Virus record (IMG/VR): IMGVR_UViG_3300032303_002003
Coordinates: 32,001 to 96,000 of that record
Length of the DNA stretch: 64,000 bases
Source: a virus
Lineage: Duplodnaviria > Caudoviricetes
Strand: one strand, 5' to 3'
The notes below the pieces were generated by a model. That model had not been told where the DNA came from, made no database searches, and worked only from the letters and a program-made list of their open reading frames with translations. Position 1 is the stretch's first letter. Each line of letters opens with the position of its first letter. Of the stretch, positions 1-64,000 are shown one piece after another. The position numbers were made by a program, and so were the translations under genes.

Positions 1-1
1 T

Positions 2-1405
2 ACAATTTCAAGTATTACAAACCCTGTTTGGGATGAAAAAACTGATAAGTGGACATCAAGAGACCCTTTTATTTTTATACCTTTATTACCTTACTTTATT
101 TATCAAGTTCCAAAAAAAGATGAAATAGTTTATGGACTTTATTATAACGCAGACTACAAATTCCAAGGGCAATTTTATGTTCAATCTTTATTTTCTTCCC
201 CTACCGCAACGCCGTTTGAGTATTATGTAGGTGGTGATAAATTTACGGGTGTTGGTAGTCAATATACAAATTCACTACCTTTAAAAAATCAAGACGGTAC
301 TTACGCAGGTCCAAAAAATGAAGGTGTTTTTCCTGAACCAGGTGATAATGCTATTTTAGGAAGGGGTAGTGCGGATTTAATTGTTAAAGAGGATGAAGTT
401 ATTCTTAGAGCGGGAAAAACAATAGGAAATATACAACCAAACACAATACCGGCAGCAAACAGTAATAGGTCATTTTTACAATTATCAAAGTTTAAAAATA
501 TTAAAATTTTAGATGATGTTAAAACTATAAACGTACAAGATGAAAAGGTAGTATTGGTTAAATATCTAATTGAGTGGGTTATCACAAATCCTGAAAATAC
601 TCAAGATAGCTTTACAGGTGCCGTCTATCTTTATAAATTAAGACCAAATATAAAAACTAATTCAAAGGAATTAAAAGTAGATTCTGATGTTGAAGGTTAT
701 AAGTTTTTAACTACTTATAGTCAATTTACCGCATTATCAAAAAAAGATACAATAACATTTATAAATGATTTTATAAAAACTTGTAATAGTCAAGGAGATA
801 TTGATGGTAAAAAAATATTTATAGAAGACCCTCACCCAATTTACTATAGACCTTCAAATTCAACATATGATAAATTAACCTCCTCGCCAACCGCTACAGT
901 ACCTCCAATTGTTTCTTCAAATTTAAATGAAATTTATAATGGTATAAGATTAAACACAACAACTTTAACTAAGGGATATGGTTTAATTTATACTAAAGAT
1001 AAGGTAGGATTTCCTTTTGATGTAAAATCTTGGGAGACACCAATTTACAAATATAATAATACTCCCGTTACTTTTGCAGGTGTTGGTGCGGATAAATTAC
1101 TTTTAATGTCTCATAAGTCCGAAATACCAGGTAAAGGTAAAATTAATTTGGATGGTACTCTTTATGGTATTACAAATGACACATTTACAGATGAAATATT
1201 ACCAAAAACATCATCTGCGGTGAGAGGGGAAGAATTATTAGAATTAATAAATTTAATTGTTAGATTTCTCACTACTCACACTCATGCATTTCCCGGATTA
1301 CCTCCTGTACCAGTAACACAAGACGGAACAAGCTCGGCGAGAATACTCGCAGAATTACAAAATGCAGTAAACACTATTTTAAATGAGAATATTCGTTTGA
1401 ATTGA
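2..1405 (+). CDS. 5'-truncated baseplate hub/spike protein (gp5/gpV-like)
   Basis: Frame 2 reads open from base 2 (TISSITNPVW...FPEPGDNAILGRGSADLIV) into the tracked 554..1405 ORF; C-terminal HTH (H-x-H) spike-tip motif. Confidence 0.6.
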   Translation, partial: TISSITNPVWDEKTDKWTSRDPFIFIPLLPYFIYQVPKKDEIVYGLYYNADYKFQGQFYVQSLFSSPTATPFEYYVGGDKFTGVGSQYTNSLPLKNQDGTYAGPKNEGVFPEPGDNAILGRGSADLIVKEDEVILRAGKTIGNIQPNTIPAANSNRSFLQLSKFKNIKILDDVKTINVQDEKVVLVKYLIEWVITNPENTQDSFTGAVYLYKLRPNIKTNSKELKVDSDVEGYKFLTTYSQFTALSKKDTITFINDFIKTCNSQGDIDGKKIFIEDPHPIYYRPSNSTYDKLTSSPTATVPPIVSSNLNEIYNGIRLNTTTLTKGYGLIYTKDKVGFPFDVKSWETPIYKYNNTPVTFAGVGADKLLLMSHKSEIPGKGKINLDGTLYGITNDTFTDEILPKTSSAVRGEELLELINLIVRFLTTHTHAFPGLPPVPVTQDGTSSARILAELQNAVNTILNENIRLN

Positions 1406-1428
1406 TATTTATATAATAAAACATATCA

Positions 1429-2925
1429 ATGTCAATATTTAGGTCTTATATAACTAAAAATAATACCATAATTTCTAATTCCTACACTAATACAGGAAGA
1501 AATCCTGTTACGGAATTAAGTTTTGGTTCATCAGATTATCTTCTACCCAATTACGGGTTTACAAGATTCATATTTAACTTGGATTTGGATGGGTTAATTA
1601 ATAATATTAAAAGTAATTTAATAACCACTGCATGCACGGATAATATGACACATTACCTTCAGATGACTAACACATCTTCATTCCAAGAAGATTTGTTAAA
1701 TACAAAAATGACAACAGGCAGAAGAAGGGCAACATCTTTTGATTTAATACTATTTAGAATTCCAAAAACACAAGGAGATATTGGTGACCCACAGTATTGG
1801 GATGAAGGTGTAGGTTATGATTTTAATGAGTTTAATTTGGCAATTGTAAATAATCAGGGTGGAGCATCTCCATTAACATACGTTAGTGACAGGTCTTATT
1901 CTGACAGACCATCAAATTGGTATAAAATAACAACTGTCACAGATTGGTCTCAACCGGGAATATATGATAATAAAGATGCTGGAATTGTTAATTTTTCTGA
2001 CTTATATATTGTTGATAGACAACATTTTGAGTTTGGAAATGAAGATATTAATTTCAATATGACCGACGAAATCAATAGTATTATTGATGGTAGTTTAACT
2101 GATGTTACAGGATGGGGAATTGCATTTCTTCCTGATGTAGAGAATATTACAGGATTAACCGAATCTTATAGTGTTGCATTTTTTACAAGACACACACAAA
2201 CTTTTTACCAACCTTATTTATTAACAACTTATGATGATTTAATTCAAGATGATAGAAACAATTTTGTAAAAAATCAAACTAATAAATTATACTTATACGT
2301 TTACCAAAATGGTAATCTAATAAACTTAGATGAGCTTCCTATCGCAACAATATTAGATAGAAATGATGACCCTGTTGTTTTAAATTTAACTGGTTGTCCA
2401 AGAACAACAGGTATATATGAAGTTGTTGTTCCCGCAGTTTTTAATAGTTATAACACTCCTTGTGAATTTTATGATATATGGAGTAATCTTAAATTAAATG
2501 GCGAAAATCTACCAAACATCACAAATCAATTTATTTTGAAAAATGTTGGAGCTAAAATTCAGGCGGGTTCACAATCAAACACACCTGAAGTATTTGGATT
2601 TGATTTTTATGGTATAAAACAAGATGAAAAAATATTAAACACTGACATTAAAAAAGTTGGTATTATAATTAAAAAGGCATACTCAACACAAACATTATTA
2701 TCTGATGTTGACGCATATTATAGAATATATGTTAGAGAAGGAACTACAGAGGTTCAAGTTCAAGATTGGACTAAAATTAATAGAACACCTAACGAATATT
2801 ACTTCATTTTTGATACAACAGATAAAATTCCAAATCAATATTATGTTGATATGAAGGTTAATATAAGTGGTCAAAAAGATACTTACAAAAAACAATTAAC
2901 TTTTCAGATAGTAAACAAGAAATAA
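1429..2925 (+). CDS. putative virion structural protein (baseplate/tail associated)
   Basis: 498 aa, T/N/D-rich beta-type composition, follows spike gene, TATTTAT motif upstream. Confidence 0.45.
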   Translation: MSIFRSYITKNNTIISNSYTNTGRNPVTELSFGSSDYLLPNYGFTRFIFNLDLDGLINNIKSNLITTACTDNMTHYLQMTNTSSFQEDLLNTKMTTGRRRATSFDLILFRIPKTQGDIGDPQYWDEGVGYDFNEFNLAIVNNQGGASPLTYVSDRSYSDRPSNWYKITTVTDWSQPGIYDNKDAGIVNFSDLYIVDRQHFEFGNEDINFNMTDEINSIIDGSLTDVTGWGIAFLPDVENITGLTESYSVAFFTRHTQTFYQPYLLTTYDDLIQDDRNNFVKNQTNKLYLYVYQNGNLINLDELPIATILDRNDDPVVLNLTGCPRTTGIYEVVVPAVFNSYNTPCEFYDIWSNLKLNGENLPNITNQFILKNVGAKIQAGSQSNTPEVFGFDFYGIKQDEKILNTDIKKVGIIIKKAYSTQTLLSDVDAYYRIYVREGTTEVQVQDWTKINRTPNEYYFIFDTTDKIPNQYYVDMKVNISGQKDTYKKQLTFQIVNKK

Positions 2926-2952
2926 AAGATATTTATTATAAATTAAAATATT

Positions 2953-3150
2953 ATGGCAACATATAGTGCAAACACGTTTTATGAATATACCAATCAAAGA
3001 TTAGGTAGTTTTTCAGGGGGTACTTGGAATTCTTCTTTGGGGAATGCTCCTCATCCGCAAGCTATAACATATTCTCGTACAACTACTGGAGATACTGTTA
3101 TTGACTTATCAAGCATAACAATAGGTGGGTTCAATGGATTAAATAATTAA
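2953..3150 (+). CDS. small hypothetical late protein
   Basis: 65 aa ORF, GATATTTATT upstream. Confidence 0.55.
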   Translation: MATYSANTFYEYTNQRLGSFSGGTWNSSLGNAPHPQAITYSRTTTGDTVIDLSSITIGGFNGLNN

Positions 3151-3153
3151 AAT

Positions 3154-3762
3154 ATGAAAATAAGATTAACAGAGTCGGAACTTATTAGTTTAATAAGACA
3201 AACTATTAAAGAACAAAGATGCGGAAAAGAAAAAGGATTTGGTTGTAAAGAAAAAGGTGATATAACAGGCTCAAACCTATCTAAAATTGGTGGTATAAGC
3301 GGTGGCGATAAAGGAGTTGGTGACGGTACATACGAAGACACAATTAGTGGCGGTTCAAATTTTGCGGAAATTAGTAATTTCTTATCTTACGATGATAATG
3401 ATAAAGATTTAATTATGACATCATATAAAAATGATAGAGATTCGTTACCTGCTGAAGTTCAACCACCAAGTAAAAAAAATAAAATGGATTATTATACTGC
3501 GGCTTGGAGAGATGCTGATAGATTTAATAGAAAAAATTCTAATACAGAATATACAAAATATTTTGACACATCAGGTAATTTTAAAAATCCTGAAGATAGG
3601 TCAAAGTTTATAGGTGCAGATATATATTTTCCTTTTTATAAACACCATTTCCCTAATAAACAAAAAATAACACCTCTTGATGTTATTAATCTATTTAAAA
3701 ATAATCTTGGTGGATTAGATAAATTTGTAACCGCCGCTAGTACAGGGTATAAAATTCAATAA
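3154..3762 (+). CDS. hypothetical protein with class A leader (MKIRLTESELISLIRQTIKE)
   Basis: ORF track; shared leader motif. Confidence 0.7.
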   Translation: MKIRLTESELISLIRQTIKEQRCGKEKGFGCKEKGDITGSNLSKIGGISGGDKGVGDGTYEDTISGGSNFAEISNFLSYDDNDKDLIMTSYKNDRDSLPAEVQPPSKKNKMDYYTAAWRDADRFNRKNSNTEYTKYFDTSGNFKNPEDRSKFIGADIYFPFYKHHFPNKQKITPLDVINLFKNNLGGLDKFVTAASTGYKIQ

Positions 3763-3764
3763 TT

Positions 3765-4232
3765 ATGAAAACAATTAAATTAACAGAAACAGACATAAAT
3801 CGTCTTGTTAAAAAAGTTCTTAGAGAACAAGAATCACCAAATTATATGTTTTTTAGTAATTTGGAACAAATGAAAAGACAATGTGAATTATTATTGGAAT
3901 TAGACCCCCGTACGGTGGACGAGATTCTAATGAATGGACACGATTGGGCTGATGACCATATTTCAACCGCAAAGGAGAATATTGACCAAGTATTTGACTT
4001 TATGATGAATGAAACAAAACGTGAAGAAAATATACCTCACGATGAAATGGATATGATGTCTGAAGGACGTAAAAAATCAGGAACTAAATTATGTGCTCGT
4101 GGTAAATCCGCAGCAAAATCTAAATTTAAGGTTTACCCCTCGGCATATGCGAACGGTTACGCCGTTCAAGTATGTAAGGGTAAAATGCCTGGTTCAGACG
4201 GTAAGAAAAGATGTTCCCCACCTTATTGTTAA
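3765..4232 (+). CDS. hypothetical protein with class A leader and basic Cys-containing C-terminal module (KFKVYPSAYANG)
   Basis: ORF track; leader MKTIKLTETDINRLVKKVLRE. Confidence 0.7.
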   Translation: MKTIKLTETDINRLVKKVLREQESPNYMFFSNLEQMKRQCELLLELDPRTVDEILMNGHDWADDHISTAKENIDQVFDFMMNETKREENIPHDEMDMMSEGRKKSGTKLCARGKSAAKSKFKVYPSAYANGYAVQVCKGKMPGSDGKKRCSPPYC

Positions 4233-4269
4233 GAAATTAAAAACCCCTCCAAAAGAGGGGTTAATTTTT

Positions 4270-4695
4270 TTACTGAATATCCATCACTTCTAAATCAAAT
4301 ATGAGTTTCTTACCCGCCAAAGGATGATTAGCATCAATCTTAATCATATCCTCCATAACATCTACTACTGTTACATTTACAGGGCCCATACTACTTTGAG
4401 CATTTAAGATATCACCCGCCTGAACATTCTCAGGAAATTGAGTTTTAGGTACATCAAATACCATTTCTTCTTTATAATCACCATAAGCATCTACCGCCTC
4501 AATTTCAATTGTTTTCTTTTCTCCAATCTCCATCTCAAGAAGTCCATTTTCAAATCCTGGAATTACTTGTTTTGCACCAATAGTTGCTTTAATAGGTTCT
4601 CTTCCTTCAATTAAGGAAGTATCAAAAATTTGTCCATCTTCAAATTTTCCTGTGTAATTTACACTTACTGTGTCTCCGTTTTGTACTTTTTTCAT
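4270..4695 (-). CDS. FKBP-type peptidyl-prolyl isomerase (SlyD/SlpA-like)
   Basis: VSVNYTGKFEDGQIFDTS, VIPGFENGL and DANHPLAGKKLIF motifs. Confidence 0.92.
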   Translation of the reverse strand: MKKVQNGDTVSVNYTGKFEDGQIFDTSLIEGREPIKATIGAKQVIPGFENGLLEMEIGEKKTIEIEAVDAYGDYKEEMVFDVPKTQFPENVQAGDILNAQSSMGPVNVTVVDVMEDMIKIDANHPLAGKKLIFDLEVMDIQ

Positions 4696-4761
4696 TATTA
4701 TTTTTTTTTAAAAATAGGTGACTATATTTGTTTAATCAATAAAAAACACTAACTTTGTGTT

Positions 4762-5163
4762 ATGAATACTGAAAAAAAATCCGGATTACTTCATAGATTA
4801 TACCTATATCTTAAAAACAAGTTTGACCCTACTCCCGAACCTAAAGAAGAAGAAATTTATGTTCTTGAAATTTGTAAAAAATTAATTGTTAATACAAATT
4901 CAAAATTAACAAATGCACCAATTTCGTTTAAAAGATTTATAAAAAATGACGATAATAATATGTTTATTGTTATTAACAACAGAACAATAAGTCTAATAAA
5001 TCACGTATATAGTTATAATGTTTTTATTGAATCATTTGAACATTATTCAGACATTTGTGAATTATTTGATAATGAAATGGAAAAAAGAAGACAAGAACTT
5101 GAAGATGAAATAAAAAATAATATTCAACATTCTTTAAAAGAAATACTTAAAAAAGTTAGTTAA
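4762..5163 (+). CDS. hypothetical protein
   Basis: 133 aa ORF; TAACTTTG four nt before ATG. Confidence 0.65.
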   Translation: MNTEKKSGLLHRLYLYLKNKFDPTPEPKEEEIYVLEICKKLIVNTNSKLTNAPISFKRFIKNDDNNMFIVINNRTISLINHVYSYNVFIESFEHYSDICELFDNEMEKRRQELEDEIKNNIQHSLKEILKKVS

Positions 5164-5851
5164 AATTTTCTCTTAATATTTTTCTAATTAAATCTCTTGT
5201 AGATTCATTTTTTGGTTTGTAATGAGTCATTTTTGGTTTGTTTCCCGTACCTGATTTTGAATGAGATTTTTCTGCCTTTCTTTTTTGCTGACAAGCACTT
5301 CTTTTTTGTGAATCTGTCATTTTTGATGCAACTCCTGCAGCTCTACATTTAGGATATCCTTTGTCAGATGCATCAGGTCTACCACAAGGAGGATGTCCTC
5401 CACCCTCTTTTTTACGACAAATATTAACCCACGGACCTTTTGGTTGTTTACTACCTTTTGGTTTTTTCTTTGTACCAAACCACACTCCTAAATCTTCATT
5501 AACTAAATCAGATTCTTTTCCAGGTGTTCCTGGTGTAGTATCTCCCATAGGAATAAAGCCATTTAAAGGGTTACCATCGTCATCATTTTGTCCAAAAGCA
5601 TCTGATGCTTTTCTTGAAAGTTTTTTTGTGAGTCTTTCTATTTTGTCCGCCCTTTCTTTTGAAATATCTAAAGAACCATCATAACTATCGTAAGCTAAAG
5701 TTTGATTTAAATATTCAGATACCCTTATGTTAAAAGGTTCCAAAGGTTCTTTACCCCAATCAAGAGGCGCAAAGTTTATTGGTGTTTTAAAACTCCCAGA
5801 ACTTCCTGAACCTGTAGCTTCCCTTAATGATTTTTTTATTATATATTTCAC
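5156..5851 (-). CDS. hypothetical late protein with basic Cys/Trp module (DLGVWF...WVNIC...PCGR...YPKC)
   Basis: 231 aa ORF, GTG start, TATTTAT upstream. Confidence 0.65.
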   Translation of the reverse strand: MKYIIKKSLREATGSGSSGSFKTPINFAPLDWGKEPLEPFNIRVSEYLNQTLAYDSYDGSLDISKERADKIERLTKKLSRKASDAFGQNDDDGNPLNGFIPMGDTTPGTPGKESDLVNEDLGVWFGTKKKPKGSKQPKGPWVNICRKKEGGGHPPCGRPDASDKGYPKCRAAGVASKMTDSQKRSACQQKRKAEKSHSKSGTGNKPKMTHYKPKNESTRDLIRKILRENFN

Positions 5852-5879
5852 TAAATAATAAATATCTTAAATTTTAATT

Positions 5880-6116
5880 ATGACAGGAACAACAGAACCA
5901 ATTGGGTATCTTTTTGAAAGTATTGCAATATATGACCCATCCTCAGTATCTATTTTTATTGACAAAATGATACCTGAGCAGGCTTTTTACGTAGTGACTC
6001 AAGCAATTCAAATGGCGTATAATAAAAATTTATATTCTATGCAAGAAACGGAAATACTCTCAAAAGCACTTAGGATAATATCTGAACCACAAGTAAAAGA
6101 AACCCCCACCGAATGA
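5880..6116 (+). CDS. hypothetical protein
   Basis: 78 aa ORF followed by hairpin and T-run. Confidence 0.55.
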   Translation: MTGTTEPIGYLFESIAIYDPSSVSIFIDKMIPEQAFYVVTQAIQMAYNKNLYSMQETEILSKALRIISEPQVKETPTE

Positions 6117-6267
6117 TGTTGGGTTTTTTTTATTTAATTACCTAACAAAAAAAAAATCCCTTCATAAAAGAAGGGAATTAAAATAATTAATGAAATATAA
6201 AACATTTCGACTGTATGAGAAATATAAAATTTTATTTAACATTAAAAATATTTTTTATAAATAGTTA

Positions 6268-6663
6268 TTAAATCCCAAATTCTGATTTAATATAACCAAG
6301 AGATTCTACATATGTAACCAATTCATTCATTACATCTTTATGTTTTATAACAAAATTACCAATTTCCCTTCTGATTTTGTTGTCATAGGCGCCAGCTCTT
6401 CTATGAAAGTCATCTATTCTAGATTTCAAATTCAACCATTCATCAGATGAACTGAGATTTTTCATAATATCGTTCAATTTTTTTTGATAACTCTCATTTT
6501 TACTATCATAGAAAAATAAAAATAAATTACCATACCCCAAAGGATTTATTCTTCTTGACATTACATCATCTTCTTTTAGATATAAATTTTTAGTTGCGCT
6601 TTCGTGAAGGTTCAAAATTCTGTTTTTTTCTTCTTGACCAATCTCAAAGATATTTTTTTTCAT
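6268..6663 (-). CDS. hypothetical protein with class C leader (IGQEEKNRILNLH...LYLKE)
   Basis: ORF track; shared leader; TATTTAT upstream. Confidence 0.65.
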   Translation of the reverse strand: MKKNIFEIGQEEKNRILNLHESATKNLYLKEDDVMSRRINPLGYGNLFLFFYDSKNESYQKKLNDIMKNLSSSDEWLNLKSRIDDFHRRAGAYDNKIRREIGNFVIKHKDVMNELVTYVESLGYIKSEFGI

Positions 6664-6685
6664 ATTCTTTTAATATATAAATATA

Positions 6686-7375
6686 TTAAAAATAGAAAAT
6701 CATCTTGTTAGATTTTTTTATATTTTCATCTCCCCACATCGGTTGAAGATTATCCAAACTCCAACACCTCATAAACTCATTATCTCCGATTTCTTGTAAG
6801 TTAAATGATGTGATTGGTAATCTATGGTCAACATGCCATTCCCCGTAATTTTCCCACGTCATACCCTCTGTAAACTGATTTTCCAAGTGAGTGGCAAGTT
6901 CCTCAGGTGAATATTGTAGTATTTCAAAATAATGTCCGTATTTATCCATATTATTTTCTTTTAATACTGTCCATATCGCTGTCCTGAAATTAGCAACTAG
7001 TTTATATAGGGGGTCGTTCGCTTTCCGGGTTCTTTCGTAGTTACGTTTAACCTCTCTGATTTTATCAATATTCTTTTCTCGGTATTCTTTAAGATATTCT
7101 TTACGGTGTTCTTTGTTTTGTTCGTACCAATTTTTGGATTTTTCTGACATATAATTCTTATTCTTTTCTCTCCATTTTTTGTCTGCTATCTTTTTACCAC
7201 CAATAAACCGTCTACCCGAAGGTCCCAAATTAACACCATTATCTCTTAAAGTATTTAATACGATTGTTTTATGTATTTTCAGTTTTTCACTTATTGTGGG
7301 GGAACCTAATAATTCTTCATTATATAATCTTAAAATTTCTTTAATTTGTTCTTCGGTTAAAATTAATTTTCTCAT
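6686..7375 (-). CDS. free-standing HNH homing endonuclease
   Basis: MTWENYGEWHVDH...NLQPMW..EN.KK motif; start moved to MRKLIL, four nt after TATTTAT. Confidence 0.8.
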   Translation of the reverse strand: MRKLILTEEQIKEILRLYNEELLGSPTISEKLKIHKTIVLNTLRDNGVNLGPSGRRFIGGKKIADKKWREKNKNYMSEKSKNWYEQNKEHRKEYLKEYREKNIDKIREVKRNYERTRKANDPLYKLVANFRTAIWTVLKENNMDKYGHYFEILQYSPEELATHLENQFTEGMTWENYGEWHVDHRLPITSFNLQEIGDNEFMRCWSLDNLQPMWGDENIKKSNKMIFYF

Positions 7376-7425
7376 AATTATAAATATACAACATTTATCC
7401 AAAAAATCTATAGTTATTATAATAA

Positions 7426-7458
7426 ATAAAAAAAAAGGAGACAATTTCTTGTCTCCTT
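7426..7458 (-). terminator. intrinsic terminator after major capsid gene
   Basis: AAGGAGACAA/TTGTCTCCTT stem followed by T-run on minus strand. Confidence 0.85.
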
Positions 7459-7480
7459 AAGTGTATTTGTAAGAGTTTGA

Positions 7481-9244
7481 TTATCTCAATTCTCTTAAAT
7501 CAAATGTTCTAACACCATCTACAGTAATTCTTCCGTAAAAGCGATTATTTACCATCTTTTTTGCGTATCTAGTCATGATACCTTTGATTGGTGTAAAGTT
7601 AAACGGATTGTACATAGTTGGAGTTAATTGTAGAGGTACGTACGGTGCGTAGATGTAACCTGTATCTAACAATGACGTTCCTTTGTGTCCCATTAAAACT
7701 GTGTTTGCTGGGAAGTAAGGGTCACGATAAACTTGGTAACGACCAGCCAAAGTACCTACTCTTTCAATACCCATATTGTATTGGTCTTGCTCAGGAGCTG
7801 CGTTTGATACGTGGAAATATTCCAAATCATCAAAAATTGCACTGATTTCAGAAGAAACAACAATCCAGTTAGCACCACCTCTAAGAGTTGATTTATGGAT
7901 TTGTGCAGAAATTTGGTTGATTGCAGTAATCAAAGTTTGGTTCCAATCTTTTTGAGTGTATGGAACTGCTTGACTTCCTAATCTCTTCCAACCGTTGTAA
8001 TCCCAACGTAAGTTCCAAGCGGCACCTTTACGTAAATCACGAAGGATTTCACGGTCGATTTCCGCCGCAACTTGTTCAGACAATAAAGCTGTTAATTCAG
8101 CTTCAGCGTCAATGTTGTGGAATGCTGCAACGTCTTGAGCCATTTCAGGAGACCATTGAGCTCTTAATTTTCTTTCAGTAACAGAAACTGTTACAGATTG
8201 AAGGTCAAAAGAAACTTCACCAATTTTATCTTCAAATTCCATATTTTTGTATACTCTGTAAGTTGCGTTAAATAAGTTAGTCGCTGAAGAACCAGCTCCA
8301 ATTGTTGTACCTGAATAACCATCAAGTGAGTTAGCACCTACAGTACAAGGTACTTGTAAATCAACTTCAAGATAGATTATACCATCTGCAGAACAAATGT
8401 TATCATATGTACCACCATTACCTGTTCCAGGGAATGATGTTGTGGTTTGAGTACCATATTGAACAATACCTCTACCATACTTCTGAGTAACAACTCTGAA
8501 AAGGAAGTTACCGCTTACAGCAGAAAGAGCACCAGTACCTGCGGTAATAGTCAAATCAGACAAGAATGATTCGTTATCCATTGTTTGACCATCAGGACCG
8601 ATTAATTTTCCTGCTCCGCCTGACGCAAAACCTGACATAGCAACTAATACTTTTCTGTATTCACCAGCGGTGTAAGCAGAAGTTGCTAAATTACCTCCTG
8701 TCCATACAACAGTAGTTGCAACTGCGCTAATCGCTGAAAATTGACCTTTTGAATAATCAAACAATCCTGGTGGGTCTAAAGCTGGTTCATTACCTTCGTA
8801 GAATCTGTCATACAAATTCTTATCAGTATTCCAGCTGTAACCTGCTCCAGGACTTGTAGGCCCGTTTGGTGCACCTATTGGAGAATAGTGTGCGTTTGCG
8901 GTATCATACCCCTGAATGTTAGGTACAAAGTAGAACAATTTACCAATTGGTAAGTTCATAGCTTGTACAGAAACGATATCGTTAGCCAACAACTTAGAGA
9001 ATACTCTACGTACGATTGGAAACACAACAGTTTCAAATGCACCTGTATCAGATGTTGATGATGCTTCGTTTATCAAGAATGATGCTTGGTTTTCATATAA
9101 CTGTGCAACATTTTCTTTTAGGTGGCCTCTAAGACCTTCAAGGAACCCTAATTTGTCCCATTTGTTAATAGTATCTTCTTTGATAACTTTAAGGTGCTTA
9201 AGACCAATGTTACCAACGAGACCTGATTCTAATAATGCTCCCAT
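7481..9244 (-). CDS. major capsid protein (T4 gp23-like)
   Basis: RKLRAQWSPEMAQD, DAEAELTALLSEQVAAEIDREI, YAPYVPL and GIMTRY motifs. Confidence 0.96.
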   Translation of the reverse strand: MGALLESGLVGNIGLKHLKVIKEDTINKWDKLGFLEGLRGHLKENVAQLYENQASFLINEASSTSDTGAFETVVFPIVRRVFSKLLANDIVSVQAMNLPIGKLFYFVPNIQGYDTANAHYSPIGAPNGPTSPGAGYSWNTDKNLYDRFYEGNEPALDPPGLFDYSKGQFSAISAVATTVVWTGGNLATSAYTAGEYRKVLVAMSGFASGGAGKLIGPDGQTMDNESFLSDLTITAGTGALSAVSGNFLFRVVTQKYGRGIVQYGTQTTTSFPGTGNGGTYDNICSADGIIYLEVDLQVPCTVGANSLDGYSGTTIGAGSSATNLFNATYRVYKNMEFEDKIGEVSFDLQSVTVSVTERKLRAQWSPEMAQDVAAFHNIDAEAELTALLSEQVAAEIDREILRDLRKGAAWNLRWDYNGWKRLGSQAVPYTQKDWNQTLITAINQISAQIHKSTLRGGANWIVVSSEISAIFDDLEYFHVSNAAPEQDQYNMGIERVGTLAGRYQVYRDPYFPANTVLMGHKGTSLLDTGYIYAPYVPLQLTPTMYNPFNFTPIKGIMTRYAKKMVNNRFYGRITVDGVRTFDLRELR

Positions 9245-9279
9245 TTTTATTGTTTTTTTGTTTTTAGTTTATTTTTTTT

Positions 9280-10752
9280 TTACAACATCTTACCCATCAA
9301 ATCTTTGATTCTCAAAAATTGAGGATTTTCGTAAGTTTTTGATTCAATAAGTGTTGTTGAAGAACCTGTAGAAACATTTTTATTTAATTTAGTTTCAACT
9401 GATTCGTTCATTGGTTTACTTTCAACCTTACCTAATTCGTCTTTGATTGACTTATAAAGATTTTTAGATTCTTTTAAAGTCTCAACATCGTCAAATCTTC
9501 TAAGGATGTTTATTTTTTCTTTTTTAGTAGTTGAGTGTTCTGTGAACAATCTTGTAGCGTAAGCTAAATTTGAATTGAAAATTGCAACCTCATTTAACTT
9601 CTCTCTGAATGTATTCAGAGCTTTTCTGTACTCTTCATTTTTTTCTCTCAACATACTAACTTCTTGTGATAGAGTTTCCTCTTTAAGGTTTCTATTAGGT
9701 GTAATTCCTTTTCTAAGTCCGCCACCTTTTCTTGGGCCCATACCCATTGTTCTTGCAGCTTCTTTAGTTTCAGTTTTCTTAACCATTTGGTTTTTACCAC
9801 CCATATTTTCGCCTTTTTTAAACTCAAATTTTGGTTTACCTGTTCCCATAGTTTTTGGTCCTTCTTTCTTGTCTTCTTTAAAACCGCCAGAAGTTTTCTT
9901 GTATTGGAATTTAGGTTTTCCAATTCCGAGTCCTTTAGGTTTCATACCTTTTTTTGCTTTCTTGTGACTGTATGCTTCATCCATTTGCCAAGAATCGTCT
10001 TCGTCCATTTCGTCATAAGACTCATCCATTTCTTCTTCATCGGATTCATCCATTTCAATTTCATAGATTGTCTCATCCATTTCTTCTTCATCGGATTCAT
10101 CCATTTCGTCATAAGACTCATCCATTTCTTCTTCAGATTCTTCATCCATTTCAATTTCATACATAACACCTTCATCTGTTTCGGTGTCAAAATCATCATT
10201 TGAGCTATCATCAAACATTTGTTTAATGATGTCGTCCATTTCTGTGTCGTCCATTTCTGTTTCGTACATTTCGTCTTCAATTGATTCACCAAGTCTGATA
10301 AGATATTCAGAATCTGTGTTATTATCTTTAAGGGTTACATCAGAACCGTCTTTTTTGATAATAATTCCATCTTCTTCACCCATGGCTTTAAAAACTTTGA
10401 GGATTTCTTCATCAGATGCTCCAGTTAAATCAATTGGAGTTTCATCAGAATCCATATCTACGTTCATATCTACGTCATCCATATCGGTGCCCATATCTAC
10501 GTCCATATCAACTTCATCATCTTTATCTGTATCAACATTCACATCTATATCAGTATCTGTGTCTGTATCAACATCTGCGCCAACAACGTCCTCTTCTTCG
10601 TCATCTTGCTCAGAAAGGGATTCTTTTACTAATTGATTGATTTCTTCCTTCATTGTAGAAGCAAGTATTCCTTTTGCATTTTCGGCTATAGCTTCTTCAA
10701 CATTTTTCATTTGAATAAGCGCCTCTTCAACTAAGTTTTTGTTTTCTTGCAT
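9280..10752 (-). CDS. prohead scaffold/core protein (gp22-like position)
   Basis: Very acidic with coiled-coil C-terminus; lies between protease and capsid genes. Confidence 0.75.
   Translation of the reverse strand: MQENKNLVEEALIQMKNVEEAIAENAKGILASTMKEEINQLVKESLSEQDDEEEDVVGADVDTDTDTDIDVNVDTDKDDEVDMDVDMGTDMDDVDMNVDMDSDETPIDLTGASDEEILKVFKAMGEEDGIIIKKDGSDVTLKDNNTDSEYLIRLGESIEDEMYETEMDDTEMDDIIKQMFDDSSNDDFDTETDEGVMYEIEMDEESEEEMDESYDEMDESDEEEMDETIYEIEMDESDEEEMDESYDEMDEDDSWQMDEAYSHKKAKKGMKPKGLGIGKPKFQYKKTSGGFKEDKKEGPKTMGTGKPKFEFKKGENMGGKNQMVKKTETKEAARTMGMGPRKGGGLRKGITPNRNLKEETLSQEVSMLREKNEEYRKALNTFREKLNEVAIFNSNLAYATRLFTEHSTTKKEKINILRRFDDVETLKESKNLYKSIKDELGKVESKPMNESVETKLNKNVSTGSSTTLIESKTYENPQFLRIKDLMGKML
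10004..10165. repeat. internal tandem duplication encoding (EIE)MDES(D)EEEMDESYDEMDE
   Basis: Block tccatttcgtcataagactcatccatttcttcttca occurs twice about 96 bp apart, with shorter sub-repeats. Confidence 0.8.
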
Positions 10753-10877
10753 AGAAAATTTATTTATTTTAACTAATAAATAGTATCAAAAATGAAAAAA
10801 GTTTAGTTTTTTCAGTTGTGAGTGATTATTTTTTTATGGGAAAGGACTTCCGTAGTAATAAATAGTATATAAAAACA

Positions 10878-10904
10878 AAAAAGGTGAGTATTAACTCACC
10901 TTTT
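10878..10904. terminator. intrinsic terminator, likely bidirectional
   Basis: AAAAGGTGAGT/ACTCACCTTTT stem with A and T runs. Confidence 0.75.
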
Positions 10905-10922
10905 AAATAAACCTAATAAATT

Positions 10923-11141
10923 TTAGTCTTCAATAACTTCATCAATTTTACTTTCTGAAACTGAAGTTATTCTCCAATCGTTTGAGAAACCTTCGTATCT
11001 TTTTGTTACTTTAGCTTCAACATCGGTTACTGAGAACCCCTTTACCAATTTTTCTTCTCTAATTTTTTTAATTTTACCTGTTTGGTCATCAGGTAAATCG
11101 TACTGAATTTTTGCTACAAAATACTTTTCATCCATTTCCAT
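10923..11141 (-). CDS. DUF4494-like protein
   Basis: YFVAKIQY...KKIREEKLV.GFSVTDVEAKV resembles the Bacteroidota DUF4494 family (recognised by eye). Confidence 0.6.
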   Translation of the reverse strand: MEMDEKYFVAKIQYDLPDDQTGKIKKIREEKLVKGFSVTDVEAKVTKRYEGFSNDWRITSVSESKIDEVIED

Positions 11142-11147
11142 AATTAT

Positions 11148-11861
11148 TTATTTTCCTAAATAATCGGATAATTTTCTCATTAAATCAATAGAGTGGTCAA
11201 CATCTCCTCCTGATTTTAATTTTTTTTCTTCTTCTAAATTCTCCTCATATTTTTCTCTATCATTTTTATCAGAGAATAAATAAGCGCCTGGTGTAGATGG
11301 AGATGAAACTAAATCAAAACAAATTAATTCAAAATCATCTTGAACTTCATTTCTTTCACCAACTTTTTTAAGTGAACCAACACCCCTTGATGAAATACCA
11401 AGAGTAACTCCTTGTCTCATTAAGTTTGCTGCAATATCTCCCTTTGTTGAAACTATACCTTTTTCGTGAAATCCTGGTGATGTTAATAATTTTAATTTTC
11501 CCATTAAAATGTTATTATCCCACCATATATCTGTAATGATGTGAGATACCCTATCTAAATCAATAAGAGACGATTCAGGGTGATTTAATTCAGAAGTTGA
11601 TAAACCTTTATTTATTGTTGTTTTATATTTATCAGCCTCTCTTTTAAGTATTTTTTCAGGGTAAAATCTACCGTTTCTGTTTGGTGTATTGTATTTTTGT
11701 AGAACAGCATAAAATTCAAACGGATTTCTATAATCCATTAATTTTTGTTCTTGTAAAAATTTTGAGTTAAATCCATCTTTTGGAGATATGTATCCGGCAT
11801 CCATTTCAACAAGAATACCAAATCCTATTTCATTTGCTTCTAAAAGTCTTAATTCTTTCAT
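11148..11861 (-). CDS. prohead core protease (T4 gp21-like)
   Basis: NRNGRFYP, ELNHP, GISSRGVGS and FDLVSSPS motifs. Confidence 0.93.
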   Translation of the reverse strand: MKELRLLEANEIGFGILVEMDAGYISPKDGFNSKFLQEQKLMDYRNPFEFYAVLQKYNTPNRNGRFYPEKILKREADKYKTTINKGLSTSELNHPESSLIDLDRVSHIITDIWWDNNILMGKLKLLTSPGFHEKGIVSTKGDIAANLMRQGVTLGISSRGVGSLKKVGERNEVQDDFELICFDLVSSPSTPGAYLFSDKNDREKYEENLEEEKKLKSGGDVDHSIDLMRKLSDYLGK

Positions 11862-11896
11862 TTATTTCTTTTAAGATAAATATTGCAAATAATGAG

Positions 11897-12325
11897 TTAT
11901 TTTTTTGTGAGGGTAAAATCAAAGTATTTGTTTGAGGTAATGTTGTAATCGTGAATATTATTTACAATTTTTTTTACTGAATTTTTAACTTCATTAGATT
12001 TAAAATCTAATTCATTCTCTGTAAATAAGTTAATCTCTAAATTAAGAAAAGACTTTTTTCCGAAAAAAATTCCACTTGTTCTTAAGTCTAAATCCACAAT
12101 TGATTTTGGTATGAATAGTGTTGTATCAATTGAATCAAATACAGTGTGCTTAAGTTCTCTACTAAAATTACAAACAATCCTATTCCAATTTTCTAACTCT
12201 TCTTTTGGCGATACCCACGATTGAATGTTTATGTATATAGATTTTAGATTCTTAGAATCAACGGTTCCATAAACCGATTTAAATGAATTAGATAAATTCA
12301 ATTTTACACTTTTCCCTTTTTTCAT
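11897..12325 (-). CDS. hypothetical protein
   Basis: 142 aa ORF in head module. Confidence 0.65.
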   Translation of the reverse strand: MKKGKSVKLNLSNSFKSVYGTVDSKNLKSIYINIQSWVSPKEELENWNRIVCNFSRELKHTVFDSIDTTLFIPKSIVDLDLRTSGIFFGKKSFLNLEINLFTENELDFKSNEVKNSVKKIVNNIHDYNITSNKYFDFTLTKK

Positions 12326-12411
12326 TAAGTTCCATAATTAGTTCGTTTATTTTTTATAAAAATAGAAGTAATTATGTGTAATATCAAATTTTTTAATATA
12401 TATTAGGTAAT

Positions 12412-12597
12412 ATGTTAATAGTACAAATAAAAAACGGAGAAAATATTGAGAAGGCACTGAAAACCTTGAAATCTAAGGTGATTAAAACTAAGCAAAATCA
12501 GTCACTTACTAAAAGAAAGGAATATGTGAAAAAATCAGTGACCCGTAGAACTGAGATGTTAAAAGCGAAATATAACGAACAAAGAAAGAAATCTTAA
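12412..12597 (+). CDS. rpsU: ribosomal protein bS21
   Basis: MLIVQIKNGENIEKALK...RKEYVKKSVTRR...KAKY; Bacteroidota-type; opposite strand within head module. Confidence 0.9.
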   Translation: MLIVQIKNGENIEKALKTLKSKVIKTKQNQSLTKRKEYVKKSVTRRTEMLKAKYNEQRKKS

Positions 12598-13286
12598 AGA
12601 GATTCCACCAATTTTTTAAGTTTAAAATAACTTAATTGGTCAAATTTTTCATTTTGTATTTTAAGTATTGTTTCTGAAATTTTTGACTTTGTTTCTTCGT
12701 CTGATTCTTTTTCAATTAATGAATTTAATTTAATTGCTGCGTCATCCTTTAATGAATTAAACTTAATCTTTAAAGATTTTGTATCTTCACTTATAATAGT
12801 TTCCAATTCTTTTTTAGAAGTTTCGTCTAAAGTTTGAATAAAATTTTTAATAGTTTGATTTGCAATTTTAACCATCGAACTAATAGGAATATTTACAGAT
12901 TCTTTAATTTTTGTTTTTTCCTGAGTTAAAACTTTAACTAATTCTTTTTTACTCTCTACTCTTTCTTTAATTGATGTTGAATTATATACTAAATTATCAA
13001 TAACCTTGTAGTTATTATCATTACCAAATTTTTCATTTGGCAAACTTATATTTTCAATTAATTTTTGAATTAAATTAATCCCTTCGTTTACAAATTCAAC
13101 CGCATCACGTTCTGATAATCCTTGAGGGGCTGATAATTCCTCATACAGAGAATACAATTTTGCGATACTTTTATTTTCCAAAACATCTTCTTTAAATCCG
13201 AGTAAAGATTTTTTAAAATTTTTCTTATCTGAATAAGATTCAAGTAATTGATTATCTACGTATGTTTTAATTTGTCCGAATGTCAT
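12594..13286 (-). CDS. hypothetical head-module protein
   Basis: 230 aa helical ORF downstream of portal, TATTTAT upstream. Confidence 0.65.
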   Translation of the reverse strand: MTFGQIKTYVDNQLLESYSDKKNFKKSLLGFKEDVLENKSIAKLYSLYEELSAPQGLSERDAVEFVNEGINLIQKLIENISLPNEKFGNDNNYKVIDNLVYNSTSIKERVESKKELVKVLTQEKTKIKESVNIPISSMVKIANQTIKNFIQTLDETSKKELETIISEDTKSLKIKFNSLKDDAAIKLNSLIEKESDEETKSKISETILKIQNEKFDQLSYFKLKKLVESL

Positions 13287-13309
13287 TTTAATATATTTTA
13301 TAATAAATA

Positions 13310-15160
13310 TTACGAATTTAATAACTTATCTAATTCTATATCCATTTCATTAAAGGAATCTATACCTGTTTCAACATCTAGTATTACCGAACCCTCTATA
13401 AACCTTTTTTCAACTAAAATATTTAAGTTATTCTTTCTTGATTCAGGTGTTATTCCCCCTCCTTCGGGTGGTGGTGCCTCTCCTCCTGGTGGAGGTGGTG
13501 GCGGTGCCCCTAAATCGCCTCCTTCGGGTGGTGGAGCCCCTAAATCAGGTGGTGCAGAAGTTTCTTCTCCAGCAGGTTCAGCACCCGCAGTAGATGTTCC
13601 ACCACTTGCGTTGTTACCATAAAGCTTATCAATAGTATCAAATAAACCTGTTTTAGTAATAACTGTTGCTGTTGATTTAAGTTCTTCTCCCACTGCCTTC
13701 TCAAATCTTTGTTGTAATAAATCAACTCTAATTTCTTCATCTGAAAAACCAAAAATATGTTTTTTAGCCCAAGTGGAAGAAACTGCTTGAATACCATTTC
13801 CTGGGTCTGAAACCAAATCTTTATACAAAAGAATTTTTTCTTTATAAACATCAATTTTAAGTAGGTCCGCTTGAGTAGACGGGTTAGTTAAACCTAAAGT
13901 GAAATTTGATAATTCATCTTCAAATCCAAGTAAAAATAAATGCACAATTGCAACTTTATTTAACTCTTGAATCATACTTTTTTGGATTCTATTGATTGTT
14001 CTTGCAAAACGAATATCCTGTAATGATAAATTTTTACCATCACCTACAACTTCCTCAAAACCTAAAAATGCTTTAGGGACACGAAGAGCCGTTAATAGTT
14101 TCTTTTGAATATATTCGATATCCGCAATTTCTGATAGGTTTGTTGCACCTGGTAAAGTTTCAATTGGACTTGGAGATGCTGGGTCACGAACAGGTACAAA
14201 ATAATCTTGGTCTACAGCCATTTGATTAAATCTCATATCCACATTACCCGTATTCTTATCAACGACTTGTTGTCTTTTAAACTTATCGGCAACACGGTTT
14301 ACGTAAGGTTCAACATCTTCATCATTCATATTACCAACAAACACTTTAAATATTCTTCTTTCAGGCGCTCTTGAGGTACGATAAATTAACATCGCATCTT
14401 CCGATAGTAATAATTGTTTCCAAATTCTTCTAGCCTTTTCCAACATAGAAGTACCATAAGGAAGTTTTCTATCATCACCCAATAATCTAAAGTGTGCGAT
14501 TTCCCAAGATTGGAATGTAATTGCTTTTTGTTTCCAAGTAAAAGTTAATGCCTTTTTAGCTTCAGTCTTACCTAAATCCACTGGATGTTTATCACCCATA
14601 CCAACTTCGTGTCTTTCAATTTCAATATTAGGTAACTGTTGGCAACCAACAACACCCTTTTCAGGGTCTAATTTCAAGTAAACAAAGTTATCACCGAATT
14701 TACAAGTATTTCTTGTCCACATCGGTAAGTTTGTATTGATATCTAAAACATTATTAAACAAATCCGCCAATACAGACTTAATCCTTTTTGATTCGGAATA
14801 AATCTGTAACATAAATCCATCTTCATTAACTGTTGTAGATTCTTCGGCGTATATATCTAACGCTGCGGAAATTTCTGGAGTGTACTCCATAGATTCATAA
14901 TCATAAACAGAAGATAATCTTGTTGGTTCGTAATAAATTGCTTGAGAGTATAAATTATTCTCTACTTTAGCCCACTGTTGTGCTAAATAAAATGTTTGTT
15001 GAGCCTGTAGTTTTTCTCTTTCGTATTCTCCCTTATCTTTAGTTCTTAATAATTCTGTTTTATCAAGTTTGAATTGGGGGTAGTCTTGTCCTAGCAAAGA
15101 ATTGGGTCCGAATGTCTTACCGAGCCTCTGCCATACCGTTAAATTGTTATTTTCAGCCAT
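13310..15160 (-). CDS. portal protein (T4 gp20-like)
   Basis: PEISAALDIYAEE, EDAMLIYRTSRAPERRIF, IETLPG and ALRVPKAFL motifs. Confidence 0.95.
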   Translation of the reverse strand: MAENNNLTVWQRLGKTFGPNSLLGQDYPQFKLDKTELLRTKDKGEYEREKLQAQQTFYLAQQWAKVENNLYSQAIYYEPTRLSSVYDYESMEYTPEISAALDIYAEESTTVNEDGFMLQIYSESKRIKSVLADLFNNVLDINTNLPMWTRNTCKFGDNFVYLKLDPEKGVVGCQQLPNIEIERHEVGMGDKHPVDLGKTEAKKALTFTWKQKAITFQSWEIAHFRLLGDDRKLPYGTSMLEKARRIWKQLLLSEDAMLIYRTSRAPERRIFKVFVGNMNDEDVEPYVNRVADKFKRQQVVDKNTGNVDMRFNQMAVDQDYFVPVRDPASPSPIETLPGATNLSEIADIEYIQKKLLTALRVPKAFLGFEEVVGDGKNLSLQDIRFARTINRIQKSMIQELNKVAIVHLFLLGFEDELSNFTLGLTNPSTQADLLKIDVYKEKILLYKDLVSDPGNGIQAVSSTWAKKHIFGFSDEEIRVDLLQQRFEKAVGEELKSTATVITKTGLFDTIDKLYGNNASGGTSTAGAEPAGEETSAPPDLGAPPPEGGDLGAPPPPPPGGEAPPPEGGGITPESRKNNLNILVEKRFIEGSVILDVETGIDSFNEMDIELDKLLNS

Positions 15161-15198
15161 ATAATAAATTTAATTGAAGTAATCAATATTATAAATAC

Positions 15199-16962
15199 TT
15201 ATCTACCACCAAATAACCAACCATATTTTTTATAGTCTTCCATACCAGGTCCTTGACTTGGAAAATGTCCCATTTTTGGTGCCGCTTGAGGTACTAAAGG
15301 GTTAAAGAAGTTTGAAGAGTTTTTATCTTCATTAACTGATGTTGCCCACGAATTAATCATAGCCTTTGTTTGGTTAACATTCTTTTCTAATTGTTGAAAT
15401 GATTTTTCTCCAACATAGATTGCCATAGAAATAGACATAATACAGTCATCGTGTCCATTTTTTTGGTGGTCGGGTCTTCCATTCATATAAACAAACCCAT
15501 TCATTTCATTATGTAACCTATTTGAACGAACCGCAAAATTATGTCTAATTGCTTCCTCAAAAGATGCAATAATTTGAACTCTTTTGGAGTTAAAATTAAT
15601 TCCTGGTATTTTTTCAGCCATTTTTGGGTCCCATTTCCACTTATTTTGAGTATCCACGTTATCTACGTACATACCACCCTTATAATTCATCTCCTGTAAC
15701 TTCCTTGCAGTTGCAACACCCATTCCTCCTGTTAAATCCGTAACACAGTAAGCATTATACATCGTACCCCATTTATAAGCTATTTCTGCAACAATATCGG
15801 GTGGTACTTTTCCAATATATTCCAACACTTGTTTTCTTTCATCAAAATCAATTATTTGAATACAAGAGAAATCTTCAGAATCTCCCCTTGAAACGTCAAT
15901 ACCCATAACATATTTGTGACCCGCTTCAGGTTCATCAAATATCCATAAAGCGTTGCCCATAAGTTTTGCCTTGGGTTCCTGTATATGATTATTTTTTATT
16001 TTCTGTAATGTTTCAGAATCAAACACGTTATCACCTGAACTTAAAAAGTTACATTCCAACTCCTGAGCCACTTTTCTCCTATCAAATTTGAGTTTTTTAA
16101 CCATTTTCTCAAACCAATCAGAACAAGGTTTATATCCTTTCTCAATATAATCTTTTGTTATTTCGTGGTCTCTTTCATATGGGTTATCTATACTTAAATC
16201 AACAATTGCATCTTTTGGGTATTCTTCTATATTAAGTAAGAAATGAACCAAGTCGGTTGTTTTAACCATATACAAATCTTTTGTATATCTTGGGTCTTTA
16301 TACCAAAACATTTCAGAAATTTTGAAGTCATTCATACTTCTTAATGCTTGGTCGTAAATCTCGTAGTAAATGGGGTCCTGTCCGTTTGGTGTTGATACTA
16401 CAATAACCTTACCACCCGTAGATAGTGATGCCATACAAGCAGCCCAAAAGTCTGAGTCCGCATCAATAAACGCCGCTTCATCAAATATAAGAATAGTAGG
16501 TGTATAACCACGAAGAGCATCTTTTGATGTTGCAACCGCCTTAACCTCACAATCATTATTTAACTTAAAATGTCTTGCGGCGTTCTTTTCGGCTGAAAAT
16601 CCAATACCAACCCAAGATGGCCATTGTTCTGTAAATGACCTTATTTTATTTGCCATCTCAACCGACGTATCAAGTTTGTTTGCGATAATCAAAACTTTTT
16701 CAGGTTTGCTTTTTTTAGCGAATGCAAGTTTTTTTGATGCCCATGCGGCGGTTACTGTAGAAACACCCGCCTGTCTGTATTTTAAAGCAATATTCTCGTT
16801 GTATTTTTCGTAGTCTTCAATAAGACTAATTTGGTCTGGAAATAGGTCTAATGGTACATACTTTGATTTTGTATTATCAAAAGTTTGTAAATACGTTCTT
16901 AACGCATATGGAGTATCTCTCATACACTTTGTAACTTCAATTATTAATTGTTCTTTCGTCAT
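15199..16962 (-). CDS. terminase large subunit (T4 gp17-like)
   Basis: KYRQAGVST Walker A, LIFDEAAF Walker B, STPNG, GIDVSRG and HDD nuclease motifs. Confidence 0.95.
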   Translation of the reverse strand: MTKEQLIIEVTKCMRDTPYALRTYLQTFDNTKSKYVPLDLFPDQISLIEDYEKYNENIALKYRQAGVSTVTAAWASKKLAFAKKSKPEKVLIIANKLDTSVEMANKIRSFTEQWPSWVGIGFSAEKNAARHFKLNNDCEVKAVATSKDALRGYTPTILIFDEAAFIDADSDFWAACMASLSTGGKVIVVSTPNGQDPIYYEIYDQALRSMNDFKISEMFWYKDPRYTKDLYMVKTTDLVHFLLNIEEYPKDAIVDLSIDNPYERDHEITKDYIEKGYKPCSDWFEKMVKKLKFDRRKVAQELECNFLSSGDNVFDSETLQKIKNNHIQEPKAKLMGNALWIFDEPEAGHKYVMGIDVSRGDSEDFSCIQIIDFDERKQVLEYIGKVPPDIVAEIAYKWGTMYNAYCVTDLTGGMGVATARKLQEMNYKGGMYVDNVDTQNKWKWDPKMAEKIPGINFNSKRVQIIASFEEAIRHNFAVRSNRLHNEMNGFVYMNGRPDHQKNGHDDCIMSISMAIYVGEKSFQQLEKNVNQTKAMINSWATSVNEDKNSSNFFNPLVPQAAPKMGHFPSQGPGMEDYKKYGWLFGGR

Positions 16963-16977
16963 ATTATTATAAATAGT

Positions 16978-17012
16978 AAAAACCCTCCAATAGTCGCCTA
17001 AGGGAGGGTTTT
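16978..17012. terminator. intrinsic terminator
   Basis: AAAACCCTCC/GGAGGGTTTT stem. Confidence 0.7.
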
Positions 17013-17029
17013 AATATTATTATGTGATT

Positions 17030-18376
17030 TTATTTTGGCATCGATATACCTAAACCACTTAAAAAATCATCTAAATCATCGTCATCATCATCTTCACCAT
17101 CATTAGAAGGTTCTTCACCTTTTTCTTCTTTTTTCCAATTATCATATTCAGATTTTAAATCTTGAGCTTCACGCATAATTTCTTCAAATCTTGAGGTTGC
17201 TTTCTTATTTTTCTTCTCATCAGTTGAAATTACATCACCCATTATCTGCAAAAACTCTTGAGCTGGAATTTGGTAAAGTTGAATATGGAACCAATTTATT
17301 AAACCTTTATTGTCTTCATCAAACATTTCATCAGGTAATGCAAATCTTAATTTTTCATAAATTTCAGGTCCAATTCTCAATTGCATCGGTTCATTTGCCA
17401 AAGTATCGGTTTGTCCCATTACATTTGCTCTCATACTTGGTTCTTTTGGTAATCCGTGTCTTCCTTTAGACGCTTCAATACCCTTAATAATTTCGTGGCA
17501 TAAGATTGGGAAAAATGCACCTGTAGCAACAATTTTTGTATCGGGTGCCTCTTCTCTATCTCCGCCTTGTTCTTCAAAATTATCTAAATCTTCCTCATCA
17601 GGTTCGTCTAATTCTACTTTACCGGCAACACCTTGTCCTGTTTCAGACATCATTTCAATCATTTGTTCCATACTAAAATAGAAGAAATCATTAATAGCCA
17701 TTATTGTTAAATAATTAGGATATAATCTTGGATTGATTGCGTCTAATCTTCTTTTAACTTCAGGTTTTTGAAATACGTAGTGTCCTTTTTTTGCTGCACC
17801 TTGGATAAGAGCATTAATAATATTTCTTTTATGTTTTTCTAATTCAAATTCTTCTTCAGGAGTTAAATCTTCAATATCAAAAGATGGTATTTGTAATTTT
17901 GGTTTTTCATCACCTTCTTCTTCATCATCATCCTCTTCATCATCTTTTGGTTCTTCGGGAGAATATCTAAAATTTGAAACATCAATTTGTTCCCCCAAAC
18001 GAGGGTCAATAATATACCAACTTGGGTCAGCTTCAGTTTCATCTAAACAAATTTCAACCGCTAAATCTTTAAGAGGTTCTTTTACTCTTGATTCTAAACT
18101 CATAACTTCTTGGGCCTTTCTCATCATTTCACCAATAAGCATTTGTTTAACTTGTCCTGTGCTTAAATCTTGAATACCTGTAACTTCTTTTAGTTTATCA
18201 ACAACTTTTCCAAATCTTGATGAAACAAGTTTTTGTACATCTTGTACTCCACCTTTTAAAGCTGGATTTTTAGCGTATAAACTTTCGGGGTCACCTAGTT
18301 TTCTTTCTAAATTTGGGTCCATTCTTTCAGGTCTGCCACCATAATCAATTTGTTCTTTTATTCTTTTTTTATTCAT
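17030..18376 (-). CDS. hypothetical acidic protein
   Basis: 448 aa ORF upstream of terminase. Confidence 0.7.
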   Translation of the reverse strand: MNKKRIKEQIDYGGRPERMDPNLERKLGDPESLYAKNPALKGGVQDVQKLVSSRFGKVVDKLKEVTGIQDLSTGQVKQMLIGEMMRKAQEVMSLESRVKEPLKDLAVEICLDETEADPSWYIIDPRLGEQIDVSNFRYSPEEPKDDEEDDDEEEGDEKPKLQIPSFDIEDLTPEEEFELEKHKRNIINALIQGAAKKGHYVFQKPEVKRRLDAINPRLYPNYLTIMAINDFFYFSMEQMIEMMSETGQGVAGKVELDEPDEEDLDNFEEQGGDREEAPDTKIVATGAFFPILCHEIIKGIEASKGRHGLPKEPSMRANVMGQTDTLANEPMQLRIGPEIYEKLRFALPDEMFDEDNKGLINWFHIQLYQIPAQEFLQIMGDVISTDEKKNKKATSRFEEIMREAQDLKSEYDNWKKEEKGEEPSNDGEDDDDDDLDDFLSGLGISMPK

Positions 18377-19013
18377 TGTCTAAAATTTTCATTATTGCGT
18401 TAATTACTTCAGTTTTTGCTCTTTCAGGTGAAATTGCTCTTGGGGCTTCTTTCTCACCAGGGTTTGGATTTTGACCGGGACTTATTGGTCTTGGTCTAGT
18501 TGTAGGTTTTGTCACCGGTTTTGTAGGTGCGGTTGTTGTATCTTCCGAAAGATATTGTAATAAATCACCTTTACTGATTCTTGGTGGTATATGTTTTTCT
18601 ACTATTCTCATAATTTCGTTTTCTAAAAACAAAGATACAGGATTTTTTCCTTCTTTCAAACTTTTTTTTACTGCTTGAACGCATCTTTCAAATTTTCTTG
18701 TTTTTTTAGGTCCGACTTGAGAGTGACATATAGCCCAAGGATTAGGTTCAGATTTTTTGATTTTCTTTTTACCTTCTTCCATTTCAGCATCAGTTTCGGT
18801 CATACTTACATTAACTCCTTGAGTGTTTAGATTTTTAGCGATGCTTGCGGCGTTTGGATTTTTACTACTAACAAAAGTAGTCGCCTTTGATGTTGTTTGT
18901 TCTCCAACCATTTTACTATGTAACTCATCAATTTGAAATTCTGTTAACTTTGAAACAGTCTTGGATGATAATCCTGATTCTATCAGTTGAAGTGCCTTTA
19001 TATTATTTTTCAT
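18369..19013 (-). CDS. hypothetical protein with NPWAIC...KFERC module
   Basis: ORF track; ATG start MKNNIK preferred over upstream TTG. Confidence 0.65.
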   Translation of the reverse strand: MKNNIKALQLIESGLSSKTVSKLTEFQIDELHSKMVGEQTTSKATTFVSSKNPNAASIAKNLNTQGVNVSMTETDAEMEEGKKKIKKSEPNPWAICHSQVGPKKTRKFERCVQAVKKSLKEGKNPVSLFLENEIMRIVEKHIPPRISKGDLLQYLSEDTTTAPTKPVTKPTTRPRPISPGQNPNPGEKEAPRAISPERAKTEVINAIMKILDNE

Positions 19014-19398
19014 ATACAACTTTTTTTTCAAACTCAAGGATTAAATCCTTTTCGTATAATAAATCTTTTATTTTTTGTTCTGTATCATTAAACCTAAAAA
19101 CCATTCTCGGTTGTTTAACCGTATCGTCCTCTTCCCACGCTAAAGCAACAACCCCATCCACTGCATCAATCATCGAAAAATAATCGGAGTTTTGAATTAA
19201 CTCCAACTTTATGTTAGTGTCCCTCAAAACTCCTACTTTTGTAATATATTTTAGTTCAGGTGGTAAAGGGTAACCATTACAAGGTTTACTATCCCATCCA
19301 TCTCCCCAAACTTCTTGTTCATCCGAAAAAATAAATTCATAAATGTTATCACCTTTAAAGTTTGGTCCCAAACCATTAACATAAATTAGATAACTCAT
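19003..19398 (-). CDS. hypothetical protein
   Basis: 131 aa ORF overlapping both neighbours in operon fashion. Confidence 0.7.
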   Translation of the reverse strand: MSYLIYVNGLGPNFKGDNIYEFIFSDEQEVWGDGWDSKPCNGYPLPPELKYITKVGVLRDTNIKLELIQNSDYFSMIDAVDGVVALAWEEDDTVKQPRMVFRFNDTEQKIKDLLYEKDLILEFEKKVVYEK

Positions 19399-20633
19399 AG
19401 AACAAGTCCTTCAGGTGAAATTTTAATTTGTTTATCTTTATTTTCAAAAATCAAATTTTTCTTATTGGTTTTACCAACAAAAACAAAGGTACGATTTTCT
19501 TCTAAAAATTTTTGTGATGCAAGTTCTTGTTCAATAGTTTCACTTAATTTGATAACGTCTTTCATTTTTCTTTTTGCATCAGATTTAGTAACTAATTTTC
19601 TTTTTTGTTGACTTTCTTTAATCATTCTTTGTTCTTTATCTGAAACTTGGAAATATTTTGAAATAACTTTATCAATTTTTGATTCACCAAAAATGCTATC
19701 AATTATTGAACCATATAATGAACCTTCTCCCATTTCTCCTTCAGGTTCTGTACCCATATCTGCAGGCATTTCACCTCCCATATCTTCTCCGCCCATATCC
19801 GGCATTTCATTTCCCATATCTTCTCCACCCATATCTTCCATTCCTTCTTCTTCGTCAAATTTTGAAATGATATCTTCCTTATCTTCTTCTGATAAATTTT
19901 TTAAGTCAGCAGCGGATAAAACCATATTAATAACGTACTTAATATTTTCAGATGTTAACCCTTTTTCATTATCAAATTCTCTCATTTTCTGGGTTAATTT
20001 ACCTGTAAGTTTTTGAATTGATTTGAATGTAACTTCTTCTTCTTTTCCACCCATATCAGGCATTCCTTCATCACCTCCCATATTTTCCATATCAGGCATT
20101 TCACCGCCCATATCCCCTGTTGGTATTTCACCGCCTTCAGGTGAAGGAGGAGTTGCCTCAGGTGATGGTGGTAATTCAGGTGTAGGAACCGCAGGAGGTG
20201 CTGCAGGTGCCGGTGGCATATCCGCAGTTGGTTCATCTTCTGCCGGTGCAGATTTTGGAGTTTTTAAAACAAACTTTTTTTGTTCTCCAAATAAAGAAGT
20301 ACCTTCTTCATTCTCAGTCAATCTATTAACTTCTTTTGTTAAAAGATTTAATCTTTTTAGAGCTTGAGAATATGAAGAATAATACTTTCTGTTTTTCATA
20401 GGTTCAATATAATCAGTCGCAGATTCAGAAATTGTTTTTTTGATGATATAACCCTGTTTTTCTTTTACAATTTCATAGTTATTTCCATCAGCCAAACTAA
20501 TTCCATATTCTGACCTATATGTTTCGTTGATGTTGGATGGTCTATTTTCATTATATCTTGAGAGTTCAATTATTCTCTTGATTTTTTCTTGCCCTTCCAA
20601 TTTTTCACTTCCGAGCGGTTTTAAGTCTCCCAT
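19395..20633 (-). CDS. putative head-associated protein with Pro-rich and DMGGE repeats
   Basis: 412 aa, low-complexity acidic linkers like the scaffold; TATTTAT upstream. Confidence 0.6.
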   Translation of the reverse strand: MGDLKPLGSEKLEGQEKIKRIIELSRYNENRPSNINETYRSEYGISLADGNNYEIVKEKQGYIIKKTISESATDYIEPMKNRKYYSSYSQALKRLNLLTKEVNRLTENEEGTSLFGEQKKFVLKTPKSAPAEDEPTADMPPAPAAPPAVPTPELPPSPEATPPSPEGGEIPTGDMGGEMPDMENMGGDEGMPDMGGKEEEVTFKSIQKLTGKLTQKMREFDNEKGLTSENIKYVINMVLSAADLKNLSEEDKEDIISKFDEEEGMEDMGGEDMGNEMPDMGGEDMGGEMPADMGTEPEGEMGEGSLYGSIIDSIFGESKIDKVISKYFQVSDKEQRMIKESQQKRKLVTKSDAKRKMKDVIKLSETIEQELASQKFLEENRTFVFVGKTNKKNLIFENKDKQIKISPEGLVL

Positions 20634-20694
20634 ATTTTGAGTTTTTAAATTATTTTAATTTTTCTTTATAAATATACGATAAATAGTAAATATT

Positions 20695-21435
20695 TTATTC
20701 TATCGTTTTTCTTTCAATAGATAATTCTTTATCTTTAAGTTTTGTTTTAAGTTCAAATAACCTACCGATATACCCTGAACGTCTCAAATACTTAAAAACC
20801 AAATTTTCATAAGATAGTTCCCCTTCTTTTTCTAAACCTGATTGTCTATATTCTTTAATTTTTTCTTTAAGCTCTTTTAATTTTTTTCCGTCATTTCCTT
20901 CTTTTGCGTCTTCAAGTGCCTTGTCTATCTTTGTTGTCCAAGTTTTAATTTTGGTTTTTAATAATTCCATATCAATATTCTTATGTTTTTTCGGTGGGAT
21001 ATTAACCCACTCATCATACATTATAGAATATATCCCTTCACTAAATTTTTCATCTTTTGCGTCCTGGGCGTAAACTTCAACATCAAAACCATAAATTTTT
21101 ATGTCGTGTTTATCATTAAATGAGTCCTTTTTCAAATCAAACATTTCTTTATAAAGCTCAGGATTATCTAAACCTTCAAAATCAACTAAAAGGTGTAAGT
21201 CAAAATCTGAATATTCCGACCAATTAAAATTGGCTAATGAACCCATTAAATGAATATCTACTATGAATACATCTTCACCTAATTCATCAGAAAACTCATC
21301 AGCAATTTTTAATAATTTTGTTCTAATATTATTTTTAAGTTTTGCTTTTTTTGGTTCTGCGGGATTTTCCCAAACTTTGGGATTTAGAGTATCCCTAACT
21401 TCAAAACTATTCAATATTTTTTGAAAATCTTTCAT
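20695..21435 (-). CDS. nucleotidyltransferase (Pol beta superfamily)
   Basis: hGS...SDFDLH motif (LMGSLANFNWSEYSDFDLH) and a later acidic residue (VEVYAQD). Confidence 0.8.
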   Translation of the reverse strand: MKDFQKILNSFEVRDTLNPKVWENPAEPKKAKLKNNIRTKLLKIADEFSDELGEDVFIVDIHLMGSLANFNWSEYSDFDLHLLVDFEGLDNPELYKEMFDLKKDSFNDKHDIKIYGFDVEVYAQDAKDEKFSEGIYSIMYDEWVNIPPKKHKNIDMELLKTKIKTWTTKIDKALEDAKEGNDGKKLKELKEKIKEYRQSGLEKEGELSYENLVFKYLRRSGYIGRLFELKTKLKDKELSIERKTIE

Positions 21436-21456
21436 TAATAATAAATAGTTGGATAA

Positions 21457-21699
21457 TTAGAGTTTTTTATATTTGTATTTTTTTGCTATTTCAGCCATAA
21501 AAAATTTTCCTTGAGATTCTGCGGTTCTAAATTTTGTGTAGATTTGGTGGGGGACATTTTCATACTCATAAACTAACCCGTTATTAAATTCTGTAATAAG
21601 TGATTTTGTCTCTGTATCAAATGTTGTTTTTTTAATGTTTGAAGACTCAATTTCATTAATAATCTTCGTCCCATCTATCATCTCTCTTTTTACTGCCAT
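21457..21699 (-). CDS. KTSC domain protein
   Basis: SSNI....FD....L..EF.NG.VYEY.NVP..IY..F..AES.GKFF pattern. Confidence 0.88.
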   Translation of the reverse strand: MAVKREMIDGTKIINEIESSNIKKTTFDTETKSLITEFNNGLVYEYENVPHQIYTKFRTAESQGKFFMAEIAKKYKYKKL

Positions 21700-21991
21700 C
21701 TTTTAAAGGTGTTAATTCGTTTATTTGTTTTAACTTTGGAATCATATGTTCTTCAAATTCTTCCCAAGTAATATCAAAATAAGATTTTAAGTCATTAAAT
21801 AAAGTCAATTTTTCATTTTGCATACTGTGATGCAACCTCATCAATTCTTCTGTATAAAATGGAGGTTTCTCCAAATCTTTTTCACTCCATTCGTATTTTT
21901 GAAATAGTTCCCTTAACTCTTTGTAAATTGAAAGGAATTTTTTATCAAAATCACTATACTTTAAAAATTTTTCAAATGGTTTTAGTTTCAT
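21656..21991 (-). CDS. hypothetical protein
   Basis: 111 aa ORF, TATTTAT upstream. Confidence 0.6.
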   Translation of the reverse strand: MKLKPFEKFLKYSDFDKKFLSIYKELRELFQKYEWSEKDLEKPPFYTEELMRLHHSMQNEKLTLFNDLKSYFDITWEEFEEHMIPKLKQINELTPLKDGSKKRDDRWDEDY

Positions 21992-22053
21992 AATATATAA
22001 ATATTAAAAAACCCCTCTTTTTTAAGGAGGGGTTAGTTTTTTTTCAAATAGTT

Positions 22054-22986
22054 TCATCGTGGACCTTTAACGGTTTTGTCTTTTGATATGTCGGCGTGTA
22101 ATCCGCTATATAATGCTTGAGCTTCAGTTTTTGAACCATTTTCGTTTTTACTAGAAAAATGTGGATACTGAGTTACAAACTCTTTCCATTCATTATAATT
22201 GGGGAAGTAGTGAGTATTTTGAAATACCTCACCTGATGGCGTATCTTCTCTCCAAGAAACACTAAAATTGGTTATAGGATTTGTTCTTGGTGGTTGTGAT
22301 TGTACAACCTTTTTTTCGGGTGTAAAATCTGGATTAGTATTTTTTATGTTTTCGGGGGTTTTAATTGGTTCTATAGGTTTTATTGGGGTACTTGTTTGAA
22401 GTGTTGGTTTTTCACCGGGGTCGGCATAATAAGGACTTCTGGCAATACCATCATAATAAGCCCCTTGTGGTTTTAAATATTTATGAACCAAATCCGGAGA
22501 GGAATATTCACCAATTGCGATAGGAAAATTAAATTTTAAACTTTTATAATAATTTAAAATTTTAAAATCACCATATTTTGCATCCATAGGGTCATTACTC
22601 TCAGGATTAGAATTACGACTTAATATGTTATAATCGGTACCAAGACTTTCTCCCTTAATAATATTACCAGGGGTTGTTTTATAATTTCTAATTAAATTTT
22701 TATATAGTTTTTCAAAAGTATAATTACCTCCGTATTTGTTTAACACCTCTACTCTTGATTTTATATCTTCTTTCCAGTTACAATTAGTTTTTTGAAAAAG
22801 ATATGCTTTATGTAAACTAACTGCATCCTCCCAATATTTTAATGCACAATTATATTCCTGTTCATTATCATAAACCTTTTTTTTAGGGTCATACTTGAAT
22901 TTTGAACAGTTTTTATTTGATTCGGGTTCTTCATTAAGAATTCCCATTATTGATTTAATTCTTGATAGTTGTTCATTTAATTTCAT
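22054..22986 (-). CDS. hypothetical protein with class B leader (MKLNEQLSRIKSIMGILNE)
   Basis: Start moved to ATG four nt after TATTTAT. Confidence 0.7.
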   Translation of the reverse strand: MKLNEQLSRIKSIMGILNEEPESNKNCSKFKYDPKKKVYDNEQEYNCALKYWEDAVSLHKAYLFQKTNCNWKEDIKSRVEVLNKYGGNYTFEKLYKNLIRNYKTTPGNIIKGESLGTDYNILSRNSNPESNDPMDAKYGDFKILNYYKSLKFNFPIAIGEYSSPDLVHKYLKPQGAYYDGIARSPYYADPGEKPTLQTSTPIKPIEPIKTPENIKNTNPDFTPEKKVVQSQPPRTNPITNFSVSWREDTPSGEVFQNTHYFPNYNEWKEFVTQYPHFSSKNENGSKTEAQALYSGLHADISKDKTVKGPR

Positions 22987-23039
22987 GATAATAAATACCA
23001 TCATAAATTAAAAAACCCCCAATTAAGGGGGTTCCGTTT

Positions 23040-23426
23040 TTACAACAAACTTATTCTTTTTTTCTTTTCCGTTTTTTTGTAGTTCGCAACAAAGACAGTA
23101 AGTATACCATCTTCAATTGTTGCTTCAATGTTGTCGGGGTTATACTCTTGTCCGATTCTGAATTTTTGTGAAATAACTTTTTCTGTGTCTTCACCATTTA
23201 ATTTATATGTTCTTTTACCTTCAATGTAAAGAACTCCCCCTTCCATTTCTACTTTTAGATTTGACTTATTAAAGCCAGGAACATCAAAGAATAAGTAAGC
23301 TCCGTCTTTGGTGTAGTTTACCTCATAAGGTTCTTTATCTGAATTTTTAACAACCATATTGCTATAAGTAGGTTGTGCGAAAAATCCATCAAAAAATTTG
23401 TCAAAATGTGAATTCAAGTAAATCAT
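23040..23426 (-). CDS. small heat shock protein (Hsp20)
   Basis: DVPGFNKSNLKVEMEGGVLYIEG and IEATIEDGILTV alpha-crystallin motifs. Confidence 0.88.
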   Translation of the reverse strand: MIYLNSHFDKFFDGFFAQPTYSNMVVKNSDKEPYEVNYTKDGAYLFFDVPGFNKSNLKVEMEGGVLYIEGKRTYKLNGEDTEKVISQKFRIGQEYNPDNIEATIEDGILTVFVANYKKTEKKKRISLL

Positions 23427-23502
23427 AGTTTTTTTGTTTTATTTTTTAAATTTATTTAATTATCTTTGTTTTGTCAAGTTATGTGCCAACACAACATATT
23501 AT

Positions 23503-23544
23503 GACAAAATGACATACATAGAAAATTTTCAGGACAATTTGACA
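23503..23544. promoter_or_regulatory. candidate operator between divergent hsp20 and clpC
   Basis: GACAAnnTGACA twice, at 23503 and 23533. Confidence 0.4.
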
Positions 23545-23596
23545 AAAAGTTTGGTAATGTCCGAAATTTGATGAACCTTTGTAAAAATTATAAATT

Positions 23597-25657
23597 ATGA
23601 ATGAACTAATGGATGATGATGACAAAATGATGAGTAAGAAAAAAACCTCGTCAGAAAGTGATACACCTGTGTTAGATAATTTCAGTAGGGATTTAATTAA
23701 ACTTGCCGAACAAGGTAAATTAGACCCTGTTATTGGTAGAGAAAAAGAAATCCTACGTATCGCACAGATTTTATCTCGCAGAAAGAAAAATAACCCAATT
23801 ATTATTGGTGACCCAGGTTGTGGTAAAACCGCAATTGTTGAGGGATTGGCAATTAAAATCTATAATGGTGATTGCCCGAGAAATTTGGTAGATAAAAGAA
23901 TTGTTGAACTTGATTTGACTTCCGTTGTTGCTGGTACAAAATACAGAGGACAATTTGAGGAAAGATTGAAAGTTATTATGGAAGAACTCCATAACAATCC
24001 AAACATTATTGTCTTTATTGATGAAATCCACACCTTGGTTGGTTCGGGAAACTCTTCAGGTTCTATGGATGGCTCCAACATCTTTAAACCTGCTCTTGCT
24101 CGTGGTGAACTCCAATGCATCGGTGCAACAACCCTCAATGAATTCAGAAAGAATATTGAAAAGGATGGAGCACTTGAACGCAGATTCCAAAAAATAATTG
24201 TTGAACCTTCATCAGTTAAGGAAACAATTGAGATTCTTAAAAACATCAGAGAAAAATATGAAACCTATCACAAGGTGAATTATAGTGATGAAGTAATTGA
24301 AGCTTGTGTTAAACTTGCGGACAGATATATCACGGATAGAGGTTTTCCTGATAAAGCATTTGATATTTTGGATGAAGTTGGGGCAAGAATGCAAACCGAA
24401 GTAAAAGTTCCTGAAGAAATTGAGGTATTGAAAAAACAAGCGGCGGAATTGAAACAATTAAAAGTTGACGTTGTTAAAAGACAACAATACGAGAAAGCAG
24501 CAGAGTTAAGAGATAAGGAGAAAAAACTTTTGGGTAAATTGGAAGCGGAGAAAAAGAAGTTTGAAGAGCAGATGCAAAAAGATAAACAAAAAATTTCTGT
24601 TGAGGATGTTTATAGTGTTGTATCTACAATGACAAACATTCCTGTAAGTAAAATGAATGTTGACGATAATGCGGCACTCATAAATCTTGATAAATCCTTA
24701 ATTGATAAGGTTATTGGACAGAATAATGCGGTTATTAAAATTGCAAAATCAATTAAAAGAAACAGATTAGGTATTAAAGACCCAAATCGTCCAATTGGTT
24801 CATTTGTATTTCTTGGTTCAACAGGTGTTGGTAAGACATATCTCGCAAAACAACTGGCAAAAGAGATTTTCGGTAGTGAAGATTCACTCATTAGAGTTGA
24901 TATGTCGGAATATCAAGAGAAACATAGTATATCAAAAATGTTAGGCACTACCGCTGGTTATGTTGGGTATGATGATGGAGGATTTTTAACTGAAAAAGTA
25001 AAAAATAAACCATATTCTGTAATTTTATTTGACGAGGTTGAGAAGGCTCATAAAGACATATTCACAATATTACTTCAAATTTTAGATGATGGGTATGTGA
25101 CTGACGGACAAGGTAGAAAAATCAACTTCAAAAATACTTTAATCATTTTGACTTCAAATATCGGAGTTAAAAAATTACAGGACTTTGGAACAGGAATTGG
25201 TTTTAGCACAAATGCTTATAGCAATGAAGAGGCTAAAAAACAAATGCTAATGAAAGAAATGAAAAACTTTTTCTCTCCCGAATTTATCAATAGGATTGAT
25301 GATACAATAGTATTCAACACATTAAATTCTGACGATATTAAGAAAATTACTAAAATTGAATTAGATAAGTTAATGGAAAGAATTAAAGGGATGAATTATA
25401 CTTTCACATATGATGATAAATTGGTTGATTTAATACATAAAGTGGGGTATGATGAAACTTATGGAGCAAGACCAATTAAAAGAGCAATTCAAGATAGGGT
25501 TGAGGATTACATCTCAGAAGAAATACTTAAAGGTATTGTTAAAGAAGGAGAATCTAGATTTATTGATGTTATTGACGACCAATTAGTTTTGATTCAATCG
25601 CCCGAAGTAGAAGAGGAAACCAAGAAAAGAACAAGAAAAAAGAGAGGGGTTAACTAA
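23597..25657 (+). CDS. clpC: ClpC-like Hsp100 ATPase lacking the N-terminal Clp repeats
   Basis: Two AAA modules ([14 protein letters not shown]; [17 protein letters not shown]), UVR-like YEKAAELRD middle domain, IGF ClpP-docking loop. Confidence 0.9.
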
Positions 25658-25772
25658 TCCCTCTTTTTATTTCTTCAATAATTTCATCATCAGTTAAAAA
25701 ATAAGGTAATCTTATTAATTTAATACCTTCTAATTTACAAAAAATATTTTTTATCTCAATTATTGATAATTT
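25650..25772 (-). pseudogene. C-terminal remnant of a Vsr/DUF559-like endonuclease
   Basis: Start-less frame [40 protein letters not shown]; KN.FC...GI.LIR.PY is typical of these C-termini. Confidence 0.55.
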
Positions 25773-26132
25773 TTATTTACACCAATTTTCAGATAAACGT
25801 TGTTCAAGACCTGCGTCCGTATATACTTTACCATCTCCACCCAAAGAAACACCAGTTAATTTTCCTGTTTGACAACTGAAACCTATTTCGTGTCTACCTT
25901 GACCACCAAAATTAACTACGAGTATTTGACTATACGGAGATTTTTGATTAGTTGTTTTTGAAGGGTTATAAATTTTTTCTATCTTTCCAAGCATTTTTTT
26001 CTTGCTTGTTTCCATAATAAAATTCATTTGAGAACCAATAATTGAGCCGCTATAATTATTTTTTTGTTCTTTTATAACTCTTTTAACCAATCTTGTTAAA
26101 TCAGATTCTGTTAATCTTACAATTTTTGCCAT
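25773..26132 (-). CDS. hypothetical protein with class A leader (MAKIVRLTESDLTRLVKRVIKE)
   Basis: ORF track; shared leader; TATTTAT upstream. Confidence 0.7.
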   Translation of the reverse strand: MAKIVRLTESDLTRLVKRVIKEQKNNYSGSIIGSQMNFIMETSKKKMLGKIEKIYNPSKTTNQKSPYSQILVVNFGGQGRHEIGFSCQTGKLTGVSLGGDGKVYTDAGLEQRLSENWCK

Positions 26133-26203
26133 AATATTAATTTTATAAATAAATATCTCATAAAATTAAAAATCCCCACTTCTAATAAGAGTGGGGATTT
26201 AAA

Positions 26204-27043
26204 TTAAAATATTGAACTGTAAGTTCTTTTCTTCTCGTCCTGTCGTTTTTTGTGTTTGATATACCCAAGGGACTCAATCATCTGTTTACCTATCTCAATT
26301 CCATTATAAACATCCTCAATCACCACATATTCATTTCTTGTGTGATAGTCATAATAACCAATTGAAAAGTTGATACAAGCAAAATCAAATTTGTCTGATA
26401 AAGCATAAACATCAGTATAAGGATGAACCATATATCTCATTCTATCATTATCCATCCCTTCGGTTAATACCTTATCACATTTCTCAAAAAAGTCAGAATC
26501 TCTATCAAAAAGGACATTTCCAAAACACTGTTCGGTAATCATCCAGTTTTCAGGGGCATCAAATTGAATACCGTATCCAACATTTTCAAAAAAAGTTGGG
26601 TCCGCCATTCGTGAGCCGTGACATCCCGTTTCTTCTGAAACAAAGAAAGCGGCTTTAACATATGGTAATTCTTGTAAAAGTGTTAAACAAGCAAACACAC
26701 CACATTTATCATCACCACCAATTCCTGTTGGAAGATTATCATCGTTATATGCCTTCAAAGATGGTTTTAATTCACCTTGAGCGTTCTTTAACATCTCTTC
26801 TCTAACATTTATTGTATCAAGATTGTGAACTGTATCTGTGTGAGAGATTACACAAGGAAAATAAAAGTCATCTGAAACTTCTTGTTCCTTCTTGGTTGCA
26901 TAAACATTACCATAATCATCCATATAATGGTTGATGTTATTTTCTGTTAACCAATTTAACAGATAGATAATCATTTTTTCTTCTTTATATGTTTTGGTGG
27001 GGACTGAAAGAACCTCTTTTAATAATTCTAAATTTTGTATCAT
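26204..27043 (-). CDS. M28/M20-type zinc peptidase
   Basis: SHTDTV, GGDDKCG, SEETGC and YHT metal-binding motifs; TATCTTTG upstream. Confidence 0.85.
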   Translation of the reverse strand: MIQNLELLKEVLSVPTKTYKEEKMIIYLLNWLTENNINHYMDDYGNVYATKKEQEVSDDFYFPCVISHTDTVHNLDTINVREEMLKNAQGELKPSLKAYNDDNLPTGIGGDDKCGVFACLTLLQELPYVKAAFFVSEETGCHGSRMADPTFFENVGYGIQFDAPENWMITEQCFGNVLFDRDSDFFEKCDKVLTEGMDNDRMRYMVHPYTDVYALSDKFDFACINFSIGYYDYHTRNEYVVIEDVYNGIEIGKQMIESLGYIKHKKRQDEKKRTYSSIF

Positions 27044-27086
27044 TTAATATTTGTTTGATACAAAGATAAGTAAAAAATGTGAATAA

Positions 27087-28670
27087 TTAAAATCTTTCAG
27101 GTTTTTTTGTTGGGAAAGTAAAATTTACAAAATTAAATATTTTTTCTTCAATATTTTCCCATCTTCCGAATTCTGATGTTGTTACTGGAGATTCTCTATC
27201 TAAACCCATTGCAGATGCAATTTTTTCAAAATATGTTCTAAAATTTTTATATTCTTCCAAAAACTTTTCATTTTTTTCCCAATTAAACCAATCAGAAGTT
27301 ACAGGTTTTAATTCAACAAACCACACAACACTTCTGTTATAATCATCAGGTATTGAATATCTAATTGTGTTATTATTTTCTTTGGGCCAAACAGAAAAAA
27401 CTTTTAAACCATTTAAACCATCAACAGGAAAACCTTTAATCGCCGCTTTAAAAATATAATCAACAACTTTTTGAAAAGTTTCTTTTGATTTTTCTCCCCC
27501 AAAATGAGATAGACTGGCTTCAGGCTCGGAGAATTTTTTCTTTAAAAAATGGATTGGGTCAAAATATTCTTTTACCACATTTTCTTGCAGTTTGAATAAC
27601 TCGGGGTGATGTAATAGTAATTTTAATCCTTCAATATCAACTTTTCTTAATATTACACTAGCATGCCAATCATAAGGATTTTGTGATAATTTAACCAATA
27701 TTTTTAATGTGTCTCTATCAACGCTCTCAATTCTAAATTTATATTTTTTGTCTTTTGGTAGTTCTTCCCATCTTTGTAAATCATAACCCATCTCAAATAT
27801 TTGTTTATAAATCTGACTAACTCTAAGAGTATCTTCATCTTCCTCAAGTTTTTCAATTATTCTATCAAGTTGGGTTTCAATTCCTCTATTAAATGCAACA
27901 TCATCAAAATTGTCGGAGTCTCTAAACTCATATTGGTTTTCATTCCATCCACCAAGTCTTTCTCTTCCTCTTGAATCACTCATTGTAAATTCACAAATTT
28001 TGGCAAATAAATCTTCAAAATCTAAATCTTTCTCGTTAAGTCTCAAATACCACATTAAAAGATTAGCGGGGGTTGATGTGAGCATATCAAAATTCCTGTA
28101 TAATTTAAAACCAATTTTATTTAAAAATTCGTTTAATTCTGTACTGATTGACTCTTTGGCGGTTATTCTAATTTCTTCATTAAGATATGTATGAAAATAA
28201 TCAATCATATTACTCGCTTCATTTCTAAAAAGTTCATCTAATGTTTTCGCCAAAAGAGAGTTGTCCGATTCGATACTTAATTCAATTTTTTTTCCAATAA
28301 TCATTTGTGAAATTTCTTGGAGCTTTTTCAAATTCTCTTCATTAAAGTTATAAAAAAGTGAGCCGTACCCCTGAATAAAATCATCATACATACTATCATA
28401 AGCTTCAATATCAATATTTGAGTATGAATCCATAACCCTTCTCGCAAACCATCCGTCATCTTCATCTAATCCCAATAATTCAAATATTTTTTCATCATCA
28501 CTAAATTCAAATGTGATTTCTGATTGTGCAGGATTACTTGCACGGGAGATTCTATAGATGTCTTTATCGGCACCATCAAGTTCATCCTCATCAATTTTAC
28601 CCCTCGTATATAATCTTAACGCTTTATATAGAGTTAAGTCTTCATCATCTTCTTCTAATATGAATTTCAC
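27087..28670 (-). CDS. hypothetical acidic late protein
   Basis: 527 aa ORF, GTG start, TATTTAT upstream. Confidence 0.65.
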   Translation of the reverse strand: MKFILEEDDEDLTLYKALRLYTRGKIDEDELDGADKDIYRISRASNPAQSEITFEFSDDEKIFELLGLDEDDGWFARRVMDSYSNIDIEAYDSMYDDFIQGYGSLFYNFNEENLKKLQEISQMIIGKKIELSIESDNSLLAKTLDELFRNEASNMIDYFHTYLNEEIRITAKESISTELNEFLNKIGFKLYRNFDMLTSTPANLLMWYLRLNEKDLDFEDLFAKICEFTMSDSRGRERLGGWNENQYEFRDSDNFDDVAFNRGIETQLDRIIEKLEEDEDTLRVSQIYKQIFEMGYDLQRWEELPKDKKYKFRIESVDRDTLKILVKLSQNPYDWHASVILRKVDIEGLKLLLHHPELFKLQENVVKEYFDPIHFLKKKFSEPEASLSHFGGEKSKETFQKVVDYIFKAAIKGFPVDGLNGLKVFSVWPKENNNTIRYSIPDDYNRSVVWFVELKPVTSDWFNWEKNEKFLEEYKNFRTYFEKIASAMGLDRESPVTTSEFGRWENIEEKIFNFVNFTFPTKKPERF

Positions 28671-28750
28671 ACAAATTTTATTTATAAATATTCTTTTGTT
28701 TTGAATATTGAATATTTATTCTTACCTTTACAAAAGTTATTTGAAATTAT

Positions 28751-29144
28751 GGGGGTGAAATGGAATTGATTGGCGTTTATAGGGTTAGATGGCACGTAGG
28801 AGCTGAATTAACTCCTTAAAAACTGATTTAAAACGTAAATGGCAAAACCATTTCTAAACTTTCTACTCTTGGTCTTATCAGAGAAGAAAGCGTTGTAGCT
28901 GCTTAATTAGTAGAGTACGACATTGGGGTCGGTTAGGACATACACCTTGCAACAGAAGTCCGTTGTACGGGTCACAGGTCAGAGCTCGTTTAAAATAATT
29001 CTGAGACCAAGTTGTTTGCAGGTAGGTTTCTCACATACATCAAACCTGATATTTCGTAACGTTGAGAATTAATGTTGTACTAAACGTGTAGTCATCTGAT
29101 TTTATGGCGAACAAGACTCGGCTTCGACGCCGACACCTCCACCA
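28751..29144 (+). ncRNA. ssrA: tmRNA
   Basis: Acceptor stem GGGGGTG/CACCTCC with G3:U70, T-arm TCGGC-TTCGAC-GCCGA, encoded ACCA end; tag frame 28841..28906 GKTISKLSTLGLIREESVVAA*. Confidence 0.93.
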
Positions 29145-29146
29145 TT

Positions 29147-29173
29147 AAAAAAGGTTCCATCAGGAACCTTTTT
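29147..29173. terminator. bidirectional terminator between tmRNA and HNH gene
   Basis: AAAAAAGGTTCC-ATCA-GGAACCTTTTTT. Confidence 0.85.
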
Positions 29174-29717
29174 TATTTTCAACTAAAATACTAATTAATT
29201 CCCAAGTCATTTCATCCGTCATATCATTTTTCATCCAATTTATTGCTCTTGAAATCCATCTTATGTTACTTTTAATATACCCTATAGAACTATCTATTCT
29301 ATCTAAAGATGCCGAATAAATTGGATTTTTTTGAATTCGTGAGTATGATGATATTTCTAATTTTATTCCTGTAAATTCACAAATACCATTTTGCTTCTCC
29401 CATTGTTCCTTTAAATCATCAATTGTTATATCAATTTCAATATCTCTTACTTTATTTCTTTTTACAATATTTCTAAAATGGTACTTGAATTTTGTATAAT
29501 TATCCTTTCTATTACCTGAATGTTGAGATATATCGTAATCATTTTTTTTATCTCCAAAATTTTTTAAATTATATTTACCGGCGCAGGCCCTATTACAAAA
29601 ATGTTTTCTACCTATTTTTTCACTTCTTTTTATTTCTGTTAAAGGTTTTTCAAATTCAACATTACAATTATGGCAGATACATTTTCCTAATTTTTTAGTG
29701 GATAATCTTTTATTCAT
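29160..29717 (-). CDS. free-standing HNH-type endonuclease with N-terminal zinc finger
   Basis: C..C...FC...C N-terminus; ASLDRIDSSIGYIKSNIRW...IN.MK. Confidence 0.78.
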   Translation of the reverse strand: MNKRLSTKKLGKCICHNCNVEFEKPLTEIKRSEKIGRKHFCNRACAGKYNLKNFGDKKNDYDISQHSGNRKDNYTKFKYHFRNIVKRNKVRDIEIDITIDDLKEQWEKQNGICEFTGIKLEISSYSRIQKNPIYSASLDRIDSSIGYIKSNIRWISRAINWMKNDMTDEMTWELISILVENKKGS

Positions 29718-29735
29718 ATTCTTTTATTATAAATA

Positions 29736-29770
29736 TATGGAGACGGGAAAAAGTTATGGAGACGGGAAAA
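29736..29770. repeat. perfect 16 bp direct repeat TATGGAGACGGGAAAA x2
   Basis: Copies at 29736-29751 and 29755-29770, abutting the TATTTAT motif of the HNH gene. Confidence 0.9.
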
Positions 29771-29801
29771 TTTCTTTTTAATTTATAGTATATTTATCAT
29801 T

Positions 29802-31265
29802 ATGAAATTTTCTGAATTTGTCCTATCTGAAGGTAGAAGAGAAACATTACTTAAAAAGTATATGGGTGAGTATGATATGCAAACCTTAGATGCAATTTTA
29901 AATGATGAATTTACAAAAGCAACAAATTACAAATATGTTGATTGGATTTTTAATCATTTAGATTTTGCTTCCACCACACACGCATTAGAAGTTTTACAAT
30001 TAGTTAAAGACTTTGATAGGATAGGTAAGAATTTAGAAAAAAAAGACATCAATCAATATCCTGATGTTGCAGAACTAATGGGCGTTATACAATCTTATAG
30101 TTCAAAATCTCAAGAAAAAAAGATTGACTCTGACGCAAAAAAAATATATGAGGATGGTAGAGTTCTTATTGTGAAACCTTTATCTCATAAGGCATCTTGC
30201 AAATATGGTGCCGGAACCAAATGGTGCACAACAGAAACTTCACCAGGATATTACGATAAATATACATCAGGTAATCAGGGACTTTATTATATAATAATGA
30301 AAGATTTTGATATTAGTAATAAGTTTTATAAAATCGCATTACATAGAGATAATAATCAAGATACTTGGTATGATGCAAAAGATACACCGATGCCTCCAAG
30401 AGAAGTTGATGTATTAAAAGTGGGATTAGGAAAAAAAGCAACAAACGCAATTGATGATGATTTTAATGAGAACAAAAACAAAATAATTAAAGAACTTTTT
30501 AATCCAAAAAATCACGACCACGCAGTTGTCACTTACAACCTTTTTAATTCAACAAAACCATTAACCCTTGAGTTTAAAAACCCTCAAATATCTAATGAAG
30601 GTGCAGGATTTGCGGAAATGGATTTAATTGTTTATTTAGGTTGGGAAGATAATGAACAGATAATTGAACAGGGAACTTTAAAAATTTCTTATAATAAACT
30701 ACCTGGAAATGATTCATATTCTTTTGATGTTGGTTATGAACCCGATGATAGTTTTACCCCACCTGTTGAACTTACTACTTTGTGGAATATGGACGCCAAT
30801 TTTGGATTAAACCTAACGCAAAGCACTATCCCCCCATTCAAATACTTTTGCAATATATTGAATTCTCAAATTTGGAGAAGTCTTGAATATGATAAAAACT
30901 TACAAAAATTTGTTTTAGGTGGTAAAAAAAGTTGGAGTCCAAATAGAAGTAGTTATGGATTTACCTTTGAAAGAAAGGGTGGTTTAATCAATAAATTAGT
31001 TGATTATATAGATAGTGGAAAAGAAGGAAATGCAATAGATTTCTTGGAAGACGCAAAAGTTGTTAGAATTTTAGTCAACCCTGACGGAACAAAAAAATAT
31101 ATTGGAAAAAGAGGTCATATACAACCAAAAGGATATTTTAGCGCGTTTTTCGCATCTGCAAGAAACGCCGGAATATTAAATTACGAAAGAAAAAATAAAA
31201 AAAATATTTTAACAAAAGGCCCTAACTTTGATGATTTCAAAGAAGGTAATTTAGTCCCACTTTAA
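29802..31265 (+). CDS. hypothetical protein, ASCKYG.GTKWCT family, with leader MKFSEFVLSE
   Basis: 487 aa; shares a motif with 49812..50900. Confidence 0.7.
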   Translation: MKFSEFVLSEGRRETLLKKYMGEYDMQTLDAILNDEFTKATNYKYVDWIFNHLDFASTTHALEVLQLVKDFDRIGKNLEKKDINQYPDVAELMGVIQSYSSKSQEKKIDSDAKKIYEDGRVLIVKPLSHKASCKYGAGTKWCTTETSPGYYDKYTSGNQGLYYIIMKDFDISNKFYKIALHRDNNQDTWYDAKDTPMPPREVDVLKVGLGKKATNAIDDDFNENKNKIIKELFNPKNHDHAVVTYNLFNSTKPLTLEFKNPQISNEGAGFAEMDLIVYLGWEDNEQIIEQGTLKISYNKLPGNDSYSFDVGYEPDDSFTPPVELTTLWNMDANFGLNLTQSTIPPFKYFCNILNSQIWRSLEYDKNLQKFVLGGKKSWSPNRSSYGFTFERKGGLINKLVDYIDSGKEGNAIDFLEDAKVVRILVNPDGTKKYIGKRGHIQPKGYFSAFFASARNAGILNYERKNKKNILTKGPNFDDFKEGNLVPL

Positions 31266-31266
31266 T

Positions 31267-31602
31267 ATGAAATATAAACTATCAAACGAAAGATTAAAAC
31301 AATTAATTTTTAATTTACTTAATAAAGAATTGGGACGTGGGAAATTTCATGCTTGGATAGATTCTTATGGTTATAGTGATTTACGAAAAAATGATGAGCA
31401 TGATGGACTTATGGTTCTTGTTGATGAAGAAGAGATAAGAATATTTCCTGCACTATATAAAACTATGATGGAAGCCCTCGGAATGGATGTGTATCAAATG
31501 GAAGATTTTTTAACTTTGTGGGCAACTACTGAATTACCTAAAAAGTTCCCTACTGGTAGAAGATACTTTTTTGGTGATAAATTTGTGGATGTAATACATT
31601 AA
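31267..31602 (+). CDS. hypothetical protein
   Basis: 111 aa ORF with leader-like N-terminus. Confidence 0.6.
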   Translation: MKYKLSNERLKQLIFNLLNKELGRGKFHAWIDSYGYSDLRKNDEHDGLMVLVDEEEIRIFPALYKTMMEALGMDVYQMEDFLTLWATTELPKKFPTGRRYFFGDKFVDVIH

Positions 31603-31823
31603 TTTTTTTTAGAAAGCCTGCGAAAGTAAAAATATAATCCAAAGAATACTCCCGCAATACAATACATAACGAAGTTGGCTCTCCATAAACTTCCTGTCCA
31701 TAACATCAGAGAATACTGAACGGCATCGAACCCAAAAGGATTGAAAAATAATGCCAACATTAAAAAGATTTGAGAGAGATTGTCTTGAAACGTTGCTCTC
31801 CAAGTTTTTTTGTTTATCGCCAT
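31599..31823 (-). CDS. small membrane protein (2 TM)
   Basis: Two hydrophobic segments and basic C-tail. Confidence 0.6.
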   Translation of the reverse strand: MAINKKTWRATFQDNLSQIFLMLALFFNPFGFDAVQYSLMLWTGSLWRANFVMYCIAGVFFGLYFYFRRLSKKN

Positions 31824-31895
31824 CAGCCATAGGGTTAAATTTTAAATTTATGTCTTAATGACTAAATTTTATTATATTTAAATAAATATTAGAAT

Positions 31896-32087
31896 ATGAT
31901 AGATATTAAAAAAATTTTAGAAGAAGGAGGCCCGATGAAAAAGTATGATGGCATCGCCCCTGATGGATTTATATTGATTACTGAAGGTGCATTAGAAGAA
32001 CTCAAAGTCTTCGATACTTGGAAAGAATGGAAAAATAACACATTATCAATTAAAGAACTTAACAACAGGAATTTTCCTGAAATTTAA
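31896..32087 (+). CDS. hypothetical protein
   Basis: 63 aa ORF. Confidence 0.5.
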   Translation: MIDIKKILEEGGPMKKYDGIAPDGFILITEGALEELKVFDTWKEWKNNTLSIKELNNRNFPEI

Positions 32088-32099
32088 GTATTTATTGGT

Positions 32100-32726
32100 A
32101 TGAAAAAACAATCTGTTTTAAACGAACAAATTGATAGAATGAAAATTCTTATGGAGGGTCCCAATATGGTTGCACTTAAAACCACTTCTTACCCAAATGT
32201 TAAGTTTGATACTGACGGTACCCAAAATGATGAGGTTAATAAGGCTTTGTTAGATGATATTCAAAAAGCCGCCGAATCTACAGGAATTATTGCAACAATA
32301 ACAACTGCCAAAACAGGTCATTCGGAATTAACAATTAATGGTCGTAATAGTAGACATATGAATGGTACAGGCGTTGATGTTGCAATATTAGACGGGATAG
32401 GGTCAAACGGAGCAACAAATTCCTTAAATGGAAATGCGAAATTTAGGGAGTTAGGGACTAAATTAAAAAATGAGTTAGTTTCTATGGGATATATTTGGAA
32501 TACGGAGTCGGGGAACGATAAAGCAGTTCTTTGGCAGACAAATACTGGTGGAAATCATTTTAATCATTTACACATATCTAACAAAACAGGTTCTTCAGAA
32601 AATACTTCAGATAAACACAATACTCTTTCTGATTTATTATCTTTATTTTCAAGTAAAGGAGGAGAAAGTTTAAATTTAAAAGATTTATTTAATCAAGTAT
32701 TAAAAAAGATATTCAACACGCCTTAA
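32100..32726 (+). CDS. M15-like (LAS) zinc peptidase with class B leader
   Basis: SRHMNGTGVD (H-x6-D) and NHLHIS (H-x-H). Confidence 0.65.
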   Translation: MKKQSVLNEQIDRMKILMEGPNMVALKTTSYPNVKFDTDGTQNDEVNKALLDDIQKAAESTGIIATITTAKTGHSELTINGRNSRHMNGTGVDVAILDGIGSNGATNSLNGNAKFRELGTKLKNELVSMGYIWNTESGNDKAVLWQTNTGGNHFNHLHISNKTGSSENTSDKHNTLSDLLSLFSSKGGESLNLKDLFNQVLKKIFNTP

Positions 32727-32729
32727 ATT

Positions 32730-33299
32730 ATGAATACAAAAAAAATGATAAATGAGGAGTTAGAAGTTTTGAATTTATTAAAAAAATTCAACTCCATATT
32801 AACAGAAGGTTTCTCTGATAGTGATTTTGGTGCGGGTTCTAATATGTCAAGTTACTATGTTACAATTCCAAAAGGAACAATAAAAAGTCCAACATCAGGA
32901 GTAATAAGTAATTATTTTGCCATAAAACCAGGGTGTAAAAATAGAACTGTTATAAAATTTACTACCAATGATAAAACATTTTACTTTGAGTATTGTGGAA
33001 TAACAGACGTAAAGGTTAAAAATGGTTCATCAGTATCAAGAGGAAGTGTGTTAGGAACAAGTGATTCTGACGTTACTGCAACATTATTAAATGAAAAAGG
33101 TAATAGTTATTATTTCAAAGATTTAAACAAATTAAGTTCAACAACCTCACCAACATCTAAAACAACATCATCAAAAGACCCAACAGGTCTTGTTACTTAT
33201 GATGAAAGACTTAAAAGTTCTTTTTACGGAGATAAAAGTGCCGGAGATAGAATATCGGGAGTCACAATAGATGATAGATTTAAAAATTGGAATTACTAA
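32730..33299 (+). CDS. degenerate M23-like domain protein with leader
   Basis: IKSPTSGVI...VKVKNGSSVSRGSVLG pattern; catalytic His not seen. Confidence 0.45.
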   Translation: MNTKKMINEELEVLNLLKKFNSILTEGFSDSDFGAGSNMSSYYVTIPKGTIKSPTSGVISNYFAIKPGCKNRTVIKFTTNDKTFYFEYCGITDVKVKNGSSVSRGSVLGTSDSDVTATLLNEKGNSYYFKDLNKLSSTTSPTSKTTSSKDPTGLVTYDERLKSSFYGDKSAGDRISGVTIDDRFKNWNY

Positions 33300-33346
33300 T
33301 AAAAAAACCCACTTAAAAAAGTGGGTTTTTATTTTCAAAAAGAAAA

Positions 33347-33532
33347 TTATTTCTTTTCTGTAACTTTTGTAGTATCAACTGTAACTACTGTTGTATCAAT
33401 AGTTTTAGTTGTATCTACAACAGTTTTAGTTGTGTCAACTTTTGTTGAGTCTGTGGTTGGGGTCTCAGTAGATTCTCCACCGCCGCAAGATGCTAATGCT
33501 ACGATAGAAAGAATTGCGATTACTTTTTTCAT
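33347..33532 (-). CDS. small Thr-rich lipoprotein
   Basis: MKKVIAILSIVALAS-C lipobox, then DST/DTT repeats. Confidence 0.75.
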   Translation of the reverse strand: MKKVIAILSIVALASCGGGESTETPTTDSTKVDTTKTVVDTTKTIDTTVVTVDTTKVTEKK

Positions 33533-33658
33533 AATTGTGTTTTTTAATTTATTTCTGTACATAAATATACACAAATATTGGACAAGTGTCAAATGATTTG
33601 GAATTTTTTTTAAAAAAAAGATATTTATTAATAAATAAACTTTTAAAATTTTTTAAAA

Positions 33659-33829
33659 ATGATTGTAAAAGAACAAGTTTTAGGTTTGATTAGACACGCA
33701 CTAACATTTGCTGGCGGTCTTCTAATCGCTAAAGGACTCATCACTGAATCAGTATCTGTTGATATTATTGGTGGTGTGATGACATTGGTTGGCTCAATTT
33801 GGTCAATCTTATCAAAGAAAACTGCTTAA
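33659..33829 (+). CDS. putative holin, 56 aa (not in ORF track)
   Basis: MIVKEQVLGLIRHALTFAGGLLIAKG...GGVMTLVGSIWSILSKKTA; two TM segments; TATTTAT upstream and terminator downstream. Confidence 0.65.
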   Translation: MIVKEQVLGLIRHALTFAGGLLIAKGLITESVSVDIIGGVMTLVGSIWSILSKKTA

Positions 33830-33850
33830 GTTTTAATAGTTCTAAAAAGG

Positions 33851-33880
33851 AAAAAGGTCAGATTAATCTGACCTTTTTTT
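33851..33880. terminator. bidirectional terminator
   Basis: AAAAAGGTCAGAT-TA-ATCTGACCTTTTT perfect inverted repeat. Confidence 0.85.
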
Positions 33881-33882
33881 AT

Positions 33883-34017
33883 AACCGAGTGATAAGTTTT
33901 GTCAGGTATCTCGTTAGCTCACGTTTAACCACTTAACACACCATAAGAGAATTACTAAGTGTGTACCCTTGCGTCTCTGTTCTCCCAGATAACTTATCTA
34001 CGCATTTTTACTCGGTT
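33883..34017 (-). ncRNA. candidate structured ncRNA
   Basis: Nested stems AACCGAGT/ACTCGGTT, GATAAGTT/AACTTATC, ACACAC/GTGTGT; no ORF; strand inferred from neighbouring tRNA. Confidence 0.55.
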
Positions 34018-34025
34018 TAATTCTT

Positions 34026-34166
34026 TAGTTGATACAGGAATCGAACCTGTTAGGATTTGAATCAGAAATCAACCTTATTTGATACTCTATCGGATGTATC
34101 TATTCGGCCTATTCCCTACCTAAGACACCGATGATTGTCCTTCGGGAACCCCCCTTCTCCCAACTA
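34026..34166 (-). ncRNA. tRNA-like RNA with oversized core
   Basis: Closing stem TAGTTGG/TCAACTA and perfect T-arm ACAGG-TTCGATT-CCTGT; about 105 nt replace the D and anticodon arms. Confidence 0.6.
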
Positions 34167-34174
34167 AAAAATTG

Positions 34175-34246
34175 TACCCCGGACGGGAATCGAACCCGTG
34201 ACTCTTCCGTGAAAGGGAAGCGTCTTAACCCCTTGACCACCGCGGC
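34175..34246 (-). tRNA. tRNA-Glu(TTC)
   Basis: Cloverleaf; anticodon arm CTTCC-CTTTCAC-GGAAG, T-arm ACGGG-TTCGATT-CCCGT; one G:G acceptor mismatch; CCA not encoded. Confidence 0.9.
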
Positions 34247-34251
34247 ATTTA

Positions 34252-34635
34252 TCACAATCTCACTTCAAATCTATTTTTCATCACTTCCAACTTATCTTCA
34301 GGAACTCCGTGCTCATTTACTCCCCCGTGTCTATTCTCCACTATGATAGAATGAACTCTATACCCGTATTTTTTGGCTAATTCATAGTATGCTTTCATCT
34401 CCCACTCTTGAGTGAATGTATTGGAAACAATTACTTTTTCGTGTCCATCCAACATCGCAATTTGTGTTTGGTTTTGACAATGACTATGAGCATTACTTAA
34501 TAATGACGGATTAAACTTGTATTCACCCTCAAACATAAAAAAATTGTCGGCTTCAAATACTGGTCCACCTAATGTTTTTGCTAATGTTGATTTACCACTT
34601 CCGGGTAATCCTCTTAATAGTATTAATTCTTTCAT
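34252..34635 (-). CDS. P-loop kinase (AAA_33, polynucleotide kinase-like)
   Basis: LILLRGLPGSGKST, EADNFF, VSNTF and HGVP motifs. Confidence 0.82.
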   Translation of the reverse strand: MKELILLRGLPGSGKSTLAKTLGGPVFEADNFFMFEGEYKFNPSLLSNAHSHCQNQTQIAMLDGHEKVIVSNTFTQEWEMKAYYELAKKYGYRVHSIIVENRHGGVNEHGVPEDKLEVMKNRFEVRL

Positions 34636-34638
34636 AAT

Positions 34639-34848
34639 TTATTGTTTAACGTAATCCATTGTCTCTCTCAATTTGGCTATTAACGCCTCCAAACTTTCTG
34701 TGTTCAAATACAATCTAGTTTTATAATCCGCATCATCAACATCTTTAAACTCCAACGTAATTCCATCAAATTCAGGTGTTGGCTGAATCCTTATATCTTG
34801 TTCTGTGTGTGTTGTAATCTCTGTTTTAATCCAAACTTTATTTTTCAT
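34639..34848 (-). CDS. hypothetical protein
   Basis: 69 aa ORF in operon. Confidence 0.6.
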   Translation of the reverse strand: MKNKVWIKTEITTHTEQDIRIQPTPEFDGITLEFKDVDDADYKTRLYLNTESLEALIAKLRETMDYVKQ

Positions 34849-34853
34849 ATATT

Positions 34854-35510
34854 TTATCCTTTATCTTTATTTACAATATCATCTGTGTGGTGGTCTTCAC
34901 CAATTTCCGATTTAATCGGTCTTTTCTTTAATAATGGAACAACTTCTCTTATCAAATTGTAAGGTCTGAACTCCGGGTGTCCATCCATTCCAACATCCAT
35001 TCTTTTACCCAAACCAAATCTTTTATTGGTAGGTAAGTGACAGTGTCCGTGTAAGTGCATTACACCCTTATTTAACCCATCCCAGCTCGAAATGGGATAG
35101 TGCATCAATTGGAATTTATAATCTCCTATTTCAACTGTATTGTAGTGAGAAACACTTTGGAACAATCCTTGTGAACCATCTCTATTTCTATCTATGTGGT
35201 GGTCGTGATTTCCAAGTATAAGGTGAATGTTTTTACATATCAATCTATCCCAAAATTCTCTAATTTGTTCATAACCACCAAAACTCCAATCCCCAAGGTG
35301 AATAAGAATATCATCCTGTCCCACAACTTCGTTAATGTTATTAACAATTGCGGTATTCATTTTTTCGATGGTTGCAAAGTCCCTTGTTTGTTCCACAGGA
35401 ATTTCACCATTTGGTAATCTCCAATTAGTTACACCACGACATATATTTTTGTGAGAGAAGTGAGAATCGCTTGTCACCCAAACATTTGTATTTGTATCTA
35501 TTTTTATCAT
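34854..35510 (-). CDS. calcineurin-like metallophosphoesterase
   Basis: SDSHF, HLGD, GNHD, HYP and HGHCH motifs. Confidence 0.9.
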   Translation of the reverse strand: MIKIDTNTNVWVTSDSHFSHKNICRGVTNWRLPNGEIPVEQTRDFATIEKMNTAIVNNINEVVGQDDILIHLGDWSFGGYEQIREFWDRLICKNIHLILGNHDHHIDRNRDGSQGLFQSVSHYNTVEIGDYKFQLMHYPISSWDGLNKGVMHLHGHCHLPTNKRFGLGKRMDVGMDGHPEFRPYNLIREVVPLLKKRPIKSEIGEDHHTDDIVNKDKG

Positions 35511-35554
35511 AGGACAAAGATACGAAACTTTTTTTAATTACCAAAAAATATTTT

Positions 35555-35656
35555 AAGGAAAACAGAAGATGGGGGAGTGGACATCTGTTTTTATGATTGG
35601 CATTACTCGCTTTCGCTAGCCCCTCAGGTTTTTTTTATACCTTTCCCCAATCAACC
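35555..35656 (-). ncRNA. candidate structured RNA plus terminator
   Basis: GC-rich intergenic island: TGATTGG/CCAATCA closing stem, GAAA tetraloop hairpin, then AAAACAGATG...CATCTTCTGTTTT hairpin. Confidence 0.4.
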
Positions 35657-35661
35657 TAATA

Positions 35662-36045
35662 TTAATTTTCGCATTCGTAGTCGTACATTACACCTGTATC
35701 ATAAACAATTGAATATAACATATGACTTGATACTTCGGGTTTAAATTTTTTCATCATAAAAACGCATTTATCACCATTTCCGTTTACACACTTCCAAGTA
35801 TAACATACGTGACTTTCATATGTTGTTTTTTCAGGGTCATCATAAGTTTTAAACTTATATGTTCCAATTGTAATGTCCCAATCTTTCATAATCACAAACA
35901 TATCTGCAGGACGGCTAGATGAAACTGTTTTCCATTCATTTCCATTCCATTCACTTTTGCTGGCAACAAGAACTTTAGAAAAACTTTGTGAATAACTAAA
36001 TAAAGTTAGGAGTAGACTGACTACTATGAGTGTTACTTTTTTCAT
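35662..36045 (-). CDS. secreted hypothetical protein
   Basis: Signal peptide MKKVTLIVVSLLLTLFSYS-Q (Gln at +1, common in Bacteroidota). Confidence 0.7.
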   Translation of the reverse strand: MKKVTLIVVSLLLTLFSYSQSFSKVLVASKSEWNGNEWKTVSSSRPADMFVIMKDWDITIGTYKFKTYDDPEKTTYESHVCYTWKCVNGNGDKCVFMMKKFKPEVSSHMLYSIVYDTGVMYDYECEN

Positions 36046-36125
36046 ATTGTTTTAATGTTAATAAACAAATATAAATAAAAAACCCGAACTATCAAAGTCC
36101 GGGTTCAGTTTTTTTATAAAGAATT

Positions 36126-36845
36126 TTATTTTCCAAATTCTCCTTCAAATAGTGTTGTTGTTATACTATTTTGTTCATTCCACGTATGATTTAATTCCGC
36201 AGTATTATTTTCCATATTAAATATAAAATCACCTTGAGACCCTTCGTTATTTTCCCAACCTCCAAAATTTCTTGATAACTCTCTGTAGCACCAATCTTCA
36301 ACAGGACCGGTTACTGGTTCACCATTTTCAAATCTATCTTCCAAATAACCACTATCACCTGAACCATTATATCTTACCTCCATAAGAGGTTCAACATCGG
36401 TACAATTTTCTTTAATTGAATTAAATACATCCATACTAATTTCATCTTCCGCGGCAGAGAATTCTATACCACCCCCGTTACCTGCTTCAGTGTATACAAT
36501 ATAATGAAGTAACGTAATTTCACTACTTACACAATCAATTTCTATCTCAACTCTACCATAATTAACATAATCGGGAAAATCTATATCATCTTGTCTTTTT
36601 TGTCCTGCAACCACAATCTTCTCAAGAATTGGTATTAATCCTTCAGGTACTTCAACTGAATAATTATTTGAAAAATTTGTAACTCTATCAAATCTAATAT
36701 CAGAAATTTCATAAATTTCATAACCATCCTCAAGTTCAAGAAGTTCAATATCTCCTCGTTGTAATCCATATGATTGCAAATATCTTGAAACTTTTCTAAG
36801 GTATTTTTTATCTTCGGGTGTTAAAATTGATATACTTTGTTCCAT
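36126..36845 (-). CDS. DUF6878-like protein
   Basis: YNGSGDSG and GGWENNEGSQG motifs (recognised by eye). Confidence 0.6.
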   Translation of the reverse strand: MEQSISILTPEDKKYLRKVSRYLQSYGLQRGDIELLELEDGYEIYEISDIRFDRVTNFSNNYSVEVPEGLIPILEKIVVAGQKRQDDIDFPDYVNYGRVEIEIDCVSSEITLLHYIVYTEAGNGGGIEFSAAEDEISMDVFNSIKENCTDVEPLMEVRYNGSGDSGYLEDRFENGEPVTGPVEDWCYRELSRNFGGWENNEGSQGDFIFNMENNTAELNHTWNEQNSITTTLFEGEFGK

Positions 36846-36861
36846 AAACTATAAATATCTT

Positions 36862-37215
36862 TTAATCTTCAAATTCTAATTTTAAAACTTTTATCATCCA
36901 AAGAGGTCTTTCATTTGATGAAATGTTATTAACCCACTCTTTGGCAGATGGAATATATCCATTACAATCTTCCTTGACGTGTTGTTCCCCAACATATCTT
37001 GTATATACCGTTTTCCCATCAGAGTTTTTAAATTCCGTACCAAACCTCTGTTCCATTTCAAATATACCTTCGCTATGATGTCTAAACATTCTGTGTAAAG
37101 AATCCCCAAACCATCCTTTGGTTTCATCAAGCCATTCGTGCAGATGAATATAATCCTCCCATTTCCCACCAAATTTCTTGGCAGAACTCTTCGCGTGTAA
37201 ATTTGGATGAGCCAT
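36862..37215 (-). CDS. DUF6915-like protein
   Basis: MAHPNLHAKSSAKKFGG...HEWLDETK...HRMFRHH.EG...EQHVKED; start corrected. Confidence 0.7.
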   Translation of the reverse strand: MAHPNLHAKSSAKKFGGKWEDYIHLHEWLDETKGWFGDSLHRMFRHHSEGIFEMEQRFGTEFKNSDGKTVYTRYVGEQHVKEDCNGYIPSAKEWVNNISSNERPLWMIKVLKLEFED

Positions 37216-37216
37216 A

Positions 37217-37396
37217 TTATATTTCTTTAAGTATGTATTCGTGAGCAGAATCGGAGTTTGATTGAAACAACAATCTTGTTTTTTCTGCTTCGGCGTAATC
37301 TTCAAAATCTAACACCTCTCCGTGTGTATCTATTATTACTACAGGTACTTTAACACCCTTTTCGGTTAATTCCATTTTTTTAATTATTATCCACAT
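37217..37396 (-). CDS. hypothetical protein, 59 aa (not in ORF track)
   Basis: MWIIIKKMELTEKGVKVPVVIIDTHGEVLDF...YILKEI*; fills the gap between neighbours exactly. Confidence 0.6.
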   Translation of the reverse strand: MWIIIKKMELTEKGVKVPVVIIDTHGEVLDFEDYAEAEKTRLLFQSNSDSAHEYILKEI

Positions 37397-37397
37397 A

Positions 37398-37736
37398 TTA
37401 TTTAATTATTTGTATTAAAATTATTATTATAGCCAAAAGTATTGAAATTAATGTTTTAATTGTAAATGGTTCTTTAAATAAAAGTGAACTCATAATACTA
37501 AAAACAATAATACCTATTCCAAAACCTATAAATCTTGATTGCCAAATTTCACCTCCAAAATATAAAACTAAACTTTTTACAGATTGAATATATAACCAAC
37601 TTATTGGTATACTCACCAATAATAATATATACGGATGTTTCTCATACCAACCATATTTTACATTACCCTGTAACTGCAAAAAACTACCTATCTGTCCAAA
37701 CAATCCATATAACACACCAAAAAATAAGTTATTCAT
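37398..37736 (-). CDS. four-TM membrane protein (SMR/DMT-like size)
   Basis: 112 aa, four hydrophobic segments, LFKEP motif. Confidence 0.6.
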   Translation of the reverse strand: MNNLFFGVLYGLFGQIGSFLQLQGNVKYGWYEKHPYILLLVSIPISWLYIQSVKSLVLYFGGEIWQSRFIGFGIGIIVFSIMSSLLFKEPFTIKTLISILLAIIIILIQIIK

Positions 37737-37792
37737 AAAATAAAATTAGTAAAAATATTTGATATTACAAACTTTTTTTTGATATTTATAGT

Positions 37793-37925
37793 ATATCTTC
37801 AAAAGAATGTCTTTTGGGATAATATATGAGAAATTGGTTAGTACGAGACGTGATATATCTCAAACCATAAAATTCTAAAATCAATTTATAGAGGAAATCG
37901 GGAGTCATTTGACTCCCATTTTTAT
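37793..37925 (+). ncRNA. candidate small RNA A (contains 14-codon ORF 37826..37870)
   Basis: GATATTTATA upstream, two hairpins, terminator GGGAGTC-ATTT-GACTCCC. Confidence 0.5.
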
Positions 37926-37955
37926 TTTTAGTATGTTTGAACAAAATAAAATACT

Positions 37956-38267
37956 ATGAAAAAAATTATTAAACATTTGACTTATTTTAGTCGTGAAATT
38001 CTAATTGTTTCCTTATCTTTGCTTTTATTCATTAATACCATCACACAAAGTAGTGAGAAAAAACTATATCATCTTCAATCAATTGAAAACAAACAATTAA
38101 GAAAAGAATCAGATAGCTTAAAAATGATTAATGATAGTTTAGTTAGTGATAACATCATTATGGAAATGGAATTATACAGACACGAAATGACGAGACAAGA
38201 AGTATTTTTAAAAAACCCAAAAGTTGGACAAGAATATGAATACTATTTAGGACACTACACAGAATAA
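37956..38267 (+). CDS. membrane-anchored coiled-coil protein
   Basis: N-terminal TM then coiled coil; TATGTTTG upstream. Confidence 0.6.
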   Translation: MKKIIKHLTYFSREILIVSLSLLLFINTITQSSEKKLYHLQSIENKQLRKESDSLKMINDSLVSDNIIMEMELYRHEMTRQEVFLKNPKVGQEYEYYLGHYTE

Positions 38268-38277
38268 AATATAATAT

Positions 38278-38952
38278 ATGAATATCGGACAAGAATTTAC
38301 AAGTTATTACACCAAACATTTGGGTAAAGGTTCTTTGAATTTGCATAACTATGCGGCTCAAATTGAATCATCTATGACACCTTATATCCTTGAAGAACGG
38401 GAAATGAGGGCGACACAAATCGACATCTTCTCTCGTTTAATGAGAGATAGAATTCTATGGGTTGCCGGTCCTGTTGATGATAGAATGTCTACTATTGTTC
38501 AGGCACAACTTATGTTCTTGGATAATACGGATAAAACTGATATTACTATGCATATTGACTCCGGTGGAGGCTCGGTTAAATCAGGTCTTTCTATGGTTGA
38601 TGTGATGAATTACATCGGATGCGATATCAGGACAGTAAACACAGGAATGGCGGCTTCTATGGGTTCAGTATTGCTAGGTGCGGGTACAAAAGGTAAGAGA
38701 AGTTCTTTAAGATTTTCAAGAACGATGCTTCACCAATCATCAGGTGGTTTCCACGGAAATATTCAGGATGCCGAGATTGATATGAAGGAGTGGTACAAAA
38801 TTAACAATACTCTTTTTGAACTTCTTGGTGAATATTGTGGTAAACCCGCAAAACAAGTTATGAAAGATGCCTCAAGGGATTTATGGTTAGATAGTCAGGA
38901 ATCTTTAGATTATGGTATTATTGATGAAATTGTTAAAACAAAAAAGAAGTAA
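38278..38952 (+). CDS. clpP: ATP-dependent Clp protease proteolytic subunit
   Basis: DIFSRLMRDRI, MAASMG (Ser), MLHQ (His), RDLW (Asp). Confidence 0.95.
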   Translation: MNIGQEFTSYYTKHLGKGSLNLHNYAAQIESSMTPYILEEREMRATQIDIFSRLMRDRILWVAGPVDDRMSTIVQAQLMFLDNTDKTDITMHIDSGGGSVKSGLSMVDVMNYIGCDIRTVNTGMAASMGSVLLGAGTKGKRSSLRFSRTMLHQSSGGFHGNIQDAEIDMKEWYKINNTLFELLGEYCGKPAKQVMKDASRDLWLDSQESLDYGIIDEIVKTKKK

Positions 38953-39059
38953 TGAAAAAAAAGGGTGTCTTTCGACACCCTCCTTTTAGATTTTGGAACA
39001 CCCCCTTTTTTTTAAAAATACTCATTTATATCTAGGACTTTTAAATCCGTCGATACTCT

Positions 39060-39722
39060 TTAGTTACCACCTTGTAGTTTGGTAACAATATCTTTAGCAT
39101 TACCTGAAAATTTATCAAATAATGAACAAATAGGACCTGAAATTTTAGCTTCCATATCGTTAATGAAATCTGAACCTGAAATTTTTCCACCTAATGTATT
39201 TCTTATATAATCGTAAATCATACTACCTTTCTCCGCCTCATCTTGCATTTTCATAATTAAACCTTCAGCAAAAGATTCTAAAAGTAATTTAGTCATCTGA
39301 TGACAATCTTGGAATGCGGCAATTAATTTTCTTGGGTCAGTTGTTATAAGTGAGATAACCGTTTTTTTAACAATACCTTGTGATGTGAAACCTATGGCGG
39401 TTAATATTTTATCAACCAATGGTTCAGCAATAGTTTCAATTGCACTCTTACCAAAAACATTACCAAATAATTTTTTCAAAATATCCAAAAAACCAATATC
39501 TTCTGTTATCAATAAATTATTTTGAAGGTATGCAAATTCTCTAAAGAGAGTAAATGCAAGTTTTTCTTGTTTACTCTTAGGTAATTTTTTAAAGTTTTTT
39601 ATGTTATTAACATCTTCAACAATAATCATAATTCTACTTTTGATTATTTGTTGTTCAATTAATAAAGTTTCTTTTTTTTCTTTAGCTTCAACTATTGCTC
39701 TTCTAATATTTTTTTCTAACAT
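39060..39722 (-). CDS. hypothetical helical protein with leader
   Basis: 220 aa, last gene of a late cluster. Confidence 0.65.
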   Translation of the reverse strand: MLEKNIRRAIVEAKEKKETLLIEQQIIKSRIMIIVEDVNNIKNFKKLPKSKQEKLAFTLFREFAYLQNNLLITEDIGFLDILKKLFGNVFGKSAIETIAEPLVDKILTAIGFTSQGIVKKTVISLITTDPRKLIAAFQDCHQMTKLLLESFAEGLIMKMQDEAEKGSMIYDYIRNTLGGKISGSDFINDMEAKISGPICSLFDKFSGNAKDIVTKLQGGN

Positions 39723-39743
39723 AATAATTAATTGTTTTTTCTA

Positions 39744-40856
39744 TTAAGAATAATAATTTTTAGGACATAGTCTCCAAGTATTTGGATTTGTTTTTTTCGT
39801 TTTATTATCTATACAAGGTTGACTAGCGTTAGGTTGTCGCTGCCCTTCATATTCAGTAGTAACACAAGTTAAAACATCAATAATTTTATCATAATTTTTT
39901 TCTCCACTGAATAATCCACCCCAATTATCATAATATTGTCTAACACAACTTTGAGCATTTTTCTTATCTTCAAAATTAGGTGTATCAAATTCACTCTGTT
40001 TAAAATCATCCCAATATGTTTGTATAATATTTTTACATTCTTTTCTATTATACGTGTTAGCCTCTATTCTTTTTCTCGCCTTTAATTGAGTTGCGCCAGC
40101 ATCTTTAACCATTCCGGATTTAGGTCTATACATTGTTAAACCACCTGGAAAAACATTTTCACTATTAGGAATTTTATATGGTACATATTCGTATTGATTA
40201 GTCGCATTCTCTAAATCACCACATAATAACCAAGTGGCGTTTTGTACATCAGCACTTTTAATTTTGTCAACAAAATCTTTTTGTCTTTTATCTAATCCAT
40301 TATATTTTGGACACGCCGAATTTTCACCTCTTTTAGCTCTATAGAATAGTCTTCCTTCAAATTTTGCTTTCTCCCAAGTAATTCCTTCACCACCAGGATT
40401 TAAAATAAGTGGTTTTACACCATTAGCATCTGGAGTATTTGCCTCATCCCAAGTCATCCATCCACCGCCTTGTTCTGTATTTTTTAAATCTGAGATTTTA
40501 GAATTGTTAACACATCTCCACTTAGCCCAATTACCCATACTATCTTTAACTCTAACAGATTTATTATTTTCAAAAGTGCGTACTGAATGTTCCTTATCTA
40601 AATAAAAATAACGATATATAGGAGGACTTGTTTGACCACTCATCTTAACAGCCCATCTAGTCTCTGGAGTATCACCACCACTAACTGGAACTACTTCAGC
40701 TGGTCTTGGAAAACATCCTGTATCTACAAGATTTTGTAACTCTTGTTGTATTGCATCAGTTTGTTCTAAAATAACTCGTTTTCTTGGATTATGCTTATCG
40801 TGCATTTCCAAAATTCTTTTAATTTCATTTGTGTCTACAATATATTTTGCTTTCAT
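39744..40856 (-). CDS. hypothetical protein with class C leader (NEIKRILEMH...VILE)
   Basis: 370 aa, Cys-containing. Confidence 0.7.
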   Translation of the reverse strand: MKAKYIVDTNEIKRILEMHDKHNPRKRVILEQTDAIQQELQNLVDTGCFPRPAEVVPVSGGDTPETRWAVKMSGQTSPPIYRYFYLDKEHSVRTFENNKSVRVKDSMGNWAKWRCVNNSKISDLKNTEQGGGWMTWDEANTPDANGVKPLILNPGGEGITWEKAKFEGRLFYRAKRGENSACPKYNGLDKRQKDFVDKIKSADVQNATWLLCGDLENATNQYEYVPYKIPNSENVFPGGLTMYRPKSGMVKDAGATQLKARKRIEANTYNRKECKNIIQTYWDDFKQSEFDTPNFEDKKNAQSCVRQYYDNWGGLFSGEKNYDKIIDVLTCVTTEYEGQRQPNASQPCIDNKTKKTNPNTWRLCPKNYYS

Positions 40857-40861
40857 AATAA

Positions 40862-41593
40862 TTAATATTCGGCTTCAGCAGCGTTTTCTTCTTCTCCGCT
40901 ACCATAATTTATTTCATCATCTTTTTTAACTGGTTTTGGTTCAATTTTAACAGGAGGTTTTACAGGTGAAGAAGACTTATCTTTAACCAATTCAATCCAA
41001 GTTTTTGGACCAACTACACCATCAGGTGTTAATCCTTTTGAATTTTGAAAATCAATAACCATTTGTTTTGTTCTACCACCAAATACTCCATCAATTGTTC
41101 CGTCTTTACTGAAATTAGGAAATCCGTGTTTTTTAAGATGTTTTTGTATTTCTTTAACAATATCACCCTTAACACATTTTTTGATAAAAGTTCCTGAAAT
41201 AATATCAGCACCTGTTGCAGTCGTTGTTGGACAAGCCGCCGGTGATGGTGATGGATTTGGTCCTGGCGCCGGTGATGGTGGTGGGATTACAGGTGGGTTT
41301 GGTACAGGTGGTGTAGAAGTACAAAATGGTTCAGTTTTTGCCCAATTTAAATCACAACAATATTCTTTGAAAAAATCTTCGGACGTAAGTGGTATTCCGT
41401 CGCTATCCATTATAGGTCTTTTAACATTATTAAAATATAAATATATACCTTTAGAACCCTTACGAGTTTCAAACATATTTAAAAAAGAATCAATGCTGTC
41501 AACTTTTTTATTATTTTCATCAAATAAATAAATATTTTTTTCGTCGACTATCGACATATAAGTTTTATAAAGTATTTTTCGTTTTTTTAACAT
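40862..41593 (-). CDS. peptidoglycan-binding domain protein
   Basis: GDIVKEIQKHL...DGVFGGRTKQMVIDFQ...GLTPDGVVGPKTW. Confidence 0.8.
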   Translation of the reverse strand: MLKKRKILYKTYMSIVDEKNIYLFDENNKKVDSIDSFLNMFETRKGSKGIYLYFNNVKRPIMDSDGIPLTSEDFFKEYCCDLNWAKTEPFCTSTPPVPNPPVIPPPSPAPGPNPSPSPAACPTTTATGADIISGTFIKKCVKGDIVKEIQKHLKKHGFPNFSKDGTIDGVFGGRTKQMVIDFQNSKGLTPDGVVGPKTWIELVKDKSSSPVKPPVKIEPKPVKKDDEINYGSGEEENAAEAEY

Positions 41594-41601
41594 TTTTATA
41601 A

Positions 41602-42696
41602 TTATTTTTCATAAATAGGATTCCCATCAACATCATATCCTATAATTTTTTTATCATCTTTCTTTTCTTCGGGTTTAGTCTCATCAGGGTTAGTTTCATC
41701 ATCCTTTTTATCTTTGCCTGAATCATCGAAGAGTTTTTTATCCGCGGCAGAACAAAAAGTTTTCAAGATTGGTTTATCACAAATAGTGGTAAATAATCCA
41801 TAAGCTATATATCCGCCAAATAAAGTTGCTCCAATTTTAATTGCCGCCCATAAATTTCCTGGTGTAATATTTTTTTTAGAACCTTCCCAAAAACTTTTCC
41901 ACCACTTTATTTTCCTTTGTACTATTGGGTCGGTAGTTTTTTCAATTGCGGTCAATGCATCTTCTAATTTTTTACCAAATATTTCTAATGCATTCTGTGC
42001 TTGCACTTTTTCTAGTTTTGATAAATTTGTAAATTTATTTTCGGCATCTTTAGCAGCGGTATTTAAAATTTTTATTTCTTCTTCTGTAAACATTTTTTCT
42101 TGGCTAGGTGTCAATTTGAAGTAAGCAATTGCTTCTGCATTTAAAGTAGATGTTGTTGGTCCAACAATTGGAGACGATTTTACATTCGGTTCCCATTTTT
42201 CCCAAAAAATTCTATTTTCATCTGATACCAAACCATATTTTTCCGCGGTTCTAACTATTCTATTATGGTCTTTTGTTGCATTCCATAAATTTTCAAAATC
42301 AGAATAATTAGATGCCGCACTTTTACTTACAATTCCATCCGCAATTTCTTGGAATATTTGTTTATCTTTTGATAAAATGGCATCAAAAAGAATTCTTGTT
42401 GCAGATGCATCTTTAACCAAGTTATCAACTAAATTTTCAGCACTCTGAGTTGCCCCTTGGGTAACTTCTTCACCGATTTTTTCAAATTTACTTAAAGCAC
42501 TTGCATCTGTTGAAATTGATTTCTCAATCGCTTCTAATGAAGCCCTGTCTAACGCCTTTGTACCTGAAATTCCAAATCTTTCAAGAACTTTTTCAATTCC
42601 TTCAATAACTCCAGGTGTTCCTAAAGCTTCATTAAGTAATTTTAAACCAATAATTTCTCTGAATCTATTTATCTCAGATAATATTTCTTTCTTCAT
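41602..42696 (-). CDS. hypothetical protein with class B leader and C-proximal TM segment
   Basis: MKKEILSEINRFREIIGLKLLNE; LWAAIKIGATLFGGYIAYGLF. Confidence 0.7.
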   Translation of the reverse strand: MKKEILSEINRFREIIGLKLLNEALGTPGVIEGIEKVLERFGISGTKALDRASLEAIEKSISTDASALSKFEKIGEEVTQGATQSAENLVDNLVKDASATRILFDAILSKDKQIFQEIADGIVSKSAASNYSDFENLWNATKDHNRIVRTAEKYGLVSDENRIFWEKWEPNVKSSPIVGPTTSTLNAEAIAYFKLTPSQEKMFTEEEIKILNTAAKDAENKFTNLSKLEKVQAQNALEIFGKKLEDALTAIEKTTDPIVQRKIKWWKSFWEGSKKNITPGNLWAAIKIGATLFGGYIAYGLFTTICDKPILKTFCSAADKKLFDDSGKDKKDDETNPDETKPEEKKDDKKIIGYDVDGNPIYEK

Positions 42697-42740
42697 AATA
42701 TTTTTATTTATAAATATATTTAATATATAAAAAATTTATT

Positions 42741-45470
42741 TTATTCTGTTTTTTTAATGTTTTGACCATTTTCAGAATCTTCCATATCATTATAATATTT
42801 TAAAACTTCTTCATTATTTCCATTATAAAACCACGTACCAATTGGAGGATTAGAAGAGTTTATAATTTTTATAAAATCATCTTCTGTATAGTTTATTTGT
42901 TTTTTTGTTTGTTTATCTGTGAAAGTAATATATTTTTCTTTCTTTTTTTGTCCTGCAATCGCCTCTTGAATCTCCTTATTAATTTCATCTCTAACTTGTT
43001 GGGCCTTTTCTTTGGGTATTGTTGTAACAGTATAACCTTCTATAAGTTTTGCCTTTTCTTTTATAATAAAATCTTTTTTTCCTTTAATGACATCAGAAGA
43101 TAAAACTGCTTTTTGTTCATTGGATAAACTAACATTTAATGCAATTTGTTCCAAATAAATTCTCATAATCAATTGTTGATTTGGACTCAAATTATTCATG
43201 TAAGTTTTGGCGGCTCTTTTTTCTTGTTCAGTTTCTATACAATTCTTACAAAATTGGTTGATAAATTCAACAGTTTTGTCATGTAAATCTTCAATAGTTT
43301 TCATTACTTTAAAATCAGTATATATGGTTGCCCCAAATTTGACAATTCCCGGAATTTTTCTAACTTTAGATGTTTTTTCAGCAAAATTTTCAAGGTTTGA
43401 AAAAACATTTTTAAAATCGTTTTCACTTAAAGACATGCTTTTTCTAAAAATTAAAGATTCTTCTTTTGTTAAAAATCCTGAGGCCAAAAATTGTTCCATT
43501 TGTTTAGGAGTATTTAATAATCCTTCATTTAATGAGCTAATTTTTTCTGCAAGACTTTTTGTAACATCAACTGTTAATTCTTCCGCCTTAAATATATTTG
43601 CAACCTTACCATATATCTTATGTATTTGTGGTAAACAAGCAAAGAAAAATGACAATGCAGCCTCTTTAGTATCTCCTTTGGCAAGTTGATAAGTTCCAAC
43701 ACTAACATTCATTATGATATCTGCAGCTGTTGCAGCACCAACTAACCAAGGTGCAGCACCGCCCATAGTACAAATAGTTGTAATTGTTGCAATCCCTAAC
43801 TGAGCCCATATTAACCATTCATCAATAAAATAATCAAAAGCATTTCTATTATCATATCCATAATTTTGAATTGTGCCACTAACCATAGCTTTTAACTTAT
43901 TATATTCATCTTTTTGCTCATCAGTTAAATAATTATAAACAAATTCCATCACAGTACCATTTGATGTACCATCCATATCAAAATTTGTAACCTCAAACTG
44001 ATGTGACTCTTCAAATTCTTTTAATTTTTGTTTCGCAGTACTTAATTCTTGTTTAAATTTAATTTTTAATTCCGGACAAATACCTGTTGGAAATTTTTCA
44101 TCATAATATTTGTTGATTAAATTAGTTATTTGAACTCTACAATTATTACTTGGTGTTTTTGACTCTTCTTTTGTTGCGGCAATTTGAACGGAACTAGGTA
44201 ATGTAGATGGTCTAGGAAATTTATTGGAAATTATTTTTCCTGACTCATCAAGAAAATATTTATCCCATTCTTTGCTATAAGCACAACTCAAATCCAATGG
44301 ATTTGTAATTATTTCATATAATTCAGTTAAAAAATCTTCATAACAAAAAGGACTAAATCCTTTTGGGGTCGTTATTTCTAAATTAGGAGTTAATCTTTGT
44401 TCAAATTTTTCTCCTGCAATTCTCATATGCTGCTCTACTCTGTTTTCTAAATTTGCCTTATTTACACTACATCTCAACTGACCTTCACTAGTTGTTATTA
44501 GTAAATTATAATCAAATTGATTTCCGTCATCAATTAACGATGGACTACCACCACCATAATATCTATTATTTTTTACTTTTTCATATAAACTTTTAAGATT
44601 TATTAATCTTGACATATCAACCTTTACAATAACATATCCTGTATAATTTGGAGGAATTTCTTTACTTGTAAATTCAAAATCAGTTACTTCATCCATCCAC
44701 TCTTGAGCGTTTTTTTGACCTAAATAATCACTCTGATACGATGTCGCATATATTTCAACTTTTTCTATTTTTAAAGGTCTATCAGTGTTGTTATTACTTA
44801 TTTCATAGGTTATTGTAGTTGCTTTTGGAAAATTTTGATACCCAAATTCTATTGGTTTATCTTTACTTATTTTAACACTAACTAACCCCGTGTTATCTTT
44901 TGGGTCATCGGTCTTCCAATTATATGGAGTTTGAGGTCTTTCACCTTTGTATAACACATTTTTTGTTCCTTCTCCACTTGAATTATAAACATAATAACCT
45001 TTAAAATAATAACCATTAAATTTATCTTTAGGGTCTCCTCCTTTTTTTTGGGTTATATAGGCTCTCATTTCATCACCATTTTCTTTTTCAAATGAAGAAA
45101 CTGAGGGGATATTTAAAAACTCTTGAAACAATTCTTTATTCCACAACTGGCCAGTTGAACCTGTAAATTTACTACCATCATTTGCAACCCAATTTGAAGG
45201 GTCTGCTGTTGTGTCAAAAATATCTGTTATTATTATATTTGAAGGTGCGTATAACGAAAATTTACCGTCTGGTGATTTTATTCTATTATTTTGATAAACT
45301 TGTTTAATTTCATCCGTACTATATTTAGGAGAAGTTGGGAATGATTGTGGGGCCTCAATAATTAAACTTTTTTTATTTTCTGTTAAAGTTTTTTTTGTGT
45401 CATAATTCATTAATAACTTCATTCTATGAAGTAATTCATTTGTTTCTTGAATTGTAAAATTTTTCTTCAT
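42741..45470 (-). CDS. large protein with class B leader, Ig-like segment and hydrophobic hairpin
   Basis: 909 aa; YEISN....PLKIEKV...EIPP..TG.V.V; WAQLGIATITTICTMGGAAPWLVGAATAAD. Confidence 0.65.
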   Translation of the reverse strand: MKKNFTIQETNELLHRMKLLMNYDTKKTLTENKKSLIIEAPQSFPTSPKYSTDEIKQVYQNNRIKSPDGKFSLYAPSNIIITDIFDTTADPSNWVANDGSKFTGSTGQLWNKELFQEFLNIPSVSSFEKENGDEMRAYITQKKGGDPKDKFNGYYFKGYYVYNSSGEGTKNVLYKGERPQTPYNWKTDDPKDNTGLVSVKISKDKPIEFGYQNFPKATTITYEISNNNTDRPLKIEKVEIYATSYQSDYLGQKNAQEWMDEVTDFEFTSKEIPPNYTGYVIVKVDMSRLINLKSLYEKVKNNRYYGGGSPSLIDDGNQFDYNLLITTSEGQLRCSVNKANLENRVEQHMRIAGEKFEQRLTPNLEITTPKGFSPFCYEDFLTELYEIITNPLDLSCAYSKEWDKYFLDESGKIISNKFPRPSTLPSSVQIAATKEESKTPSNNCRVQITNLINKYYDEKFPTGICPELKIKFKQELSTAKQKLKEFEESHQFEVTNFDMDGTSNGTVMEFVYNYLTDEQKDEYNKLKAMVSGTIQNYGYDNRNAFDYFIDEWLIWAQLGIATITTICTMGGAAPWLVGAATAADIIMNVSVGTYQLAKGDTKEAALSFFFACLPQIHKIYGKVANIFKAEELTVDVTKSLAEKISSLNEGLLNTPKQMEQFLASGFLTKEESLIFRKSMSLSENDFKNVFSNLENFAEKTSKVRKIPGIVKFGATIYTDFKVMKTIEDLHDKTVEFINQFCKNCIETEQEKRAAKTYMNNLSPNQQLIMRIYLEQIALNVSLSNEQKAVLSSDVIKGKKDFIIKEKAKLIEGYTVTTIPKEKAQQVRDEINKEIQEAIAGQKKKEKYITFTDKQTKKQINYTEDDFIKIINSSNPPIGTWFYNGNNEEVLKYYNDMEDSENGQNIKKTE

Positions 45471-45473
45471 TGA

Positions 45474-45728
45474 TTACCAAGTTTGATTTGCAACACCTCT
45501 TTTAACACCAGTGTTCCATACTTCACCTTTTTTACCTAACATATTAGCCTTACTTCTTGCAGGTCCCCCAACAATATCCGCCCATTGTGGCATTGCCTTT
45601 CCACCACCACCTGATGGTGATGAGGAACTACTAGCACCTGCGGTCTCCTGTTCAGTAAATTCTTCTTTACTTTCGGATTTTGTATTATTTTTATAAAATT
45701 TGATTAAAAAATCTACGTCTAAATTCAT
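45474..45728 (-). CDS. hypothetical late protein
   Basis: 84 aa, R..AN repeats, TATTTAT upstream. Confidence 0.6.
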   Translation of the reverse strand: MNLDVDFLIKFYKNNTKSESKEEFTEQETAGASSSSSPSGGGGKAMPQWADIVGGPARSKANMLGKKGEVWNTGVKRGVANQTW

Positions 45729-45740
45729 AACTTATAAATA

Positions 45741-46037
45741 TCAGTAAAATTCGGATTTCGGTATTGATTTAGAATTTATTGTATAATACTCATTTAAGAA
45801 AGATATTAGTATGTCTTCATCTAATTCAGTTTCATCTGTGGTAGGTTCATCTTCGTCATCATCCTCAAAAAAATCAAATGATTCTGTCTCTAATTCATAT
45901 CCGTATTCTTCTGCTAATGTGTAGTCAATTTGGTCGTTTCTTAAAACATCCTCGTTATCATCTATTGTTCTGAAACTTACTTCTAATATATTTGAATCTG
46001 TATTGAGGAAGTAAGATATTATTTCTTTAATTTCCAT
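45741..46037 (-). CDS. hypothetical acidic protein
   Basis: ATG start MEIKE preferred. Confidence 0.6.
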   Translation of the reverse strand: MEIKEIISYFLNTDSNILEVSFRTIDDNEDVLRNDQIDYTLAEEYGYELETESFDFFEDDDEDEPTTDETELDEDILISFLNEYYTINSKSIPKSEFY

Positions 46038-46123
46038 ATGGTTTGTTTTATAAAGAAATATCACAAAATATATGAAAATCTACATTTGCATAAAAAAACC
46101 CTCCGTTTTGGAGGGTTAATTTT

Positions 46124-46894
46124 TTAATTATATCTATTCATTCGGTTGAACATCTCATTTATCTTTGTTTTTTGTGTGATAAATGATTCTTTAATATCTT
46201 CATCAATTTCTTCCCAATCAATATCTTCAACATCACCCATTTTTCTTTTCATTCTTTTTGGTGCTGTGTCTCTTTCTCCGTAATCTACTAAATCATAAAA
46301 TTTATCGCTATAATCTGTAAAATCATCATAATCATTTGTATCATAAAAACCTTCTTCCATTTCTTGCTCATTACGAGTATATGGTCCTTGAGCTTGATTA
46401 GGCCCATCAGATTTAAAATCATACGCCTCAAAATCAATATCAGAATATAATGGACTTGGTCCTGAAATTTCATCTAACTCATCAGAAAATGCAGATTCCA
46501 TTTGTTCGTATTCAACTTCTTCGTCTGTGTAATCAAATTTATTTTTTGATTTATTAAATGGTTTTGCAACATCATAAATCCCTTCTTCTTCCATATCTTC
46601 TTCCATATATCCTCTTCCACATTCCATACATTCTCCTTCCATTAATGGTGAACCGCATTCAGAACATACTTCTTTTGATTCTTTCATATAAATTTTATTG
46701 TTATATGAACTAACTTCGCCTGAACCATTAACGGTAATGCCTTCTTTATCATTTGCAAAATCTTGAACATAAAGTGGTTGTTCGTTTTGAACTTCGTTCT
46801 GCATTCTTTTGTATCCGTTATAAACTTCTCTGTGTTTACCTAAAATGTCTGACTTCTCATCATTTGATAATTGTCCTAAAGTATAAAATCTCAT
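46124..46894 (-). CDS. acidic protein with class C leader and zinc ribbon
   Basis: LSNDEKSDILGKH leader; CSECG...CMECG. Confidence 0.65.
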   Translation of the reverse strand: MRFYTLGQLSNDEKSDILGKHREVYNGYKRMQNEVQNEQPLYVQDFANDKEGITVNGSGEVSSYNNKIYMKESKEVCSECGSPLMEGECMECGRGYMEEDMEEEGIYDVAKPFNKSKNKFDYTDEEVEYEQMESAFSDELDEISGPSPLYSDIDFEAYDFKSDGPNQAQGPYTRNEQEMEEGFYDTNDYDDFTDYSDKFYDLVDYGERDTAPKRMKRKMGDVEDIDWEEIDEDIKESFITQKTKINEMFNRMNRYN

Positions 46895-46971
46895 AATATA
46901 TTATTTTATAATAAATACATTCTTATTTGAGAAATTATTGATTATTGATTTTATTTCTTTTATCTTTGTGG

Positions 46972-47050
46972 AAACAAGTTGAATTCTTTTTTTTCTGATA
47001 GTTTATTGGTAGTTTACTAGAGAACTAATTTGAATTCACTTGTTTTTTTT
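46972..47050 (+). ncRNA. candidate small RNA or attenuator hairpin
   Basis: Directly after TATCTTTG; AAACAAGTTGAATTC pairs with GAATTCACTTGTTT, then T-run. Confidence 0.45.
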
Positions 47051-47079
47051 AAACATTAACAAAACAACAAAAAATAATT

Positions 47080-47316
47080 ATGAAACTACAATTACTTGTG
47101 TTCAACACAACACTAAAAACAGTAAAACTTTATGAAAGTGACGAAGAATCTAAAATTCTTTTTCATTTTTCTAACATTCCAACAGTAAAAGTAAAAGAAG
47201 AAGGACAGTATTATGAAGTTATTCAAAAAGGTATTGATATGATGACTTCCGAAGAAAGAAGTCTTCCAATCGCAAGATTCCCTATCGCTAATACAAATAT
47301 GCTTATTGAAAAATAA
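47080..47316 (+). CDS. hypothetical protein
   Basis: 78 aa ORF. Confidence 0.6.
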   Translation: MKLQLLVFNTTLKTVKLYESDEESKILFHFSNIPTVKVKEEGQYYEVIQKGIDMMTSEERSLPIARFPIANTNMLIEK

Positions 47317-47498
47317 TGCCGAACTTTGAAAAAATATTGAATGAGAATATCTCTCACAGTATGATTCTTGATAGAGATGGGATTTTAAAGGCTCTCAAAA
47401 TTTCATATGAAATTGGTAAAGTAGAGGCTTTAGAATCCCTCCTTTCTTTTGATATTTCCGCAGAATTAAAAGAAAAAATAATTAAGGAATTATATTAG
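47316..47498 (+). CDS. hypothetical protein
   Basis: 60 aa ORF with coupled stop/start. Confidence 0.55.
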   Translation: MPNFEKILNENISHSMILDRDGILKALKISYEIGKVEALESLLSFDISAELKEKIIKELY

Positions 47499-48082
47499 AT
47501 GAAATTTCCGTAAAAATCCCACATTTTATTTGCTAGTTTTCTAATATTAGAATTAACATTATCAACTGAAACTTCTTTTCCCTTCGATTCCAGATATTTC
47601 ATAGTGCCTCTAATCATCATACTTTTAACACTGTCAGCCATATCTAAAACTTGTTCAAACGCTTCTTTATCGGGTGGATTTTCCCCGTAGTACCTATCAA
47701 TATGTTCCCTACCTGCATAAAGTAATGGAGACGCCGCAAACATATTAGTAATTCCACTTTCTCTAACTTTCATAAGAAAATCTCTTACGTCTCTATGTTT
47801 AAAATATTTTAATAAATCTCCATTATCCCTTAACCAATCTTCTGCGGACTCATCTATGTTCTTTTTTTTTACGTGTTTCCAAACATCGTAGTTTGATAAG
47901 ATAGATAAACTACTTCCGTTGTCCCATTTTACGGTGAGAATTTTATTACCATCCTCAAATGGGTCATTTGCGATATGTGTAACAGTTCCTTCTGTACCGG
48001 GGTTAACTGTTGTCTCGCCTTCCATATGGTATAGAATAATTCTATCTCCAAGGTTTAATTCAGGATTTTTTGCACTTTTCAT
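47495..48082 (-). CDS. two-domain protein (DUF4314-like plus VRESG.TNMF domain)
   Basis: GDRIIL.HM...PGTEGTV...VKWDNGSSL; TATTTAT upstream. Confidence 0.6.
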   Translation of the reverse strand: MKSAKNPELNLGDRIILYHMEGETTVNPGTEGTVTHIANDPFEDGNKILTVKWDNGSSLSILSNYDVWKHVKKKNIDESAEDWLRDNGDLLKYFKHRDVRDFLMKVRESGITNMFAASPLLYAGREHIDRYYGENPPDKEAFEQVLDMADSVKSMMIRGTMKYLESKGKEVSVDNVNSNIRKLANKMWDFYGNFI

Positions 48083-48115
48083 AACAATAAATATTATAAT
48101 TATATTTATATAAAT

Positions 48116-48736
48116 ATGAACTTTTTAATAACAGAAACACAATTAAAATTTTTAGTTGAAGGAATTTCAAGTCCAAGGGTTGTTGAATATTTGAGAAAGA
48201 TGAATTCATTCACAAATAGAATGGTTAATAAGGTTGGGAAAAAATACGGACTTAATTTAAGATTATTAACTACTTGGGGTCCTGCAGTTGGAGGACTTGT
48301 TATGCCACTTGATAATTTTATTAGAACGGGTGAATTTAATTTGGATGATAATCAAATTGCATTAATATTATGTGGAGCGGCTGCCACATTATTTTTTGAT
48401 AATAAACCTTTAATGAGGGAATTGGTTAAAAAAATTAAAGAAGAGGGTATTGAGGACGCTTTTAAAGCGGTTTTACGTAAAGGAAAGGATTTGAAATATG
48501 CTTTTACAACATTTATTGAATCTTTAAATGTTACAATCAATAGTGCATCTGAAATATTATCTTACGCATTTTTATTACCAATTATTCCTGATATTCAAAG
48601 TATGATTGCAAGAAGTGCTGACTTAACTAAAACGGCAACTTTAATTGGTGAAAGAATGGGTGCTTCGGGTTTGATTTTGATTAGTTCTGCGGCCCTTATA
48701 TCAATATTGAATAAAATATTAAAAAGATTATCTTAA
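48116..48736 (+). CDS. hydrophobic protein with leader MNFLITETQLKFLVE
   Basis: 206 aa; TATTTAT upstream. Confidence 0.65.
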   Translation: MNFLITETQLKFLVEGISSPRVVEYLRKMNSFTNRMVNKVGKKYGLNLRLLTTWGPAVGGLVMPLDNFIRTGEFNLDDNQIALILCGAAATLFFDNKPLMRELVKKIKEEGIEDAFKAVLRKGKDLKYAFTTFIESLNVTINSASEILSYAFLLPIIPDIQSMIARSADLTKTATLIGERMGASGLILISSAALISILNKILKRLS

Positions 48737-49728
48737 TTTCCAAAATTGGCAATTTTCTTTTTTAACTTATCAATATGTTTTTGCTTTAATCTGTGATTTT
48801 TTTTATTTTTTCTAAACCATTCATCCATCACAGATTCCAAACTTCTTTTTTCGGCTCTTGCTCTTCTCATAAATCCGTTGTATTGAGCTTCTAATTCGTG
48901 ATGTTGAGTATAATAATCATAAGGTTTTTCTGGGTCTTCAGGAAATTCATAACCTCTTTCGTGTTGAATCATATGTGTTAATTCGTGAGTAAGGGTTTCA
49001 TTTAATTCGCCTGTTAAATCTTGTAGGTATTCTCTACCTTCATTTGGATTGATTGTTATTGTAATTTTAATAATATCTTCATCTCTATAATAATCTGCGT
49101 CCAATTCATATCCCGAAATAGATTCATCTTCAATAATATTTAATTCGACTGAAAATTCTGTATCTAATTGCGTAAAACTATATAACATATCCTCACCACT
49201 TACATCTTCGGGTAAGGAAAATTCTCCTTCTTGTCCAAACTTTAAAAATTGTATAATATCTGCGGTTATTTTTCTAACAACGCTGTCTAATTTACCTTCA
49301 ACAATTAAATTTTCGTTCATAGTTTCTTGTTCAGGGTACAAATTTACGACTTTATTGCAAAATACCAAATAATCTTGTCCCCAATATTGTAAAAAATTTT
49401 CTAAAATTACATCAACATCATTAGATAATCTCAAATAAAAAGTGGAATTATTCATAGAACTCGGATTGTTAATAACTTTTTCACCAGGTATTAGATTTTT
49501 CATAACTTTATCAGTATCCGCATCTCCCGATGGAACTATGTAGATTGTATACATAAGATATTTAACATATTCCCCCCTCCTAATTAAACTCCTAAAATCT
49601 GTTAATTCAATTTTGATTGTTATTGGATAAAAATTATCAATTAAAGGATAATTAACACTAAATGTGTGAGTTTTAAGGAATTTATTAACTCTTGCCAATA
49701 ACTTATCTTGTGAAAATTCATTTTCCAT
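48733..49728 (-). CDS. protein with C-terminal HExxH metallopeptidase-like domain
   Basis: LTHELTHMIQ...ELEA. Confidence 0.6.
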   Translation of the reverse strand: MENEFSQDKLLARVNKFLKTHTFSVNYPLIDNFYPITIKIELTDFRSLIRRGEYVKYLMYTIYIVPSGDADTDKVMKNLIPGEKVINNPSSMNNSTFYLRLSNDVDVILENFLQYWGQDYLVFCNKVVNLYPEQETMNENLIVEGKLDSVVRKITADIIQFLKFGQEGEFSLPEDVSGEDMLYSFTQLDTEFSVELNIIEDESISGYELDADYYRDEDIIKITITINPNEGREYLQDLTGELNETLTHELTHMIQHERGYEFPEDPEKPYDYYTQHHELEAQYNGFMRRARAEKRSLESVMDEWFRKNKKNHRLKQKHIDKLKKKIANFGN

Positions 49729-49811
49729 ATCACTATAAATACCGAAAAAATAATAAGTGTTTTAGTTGATTGAGATTTTTAATTTTCTTACTTTTTTAAA
49801 AAATATATTGT

Positions 49812-50900
49812 ATGTCGAGAATAGATGAACTAAAAAAACAACACCCACAATTTAACATAAATTATTTTGATATTTTCAGGAGATTGGATATTTCAAAATC
49901 AGGTAAATATATGCCAGTAATATCACATATGGTTAATGAATCATTAAAAAAAAGGGTTGAGCACAGAAGTGAGTTAGATTCTGTAAAATCAAGATGTGAT
50001 GAATATGGATTTGATTATAAGGGACTTAATGAATATGAAATTATTGTTTCATATCTCATATTAGATTATGTTACTTCAAGAGATTGGGATATTATGAAAG
50101 AATTTATGGAGTATATGGAAAGAGGGGTTATTGATAATAAGGATGTTTTAACATATAAAAATATGGAAGATGTTAGAGCGGCAGTATCATCATCAACCTT
50201 AAAATTATATTCAAAAGAACTTCAAAATCAAATTCATAAAGAGTATGAAGATGAAACTTGGATTGCGGTTAGGCCACTTTCATTTGAAGCGTCTATGAAA
50301 TACGGAGCATCAACCAAATGGTGCACCACATACAAAAAAGAAAAAGAATATTTTGCAAAATATTTTTCAAGAGGTGTATTAGTTTATTTTATCAATAAAA
50401 TTACAGGTTATAAATTCGCATTATATAGTGAAGTTTATGAAGAAAATAACGATATTTCATTTTGGAATGCAGAAGACAGTAGAGTTGATTTTTTACAATT
50501 AGATATTGATTCATATCTATTACCAATTATTAGAAATTTAGCAACTTGTAAGATAAAGAATAGTGAGATGTTGCATCCTGATGATTTAGATAAAGTTTTA
50601 GTTGATTGTCAATATTTTATATACAAAAGCAGTTTGGTGGAAGGAATAGATTTGGCAGAAGGGCCTATTCAACCGGTGGCGGGTATTACTATGAGATATG
50701 CCAATAATGCTAATAATACTCTAACAATTAATCATCCCCCTTATCCTGATGATTACGAATATGAGGAGGTTGTTGGAGACGTTGAAGTATCGACGGCAAC
50801 TCTTATACGACCAGCAGGTGATTACATAGTATACGGTAACCCAAATCAATTTAGAATAACAAGGACAGACGATGGTGAAGTTCAATTAACAAGTGCATAA
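49812..50900 (+). CDS. hypothetical protein, ASMKYG.STKWCT family
   Basis: Shares a motif with 29802..31265. Confidence 0.7.
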   Translation: MSRIDELKKQHPQFNINYFDIFRRLDISKSGKYMPVISHMVNESLKKRVEHRSELDSVKSRCDEYGFDYKGLNEYEIIVSYLILDYVTSRDWDIMKEFMEYMERGVIDNKDVLTYKNMEDVRAAVSSSTLKLYSKELQNQIHKEYEDETWIAVRPLSFEASMKYGASTKWCTTYKKEKEYFAKYFSRGVLVYFINKITGYKFALYSEVYEENNDISFWNAEDSRVDFLQLDIDSYLLPIIRNLATCKIKNSEMLHPDDLDKVLVDCQYFIYKSSLVEGIDLAEGPIQPVAGITMRYANNANNTLTINHPPYPDDYEYEEVVGDVEVSTATLIRPAGDYIVYGNPNQFRITRTDDGEVQLTSA

Positions 50901-50929
50901 GTTTTAATTTTACCAGATATTTATTTCAT

Positions 50930-51697
50930 ATGCAAAATCTGCAAGAGCTATACGACAAATACCAAGTAACGGAAAAAAACATATCAACAGGTAATTTATC
51001 CCGACTTGAAAAAACAATAACTGAATTAGATAAGTTAGATAAGGTGTTATTACTCGCCTGTTCCAACAGATATAATTGGAATAAGGATGACGTTGATATA
51101 CCAAAATCAACAATTCTCGCTATGATAATTCAGGAAGCTCTTGGAGATAAAGCAACTCTAATAGATGTTCCTGAATTAACCATTCACCCTTGTGAAGGAA
51201 ATGTTTCAAGAAAAGATGGTAACTCCTGTGGATTGAAAAAAGCGTTACTTAAAGATGATAAAAAAAATCCATCGGGATTTCACAGATGTTGGGCTAGTCT
51301 TAATAATAGCGATGACGAACTTTGGAGAATTTCAAAAGAATTATTTGAATCAAACGCAGTTATATTTTTTACTTCCGTAAGATGGGGACAAGCAAGTATG
51401 TTCTACCAAAAACTTATTGAGAGATTAACTTGGATTGAAAATAGACACGACACTCTTGGTGAATCAAATATAATTAAAGATATTGAAAGTGGTTTTATCT
51501 GTACAGGACAAAACTGGCACGGGTTAGATGTTGTTGAAACTCAAAGAAAAGTTCATTCTTTTTATGGTTTCAAACCTAACGATAAGTTTTATTGGAATTG
51601 GCAATACACAAGTAAAGTTACTGATGAAACACAAACATCTTACAAAGATTCATTTGGCGCTTTCGCCAAAAAGTTTGGATTGGATAAGTTATATTAA
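50930..51697 (+). CDS. flavodoxin-fold protein (NADPH-dependent FMN reductase / iron-sulfur flavoprotein-like)
   Basis: VLLLACSNR, IHPCEG, AVIFFTSVRWG, KLIERL. Confidence 0.7.
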   Translation: MQNLQELYDKYQVTEKNISTGNLSRLEKTITELDKLDKVLLLACSNRYNWNKDDVDIPKSTILAMIIQEALGDKATLIDVPELTIHPCEGNVSRKDGNSCGLKKALLKDDKKNPSGFHRCWASLNNSDDELWRISKELFESNAVIFFTSVRWGQASMFYQKLIERLTWIENRHDTLGESNIIKDIESGFICTGQNWHGLDVVETQRKVHSFYGFKPNDKFYWNWQYTSKVTDETQTSYKDSFGAFAKKFGLDKLY

Positions 51698-51707
51698 GCC
51701 AACGAAT

Positions 51708-52100
51708 TTACCACGCCCTACAGCTCCAAAATTTTGGTTTCCAACGAGGTCCTGGATTTTGGCAGTTATGTCTTGCTCTAAATGACTTTCTTCTTGCAGG
51801 ATTGTTCTTTTTAATAGTCATTCTTTTTCCGTGTGCTGATTTACCACCAAACCCGAAATTAACTTTGACTACATTTCCTTTGTCGTTCTTAACATACACT
51901 TTCGATTTTTTAACATCGCCCTGCATAACCTTACCTAACTGAACTTTTCTACCCCTATATTCCGCTTCATTCAAATTATTATCATCGGCAATAAAATCTG
52001 TTATTTCCACAGAACCATATTCATCTTCATAGATGATATTTTCTCTTTCTTTAATTATATTATTTAACGCTTCTCTAATAATAAACTTTAAATTCTCCAT
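51708..52100 (-). CDS. basic protein (ARRKSFRARHNC...FWSC..W module) behind an acidic leader
   Basis: 130 aa; NLNE precedes the basic module; TATTTAT upstream. Confidence 0.7.
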   Translation of the reverse strand: MENLKFIIREALNNIIKERENIIYEDEYGSVEITDFIADDNNLNEAEYRGRKVQLGKVMQGDVKKSKVYVKNDKGNVVKVNFGFGGKSAHGKRMTIKKNNPARRKSFRARHNCQNPGPRWKPKFWSCRAW

Positions 52101-52140
52101 ATAGTGTATTTTCTAAATAAATACTTCTATATTTCACAAT

Positions 52141-52338
52141 ATGAAATCATTTTTAGTATTATTAGTTTTAATTGGTAAACTTTATTTAGGTGCAAGAATA
52201 ATGTGGTGGGTTTTTTTAAAATTCACAACACCAGAATTACACAATTTTAACGAAATTGATGTTTATGTCGTTCTTTTGATTTTTGACATATGGATTGGAG
52301 GTCAATCTGTGGAAATTGAGAAAATAAAAGAAAATTAG
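52141..52338 (+). CDS. small membrane protein
   Basis: 65 aa, two hydrophobic segments, upstream of endolysin. Confidence 0.5.
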   Translation: MKSFLVLLVLIGKLYLGARIMWWVFLKFTTPELHNFNEIDVYVVLLIFDIWIGGQSVEIEKIKEN

Positions 52339-52395
52339 TATCTCCTTTTAATAACTTAAATACTTATAGTTAAATAAACACACAATTATAATAAA

Positions 52396-53211
52396 ATGTT
52401 ATTAAAAAAAGGCTCACAAGGAGAAGAAGTTAAAAAAATTCAACAAAAGTTGGGTTTGGTTGCCGATGGAATATTTGGTTCAGGCACCGAACAGGCTGTA
52501 AAAACCTGGCAATCACAACACGGATTGATAAACGATGGTGTTATTGGAACTAACACTTGGGATAAGATGTTTCCAAAAGTAATTGGTGAACCGGCACCCG
52601 CTCCTGTGTCGTCAGGTTCATTAAAATTTGAAAGTTTAAGAGATTATATTCCCGCAAATGTATTGGCACAAATTCCCGATACAATTACAAAATTTGGAAT
52701 TAACACACCTTTAAGACTTGCACACTTTTTATCACAATGCGCTCACGAATCAGGTAAATTTAAGGTTGCAGAGGAAAATCTTAACTATTCTGCAGATGGA
52801 TTAAAGAAAATTTTCACAAAATATTTTCCGGGTAATTTGGCAGAATCTTATGCAAGACAACCTGAAAAAATCGCTTCAAGAGTTTATGGTGCTAGAATGG
52901 GTAATGGCGATGAAACAACAAAAGAAGGCTATAAATTCCGTGGAAGAGGGTATATCCAATTAACTGGTAAAGATAATTATAAATCATTTGGGCAATCTAT
53001 AAATGAGGATATTATTTCTAATCCGGATTTAGTTGCCTCAAAATATCCATTACTTTCAGCCGCTTGGTTCTTCCAAAGATGTTTAACAAAATGTGATGTA
53101 GGTGCAACTAGAGATGGTGTTATTGCGGTAACTAAATGTGTAAATGGAGGAACTAATGGGTTAAATGAACGTATTGAATATTTTAACCAATTTTATAAAT
53201 TACTATCTTAA
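52396..53211 (+). CDS. endolysin: peptidoglycan-binding domain plus GH19 domain
   Basis: ADGIFG.GT; LAHFLSQCAHESG, FRGRGYIQLTG.DNY, VNGGTNGL.ER. Confidence 0.92.
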   Translation: MLLKKGSQGEEVKKIQQKLGLVADGIFGSGTEQAVKTWQSQHGLINDGVIGTNTWDKMFPKVIGEPAPAPVSSGSLKFESLRDYIPANVLAQIPDTITKFGINTPLRLAHFLSQCAHESGKFKVAEENLNYSADGLKKIFTKYFPGNLAESYARQPEKIASRVYGARMGNGDETTKEGYKFRGRGYIQLTGKDNYKSFGQSINEDIISNPDLVASKYPLLSAAWFFQRCLTKCDVGATRDGVIAVTKCVNGGTNGLNERIEYFNQFYKLLS

Positions 53212-53248
53212 AGTCCAATCAAAACTGCCTTCTCATATATTTATTGTT

Positions 53249-53965
53249 ATGAATTACAAAAAAATATATGATGACTTAATGTCTACAAGAATTCTCTTAA
53301 AACCGCAACGAATCAAACAGAAAAGTTGTGGTTTTTATTTTGAGGGACATCACATAATACCTAAATGGATGGGCGGTTCGGGAAATAGTAATAGACCAAA
53401 AAATAATCCTAATATTGTTCTTTTAACCGCAAGGGAACATTTTTTATCTCATTGGTTATTATGGAGAATATATAGGAATAGACCATCTTCTTTAGCATTT
53501 CATAGAATGATTTCTCGCAACGGAAATCAAACTCGAATTACATCTTCCAGAGGATATGAAGAGGCTAGAGAATCTTACAGAATTACAAACTTGGGTAACA
53601 AATACGGGTTGGATAAAAAAAGGATAGTCTCAGAAGAGCAAAAGAAAAAACAATCAGAAATGATGAAAGGTAAGTATGATGGTGAAAAAAACCCTTTTTT
53701 TGGTAAAAAACACAACGACATTACTAAAGAAAAAATAAGAAAAAGTAGAGTTGATAAAAAAAAGGATAAAATTTGGAATTATTTTGGGAAAAGAATCTTA
53801 TTAAAAAATAATTTAGTTGTTGGAATATTTGAAACATCTGATGAAATTGCTGATTTCATAGGATGTAGTAAGGGTAATGTTCGTCACGTTTTATCAGGAA
53901 ATCAAAAAACTGCAAAGGGATATGTTATTAAATACTTAAAAGAATATTACGATTTATTGAAGTAA
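53249..53965 (+). CDS. HNH homing endonuclease with NUMOD3-like repeats
   Basis: MNYKKIYDDL...EGHHIIPK.MGG.....NIV.LTAREHF..H; NPFFGKKH; start corrected. Confidence 0.85.
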   Translation: MNYKKIYDDLMSTRILLKPQRIKQKSCGFYFEGHHIIPKWMGGSGNSNRPKNNPNIVLLTAREHFLSHWLLWRIYRNRPSSLAFHRMISRNGNQTRITSSRGYEEARESYRITNLGNKYGLDKKRIVSEEQKKKQSEMMKGKYDGEKNPFFGKKHNDITKEKIRKSRVDKKKDKIWNYFGKRILLKNNLVVGIFETSDEIADFIGCSKGNVRHVLSGNQKTAKGYVIKYLKEYYDLLK

Positions 53966-54002
53966 AAACTTGATTTTATAAAAAAAATGTGATATTTATT
54001 TC

Positions 54003-54084
54003 TTACATCACTCCTTTTTGAGAGTGTCTCATATATCAATCCTAAAAGACTCGCAAAAATAATTTTGACGAGTCTTTTTTTTTT
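54003..54084 (+). ncRNA. candidate small RNA B
   Basis: GATATTTATT upstream, CACTC/GAGTG hairpin, terminator GACTCG...CGAGTC plus long T-run, no ORF. Confidence 0.5.
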
Positions 54085-54112
54085 ATTATCTTTGTTGTAA
54101 AATAAATGTTAT

Positions 54113-55003
54113 ATGCCATTATTACAAAAACCAACCAACATTTACCACACGGGTGAACAAAATACTGCAAGTTCAAAAGATTCTTGGATGAATGAGTTTG
54201 AGGATATGTTTAAGACAGAACTTGGTGAGAAAGTTGTTGAAGAAACCTTAAAACAAGATAAGATACAAGAGTTTGTAGAACCGGTAAAAGTAATTGAACC
54301 AACTATTGACGAACTTACATACGAACAAAAAATGGAGTTTGTTAAAAAATTCGCAAAAGAATTTAATTTGGAATTCACGATGAAAGTCACGCCTTCTATA
54401 CCTGTAAATTCAACTCCCTCTGTAACCCCAACTATTGAGCCTGTAAAAGAAGAGGAAGTAATTGAACCTGAACCAATTAAAGAAGAAGTTAAGGTTGAAA
54501 CTCCAAAACAAACGGAAAAGCCGATTACCTTTAATTTTGAAAAACCTGAAGGGTGGAACAAGAAAAGAAATAGAATGAGTTTTTCTAAAGTTTTTTTTAA
54601 CGGATTATTCGGTATTGATATGGACCCAGCTGATTTTAGAAGATATGAGAAATTTATGGATAATTTTAAACCAGTACTTATTATTTTATTAATTGCGGGA
54701 CTTGTTATTTCAGGTTATTACTTTAAGGTTGATGATAAAAACACAGGAAAAAAAGTAACACTTATTGATAGGACTTTTAATTTTTGTGTTGATACGTATG
54801 ATAAATGGACAGGAAGAGATAAAAAATATAACCCTACTGATACAATAAAAGTTTATAATCAGGACACACCTGTAACCGAAACATTTAATATTAACTATCA
54901 ACCATATTATCTTGATTCACTTAATAAAATAGATACAACTAAAATAGATACCACTCAAACTTCAAGTGATTGGGAAAAAGAATATCAACAATTAAATAAT
55001 TAA
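54113..55003 (+). CDS. single-pass membrane protein
   Basis: PVLIILLIAGLVISGYYF TM; TATCTTTG upstream. Confidence 0.65.
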   Translation: MPLLQKPTNIYHTGEQNTASSKDSWMNEFEDMFKTELGEKVVEETLKQDKIQEFVEPVKVIEPTIDELTYEQKMEFVKKFAKEFNLEFTMKVTPSIPVNSTPSVTPTIEPVKEEEVIEPEPIKEEVKVETPKQTEKPITFNFEKPEGWNKKRNRMSFSKVFFNGLFGIDMDPADFRRYEKFMDNFKPVLIILLIAGLVISGYYFKVDDKNTGKKVTLIDRTFNFCVDTYDKWTGRDKKYNPTDTIKVYNQDTPVTETFNINYQPYYLDSLNKIDTTKIDTTQTSSDWEKEYQQLNN

Positions 55004-55007
55004 ACAT

Positions 55008-55520
55008 ATGAAAAAATTTATAAAATCTTTAACTAATTTTTGGACTTTTAGAAAAGTAATTTGGAATTTCAGGTGGTGGGATTACTCCTTCACTTTGGAT
55101 GTGCTAAAAGTTTGTCTAAAAGAAATGTCCAATAATCTTGAAACAAAAGGTATTGAGGTTGATGCTCCAAGAATTAAAAAAGTTGAAAAGATGAGAAGAG
55201 CAATTGAGATTATGAATAATATGAAAGGTGTTACTCATATTGAAATGGCGGAAAAAGAACTTGGTGAGTTATTTATTGAACCGTTTGAATTTAAACCCTC
55301 CGAATCACACCCCGGTTCATTTGAATTAGTTGATAATAAAAAACCTGAACAAAAAGAACATAATAATAAAGTTTATGCAAGAGCTCGTGAAATAGAAGAA
55401 CAAGAATGGGCGGAACTTTGGGAGATATTCAAAGGACAAAACAACTCCGAGTATGATTGTGAAAAACAAGATTGGAATGATTGGTTTGACGGGACGGGAG
55501 CCCGCGGATGGTGGGATTAG
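55008..55520 (+). CDS. hypothetical protein
   Basis: 170 aa; WWD motifs at both ends. Confidence 0.7.
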   Translation: MKKFIKSLTNFWTFRKVIWNFRWWDYSFTLDVLKVCLKEMSNNLETKGIEVDAPRIKKVEKMRRAIEIMNNMKGVTHIEMAEKELGELFIEPFEFKPSESHPGSFELVDNKKPEQKEHNNKVYARAREIEEQEWAELWEIFKGQNNSEYDCEKQDWNDWFDGTGARGWWD

Positions 55521-55539
55521 AATTAAAAAAATTTATAAT

Positions 55540-55695
55540 ATGTGGATAATATATTTAGTAATGTTTGTTATTACAGCGATTATTTCCTATCTTTGGACAA
55601 TAGGAATTGATAAAATGAAGGATAAACACCCTGACTATAAGGGTGATGACTTTTTAAATTTTGAAGAAGATGAAGACTATAAAATTCATAAGTGA
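55540..55695 (+). CDS. small membrane protein
   Basis: MWIIYLVMFVITAIISYLW...HPDYKGDDF; start corrected. Confidence 0.55.
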   Translation: MWIIYLVMFVITAIISYLWTIGIDKMKDKHPDYKGDDFLNFEEDEDYKIHK

Positions 55696-56347
55696 TACTC
55701 ACGGAAAACACGAATATCTCACAAGTAAGGGTATGGGAAACATTTTAGGTAGTGGCGATATTCTAGTTCACTGCGGAGATGTAACTAATATGGGAAGAAG
55801 TCACGAAATCAAGGAATTTTTAGATTGGTTCAGTAACACACCATTTACTCACAAGGTATTTATCGCAGGAAACCACGATTTTGGATTCCAATATGCAGAT
55901 ACAATTGCACCTGAATATATTGAGAAAGGTGTTCATTACCTTTTTGATAGTAGTGTTGAAATTGATGGGATAAAATTTTATGGTAGTCCTTGGCAACCTG
56001 AATTTTATGATTGGGCGTTTAATCTTCCAAGAGGAGAAAAACTTGCCGAAAAGTGGGCTAAAATACCGGGTAATACTGATATTCTTATAACTCACGGACC
56101 GGCATTTAGAATGTTAGACCACACCATAAGTGGGCAAATGGTTGGGGATGAAGATTTATTTAACAGAATTATGGAAATTCAACCAAAAATCCACGCTTGT
56201 GGGCACATCCACTGGGCTTACGGACAAAAGAGTTTTAATGATGTTGATTTTATAAATGCTTCCGTTCTTAATGAAAGATATGAACACGAAAACAAACCTA
56301 TTGTTGTTAATTTTGATGAAAACACCAAATTATTTGATTACATTTAA
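55670..56347 (+). CDS. metallophosphoesterase (MPPED-like)
   Basis: ISDTH, HCGD, AGNHD, THGP and GHIH motifs. Confidence 0.9.
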   Translation: MKTIKFISDTHGKHEYLTSKGMGNILGSGDILVHCGDVTNMGRSHEIKEFLDWFSNTPFTHKVFIAGNHDFGFQYADTIAPEYIEKGVHYLFDSSVEIDGIKFYGSPWQPEFYDWAFNLPRGEKLAEKWAKIPGNTDILITHGPAFRMLDHTISGQMVGDEDLFNRIMEIQPKIHACGHIHWAYGQKSFNDVDFINASVLNERYEHENKPIVVNFDENTKLFDYI

Positions 56348-56358
56348 AAAAAATTAAA

Positions 56359-56541
56359 ATGAAAACATTAAAAGCATTAAAAAATTGGATTAAGGGTTAT
56401 AGATTACACCCAAAAGAAGCCAGAAGAATTGAAGACTTATGGAATAACATTAAAATTGGTTTTTTTACTATTTTATTTATTCTAATTATTATTTGGTTAT
56501 TATCTGGTTTTGGATTTTTTGATACTAAACTAGGATATTAA
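56359..56541 (+). CDS. small membrane protein
   Basis: 60 aa, one TM. Confidence 0.5.
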   Translation: MKTLKALKNWIKGYRLHPKEARRIEDLWNNIKIGFFTILFILIIIWLLSGFGFFDTKLGY

Positions 56542-56548
56542 ATTAAAA

Positions 56549-56755
56549 ATGACACCACAGGAGGCGTATAAAAACTATTACAGATATTGTAGAGATACGG
56601 AAACTTGGACTTCTGATTTTATTAGACATAATCTCAAAAAGAGTTATATTGACTATGAGGAGTTTAATTTTGAGGAGTTCAAAGATAAGATATTAACTGA
56701 TGATAAGTTTAATGAGCGGTGGGGTAATGGATGTAGGGAAAAATTAAAAAAATAA
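56549..56755 (+). CDS. hypothetical protein
   Basis: 68 aa ORF in operon. Confidence 0.55.
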   Translation: MTPQEAYKNYYRYCRDTETWTSDFIRHNLKKSYIDYEEFNFEEFKDKILTDDKFNERWGNGCREKLKK

Positions 56756-56759
56756 GATT

Positions 56760-57227
56760 ATGAATAAAAAATTTAGAGAACATAGACCAGGATATTTTTC
56801 AGGTTTTGAGAATCAAACATATGATGTTAAAGATTTTAATGAAGTATTAGAAATACCGTTTGTTAAAAAATTTTCAGAAGATAAAGGATTCTATTCTTAT
56901 GCGGTGAGTGTTAATACCGAACCTGAATATAAATTAACTCTTATGGCGTTATATAATTGGGATGATGAATATAATGGTTGTAAAACTTGGTGGGTTGTTG
57001 GTTACTTACCTGGATTCATAATGTACGAAACAAAATTAAAAGAATACGAAGATTTAATTTGCGGACATAAACCAAACTGTTGGACCAGAAAATATATCGG
57101 TAATAAAGATATGTTAGGTATGAATAGACCTGAAGAAAGTAAAATGAAAATTTTAAAAGAATTGGGATGGGAAAGAGATGACCCATTTGGTATTGCAAAT
57201 TATTGTAATTGTGGATTAAAAAAATAG
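56760..57227 (+). CDS. hypothetical protein
   Basis: 155 aa ORF. Confidence 0.6.
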   Translation: MNKKFREHRPGYFSGFENQTYDVKDFNEVLEIPFVKKFSEDKGFYSYAVSVNTEPEYKLTLMALYNWDDEYNGCKTWWVVGYLPGFIMYETKLKEYEDLICGHKPNCWTRKYIGNKDMLGMNRPEESKMKILKELGWERDDPFGIANYCNCGLKK

Positions 57228-57233
57228 AAAGTT

Positions 57234-57437
57234 ATGAATTTTGGAACAAATGGATGCATGTATAACTGTGGTGATAGTTGTACAGGAGAATGTATAGAAC
57301 CTATAAAACCTATGAGTAAGAAACAAAATGCAAGAATCCTAACAGATTTATTAGAATATCTTAAAGAAGAACATTCAAATCTTCCAACACACGTTTTTGA
57401 AGTATTAGGTGAAGTAATATATGATTTAAAAAAATAG
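57234..57437 (+). CDS. hypothetical protein with Cys cluster
   Basis: CMYNCGDSCTGEC. Confidence 0.55.
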   Translation: MNFGTNGCMYNCGDSCTGECIEPIKPMSKKQNARILTDLLEYLKEEHSNLPTHVFEVLGEVIYDLKK

Positions 57438-57443
57438 AAAGTT

Positions 57444-57881
57444 ATGAATAGTGAAATAATAAAGAATAAACTTGGTGATGAATCTATGTGGAATCAGCCA
57501 GGGTTTCCCGAATCTTTTGATAAATTCATTGAGGATAAAACATCTCCCATAGGTGAAGGAAATGACCCGTGGAAATACAACATTCCATTAAATGAATTAT
57601 CCATTAACGCATCGCAAGTAGAACAACCGGTGTTTGTATATAATGGACGTGTATATCAATCTCAAATTAGAAAAGAACCTTTATTAAGAACTCACGAATT
57701 AGATAAAAACTTTTCAAATCTTGAGGATAATTCGCAAATAAAAAAAGAGTTGGAGGATTTTATAAACAACAACTACACCCATATCTACCAAGTTATTGAG
57801 GAGAGAATGGCGTCCTTTGTTGGTGATAATAGAGTAATGAATGAAGTTACATACATTATTAGAGGTGTTAAAATAATTTAA
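57444..57881 (+). CDS. hypothetical protein
   Basis: 145 aa ORF. Confidence 0.6.
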   Translation: MNSEIIKNKLGDESMWNQPGFPESFDKFIEDKTSPIGEGNDPWKYNIPLNELSINASQVEQPVFVYNGRVYQSQIRKEPLLRTHELDKNFSNLEDNSQIKKELEDFINNNYTHIYQVIEERMASFVGDNRVMNEVTYIIRGVKII

Positions 57882-57883
57882 TT

Positions 57884-59038
57884 ATGAATATAGACAAACA
57901 ATACCAAAAATTACTTCAGGATATAATCCATAATGGAGTTGAAAAGAAAGACAGAACCGGTACAGGAACCATAAGTGTTTTCGGTAGACAAATCCGCCAC
58001 AAAATGAGTGAGGGATTTCCTTTACTAACTACAAAGAAAATGCATTGGAAGTCAATCGTAACAGAACTACTATGGTTCTTGCGTGGTGAAACCAATATCA
58101 AACATCTTGTCGATAATGGATGTCATATATGGGATGGTGATGCTTATAAGAGATATGTAAAATCATTCTTCGTTGGGGAATTAGCTAAAAACTATGAAAA
58201 TGATTTTGATGAGTATTATTTTAATATAATGGAACACCAAAACCTATTAGGATGGCCTCAGGAAGGACCGATATCAAAAGAAGAGTTCATCGGCAAAATC
58301 AAAACCGATGATGAGTTTGCTAGTAAGTGGGGTGAATTAGGACCGATTTATGGTAGACAGTGGAGGGGATGGAAATATATGGGGCCTAAATCTCAAAAAG
58401 AGATGTTAGATGAGAATACTAATTGGCCTTGGAAAATAACAGAAATAGACCAAATCGCAAACTCAATCAATTTGCTTAAAATAGACCCAGATTCTAGACG
58501 CAATAAAGTTAATGCTTGGAATGTAGGTGAGTTAGACCAAATGGTACTTCCACCCTGTCATACTGATTTTCAATTTTATACGAGAGAGTTCCGTATAGAT
58601 GAACGATATAATTTGATTGAGAAAGATAAACATACTCAGTTTGCAAATTGGCAAGATTTAGGCACTGATAGATTAAAAGAGGTGTTAGATGAAAAAAATG
58701 TACCAACCAGAGCAATCTCTTTAATGTGGAGTCAACGCTCAGTAGATACATTCCTTGGTTTACCATTCAATATAGCGTCTTATGGATTGCTACTTGAAAT
58801 CATAGCCAAAGAAGTTAATATGATTCCTGATGAATTGATTGGTAATTTGGGTGACGTTCATTTGTATAATAATCACAAAGAACAAGCGGTAGAACAAATT
58901 GGAAGAGACCCATATGAGTTACCAACATTAGAAATACACTCAAGTAAAATTGATGATATTGCACATCACGAAATTGCTGACTTTGAAATAAAAAACTATC
59001 AATCACATCCAAGTATTAAAGCACCACTAAGTAATTAA
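57884..59038 (+). CDS. thyA: thymidylate synthase
   Basis: DRTGTGT, ELLWFL, LPPCH, QRSVDTFLGLPFNIASY, GDVHLY. Confidence 0.96.
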   Translation: MNIDKQYQKLLQDIIHNGVEKKDRTGTGTISVFGRQIRHKMSEGFPLLTTKKMHWKSIVTELLWFLRGETNIKHLVDNGCHIWDGDAYKRYVKSFFVGELAKNYENDFDEYYFNIMEHQNLLGWPQEGPISKEEFIGKIKTDDEFASKWGELGPIYGRQWRGWKYMGPKSQKEMLDENTNWPWKITEIDQIANSINLLKIDPDSRRNKVNAWNVGELDQMVLPPCHTDFQFYTREFRIDERYNLIEKDKHTQFANWQDLGTDRLKEVLDEKNVPTRAISLMWSQRSVDTFLGLPFNIASYGLLLEIIAKEVNMIPDELIGNLGDVHLYNNHKEQAVEQIGRDPYELPTLEIHSSKIDDIAHHEIADFEIKNYQSHPSIKAPLSN

Positions 59039-59041
59039 CCA

Positions 59042-59392
59042 ATGGAAATTAAAAAGATTACATATAATGATGTTGAGAATGAGTTTAAAGAACTCAAACC
59101 TGACCTATTAGATAAACACGCCACTTACTACGGATGTTTAATTAAAAATGAATTGGTTGGCGTTGTGTCTTATGTGGAACACGAATCAGTAATCTACTTA
59201 TGTCATGCTTATGTTAAAGAAGAACACAGAAATAAAGGGATATATAAACTATTGTGGAACTACAGAGATTCAAAAATTAAAGATACTGATAAGATAGTTT
59301 ACGCACACTGCAATGTTGATAGCCTAAAACATTTTATAAATAATGGCTACACAATAGAGAAAGGATTGTTTAAAGTTGTTAAAACAAAATAA
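59042..59392 (+). CDS. GNAT acetyltransferase
   Basis: YVKEEHRNKGIYKLL acetyl-CoA motif A. Confidence 0.8.
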   Translation: MEIKKITYNDVENEFKELKPDLLDKHATYYGCLIKNELVGVVSYVEHESVIYLCHAYVKEEHRNKGIYKLLWNYRDSKIKDTDKIVYAHCNVDSLKHFINNGYTIEKGLFKVVKTK

Positions 59393-59395
59393 AAT

Positions 59396-59584
59396 ATGGA
59401 AAATAATAAAATTGGTTCGGATATTGGATTAGAAGATAAAGTTTGTTATAATTGCCAACATCTTGCTTGGATGATTGGAATAGGTCAAGGATTAAAATGT
59501 ACAAATCCGAAGAAAGAAAAAAAATACGAAACAATTCCAAGTATCAAACACACTTGCGAATTATTTAAATCAAAAAATAAATAA
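59396..59584 (+). CDS. small Cys-rich protein
   Basis: C..C.H...C...C pattern. Confidence 0.55.
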   Translation: MENNKIGSDIGLEDKVCYNCQHLAWMIGIGQGLKCTNPKKEKKYETIPSIKHTCELFKSKNK

Positions 59585-59585
59585 T

Positions 59586-59819
59586 ATGAAAAAAATTTTA
59601 TTTGTATTAGCATTAATAATCTCATTATCATCTTGTTATATTGAACCACCATATTATTCGCAGTGTGGAGAAGTTGTTGGGCCGGGATTTGTTCAGTATA
59701 CAAGTTGGGGTTATAGATATTATCTACCTGTAAGAATGTATAATGGATTTGTTATGGATGTTCTTGTTGACCAATTCACTTTTAACAACGCAGGACCTGG
59801 AATGAGAATTTGTTATTGA
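59586..59819 (+). CDS. lipoprotein
   Basis: MKKILFVLALIISLSS-C lipobox. Confidence 0.7.
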   Translation: MKKILFVLALIISLSSCYIEPPYYSQCGEVVGPGFVQYTSWGYRYYLPVRMYNGFVMDVLVDQFTFNNAGPGMRICY

Positions 59820-59844
59820 TAAGAAATTATCTTATATTTGCATT

Positions 59845-60522
59845 ATGAAAAATTTACTACTACTATTAACAGTAACAACTATTTTAAGTTGTTCGAAAAA
59901 TGATGAAATTTCAAGACAAACGAGTAACGATGTTCCTCAGGTTCAAATTGGTTCACAAATTTGGGCTAAAAGAAATCTTGACGTATCAACCTACAGAAAT
60001 GGAGATACAATCCCACAAGTAACCGACCCAACAGAATGGAGAAATTTAACCACAGGTGCTTGGTGTTATTATAACAATGACCCTGAAATGGGAAAAATTT
60101 ATGGAAAGTTATATAATTGGGAAGCCGTTTCCGACCCAAGAGGACTCGCACCTCAAGGGTGGAAAATACCATCAGATTCTGATTGGACAATTCTAACTAA
60201 TTATTTGGGCGGTGACTCTCTTGCTGGTGTAAAATTAAAAGAAAGTGGTACAGAACATTGGATTATAAATTTTTATGGTACAAATAATTATGGTTTTAGT
60301 GCACTTCCGAATGGAATTAGATGTGAAGATGGTGCGTTTTGTGTTTTAGGTATTAAATCTAACTGGTGGTCAAATACTTATTTACCACCACACGGTTGTT
60401 TTCCTGGTGGAGGCGTTACTAGAAGCTTATATGGTGAAGATTTTGGATTTTATCAAAATCAATTAAAAATGGGTGGTATGAAATATTTTTACGGATTATC
60501 TGTTAGATGTTTAAAAAATTAA
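59845..60522 (+). CDS. lipoprotein with Fibrobacter succinogenes major paralogous (FISUMP) domain
   Basis: LS-C lipobox; VQIGSQIW...NL, YGKLYNW, LAP.GW.IPS..DW, GLSVRCLK. Confidence 0.88.
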   Translation: MKNLLLLLTVTTILSCSKNDEISRQTSNDVPQVQIGSQIWAKRNLDVSTYRNGDTIPQVTDPTEWRNLTTGAWCYYNNDPEMGKIYGKLYNWEAVSDPRGLAPQGWKIPSDSDWTILTNYLGGDSLAGVKLKESGTEHWIINFYGTNNYGFSALPNGIRCEDGAFCVLGIKSNWWSNTYLPPHGCFPGGGVTRSLYGEDFGFYQNQLKMGGMKYFYGLSVRCLKN

Positions 60523-60535
60523 TTATATTTGTATT

Positions 60536-60745
60536 ATGGAAAACAAAAAATCTTTAGACGAATTAGAAGACTCGGGTGATTTAATGGAATATCTTAAGTC
60601 AGAGAGGTTCCAACAAGAAATGCTTGAAAGAATAAAAGAAAGTACTTGGGAAGAAGGGCTTCCTATGATTTATATGGATAAAGAAGGGTGGTTGGTTAAA
60701 GAGTGGAAAGATGGAAAAATTGAAAAAGTAAAAAAATTGCAATGA
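60536..60745 (+). CDS. hypothetical protein
   Basis: 69 aa; TATATTTG four nt before ATG. Confidence 0.6.
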   Translation: MENKKSLDELEDSGDLMEYLKSERFQQEMLERIKESTWEEGLPMIYMDKEGWLVKEWKDGKIEKVKKLQ

Positions 60746-61158
60746 AAAAATTATTCTTGGACGACATCAGGGTTCCTTTTGACTGCGCAAAATATATGCG
60801 TCCTGACGACTTAAAATATATGTATGAGGATGAGGAGTGGGATATTGTAAGAACTTATAATGATTTTGTTGGGTATATTGAACATTTCGGTGTGCCTGAT
60901 TTAATCTCATTTGACCACGACTTGGCCGACGAACACTACTCACCTATGATGTATGATAATAGTTCATTATATAATCAGTTATACGATGAATTCAAAGAAA
61001 AAACCGGCTATGATTGTGCCAAATGGTTATGTAATTACTGTTCTGAAAACGGATTACCTTTACCAACATATTTGGTTCATTCAATGAATCCTGTCGGTAG
61101 GGATAATATCTTGGGAGTTTTTAAGAACTTTGAAAGATTTGAAAAAAGGGTGAAGTAA
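60742..61158 (+). CDS. cyclic-phosphate processing receiver-like domain protein
   Basis: LFLDDIR, ISFDHDL, TGYDCAKWL and HSMNPVG motifs. Confidence 0.75.
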   Translation: MKKLFLDDIRVPFDCAKYMRPDDLKYMYEDEEWDIVRTYNDFVGYIEHFGVPDLISFDHDLADEHYSPMMYDNSSLYNQLYDEFKEKTGYDCAKWLCNYCSENGLPLPTYLVHSMNPVGRDNILGVFKNFERFEKRVK

Positions 61159-61187
61159 TTTTCACCTTTTTTTTATATTTATTGTTT

Positions 61188-61805
61188 ATGGAGAATGCAA
61201 GTTTATTTCACAACTACTCAAAAAAACATTTGGCTTTTATTATAAGTGAGCTCATTAATAATAATTTTGATTTTACTGACCCATATGCGGATGATTATAA
61301 TATAAATATTCTTGAGGATGCGGTAAAACCATTTGGTGAATCAATATCAGATATTGATATGGAGTTTTTTTCAAAACTAATTCAAAACGATGAGGGGTTG
61401 GCGGTTGAGATTTCAAATTCAAAATCAAGTAAATCTTTATATGAAAGATTGGAAATACCAAAAGTAGACAAATATAATGTACACTGGAAAGAGAGAGGTT
61501 CTTGTACTTATGAAAGATTTTTTAGAGATACTTGGGATTCATACGATAAAGATTGGGTTGAATACGCAATTGATAAGGCACATAATGATGGAAATTATGA
61601 AAAATGGAGTGCAGAATACGATACAGATTATGAGAATTTTGAATCTTATGATGATGTTTTCACAAGTGTTGAAAAAATTGTAGAAACAAAACAATCAGGA
61701 ATTGATAAACTTGTAATTGAAAATACAAGTTATGCGATTGATTCACTTGATAGAAAATCTTTAATTATTCTTAAAAGTATAATTGATAAGAAGTTAGGAC
61801 TTTAA
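61188..61805 (+). CDS. hypothetical late protein
   Basis: ATG five nt after TATTTAT. Confidence 0.6.
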   Translation: MENASLFHNYSKKHLAFIISELINNNFDFTDPYADDYNINILEDAVKPFGESISDIDMEFFSKLIQNDEGLAVEISNSKSSKSLYERLEIPKVDKYNVHWKERGSCTYERFFRDTWDSYDKDWVEYAIDKAHNDGNYEKWSAEYDTDYENFESYDDVFTSVEKIVETKQSGIDKLVIENTSYAIDSLDRKSLIILKSIIDKKLGL

Positions 61806-62012
61806 CTTCTTTTTTTGGTCTGCAAGGTCTCCTAAAGTCATCTTTTTTTGATTCCACGGATTGAAACTTCTCTTCCACTTATATTCCACGTTTATAGGTC
61901 CATAAGGGTTCTTATTTAAGTCGTATTTCCAAATTGAAGTACATTCGTCATCTTCATAGATACGTTCAAATTTGGTGGGTTTCTCTACTTTTGGGTTGAT
62001 TGATACTGCCAT
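61794..62012 (-). CDS. hypothetical protein
   Basis: 72 aa ORF. Confidence 0.6.
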   Translation of the reverse strand: MAVSINPKVEKPTKFERIYEDDECTSIWKYDLNKNPYGPINVEYKWKRSFNPWNQKKMTLGDLADQKKKLKS

Positions 62013-62013
62013 A

Positions 62014-62952
62014 TTAAATACATTTTTGAACTAGTGATGAAATTGGTTTTGGTGGTACCTTTTTATCGTGAAAATAATAAAACTCTCCTTCAGATGGAAA
62101 TACTGAAATACCTTTATAAGGTATTGATTTTAACGCATCATTCTGGTTTGATTTAACTTGTATTGAAAACCAAATATTTCTACATTTCATCGCACCATCA
62201 AATCCTGCTCTATCTACAAAATTACCACCGCCTGAAAAAATCCTTAAATTTTCTTCACTCACACCTAATTGTCTTAACTGATTAAAAAATTTATTTTCAA
62301 CTTCTTGTCCTCCACCCCAAGTTTTTGAAAAAATAGTTTGTTTATAATTTTCTCTATCAATCAATATCGCTCTTAATAAATCGTGAGCGGCCATTGAGTC
62401 CGAACCACCACTATAATATTCTTCTAAAAAATCATCAACATTTATTTCTGTATTAGAATCAATTCTATTGTTAATTAAATTAATCCACAGAATAATATTA
62501 TTATCAAACATATTAACAATACTCCATTCGTCGTCTTTTTCGTGAAATAAAACAATAAATTTTGAATTTGGATTAACTAATTGTAATTCTAAAAAATCTA
62601 AATTTTCTTTTAAATCATTTCTTTTTGAATTTGATAATTCTAAATTATCAAAAACAAAATTAATATCCTCTATATTTTTTTTAATAAACTCAGCACTAGG
62701 AACTTTTAATTGTAAACCATGCTTTTCTAACCAATAATTTATTTTTCTATTAGTATTAGGTTCAATATAATTTTTAATATCACTAAAAATTTTCACACCC
62801 GAACCTTTAATTTTATCTTTCTGAGAATCAGTTAAAGAGTTATAGGTTAATTTCTTTAAATTTGGTTTTTTTTCAGTATTATTATCTTCCATAATAGTTC
62901 TTTTCACCAAAGATACTAACTCAGATTCACTTAACCTAATAATTTTTTTCAT
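62014..62952 (-). CDS. class A leader protein with PD-(D/E)xK-like C-terminal domain
   Basis: MKKIIRLSESELVSLVKRTIME; G.EVE...D..GFD......SIQVKS. Confidence 0.55.
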   Translation of the reverse strand: MKKIIRLSESELVSLVKRTIMEDNNTEKKPNLKKLTYNSLTDSQKDKIKGSGVKIFSDIKNYIEPNTNRKINYWLEKHGLQLKVPSAEFIKKNIEDINFVFDNLELSNSKRNDLKENLDFLELQLVNPNSKFIVLFHEKDDEWSIVNMFDNNIILWINLINNRIDSNTEINVDDFLEEYYSGGSDSMAAHDLLRAILIDRENYKQTIFSKTWGGGQEVENKFFNQLRQLGVSEENLRIFSGGGNFVDRAGFDGAMKCRNIWFSIQVKSNQNDALKSIPYKGISVFPSEGEFYYFHDKKVPPKPISSLVQKCI

Positions 62953-63014
62953 ATTTCTATAAATACTATGTAAAAATAAAAAACCCCACTCTTTTGAAGT
63001 GGGGTTTAATGTTT

Positions 63015-63290
63015 TTACTCAGCTGGAGGAGGTGGAGGTGTGTCATCAGGGTTTGTTGGTTTTTTTCCCCATATTTTATCAACAGAGGATAAACCCAAAC
63101 ATCCAAAAGCCAACATAGCCACAGCATCTACTAACGGAGTTGATGGTGCAATGTGTTGTTCTGTGAAACTATTTTGATACAAAGTCGCACAAAGTGTGAT
63201 TGTACAAAAAAGTCCACAAAGACGCTTCATTGAAACATTTCCGTGTTCATCTGAGAATAAACTTCTGATAGAATTAAAAAGTCCTTTCAT
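63015..63290 (-). CDS. two-TM protein, possible holin
   Basis: SMKRL followed by two hydrophobic segments; TATTTAT upstream. Confidence 0.5.
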   Translation of the reverse strand: MKGLFNSIRSLFSDEHGNVSMKRLCGLFCTITLCATLYQNSFTEQHIAPSTPLVDAVAMLAFGCLGLSSVDKIWGKKPTNPDDTPPPPPAE

Positions 63291-63353
63291 AATATTGGTA
63301 ATTTACTTACCAATAAATAGTTTCAAAAAGTAAATAGTTAATACTATTTTTTG

Positions 63354-63428
63354 TGGTAGGACCAAGAATCGAACTTGGGGCACACGACATCTCTGCACGC
63401 TGCTCTAACCCACTGAGCTATCACTACC
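63354..63428 (-). ncRNA. tRNA-like RNA lacking a canonical anticodon loop
   Basis: Good D-arm GCTC/GAGC and T-arm CCAAG-TTCGATT-CTTGG; bulged acceptor stem; anticodon arm folds best with a GAGA tetraloop. Confidence 0.7.
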
Positions 63429-63432
63429 ATTA

Positions 63433-63723
63433 TTAATTTATTAAATTCCCGTCAATATATTTTTTAATTGTTCTTCTCAAAGTTGGTTCGTCAATATCAT
63501 TCCATTTACCATCTTCCAAATTGAAAATTTTATTAACCATATTTTTTTTATTTCCGGTTAATATTTTCCTTTTGTCATCAATTGTTATAAAATGAACGAT
63601 ATTATCAAGTATTTTTTGAGAATCTACGGGGTACGCTCTTTTAAGATGTCTTAAAAACTCATCCGAAGTATTATCTTGATATTTTGATAAAATTTGTTTT
63701 TTTTCTTCTTCGCTAATGAACAT
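63433..63723 (-). CDS. hypothetical protein with class C leader (MFISEEEKKQILSKY)
   Basis: ATG four nt after TATTTAT. Confidence 0.6.
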   Translation of the reverse strand: MFISEEEKKQILSKYQDNTSDEFLRHLKRAYPVDSQKILDNIVHFITIDDKRKILTGNKKNMVNKIFNLEDGKWNDIDEPTLRRTIKKYIDGNLIN

Positions 63724-63759
63724 AATGATAAATATAATATTTATTTTAAAAATAATCAA

Positions 63760-63882
63760 ATGGCAAAAGGTTCTAATGACTCAAGAAAATTAACTTTCGG
63801 TAAAAGAAAAAAAGGTGCAGCTAAAAAAGCGTTTAACAAACATAATAAAAGACCGAAAAAATACGTGGGGCAAGGTAGATAA
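63760..63882 (+). CDS. small very basic peptide, 40 aa
   Basis: MAKGSNDSRKLTFGKRKKG...KKYVGQGR; TATTTAT upstream. Confidence 0.55.
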   Translation: MAKGSNDSRKLTFGKRKKGAAKKAFNKHNKRPKKYVGQGR

Positions 63883-63909
63883 TTTCTAATCCTATCTTAT
63901 ATTTTTAAT

Positions 63910-64000
63910 ATGGACCCGAAAAAAAGGCTTTTTCGACTGATAGAGGTGTACCTTAATGAGTACAGAAAAAATGAAGTGGAAGAGATATATGGAAAGGGTA
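63910..64000 (+). CDS. 3'-truncated hypothetical protein
   Basis: MDPKKRLFRLIEVYLNEY..., open to the window end. Confidence 0.45.
   Translation, partial: MDPKKRLFRLIEVYLNEYRKNEVEEIYGKG

Follow-up and report, generated by a model that had tools for sequence, protein, structure and literature searches.

Why do otherwise unrelated proteins of one phage begin with the same few amphipathic peptides, and what might these peptides do? The question is raised by a 64-kb stretch of DNA (the window) within a 133-kb record, which covers part of the genome of an uncultured, T4-like jumbo phage (about 44% of a T4-type genome of some 300 kb according to CheckV). A preliminary description of the window had proposed three leader classes, A, B and C, and had read them as address tags which load diverse cargo into the head.

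Shared leaders and their classes

The sharing of leaders by ORFs without other resemblance was borne out. Among the N-terminal 30-mers of the 163 proteins of at least 80 aa, 80 pairs had an ungapped BLOSUM62 score of at least 40, where internal 30-mers gave a mean of 2.35 such pairs and shuffled N-termini one of 1.5. When the bodies, from residue 36 on, were compared by BLASTP across the whole genome, only seven pairs had E<1e-3. Membership was tested with leader models trained on other genomes only, on which 198 N-termini of the record were scored and shuffled sequences reached maxima of 7.1-9.6 bits. In the window the following ORFs were of concern (scores are those of the external models; ↓ follows the Glu of a putative cleavage site).

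3154..3762, + strand: class A leader protein, 202 aa (26.2 bits, shuffled maximum 8.8)
3765..4232, + strand: class A leader protein, 155 aa (38.6 bits)
25773..26132, - strand: class A leader protein, the archetype, 119 aa (63.4 bits)
62014..62952, - strand: class A leader protein, 312 aa (39.5 bits)
48116..48736, + strand: class Y leader protein, 206 aa (15.2 bits, shuffled maximum 9.3)
22054..22986, - strand: class B leader protein, 310 aa from the Met at 22986 (44.8 bits, shuffled maximum 7.1)
32100..32726, + strand: diverged class B leader protein, 208 aa (16.7 bits)
6268..6663, - strand: class C leader protein, 131 aa (33.3 bits, shuffled maximum 7.4)
39744..40856, - strand: class C leader protein, 370 aa (19.1 bits)
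63433..63723, - strand: class C leader protein, 96 aa from the Met at 63723 (11.0 bits)
46124..46894, - strand: marginal class C candidate, 256 aa (5.2 bits, 99th-99.9th percentile of shuffles)
41602..45470, - strand: unvalidated ORFs 41602-42696 and 42741-45470 (class B model, -1.5 and 1.4 bits)
29802..31265, + strand: 487-aa protein with a T4-CTS-like, family-specific N-terminus, MKFSEFVLSE↓GRR (from homologue N-termini)

Ten ORFs of the preliminary description were thus validated by models from other genomes, among them all four full members of class A. One of the ten, 48116, carries a leader of a fourth class, Y, with the pattern MKYIITE(S/T/E)Q, and not the class A leader that had been proposed. 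Class C retains 6268, 39744 and 63433, and class B is reduced to 22054 and 32100, as the four other ORFs assigned to it (41602, 42741, 32730 with 0.4 bits and 19395 with 0.1 bits) went unsupported; the first two had scored earlier with home-built models solely because both sat in the training set. Two cases are marginal, namely 46124 and a C-terminal leader copy reported in 5156, which is a weak match to a home-built class R model (8.8 bits). The MKFSEFVLSE start of 29802 was correct, and homologue alignment identified it as a feature of that protein family rather than a shared leader, with MKF..h(L)LxE↓(G/N)R kept in all four homologues with aligned N-termini. Genome-wide, 33 genes pass the external models and four further genes form a local class, which makes at least 37 carriers in a 44%-complete fragment; the majority lie beyond the window end, at window coordinates 65-93 kb, and were absent from the preliminary description. 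The preliminary description was right in its core, and the phenomenon is larger than it stated, although some of the listed members fail.

All leaders of this genome are N-terminal and in a fixed register. In each of the 33 externally validated genes the leader stands at the N-terminus, and there is one internal Y-like copy in addition. In 79 further viral loci, 138 of 141 class A matches and 11 of 11 class C matches lie 3-5 residues after a Met, all 22 class Y matches at a Met or one residue away, and all four class B matches at Met1. The leader of 3154 reads MKIRLTE↓SELISLIRQTIKE↓Q, that of 25773 MAKIVRLTE↓SDLTRLVKRVIKE↓Q, that of 48116 MNFLITE↓TQLKFLVE↓G and that of 22054 MKLNE↓QLSRIKSIMGILNE↓E; in 32100 an extension of five residues precedes the leader, of which LNEQIDRMK is identical in an IMG/VR locus (L103).

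Distribution and modularity

In IMG/VR class A gave more than 621 pattern matches, at least 542 of them confirmed, while 596 Gb of prokaryote genomes gave 36, of which five were confirmed; by this measure the leaders are virus-specific. They were not found in any cultured or deposited phage. Class A carriers number 6-14 per genome, 160 leader proteins comprise at least 124 unrelated bodies, and four body families show swap or loss of the leader. Identical leader residues are written with different codons in 30% of cases, and nucleotide identity is 0.72 within the leader and 0.38 and 0.33 in its flanks. As judged from these alignments, the leaders are selected at the peptide level.

It could be argued that the leaders have no dedicated function: a few large paralogous families would have kept slow-evolving N-terminal helices while their bodies drifted apart beyond recognition, with gene conversion helping. 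Codon identity at identical residues is indeed 0.70 against 0.52 expected, which implies some shared ancestry or conversion, some class Y genes are alike past the leader (RL..LRR...PCDY), and many carriers stand in tandem arrays. Moreover, hhh-(L/I)-T-E-E is a common helix-start pattern; in a 91-aa homologue of pterin-4a-carbinolamine dehydratase (PCD) the Pfam domain starts at residue 7, so that the "leader" there may be a native N-terminal helix. Yet we regard this explanation as very improbable, since the leader is found on recognisably distinct folds (PG_binding with YkuD, PCD, LysM), homologous bodies carry different leaders or none, DNA identity drops to background at both leader boundaries, and near-identical 22-mers recur across many genomes on orthologous bodies of down to 58% identity. 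The orthologues P0002-P0005 of 25773, for instance, share about 100% of the leader and 58-84% of the whole protein.

The head module and the end point of the leaders

The gp21-like protease of the preliminary description is encoded in the window, within a T4-type head module in synteny with T4 genes 20-67-68-21-22-23.

7481..9244, - strand: Gp23-type major capsid protein, MCP (PF07068, 4.6e-72)
9280..10752, - strand: scaffold/core protein in gp22 position, 490 aa, acidic middle (T4 synteny)
11148..11861, - strand: gp21-type prohead serine protease, Peptidase_S77 (PF03420, 1.6e-22, 80.4 bits, cut-off 27; phrog_207, 7.4e-44)
12594..13286, - strand: core-protein-like gene, 230 aa, flanked by portal and protease genes and rich in [IL]xE
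13310..15160, - strand: gp20-type portal protein (phrog_213, 1e-63)

PF03420 occurs in every one of the six leader-bearing records with a completeness of 90% or more. Of the 22 long records overall 13 have it, and the nine without it are 26-61% complete; this co-occurrence may only mirror the confinement of the leaders to one viral clade. According to the available text of the sources, gp21 of T4 cleaves after L/I-X-E (PMC9026906) and the gp23 propeptide has 65 residues (PMC5694885). The MCP of this phage has five [IL]xE sites in its first 60 aa, the propeptide (ALLE6, VIKE23↓D, LKE44, LYE51 and LINE60↓A), against three in the remaining 527. Sites 6, 23, 51 and 60 are conserved in 8/8 genomes whose whole MCPs are 74-83% identical, and I58-N-E60↓A aligns with L63-T-E65↓A66 of T4 gp23. 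The specificity of the protease is probably T4-like. The protease itself has [IL]xE near residues 19 and 38, conserved in 8/8 genomes, the gp22-position scaffold has ten such sites and an N-terminus conserved in eight genomes, and the 12594 protein has eleven (4.8 per 100 aa against 1.5 for the proteome).

That leaders mostly end in hydrophobic-x-Glu, as had been proposed, holds: [IL]xE occurs in the first 30 aa of 40/41 leader proteins against 51/146 other proteins, and the leaders have 72 sites, a count not attained in any of 2000 composition-preserving shuffles (30.0 +/- 4.5). The enrichment is inflated, as members of one class are homologous and the counts non-independent. Such a three-residue motif arises easily in amphipathic helices with many I, L, K and E residues. 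In logos from IMG/VR, ascertained by pattern (positions 3-11 of A and 3-11 of B) and similarity ranking, class A (88 unique copies) has L7 and E9 in 88/88 and E22 in 87/88, with position 21, the x, the most variable of the leader and a drop in information from 4.2 to 0.85 bits between positions 22 and 24; in the 34 unique copies of class B, G15 is found in 34/34 and E19 in 30/34, after which information falls from 3.6 to 1.3 bits. On this evidence two unrelated leader families, A and B, end in hydrophobic-[IL]-x-Glu, with conservation collapsing right after. The class A end VIKE↓Q/D matches MCP VIKE↓D at P4-P1, and the class B end (I/L)NE↓A/E/S matches MCP LINE↓A. The MCP propeptide is also the top non-leader N-terminus on the class A model (5.9 bits).

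Function of the leaders

We give roughly an even chance to the reading that the leaders are portable N-terminal propeptides, a loading and cleavage tag resembling the capsid targeting sequence (CTS) of T4. The leader genes would be expressed late from the TATTTAT-type promoter of the head and tail genes, and a leader of 7-23 residues, predicted as a short hydrophobic strand followed by a Thr-capped amphipathic helix, would give the protein affinity for the scaffold core while the prohead assembles. The gp21-type S77 protease would then cut after [IL]-x-Glu, which in classes A and Y/C is L/I-T-E at residues 7-9; a second site closes the leader in three classes, as VIKE in A, as (I/L)NE in class B and as ILKE in class R. 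Cleavage would free diverse, fast-changing small soluble proteins inside the head, peptidoglycan-binding ones included, for delivery with the DNA; their presence in the virion and their ejection are what we infer from these features. An AF2 model of 25773 has a helix at residues 9-25, a linker and a beta body (pLDDT 55). The head-loading tag of the preliminary description fits in silico in being N-terminal, virus-specific, modular and closed by h-[IL]-x-E, and parts of its cargo list do not.

TATTTAT is the top 7-mer in 198 upstream windows, present in 58 of them, against 29 for the best permutation of the same composition and 25 in antisense. This oriented upstream box is not specific to leader genes, as it precedes 20/41 of these and 38/157 others, scaffold, protease, portal, TerL and tail genes included, and it appears to be a late-type promoter box common to leader, head and tail genes. 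The ORF 25773 has a terminator and a TATTTAT box of its own, and a terminator and a TATTTAT box also lie upstream of 22054.

As to cargo, the classes named earlier were not upheld. With a median net charge of -2.1 per 100 aa, compared with -1.5 in the remaining proteins, leader bodies are not basic; a TM-like segment occurs in one of 41 leader proteins (48116, residues 180-203, near the C-terminus), the M23 peptidase match of 32730 is sub-threshold and its leader not validated, and no validated leader precedes a recognised nuclease. Recognisable cargo consists of a PG_binding_1 plus Tlde1/YkuD enzyme (window coordinates 65093-66106; Tlde1-like domains are, by their Pfam description, a family of L,D-transpeptidase-type enzymes) and PCD; a phrog_27331 region lies in the C-terminal part of 3765, and 39744 is clustered on the minus strand with genes for a PG-binding protein and a protein of 909 aa. 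In other genomes 4/103 cargo proteins have PG_binding_1 or LysM modules. Such cargo has no signal peptide and so needs a Sec-independent route to the periplasm, which was counted in favour of the CTS reading. Bodies are 68-479 aa long in other genomes and up to 536 aa here.

Several observations were counted against the CTS reading: the leaders have no detectable similarity to MKTYQEFIAE of T4, the bodies are not basic as T4 internal proteins are, and at least 37 carriers far exceed T4's handful. In classes Y and C, furthermore, conserved sequence continues past the early I-T-E, and a closing [IL]xE is lacking in class C. Finally, 3154 and 3765 are co-transcribed with baseplate/spike-like genes, which makes a tail destination possible. 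The last two points would also suit an uncleaved peptide docking to a common hub (baseplate or tail spike, capsid exterior as decoration, or a host factor), [IL]xE being a by-product of the amphipathic helix; 3154 and 3765 directly follow the baseplate/spike-like genes in one operon, neither having a promoter box of its own. The glycan-binding PG_binding_1 and LysM modules and the Tlde1-like domain would fit as well, as would the conservation of nearly every residue of the class A 22-mer, and not of one face alone, which suits a specific binding partner. Docking is nonetheless unlikely in our judgement, as it leaves unexplained why two unrelated families end at h-[IL]-x-E with variable x and invariant Glu, and why these tetrapeptides match the MCP propeptide sites.

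The phage also encodes Hsp20 and two Clp-type proteins.

23597..25657, + strand: ClpC/ClpB-like double AAA+ unfoldase (AAA_2 3.6e-66, AAA_lid_9, ClpB_D2-small, UVR)
38278..38952, + strand: ClpP protease (PF00574, 1.4e-55)

The leaders might be degron or adaptor tags read by the phage unfoldase with ClpP, or by host AAA+ proteases, and would then set the moment at which a group of late proteins is destroyed or unfolded. No Clp degron is known to resemble them, and the [IL]xE boundary and the resemblance to the MCP propeptide would be unaccounted for. ClpP is present in four of five complete leader-bearing genomes, but the complete genome G002 (321 kb, direct terminal repeats) has eight class A genes and no ClpP. 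A survey suggests that the Clp ATPases of jumbo phages may serve as translocases or help in the assembly of virions (available text of PMC7824862). We give this explanation little chance of being correct.

Comparison with known systems

The propeptide reading has its closest counterpart in T4, where the CTS work is reportedly that of Mullaney and Black in 1996. IPIII and IPII both start MKTYQEFIAE↓A in our sequence check. As far as the available text goes, the CTS is carried by IPI, IPII, IPIII and Alt and removed by the gp21 prohead protease (PMC9026906, PMC5694885). Common to both systems are a short N-terminal peptide on unrelated proteins ending in L/I-x-E, a variable and fast-evolving carrier set, a gp21-family protease, a gp22-position scaffold and a Gp23 capsid. 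In place of the one T4 family, this phage has at least four leader families, without sequence similarity to the CTS. Its leaders reach 22 residues, those of class A containing two invariant Glu, and its bodies are not basic. Carriers number dozens per genome (class A alone 6-14) against about five in T4.

In the jumbo phages phiKZ, 201phi2-1 and SPN3US, gp21-like proteases cut the propeptides of ejection and inner-body proteins at S/A/G-x-E or A-x-E, processing after Glu extends to many head proteins, with several sites in a propeptide, and gp53 and gp54 of SPN3US have identical N-termini on diverged paralogues, according to the portions of PMC5694885 available. The propeptides described there are mostly longer than 100 residues, common to paralogues only and have a small P3 residue, whereas the present leaders are short, sit on unrelated bodies and share I/L at P3 with T4.

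Encapsulin cargo-loading peptides are likewise short portable tags, which load diverse cargo into an HK97-fold shell; they usually stand at the C-terminus, attach directly to the shell protein and stay uncleaved. RiPP precursors such as prochlorosins combine a conserved leader with a hypervariable core, and thus resemble the present case in having one near-invariant N-terminal leader on many downstream sequences per genome. Neither RiPP-type modification enzymes nor a Gly-Gly cleavage motif were seen here, and the bodies, unlike prochlorosin cores, are 68-536 aa long, some of them whole enzymes.

Head module and genome context

The record under study is 132,903 bp long with 30% G+C, the window corresponding to its bases 32001-96000, and CheckV places it at 44% completeness. 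Relatives in IMG/VR rated 98% complete or more measure 295-326 kb, so the record represents a fragment of a T4-like jumbo phage. The capsid protein shares only 42-45% identity with those of the nearest deposited phages, namely an uncultured 484-kb phage, Flavobacterium phage immuto and Microcystis phage Mel-JY01. The head module, whose gene order matches that of T4 in a synteny comparison, is composed of the following genes:

15199-16962, minus strand, TerL
13310-15160, minus strand, portal
between portal and protease in the listed gene order, minus strand, two small genes
11148-11861, minus strand, Peptidase_S77 (gp21-type) prohead protease (PF03420, 80.4 bits)
9280-10752, minus strand, scaffold of 490 aa in the gp22 position
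7481-9244, minus strand, Gp23-family major capsid protein (MCP; PF07068, 243.9 bits)

The S77 gene is the gp21-like protease whose presence the preliminary description had stated. In a complete relative of 321 kb (G014, C1:183695-185221) the S77 match lies in two pieces within a 603-aa open frame, and that protease gene may carry an insertion or be a fusion.

Leaders shared by unrelated proteins

The preliminary description had reported that unrelated proteins start with one of three short peptides, here called leaders of classes A, B and C. In ungapped BLOSUM62 comparisons of the first 30 residues of all 163 proteins with 80 aa or more, 80 pairs reached a score of 40 or more; internal 30-mers gave on average 2.35 such pairs and shuffled N-termini 1.5. 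A partner of this kind was found for 39 proteins, compared to 4.6 (internal) and 2.9 (shuffled). Behind the leaders, most bodies have no relation to one another: genome-wide, BLASTP at E<1e-3 joined seven pairs of them.

Individual assignments were examined with class profiles trained on other genomes only and scored on all 198 N-termini, shuffled maxima being 7.1-9.6 bits. Ten of the 17 ORFs originally listed (named by their start in the window) were validated in this way: 3154, 3765, 25773 and 62014 for class A (26-63 bits), 22054 (44.8 bits) and 32100 (16.7 bits) for class B, 6268, 39744 and 63433 for class C (33, 19, and 11 bits), and 48116 at 15.2 bits, which does carry a shared leader, not the shorter class A version first proposed but one of a fourth class, MKYIITE(S/T/E)Q, here called Y. 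Four class B candidates (41602, 42741, 32730, and 19395) failed with scores of at most 1.4 bits, and the class C candidate 46124 was marginal at 5.2 bits. The C-terminal copy in 5156 was weak at 8.8 bits, scored with a model of the local class R described below, which is not one of these external models. A six-frame scan of the record with the same models identified 12 class A, 14 class Y, four class B and three class C genes, and in all 33 the leader is N-terminal and in fixed register. A local class R, MNLxxTIRRILKEE, is found on four genes beyond the window, and most carriers lie at window coordinates 65-93 kb, outside the stretch first described. The observation is partly confirmed and the phenomenon is robust.

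Some neighbouring cases deserve mention. Gene 85708-86400 (L004:1708-2400, 230 aa), beyond the window, starts with a hybrid leader and contains one internal Y-like copy, IITESQFDRY, directly after an acidic linker made up of an Asp/Glu run, and looks like two fused leader-bearing modules. The adjacent paralogues 75968-76366 (L003:11968-12366) and 76627-76941 (L003:12627-12941) have the body motif F(L/F)(E/D)x(M/I)FKDxIYxES in common, and the MKYIITE leader starts only one of them. The endonuclease-VII-like gene 6686-7444 was tried as a carrier and left uncounted: its true start is probably an internal Met giving MRKLILTEEQIKEIL, which is leader-like by eye and does not exceed the shuffled maxima on the external Y and C models.

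Distribution in other genomes

The class A pattern gave more than 621 matches in IMG/VR, of which at least 542 were confirmed, and 36 matches in 596 Gb of prokaryotic genomes, of which five were confirmed, all in MAGs. For class B, with consensus MNLQEQISRIQSMMGVINE, 222 pattern matches led to 41 confirmed loci, and 35 of 36 unique copies start exactly at Met1. The register was checked in 79 class-A-seeded loci of other viruses (435 kb): class A matches lie 3-5 residues past a Met in 138 of 141 cases, as do those of class C in 11 of 11, while class Y lies at a Met or one residue from it (22/22) and class B at Met1 (4/4); class R gave no match in these loci. Complete relatives have 6-14 class A genes apiece. 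No A, B or C leader was found in deposited phages by tblastn, which with short queries and the low-complexity filter on detects near-identical copies only. In the literature the strings LTESDL, IITESQ, and RLTESEL did not occur, matches to YIITE were unrelated text, and a topic search at the level of titles and abstracts returned no paper describing these leader families.

The 22-residue class A leader is near-invariant on metagenomic proteins with unrelated bodies (P0006-P0020), and true orthologues of 25773 (P0002-P0005) diverge down to 58% identity. Among 160 carriers, 41 from this genome and 119 from others, there are at least 124 mutually unrelated bodies. Leader swap or loss was detected in four body families; the body of the pterin-4a-carbinolamine dehydratase is preceded by a B leader here (92204-92623, L004:8204-8623) and has a Y-like start in a relative (L081:3496-3771, where the Pfam domain already starts at residue 7), a PG-binding body occurs with an A leader or leaderless in the endolysin, and the body of 47495-48082, leaderless here, has a Y leader elsewhere. 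At the DNA level nucleotide identity is 0.72 in the leader and drops to 0.38 and 0.33 in the flanking 60-69 nt. Pure paralogy is contradicted by the presence of leaders on different folds, by the swaps and by these sharp DNA boundaries, even though some class Y genes are true paralogues. Identical leader residues use different codons in 30% of cases (codon identity 0.70 vs 0.52 expected) and third codon positions are the least conserved, so that conservation is mainly at the peptide level.

Architecture and cleavage motif

The class A leader, M-x-K-I-V-R-L-T-E-S-D-L-T-R-L-V-K-R-V-I-K-E-Q, is laid out as a short hydrophobic stretch, a Thr-x-x-Asp/Glu helix start and an amphipathic helix. An AF2 model of 25773 built on five sequences (mean pLDDT 55.3, to be read for secondary structure only) places residues 9-25 in a helix that leads through a coil linker into a beta body. 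Classes A, Y, and C have the core h-h-x-[LI]-T-E (residues 5-9) in common; class Y resembles the first half of A and class R the second. No TM-like stretch was found in any leader by a window-based hydrophobicity scan, the leaders being charged and amphipathic. A Sec, Tat or lipoprotein signal peptide was rejected because the leaders lack hydrophobicity, the h-region of some ten or more residues after a basic n-region being missing, and a RiPP leader was rejected on body size.

The T4 gp21 protease is described as cutting after L/I-X-E, and the T4 capsid targeting sequence (CTS) as the first 10 residues of IPIII, of which residues 8 and 10 are required for processing; an Asp at P1 prevents processing in T4 (PMC9026906). 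CTS propeptides of T4 are given as 10-20 residues long and that of gp23 as 65, several sites often being present within one propeptide (PMC5694885). In a BLASTP alignment I58-N-E60|A of the MCP lies exactly opposite L63-T-E65|A66 of T4 gp23. Five [IL]xE sites fall in the first 60 residues of the MCP and three in the other 527, and all eight genomes compared retain ALLE6, VIKE23|D, LYE51, and LINE60|A although their whole MCPs are 74-83% identical. The alignment, clustering and conservation of these sites suggest that the specificity of the protease is probably T4-like.

The same motif is enriched in the leaders, most of which, according to the preliminary description, end in hydrophobic-x-Glu. 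It is present within the first 30 residues of 40 of 41 leader proteins and of 51 of 146 others, at a density per 100 positions of 6.3 in leaders compared to 1.2-1.7 elsewhere, and the 72 leader sites observed compare with 30.0 +/- 4.5 after shuffling (0 of 2000 shuffles reached 72), counts for which, given the homology within classes, the effective sample is a handful of families and not 41. The logos are stronger evidence than these counts, although their copies are subject to ascertainment through a pattern on positions 3-11 and through similarity rank. E9 is present in 88 and E22 in 87 of 88 unique class A leaders, the residue between I20 and E22 is the most variable of the leader, and information, 4.2 bits at residue 22, is down to 0.85 by residue 24. 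In the unrelated class B, from samples obtained likewise, E19 is present in 30 of 34 unique copies, and its 3.6 bits of information drop to 1.3 one residue later.

Classes A, B, and R end in [IL]-x-E with conservation collapsing right after it. The closing tetrapeptides match sites of the MCP propeptide, VIKE|Q/D in class A and (I/L)NE|A/E/S in class B, and the MCP propeptide is, in a post hoc comparison, the best non-leader N-terminus on the class A model (5.9 bits). In classes Y and C the motif is found at residues 5-8 only, which partly agrees with a leader-end site, and conservation continues past the early I-T-E. This last feature, together with the location of 3154 and 3765 inside a baseplate/spike operon, would favour a docking peptide that stays uncleaved and binds some other hub (the tail or baseplate, the outer face of the capsid, or a host factor), a reading that we regard as unlikely. 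The start of the protease itself, MKELRLLE, had been taken as a class A mimic and was dropped, being kept in only 3 of 8 genomes. A complex prediction of scaffold, protease and the class A protein 25773, run without controls, gave a score of 0.00 against a mark of 0.32, which speaks neither for nor against an interaction.

PF03420 and PF07068 are both found in 9 of 13 long class-A-bearing records, including all five that are at least 90% complete, and the four records in which they are missing are 40-61% complete. PF03420 is present in 4 of 9 class-B-bearing records, including the single complete one, and in 6 of 6 leader-bearing relatives at least 90% complete. This pattern fits CTS-type loading and may simply reflect a single viral clade.

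Upstream element

Across the 198 upstream windows no 7-mer is as frequent as TATTTAT, an oriented box that is present in 58 compared to 29 in the best permutation of the same composition and 25 in antisense, and its spacing to the ATG peaks at 11-13 nt. It had been described as preceding the leader genes or their operons, which holds for 20 of 41, those without it sitting within operons; it is however not particular to them, since 38 of 157 other genes also have it, including scaffold, protease, portal, TerL and tail genes. In several dispersed leader genes a terminator hairpin is followed by TATTTAT and then by the gene. Examples of (A)TATTTAT(A) upstream of genes are at 11862-11885, 13287-13312, and 26133-26160. 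The element is a putative late-promoter-type element of this phage, and if it is of the -10 type many late mRNAs would have little or no 5' untranslated region.

Cargo

The recognizable bodies of this genome are a PG_binding_1 plus Tlde1/YkuD enzyme (class A, 65093-66106), the pterin-4a-carbinolamine dehydratase (class B, 92204-92623) and one DUF6576 match; the remaining bodies gave no domain match. Of the 103 non-redundant carriers from other genomes, only five matched a Pfam family (three PG_binding_1, one LysM, one Pterin_4a). Bodies in this genome are small (median 138 aa), their median net charge per 100 aa is -2.1 vs -1.5 for other proteins (Mann-Whitney p = 0.29), and 1 of 41 leader proteins has a TM-like segment, so that the membrane and basic cargo envisaged in the preliminary description is not borne out; its peptidase and nuclease-like carriers could not be validated as carriers either. 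Cell-wall-binding modules that lack a signal peptide must reach the periplasm by a route other than Sec, which the virion would offer if it delivers them.

Relation to the T4 targeting sequence

As in T4, a short peptide is located at the extreme N-terminus of otherwise unrelated proteins (33 genes here, at least 124 bodies overall) in a genome with a gp21-family (S77) protease and a T4-type core and capsid. The T4 IPIII/IPII N-termini (MKTYQEFIAE) differ in having no similarity to classes A, B, C, and Y, and the carriers here are small but, unlike T4 cargo, not basic. Only the 29802 family resembles the T4 form. Its start, MKFSEFVLSE|G, which the preliminary description read correctly, resembles MKTYQEFIAE|A at the processing and not at the targeting positions, and MKF..h(L)LxE|(G/N)R is kept in 4 of 4 homologues; it is family-specific rather than a leader common to unrelated proteins, and is possibly a CTS of T4 form.

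Taken as a CTS-like propeptide for loading and cleavage, the leaders find what we consider their best explanation, to which, judging from sequence comparison, we would give an even chance. The original interpretation of a capsid address tag is in this way partly supported, without the types of cargo that it named. A degron for the phage ClpC-like/ClpP pair has been weakened as an alternative by the complete, DTR-bounded genome G002, which has eight class A genes and no ClpP. CTS-like loading would here go beyond the known CTS in that the leaders fall into several classes, are longer and have two sites, and in that each genome has dozens of carriers, which are not basic. A wider proposal, which we put forward tentatively and with some doubt, is that a clade of T4-like jumbo phages of about 300 kb uses a multi-class address code of four or more portable leader families, all of which close with the motif of the head protease, and that this code would load into the virion several dozen unrelated fast-turnover proteins, which may account for a fifth of the coding capacity. 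This pre-packaged proteome, including cell-wall binders acting in the periplasm, would be delivered with the DNA, and the same tags across hundreds of uncultured viral contigs would be a common currency for the exchange of cargo genes.

If leaders do load cargo, what is in T4 a curiosity of three proteins would become a general and greatly expanded strategy, with dozens of injected proteins per virion whose genes are recognizable from sequence alone. Candidate first-minute effectors (anti-defence, host-takeover, cell-wall) of uncultured jumbo phages could then be listed directly, many small ORFans of these genomes would fall into one testable functional category, and new short natural tags, apparently orthogonal, would be available for packaging foreign proteins into phage heads. 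Even if the destination is not the head, near-invariant 20-residue peptides on more than 120 unrelated bodies suggest a specific binding partner that is worth finding.

Other genes of the window

The phage has its own Hsp20 gene (23040-23426) and ClpP gene (38278-38952), the latter also present in 4 of 5 complete relatives, and at 23597-25657 it encodes a double AAA+ unfoldase of ClpC/ClpB type that includes a UVR motif. A minus-strand cluster at 39060-46894 encodes large proteins of unknown function of 370, 243 (PG_binding_1), 364, 909, 84, 107, and 256 aa; its layout is like that of an ejection-protein operon, and a validated leader is carried by 39744 only. A homing-endonuclease gene (53165-53965, phrog_655) overlaps the 3' end of the endolysin gene (52396-53211), and other endonuclease VII/HNH-like genes are 6686-7444 and 29160-29717. 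A lone tRNA-Glu(UUC) is located at 34174-34246 on the minus strand within an ORF-poor stretch. The thymidylate synthase ORF 57884-59038 is 384 aa long, yet its PHROG match extends over no more than about 277 positions of the profile, as would be expected if the gene contains an insertion.

What the first reader, a model, noticed from the sequence alone, without database searches (positions are those of the whole stretch)
37781..54084. Two small late RNAs 16 kb apart are complementary over a micro-ORF start
Seen: unit A (37793-37925) and unit B (54003-54084) are both on the + strand, each between GATATTTAT and a terminator. A 37809-37831 GTCTTTTGGGATAATATATGAGA pairs with B 54027-54050 TCTCATATATCAATCCTAAAAGAC as 12 bp (one G:U), a small internal loop, then 10 bp. 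The paired zone covers the ATG of MRNWLVRDVIYLKP* (37826..37870) and is partly hidden in hairpins in each RNA. Inference: a trans-encoded antisense switch (type I toxin-antitoxin-like) or a two-piece RNA formed by strand exchange.
Basis: partly seen in the sequence, partly recalled or inferred. Interest (0 to 1): 0.8.

Follow-up and report, generated by a model that had tools for sequence, protein, structure and literature searches.

The report
Conserved complementary small-RNA pair in giant phages
Two tiny stand-alone transcription units of an uncultured giant lake phage can base-pair, both belong to conserved families that stay complementary in every related phage holding both, so they are probably a working RNA regulator and its RNA target, although neither RNA has been seen.

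Summary
A 37809-37831 and B 54027-54050 pair as 12 bp (one G:U), a 1x2 loop and 10 bp. Each lies between GATATTTAT and a hairpin plus T-run.

In this genome alone the match is only suggestive. B is A's best antisense partner (-27.9 against -22.7 kcal/mol for the next of 8858 windows). The BLAST score is marginal, and 7 of 200 shuffled B's fold with A as well.

Relatives decide it. A and B are each conserved, unannotated families in bS21-encoding giant phages, absent from Rfam. Of 39 related records, 22 hold both. In all 22 they share a strand, lie 14-36 kb apart, and keep A's GUCUUUUGG...AUGAGAA complementary to B's UUCUCAU...CCAAAAGAC. All 8 records with B only have lost at least one block.

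B looks like a classic trans-acting sRNA: 5' hairpin, open seed, terminator. A is, in most relatives, a leaderless micro-mRNA of about 33 codons.

No RNA evidence could be obtained. This scan has already reported similar pairs in related phages. I found no paper describing them.

The parts
37759..37789 (+). Promoter-like element of unit A: TTGATA, 16 nt, GATATTTAT
   Evidence: TATTTAT precedes every A unit in relatives. Function is inferred.
37796..37925 (+). Unit A transcript (5' end inferred), member of a conserved family
   Evidence: Model R1 matches 22 of 83 sources at E <= 5e-12 and 28 of 39 whole records. No Rfam match.
37807..37878 (+). Small ORF in the family-conserved frame (MSFGIIYEKLVSTRRDISQTIKF)
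   Evidence: 18 of 25 distinct A units have an in-frame ATG; in 13 it lies 3-7 nt after TATTTAT. Consensus M(M)ID....CLLGT...YEN....RRGKSRTINYC.
37809..37820 (+). Block 1 of A (GTCTTTTGGGAT); pairs with B 54039-54050; 3' arm of A's 5' hairpin
   Evidence: CTTTTGG invariant in 13 of 13; mean unpaired probability 0.29.
37822..37831 (+). Block 2 of A (ATATATGAGA); pairs with B 54027-54036; the more open block
   Evidence: ATGAGA invariant in 13 of 13; mean unpaired probability 0.64.
37845..37861 (+). Conserved GAGA/TCTC hairpin of A
   Evidence: RNAalifold consensus. Most changes are on one side only; only the outermost of its 5 pairs shows two-sided changes.
37900..37924 (+). Intrinsic terminator of A
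37932..37939 (+). TATGTTTG box (TAnnTTTG type) before gene 37956-38267; a TTGACT lies inside the terminator
   Evidence: The promoter role, and calling the box Bacteroidota-type, rest on recall.
53970..53999 (+). Promoter-like element of unit B: TTGATT, 15 nt, GATATTTAT
54006..54084 (+). Unit B transcript (5' end inferred), member of a conserved family
   Evidence: Model R2 matches 31 of 39 records (one, G017, is false on inspection). No ATG anywhere in the unit. No Rfam match.
54009..54026 (+). 5' hairpin of B (CACTC/GAGTG)
   Evidence: 5 pairs; A-U/G-U change in 6 of 21.
54027..54036 (+). Block 2 of B (TCTCATATAT), the open seed
   Evidence: mean unpaired probability 0.96.
54039..54050 (+). 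Block 1 of B (ATCCTAAAAGAC); its 3' part is the base of the terminator stem
   Evidence: mean unpaired probability 0.42.
54044..54085 (+). Intrinsic terminator of B with T10
54087..54094 (+). TATCTTTG box before gene 54113-55003; TTGACG lies inside the terminator
   Evidence: Promoter role inferred.

Best explanation
A and B are two conserved, separately transcribed phage RNAs that act on each other by base pairing.

B (about 80 nt) has the build of a trans-acting antisense sRNA: a 5' hairpin, an open seed of about 27 nt (GUUCUCAUAUAUCCCUUUUCCAAAAGAC in most relatives) and an intrinsic terminator.

A (about 130-150 nt) is its target. In most relatives A is a leaderless micro-mRNA of about 30-36 codons that ends in its own terminator.

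Inferred order of events:
1. The open block 2 of each RNA (A AUAUGAGAA with B UUCUCAUAU) nucleates the contact.
2. Block 1 (A GUCUUUUGG with B CCAAAAGAC) then forms by strand exchange. This opens A's 5' hairpin and the base of B's terminator stem.

In the window's lineage A's linker has shrunk, so the two helices merge into 12+10 bp that cover the start codon (37807) and the first eight codons of the small ORF.

Expected outcome (inferred, not shown): the small ORF is not translated and/or the duplex is cleaved, so the two RNAs titrate each other. What the module controls downstream is unknown.
For: - Both units are conserved families with the same layout: TATTTAT, RNA, terminator, TAnnTTTG box, next gene.
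- Of 39 related records, 22 hold both units. In all 22 they are on the same strand, with B 13.7-36.1 kb downstream of A.
- The 14 distinct A/B pairs give duplexes of -25.3 to -28.4 kcal/mol through the same two blocks.
- The paired zone holds 13 of A's 26 invariant columns in 22 positions (Fisher p 5e-6).
- Synonymous sites of the small ORF are frozen in the blocks. Identical codons among identical residues are 295 of 296 in block 1 and 225 of 247 in block 2. The figure is 936 of 1748 in the neighbouring protease gene, counted over 5 loci, while the block counts are over 14 ORFs.
- Variable positions keep pairing in the RNA sense: A's G/A lies opposite B's U, and B's C-to-U change lies opposite A's G. 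All three transitions give G:U, none A:C.
- In the window's lineage one A-U pair became U-A by changes on both sides.
- The 8 records with B only have all lost at least one block. One of them, G010, is a complete genome in which A is absent by four searches.
- A and B are reciprocal best antisense hits in this genome.
- Block 2 is open in both RNAs and block 1 is structured in both.
Against:
- Within one genome the statistics are modest.
- In G001 and G004, B is only the 2nd and 3rd best non-self hit of A's core.
- The blocks are nearly invariant, so true two-sided covariation amounts to one event.
- The link between loss of A and loss of B's blocks is confounded by relatedness (perhaps 2-3 lineages), and 7 of the 8 B-only records are fragments.
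- The first B set was fished with a pattern that contains block 2, so its invariance there is by construction. The model search is free of this.
- 7 of 25 distinct A units lack the small ORF, so 'micro-mRNA' does not hold for all.
- In most relatives the pairing lies at about codons 9-12 and 17-19, too far from the start codon for a simple block of initiation.
- B persists without A, so B must have another role as well.
Confidence: 0.6

Rival explanations
1. The roles are reversed. B is the regulator of other (phage or host) messages, and A is a decoy (anti-sRNA or sponge) that copies B's real target site, a start region of the type UAUGAGAAC. A soaks B up, or destabilises it by invading its terminator stem.
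For: - B is more widespread and more conserved than A, and exists without A.
- B's seed holds CAU, the complement of a start codon, and A's invariant AUGAGAA looks like a start site with no conserved ORF behind it in that frame.
- In the B-only genomes G010 and G007 a 70-aa gene 2 kb from B starts with UAUGAGAAC.
- A's block 1 pairs with the base of B's terminator. The review PMC12197685 (passages read) says this of AsxR on FnrS.
Against: - No second target stands out in this genome. After A, the best hit of B's seed lies antisense to a gene, at -26.1.
- The homologue of the 70-aa gene in this window starts differently.
- A 9-mer is expected about 2.5 times per genome by chance.
- A has a conserved 3' domain and a small ORF that a pure decoy would not need.
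Confidence: 0.17
2. A acts on B while B is being transcribed. A pairs first with the open block 2 and then with the 5' arm of B's terminator. This prevents termination and lets transcripts from B's TATTTAT promoter run into the gene downstream (trans-RNA antitermination). A mirror version is that B stalls ribosomes on A's leader ORF and changes read-through at A's terminator.
For: - Block 1 of B is the base of the terminator's 5' arm in all members.
- The downstream gene is always co-oriented.
- A has the layout small ORF, then terminator, then gene. A possible antiterminator (UCGAACC with GGGUCGA) has 70% of cells paired and a covariation score reached by 15 of 500 shuffles.
Against: - The genes after B differ among relatives and seem to have a promoter box of their own.
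- The candidate antiterminator has a mismatch in its middle in 11 of 13 sequences.
- From recall, no natural trans-sRNA is known to defeat an intrinsic terminator.
- Both RNAs use the same promoter type.
Confidence: 0.1
3. The shared motif works as double-stranded DNA: the same protein-binding site placed in opposite orientation downstream of two promoters. Or it is an inverted duplicate kept for reasons other than RNA pairing.
For: - Both blocks are nearly invariant at the DNA level, including silent codon positions.
- Both lie 20-60 bp downstream of a TATTTAT element.
Against: - The spacer between the two blocks varies from 7 to 15 nt in A while being nearly fixed in B.
- The distance from the promoter varies from about 19 to 50 nt in A.
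- All three transitions seen are G:U in the transcribed sense.
- The motif occurs only at these two places in the genome.
- Both copies sit inside units bounded by terminators.
Confidence: 0.07
4. Chance or neutral resemblance: two independently conserved elements that happen to be complementary.
For: AT-rich genome; many inverted repeats; marginal BLAST score.
Against: - Complementarity is kept in 22 of 22 records.
- Loss of the blocks tracks loss of A.
- The pairing coincides with A's invariant columns.
- A and B are reciprocal best hits.
Confidence: 0.05

Closest known systems
c4 antisense RNA of phages P1/P7 acting on the ant message
   Same: A phage-encoded RNA of about 77 nt that acts in trans through short complementary stretches presented by its fold, on a phage message around a start site (review PMC12197685, passages read). 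That the pairing is two-part is my recollection.
   Different: From recall, c4 is cut from the same operon it controls and governs immunity of a temperate phage. Here both RNAs are stand-alone units 14-36 kb apart in a giant, apparently lytic phage. No Rfam family, C4 included, appears among the matches up to E = 10.
Prophage anti-sRNAs AgvB and AsxR of enterohaemorrhagic E. coli
   Same: Small phage RNAs whose partner is another small RNA. AgvB mimics the target site. AsxR binds the terminator stem-loop of FnrS (PMC12197685, passages). Here A's block 1 pairs with the base of B's terminator.
   Different: Those act on host sRNAs and depend on Hfq. Here both partners are phage-encoded. From recall, Bacteroidota hosts lack Hfq. 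No sequence relation.
Kissing-then-extension antisense pairs of plasmids (CopA/CopT of R1, RNA I/RNA II of ColE1)
   Same: Open nucleation site followed by helix propagation into structured parts (recalled knowledge).
   Different: Those are cis-encoded, fully complementary and loop-loop initiated. Here the partners are trans-encoded, in two blocks, with linear single-stranded nucleation.
Complementary small-RNA pairs reported earlier by this scan in bS21-encoding giant lake phages (e1-5904473, e1-5378054, e1-6010966, e1-6045869)
   Same: TATTTAT-preceded, about 100-nt, ORF-poor units tens of kb apart that stay complementary across relatives. The phage here also encodes bS21.
   Different: Those notes describe opposite strands and a ribosome-docking (SD) decoy. 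Here the units share a strand in 22 of 22 records. The SD-like stretch of B (GGAGUGUUC against the 16S tail) is unexceptional: 5% of genome windows do as well, and it is weak in this window at -8.5. I could not compare the sequences.
Type I toxin-antitoxin systems
   Same: A small ORF whose start is covered by an antisense RNA (in this window only).
   Different: The peptide is not hydrophobic. In relatives the pairing lies inside the ORF.

Membership tests
Trans-encoded base-pairing sRNA (for B) | Stand-alone unit with its own promoter and an intrinsic terminator, and no ORF | tested here: met
   TATTTAT motif, hairpin plus T-run, no ATG in the unit. The promoter is a motif only.
Trans-encoded base-pairing sRNA (for B) | Conserved single-stranded seed | tested here: met
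   Block 2 has unpaired probability 0.96 over 21 members. It is conserved in the model-found members that co-occur with A.
Trans-encoded base-pairing sRNA (for B) | Complementarity to the target kept across genomes | tested here: met
   22 of 22 records with both units; 14 distinct pairs at -25.3 to -28.4 kcal/mol.
Trans-encoded base-pairing sRNA (for B) | The RNA is made and changes the fate of the target | not testable with these tools
Type I toxin-antitoxin | Conserved small hydrophobic toxin ORF | tested here: not met
The conserved-frame peptide is polar and basic (by inspection, no predictor run).
Type I toxin-antitoxin | Antisense RNA covers the toxin's start region | tested here: inconclusive
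   True in the window (ATG 37807 and ATG 37826 both lie in the paired zone). In most relatives the blocks lie about 25 and 50 nt inside the ORF.
Type I toxin-antitoxin | The peptide is toxic when expressed | not testable with these tools
   Needs an experiment.
Anti-sRNA / RNA sponge (for A) | Copies the site of a genuine mRNA target of the sRNA | tested here: inconclusive
   No second target was found in this genome. One candidate gene start exists in G010/G007 only.
Leader-peptide transcription attenuator (for A) | Short ORF followed by a terminator, with a mutually exclusive antiterminator | tested here: inconclusive
   ORF in 18 of 25 units. Candidate antiterminator: 70% of cells paired, covariation score reached by 15 of 500 shuffles, central mismatch.
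Rfam families (C4 and all others) | Match to a curated covariance model | tested here: not met
   Nothing at gathering score apart from tmRNA and tRNA. Only chance-level matches at E up to 10.
CRISPR-type dual RNA or Cas12f/TnpB guide RNA | An effector protein encoded nearby or in the genome | tested here: not met
   PF07282 is absent from G000 and four complete relatives; the control rang in 8 of 14 genomes. Cas9/IscB were not searched.

The most novel reading that the evidence does not exclude
The pair is a timing or threshold switch of giant bS21-encoding phages of Bacteroidota, built entirely of RNA. B controls ribosome passage on a leaderless leader ORF (A), and through it read-through of A's terminator into the head-assembly genes. 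This would be a trans-sRNA-controlled attenuator, in hosts whose ribosomes ignore Shine-Dalgarno sequences.
Probability: 0.1. Interest if true: 0.8.

Novelty: new variant of a known kind. Interest (0 to 1): 0.55.

Why it matters
Very few phage-encoded regulatory RNAs are known, and almost all come from temperate phages of enterobacteria. Here two undescribed RNA families are conserved and kept complementary across dozens of uncultured giant lake phages, which are predicted to infect Bacteroidota (PMC9723584, passages).

From recall, these hosts lack Hfq and do not use Shine-Dalgarno pairing. If the pair is real, it gives a compact, testable example of RNA-RNA control in such phages. It also shows that their short 'empty' intergenic units are genes.

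Tried and rejected
- Rfam at gathering score and at E up to 10 found nothing for A or B.
- DNA search of the phage collection with the A region found only distant coding matches.
- A first full-length duplex scan timed out. It was redone with a 31-nt core.
- Regex and pattern searches for a B-like partner found none in G002, G003 and G005, which are fragments.
- The second-best hit of A's core, near tRNA-Glu (34183-34124, minus strand), showed nothing related on inspection.
- Complement of A's 3' motif (GTTTATGGTT): no convincing site.
- RNA-guided effector idea (lead from PMC13472631, abstract read): no Cas12f/TnpB domain.
- The A-model match to the reverse complement of B in G029/G030 rests on the two blocks and the AT-rich flanks only. 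It is not a paralogue.
- Bacterial and archaeal genomes scanned with GTCTTTTGGN{0,12}ATATGAGAAC: 29 stretches, all unrelated coding or chance matches.
- SD-decoy / 16S-tail reading from earlier notes. B's GGAGUGUUC pairs with a Flavobacteriaceae 16S tail at -8.5 to -14.4 kcal/mol, but 5% of genome windows reach -12. The tail-like 5' arm is not conserved.
- The start of the 70-aa gene as a B target: not kept in this window.
- A partner for the divergent B's near the protease of B-only records: none.
- Sequencing runs: one RNA run holds 14% of the sampled words of 37000-46999.
- Literature: four full-text searches and a term search inside PMC9723584 (0 occurrences of noncoding, non-coding, promoter, intergenic) gave no description of these RNAs. 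Supplements were closed and could hold transcript maps.

Full report
**What is there**

The window is part of a 132.9-kb, 30% G+C virus record. It carries a tmRNA, a tRNA-Glu, a prohead protease at 38278-38952 and a gene for ribosomal protein bS21. Its relatives include four complete genomes of 317-326 kb.

Unit A (about 37796-37925) and unit B (about 54006-84) are on the plus strand. Each follows GATATTTAT, and each ends in a G+C hairpin with a T-run. The simple terminator scan missed B's hairpin because its loop is long.

GATATTTAT occurs 10 times in the window against 2.9 expected and 21 times in the genome. In most cases it lies in front of a start codon, commonly 5 or 16 nt before the ATG. 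So it behaves as a promoter element. Its timing ('late') is untested.

The pairing is real: 12 bp with one G:U, a 1x2 loop, then 10 bp, at -27.9 to -28.4 kcal/mol.

**Chance, within this genome**

B is the best non-self antisense hit of A's 31-nt core among 8858 windows (next -22.7; mean -10.0, sd 2.7). A is the best non-self hit of B's seed among 10630 windows (next -26.1).

The evidence against is real too:
- The BLAST score of 14 sits just above several chance 13s.
- The window has 1210 inverted pairs of at least 18 nt, and this pair is not among the 25 longest.
- When the full RNAs must first unfold, the net gain is -13.9 kcal/mol. That is reached by 7 of 200 shuffles of B and 0 of 200 shuffles of A.

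Alone, this would be suggestive only.

**Relatives settle it**

A search with the protease found 599 or more related stretches, of which 80 loci were kept.

Unit A is a conserved family. Thirteen distinct copies align, with CTTTTGG and ATGAGA invariant. A covariance model finds it in 22 of 83 sources and in 28 of 39 long records.

While scanning whole contigs of relatives with A's core, a second match turned up in G001 and G004. It has B's architecture. A pattern scan then listed 80 loci, of which about 51 are B units by my reading (43 with both blocks, 8 variants); the other 29 are chance matches.

Twenty-one distinct B's align to TATTTAT, about 10 nt, a CACUC/GAGUG hairpin, GUUCUCAUAUAUCCCUUUUCCAAAAGAC, and a terminator whose 5' arm begins inside that stretch. 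This first set was fished with a pattern that contains block 2, so its invariance there is by construction.

The model search, which is free of that bias, finds B in 31 of 39 records. One of these, G017, is a false weak hit.

The tally over the 39 records is: 22 with both units, 8 with B only, 6 with A only, 3 with neither. In all 22 with both, the two units are on the same strand and B lies 13.7-36.1 kb downstream of A. The 14 distinct pairs all form the same two helices, at -25.3 to -28.4 kcal/mol. In G001 and G004, however, B ranks only 2nd and 3rd among the non-self hits of a longer A query.

**Signs that the constraint is RNA pairing**

- Thirteen of A's 26 invariant columns fall in the 22 paired positions (p 5e-6).
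- Where positions vary, pairing in the transcribed sense is kept. A's G or A lies opposite B's U. B's C-to-U change in the G021 group lies opposite A's G. The window's own G:U fits as well. That is three transitions, all G:U and none A:C. Three cases give little power.
- In the window's lineage, A's A became U and B's U became A at the same pair. A's linker shrank to 8 nt, so the helices nearly merge.
- The spacer between the blocks is 15 nt in most A units but 7-14 nt in several, while B's is nearly fixed. That fits an internal loop better than a DNA site.
- All 8 B-only records have lost at least one block. G007, G010 and G015 keep UUCUCAUAUAU but have UUUAAGAC or UACAAGAC in place of CCAAAAGAC.
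- G010 is a complete genome and lacks A by the model and by three patterns.

The caveat on the last two points: the other 7 B-only records are fragments, and the 8 probably represent only 2-3 lineages.

**What A is**

Earlier first-reader notes on related DNA (e1-6150451, e1-5943223) called an A-like unit a 'leader ORF plus terminator', so I tested coding.

In the frame of TAT GAG AAC, 18 of 25 distinct units have an in-frame ATG. In 13 it lies 3-7 nt after TATTTAT, which implies a leaderless message. The peptide is about 30-36 residues, M(M)ID....CLLGT...YEN....RRGKSRTINYC. The window's version is shorter (37807-37878) and starts at a new ATG inside the paired zone. Seven units have no such ORF.

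It ends after 3-14 codons in relatives.

Silent positions are almost frozen in the blocks. Identical codons among identical residues are 295 of 296 and 225 of 247 there, against 936 of 1748 in the protease gene. So the RNA-level constraint is there whether or not the peptide matters.

RNAalifold supports only a small GAGA/UCUC hairpin and the terminator. A candidate antiterminator is weakly supported.

**What B is**

B has no ATG. It has a 5' hairpin and a seed that is 96% unpaired in the block 2 part. Block 1 is 42% unpaired, because it forms the base of the terminator. This is the usual build of a trans-acting sRNA. In A, block 2 is the more open block (0.64) and block 1 is mostly inside a 5' hairpin (0.29). 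That gives a plausible order: nucleation at block 2, then strand exchange at block 1.

**Mechanism**

I commit to B as an antisense regulator of the A transcript, blocking translation of the small ORF and/or causing mutual destruction. The steps are inferred from anatomy only.

Rivals are set out in their own section:
- A is a decoy for B.
- Trans antitermination, or control of an attenuator.
- A DNA-level site.
- Chance.

The genes after B differ among relatives, which argues against B being the leader of one particular gene.

**Comparison with what is known, and novelty**

Neither family is in Rfam. The exact two-block pattern was found in none of the bacterial or archaeal species genomes scanned.

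The closest known systems are:
- c4 RNA of P1/P7, and the prophage anti-sRNAs AgvB/AsxR (review PMC12197685, passages read).
- Kissing antisense pairs of plasmids (recalled).

The paper on bS21-encoding lake phages (PMC9723584) predicts Bacteroidetes hosts. It reports transcription of bS21 together with structural genes. It does not contain the words noncoding, non-coding, promoter or intergenic (passages and term counts). I did not show that this phage belongs to those clades.

This scan has already reported similar complementary pairs in related phages. So the phenomenon is not new to the scan, though I found it in no paper.

**Limits**

- No experiment.
- Covariation is thin because both sides are nearly invariant.

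Noticed in passing
window 53165-53965: The gene just upstream of B is a homing endonuclease (phrog_655, E 5e-37). It overlaps the end of the endolysin gene 52396-53211. In the two closest relatives the sequence upstream of B differs from base 53962 leftwards, so this may be a recent insertion.
   Followed up: partly
window 12412-12597: Phage-encoded ribosomal protein bS21 (PF01165, 40 bits). It is also present in four complete relatives.
   Followed up: partly
window 37909-37939 and 54065-54094: In both units the terminator's loop and 3' arm hold TTGAC(T/G), and 16-17 nt later comes a TAnnTTTG-type box just before the next gene. The terminator and the next promoter-like element therefore overlap. 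The same is seen in relatives.
   Followed up: partly
window 54020-54031 and B units of relatives: B's GGAGUGUUC can pair with the 3' tail of a Flavobacteriaceae 16S rRNA (GGAACACCUCC, with one bulged C), at -12 to -14 kcal/mol in most relatives and -8.5 here. 5% of genome windows do as well.
   Followed up: yes
L296 (G010) and L293 (G007), about 2 kb from B on the other strand: A conserved 70-aa gene starts with UAUGAGAAC right after a TAnnTTTG box. That makes 11 nt complementary to B's block 2, in two genomes that lack A. The homologue in this window (61794-62012, minus strand) starts differently.
   Followed up: partly
whole genome, e.g. window 36851-36859(-), 45734-45742(-), 50916-50924: GATATTTAT often lies either 5 nt or 16 nt before the ATG. 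The 5-nt class implies leaderless messages.
   Followed up: no
loci L132, L165, L184, L190, L169, L175, L146: Between B and the next larger gene, relatives carry different tiny ORFs: a 27-aa membrane-like peptide and a 40-aa peptide. In L146 the 40-aa peptide is fused to the following 211-aa protein.
   Followed up: no
window 28751-29144 and 34174-34246(-): Phage-encoded tmRNA (78 bits) and tRNA-Glu.
   Followed up: no
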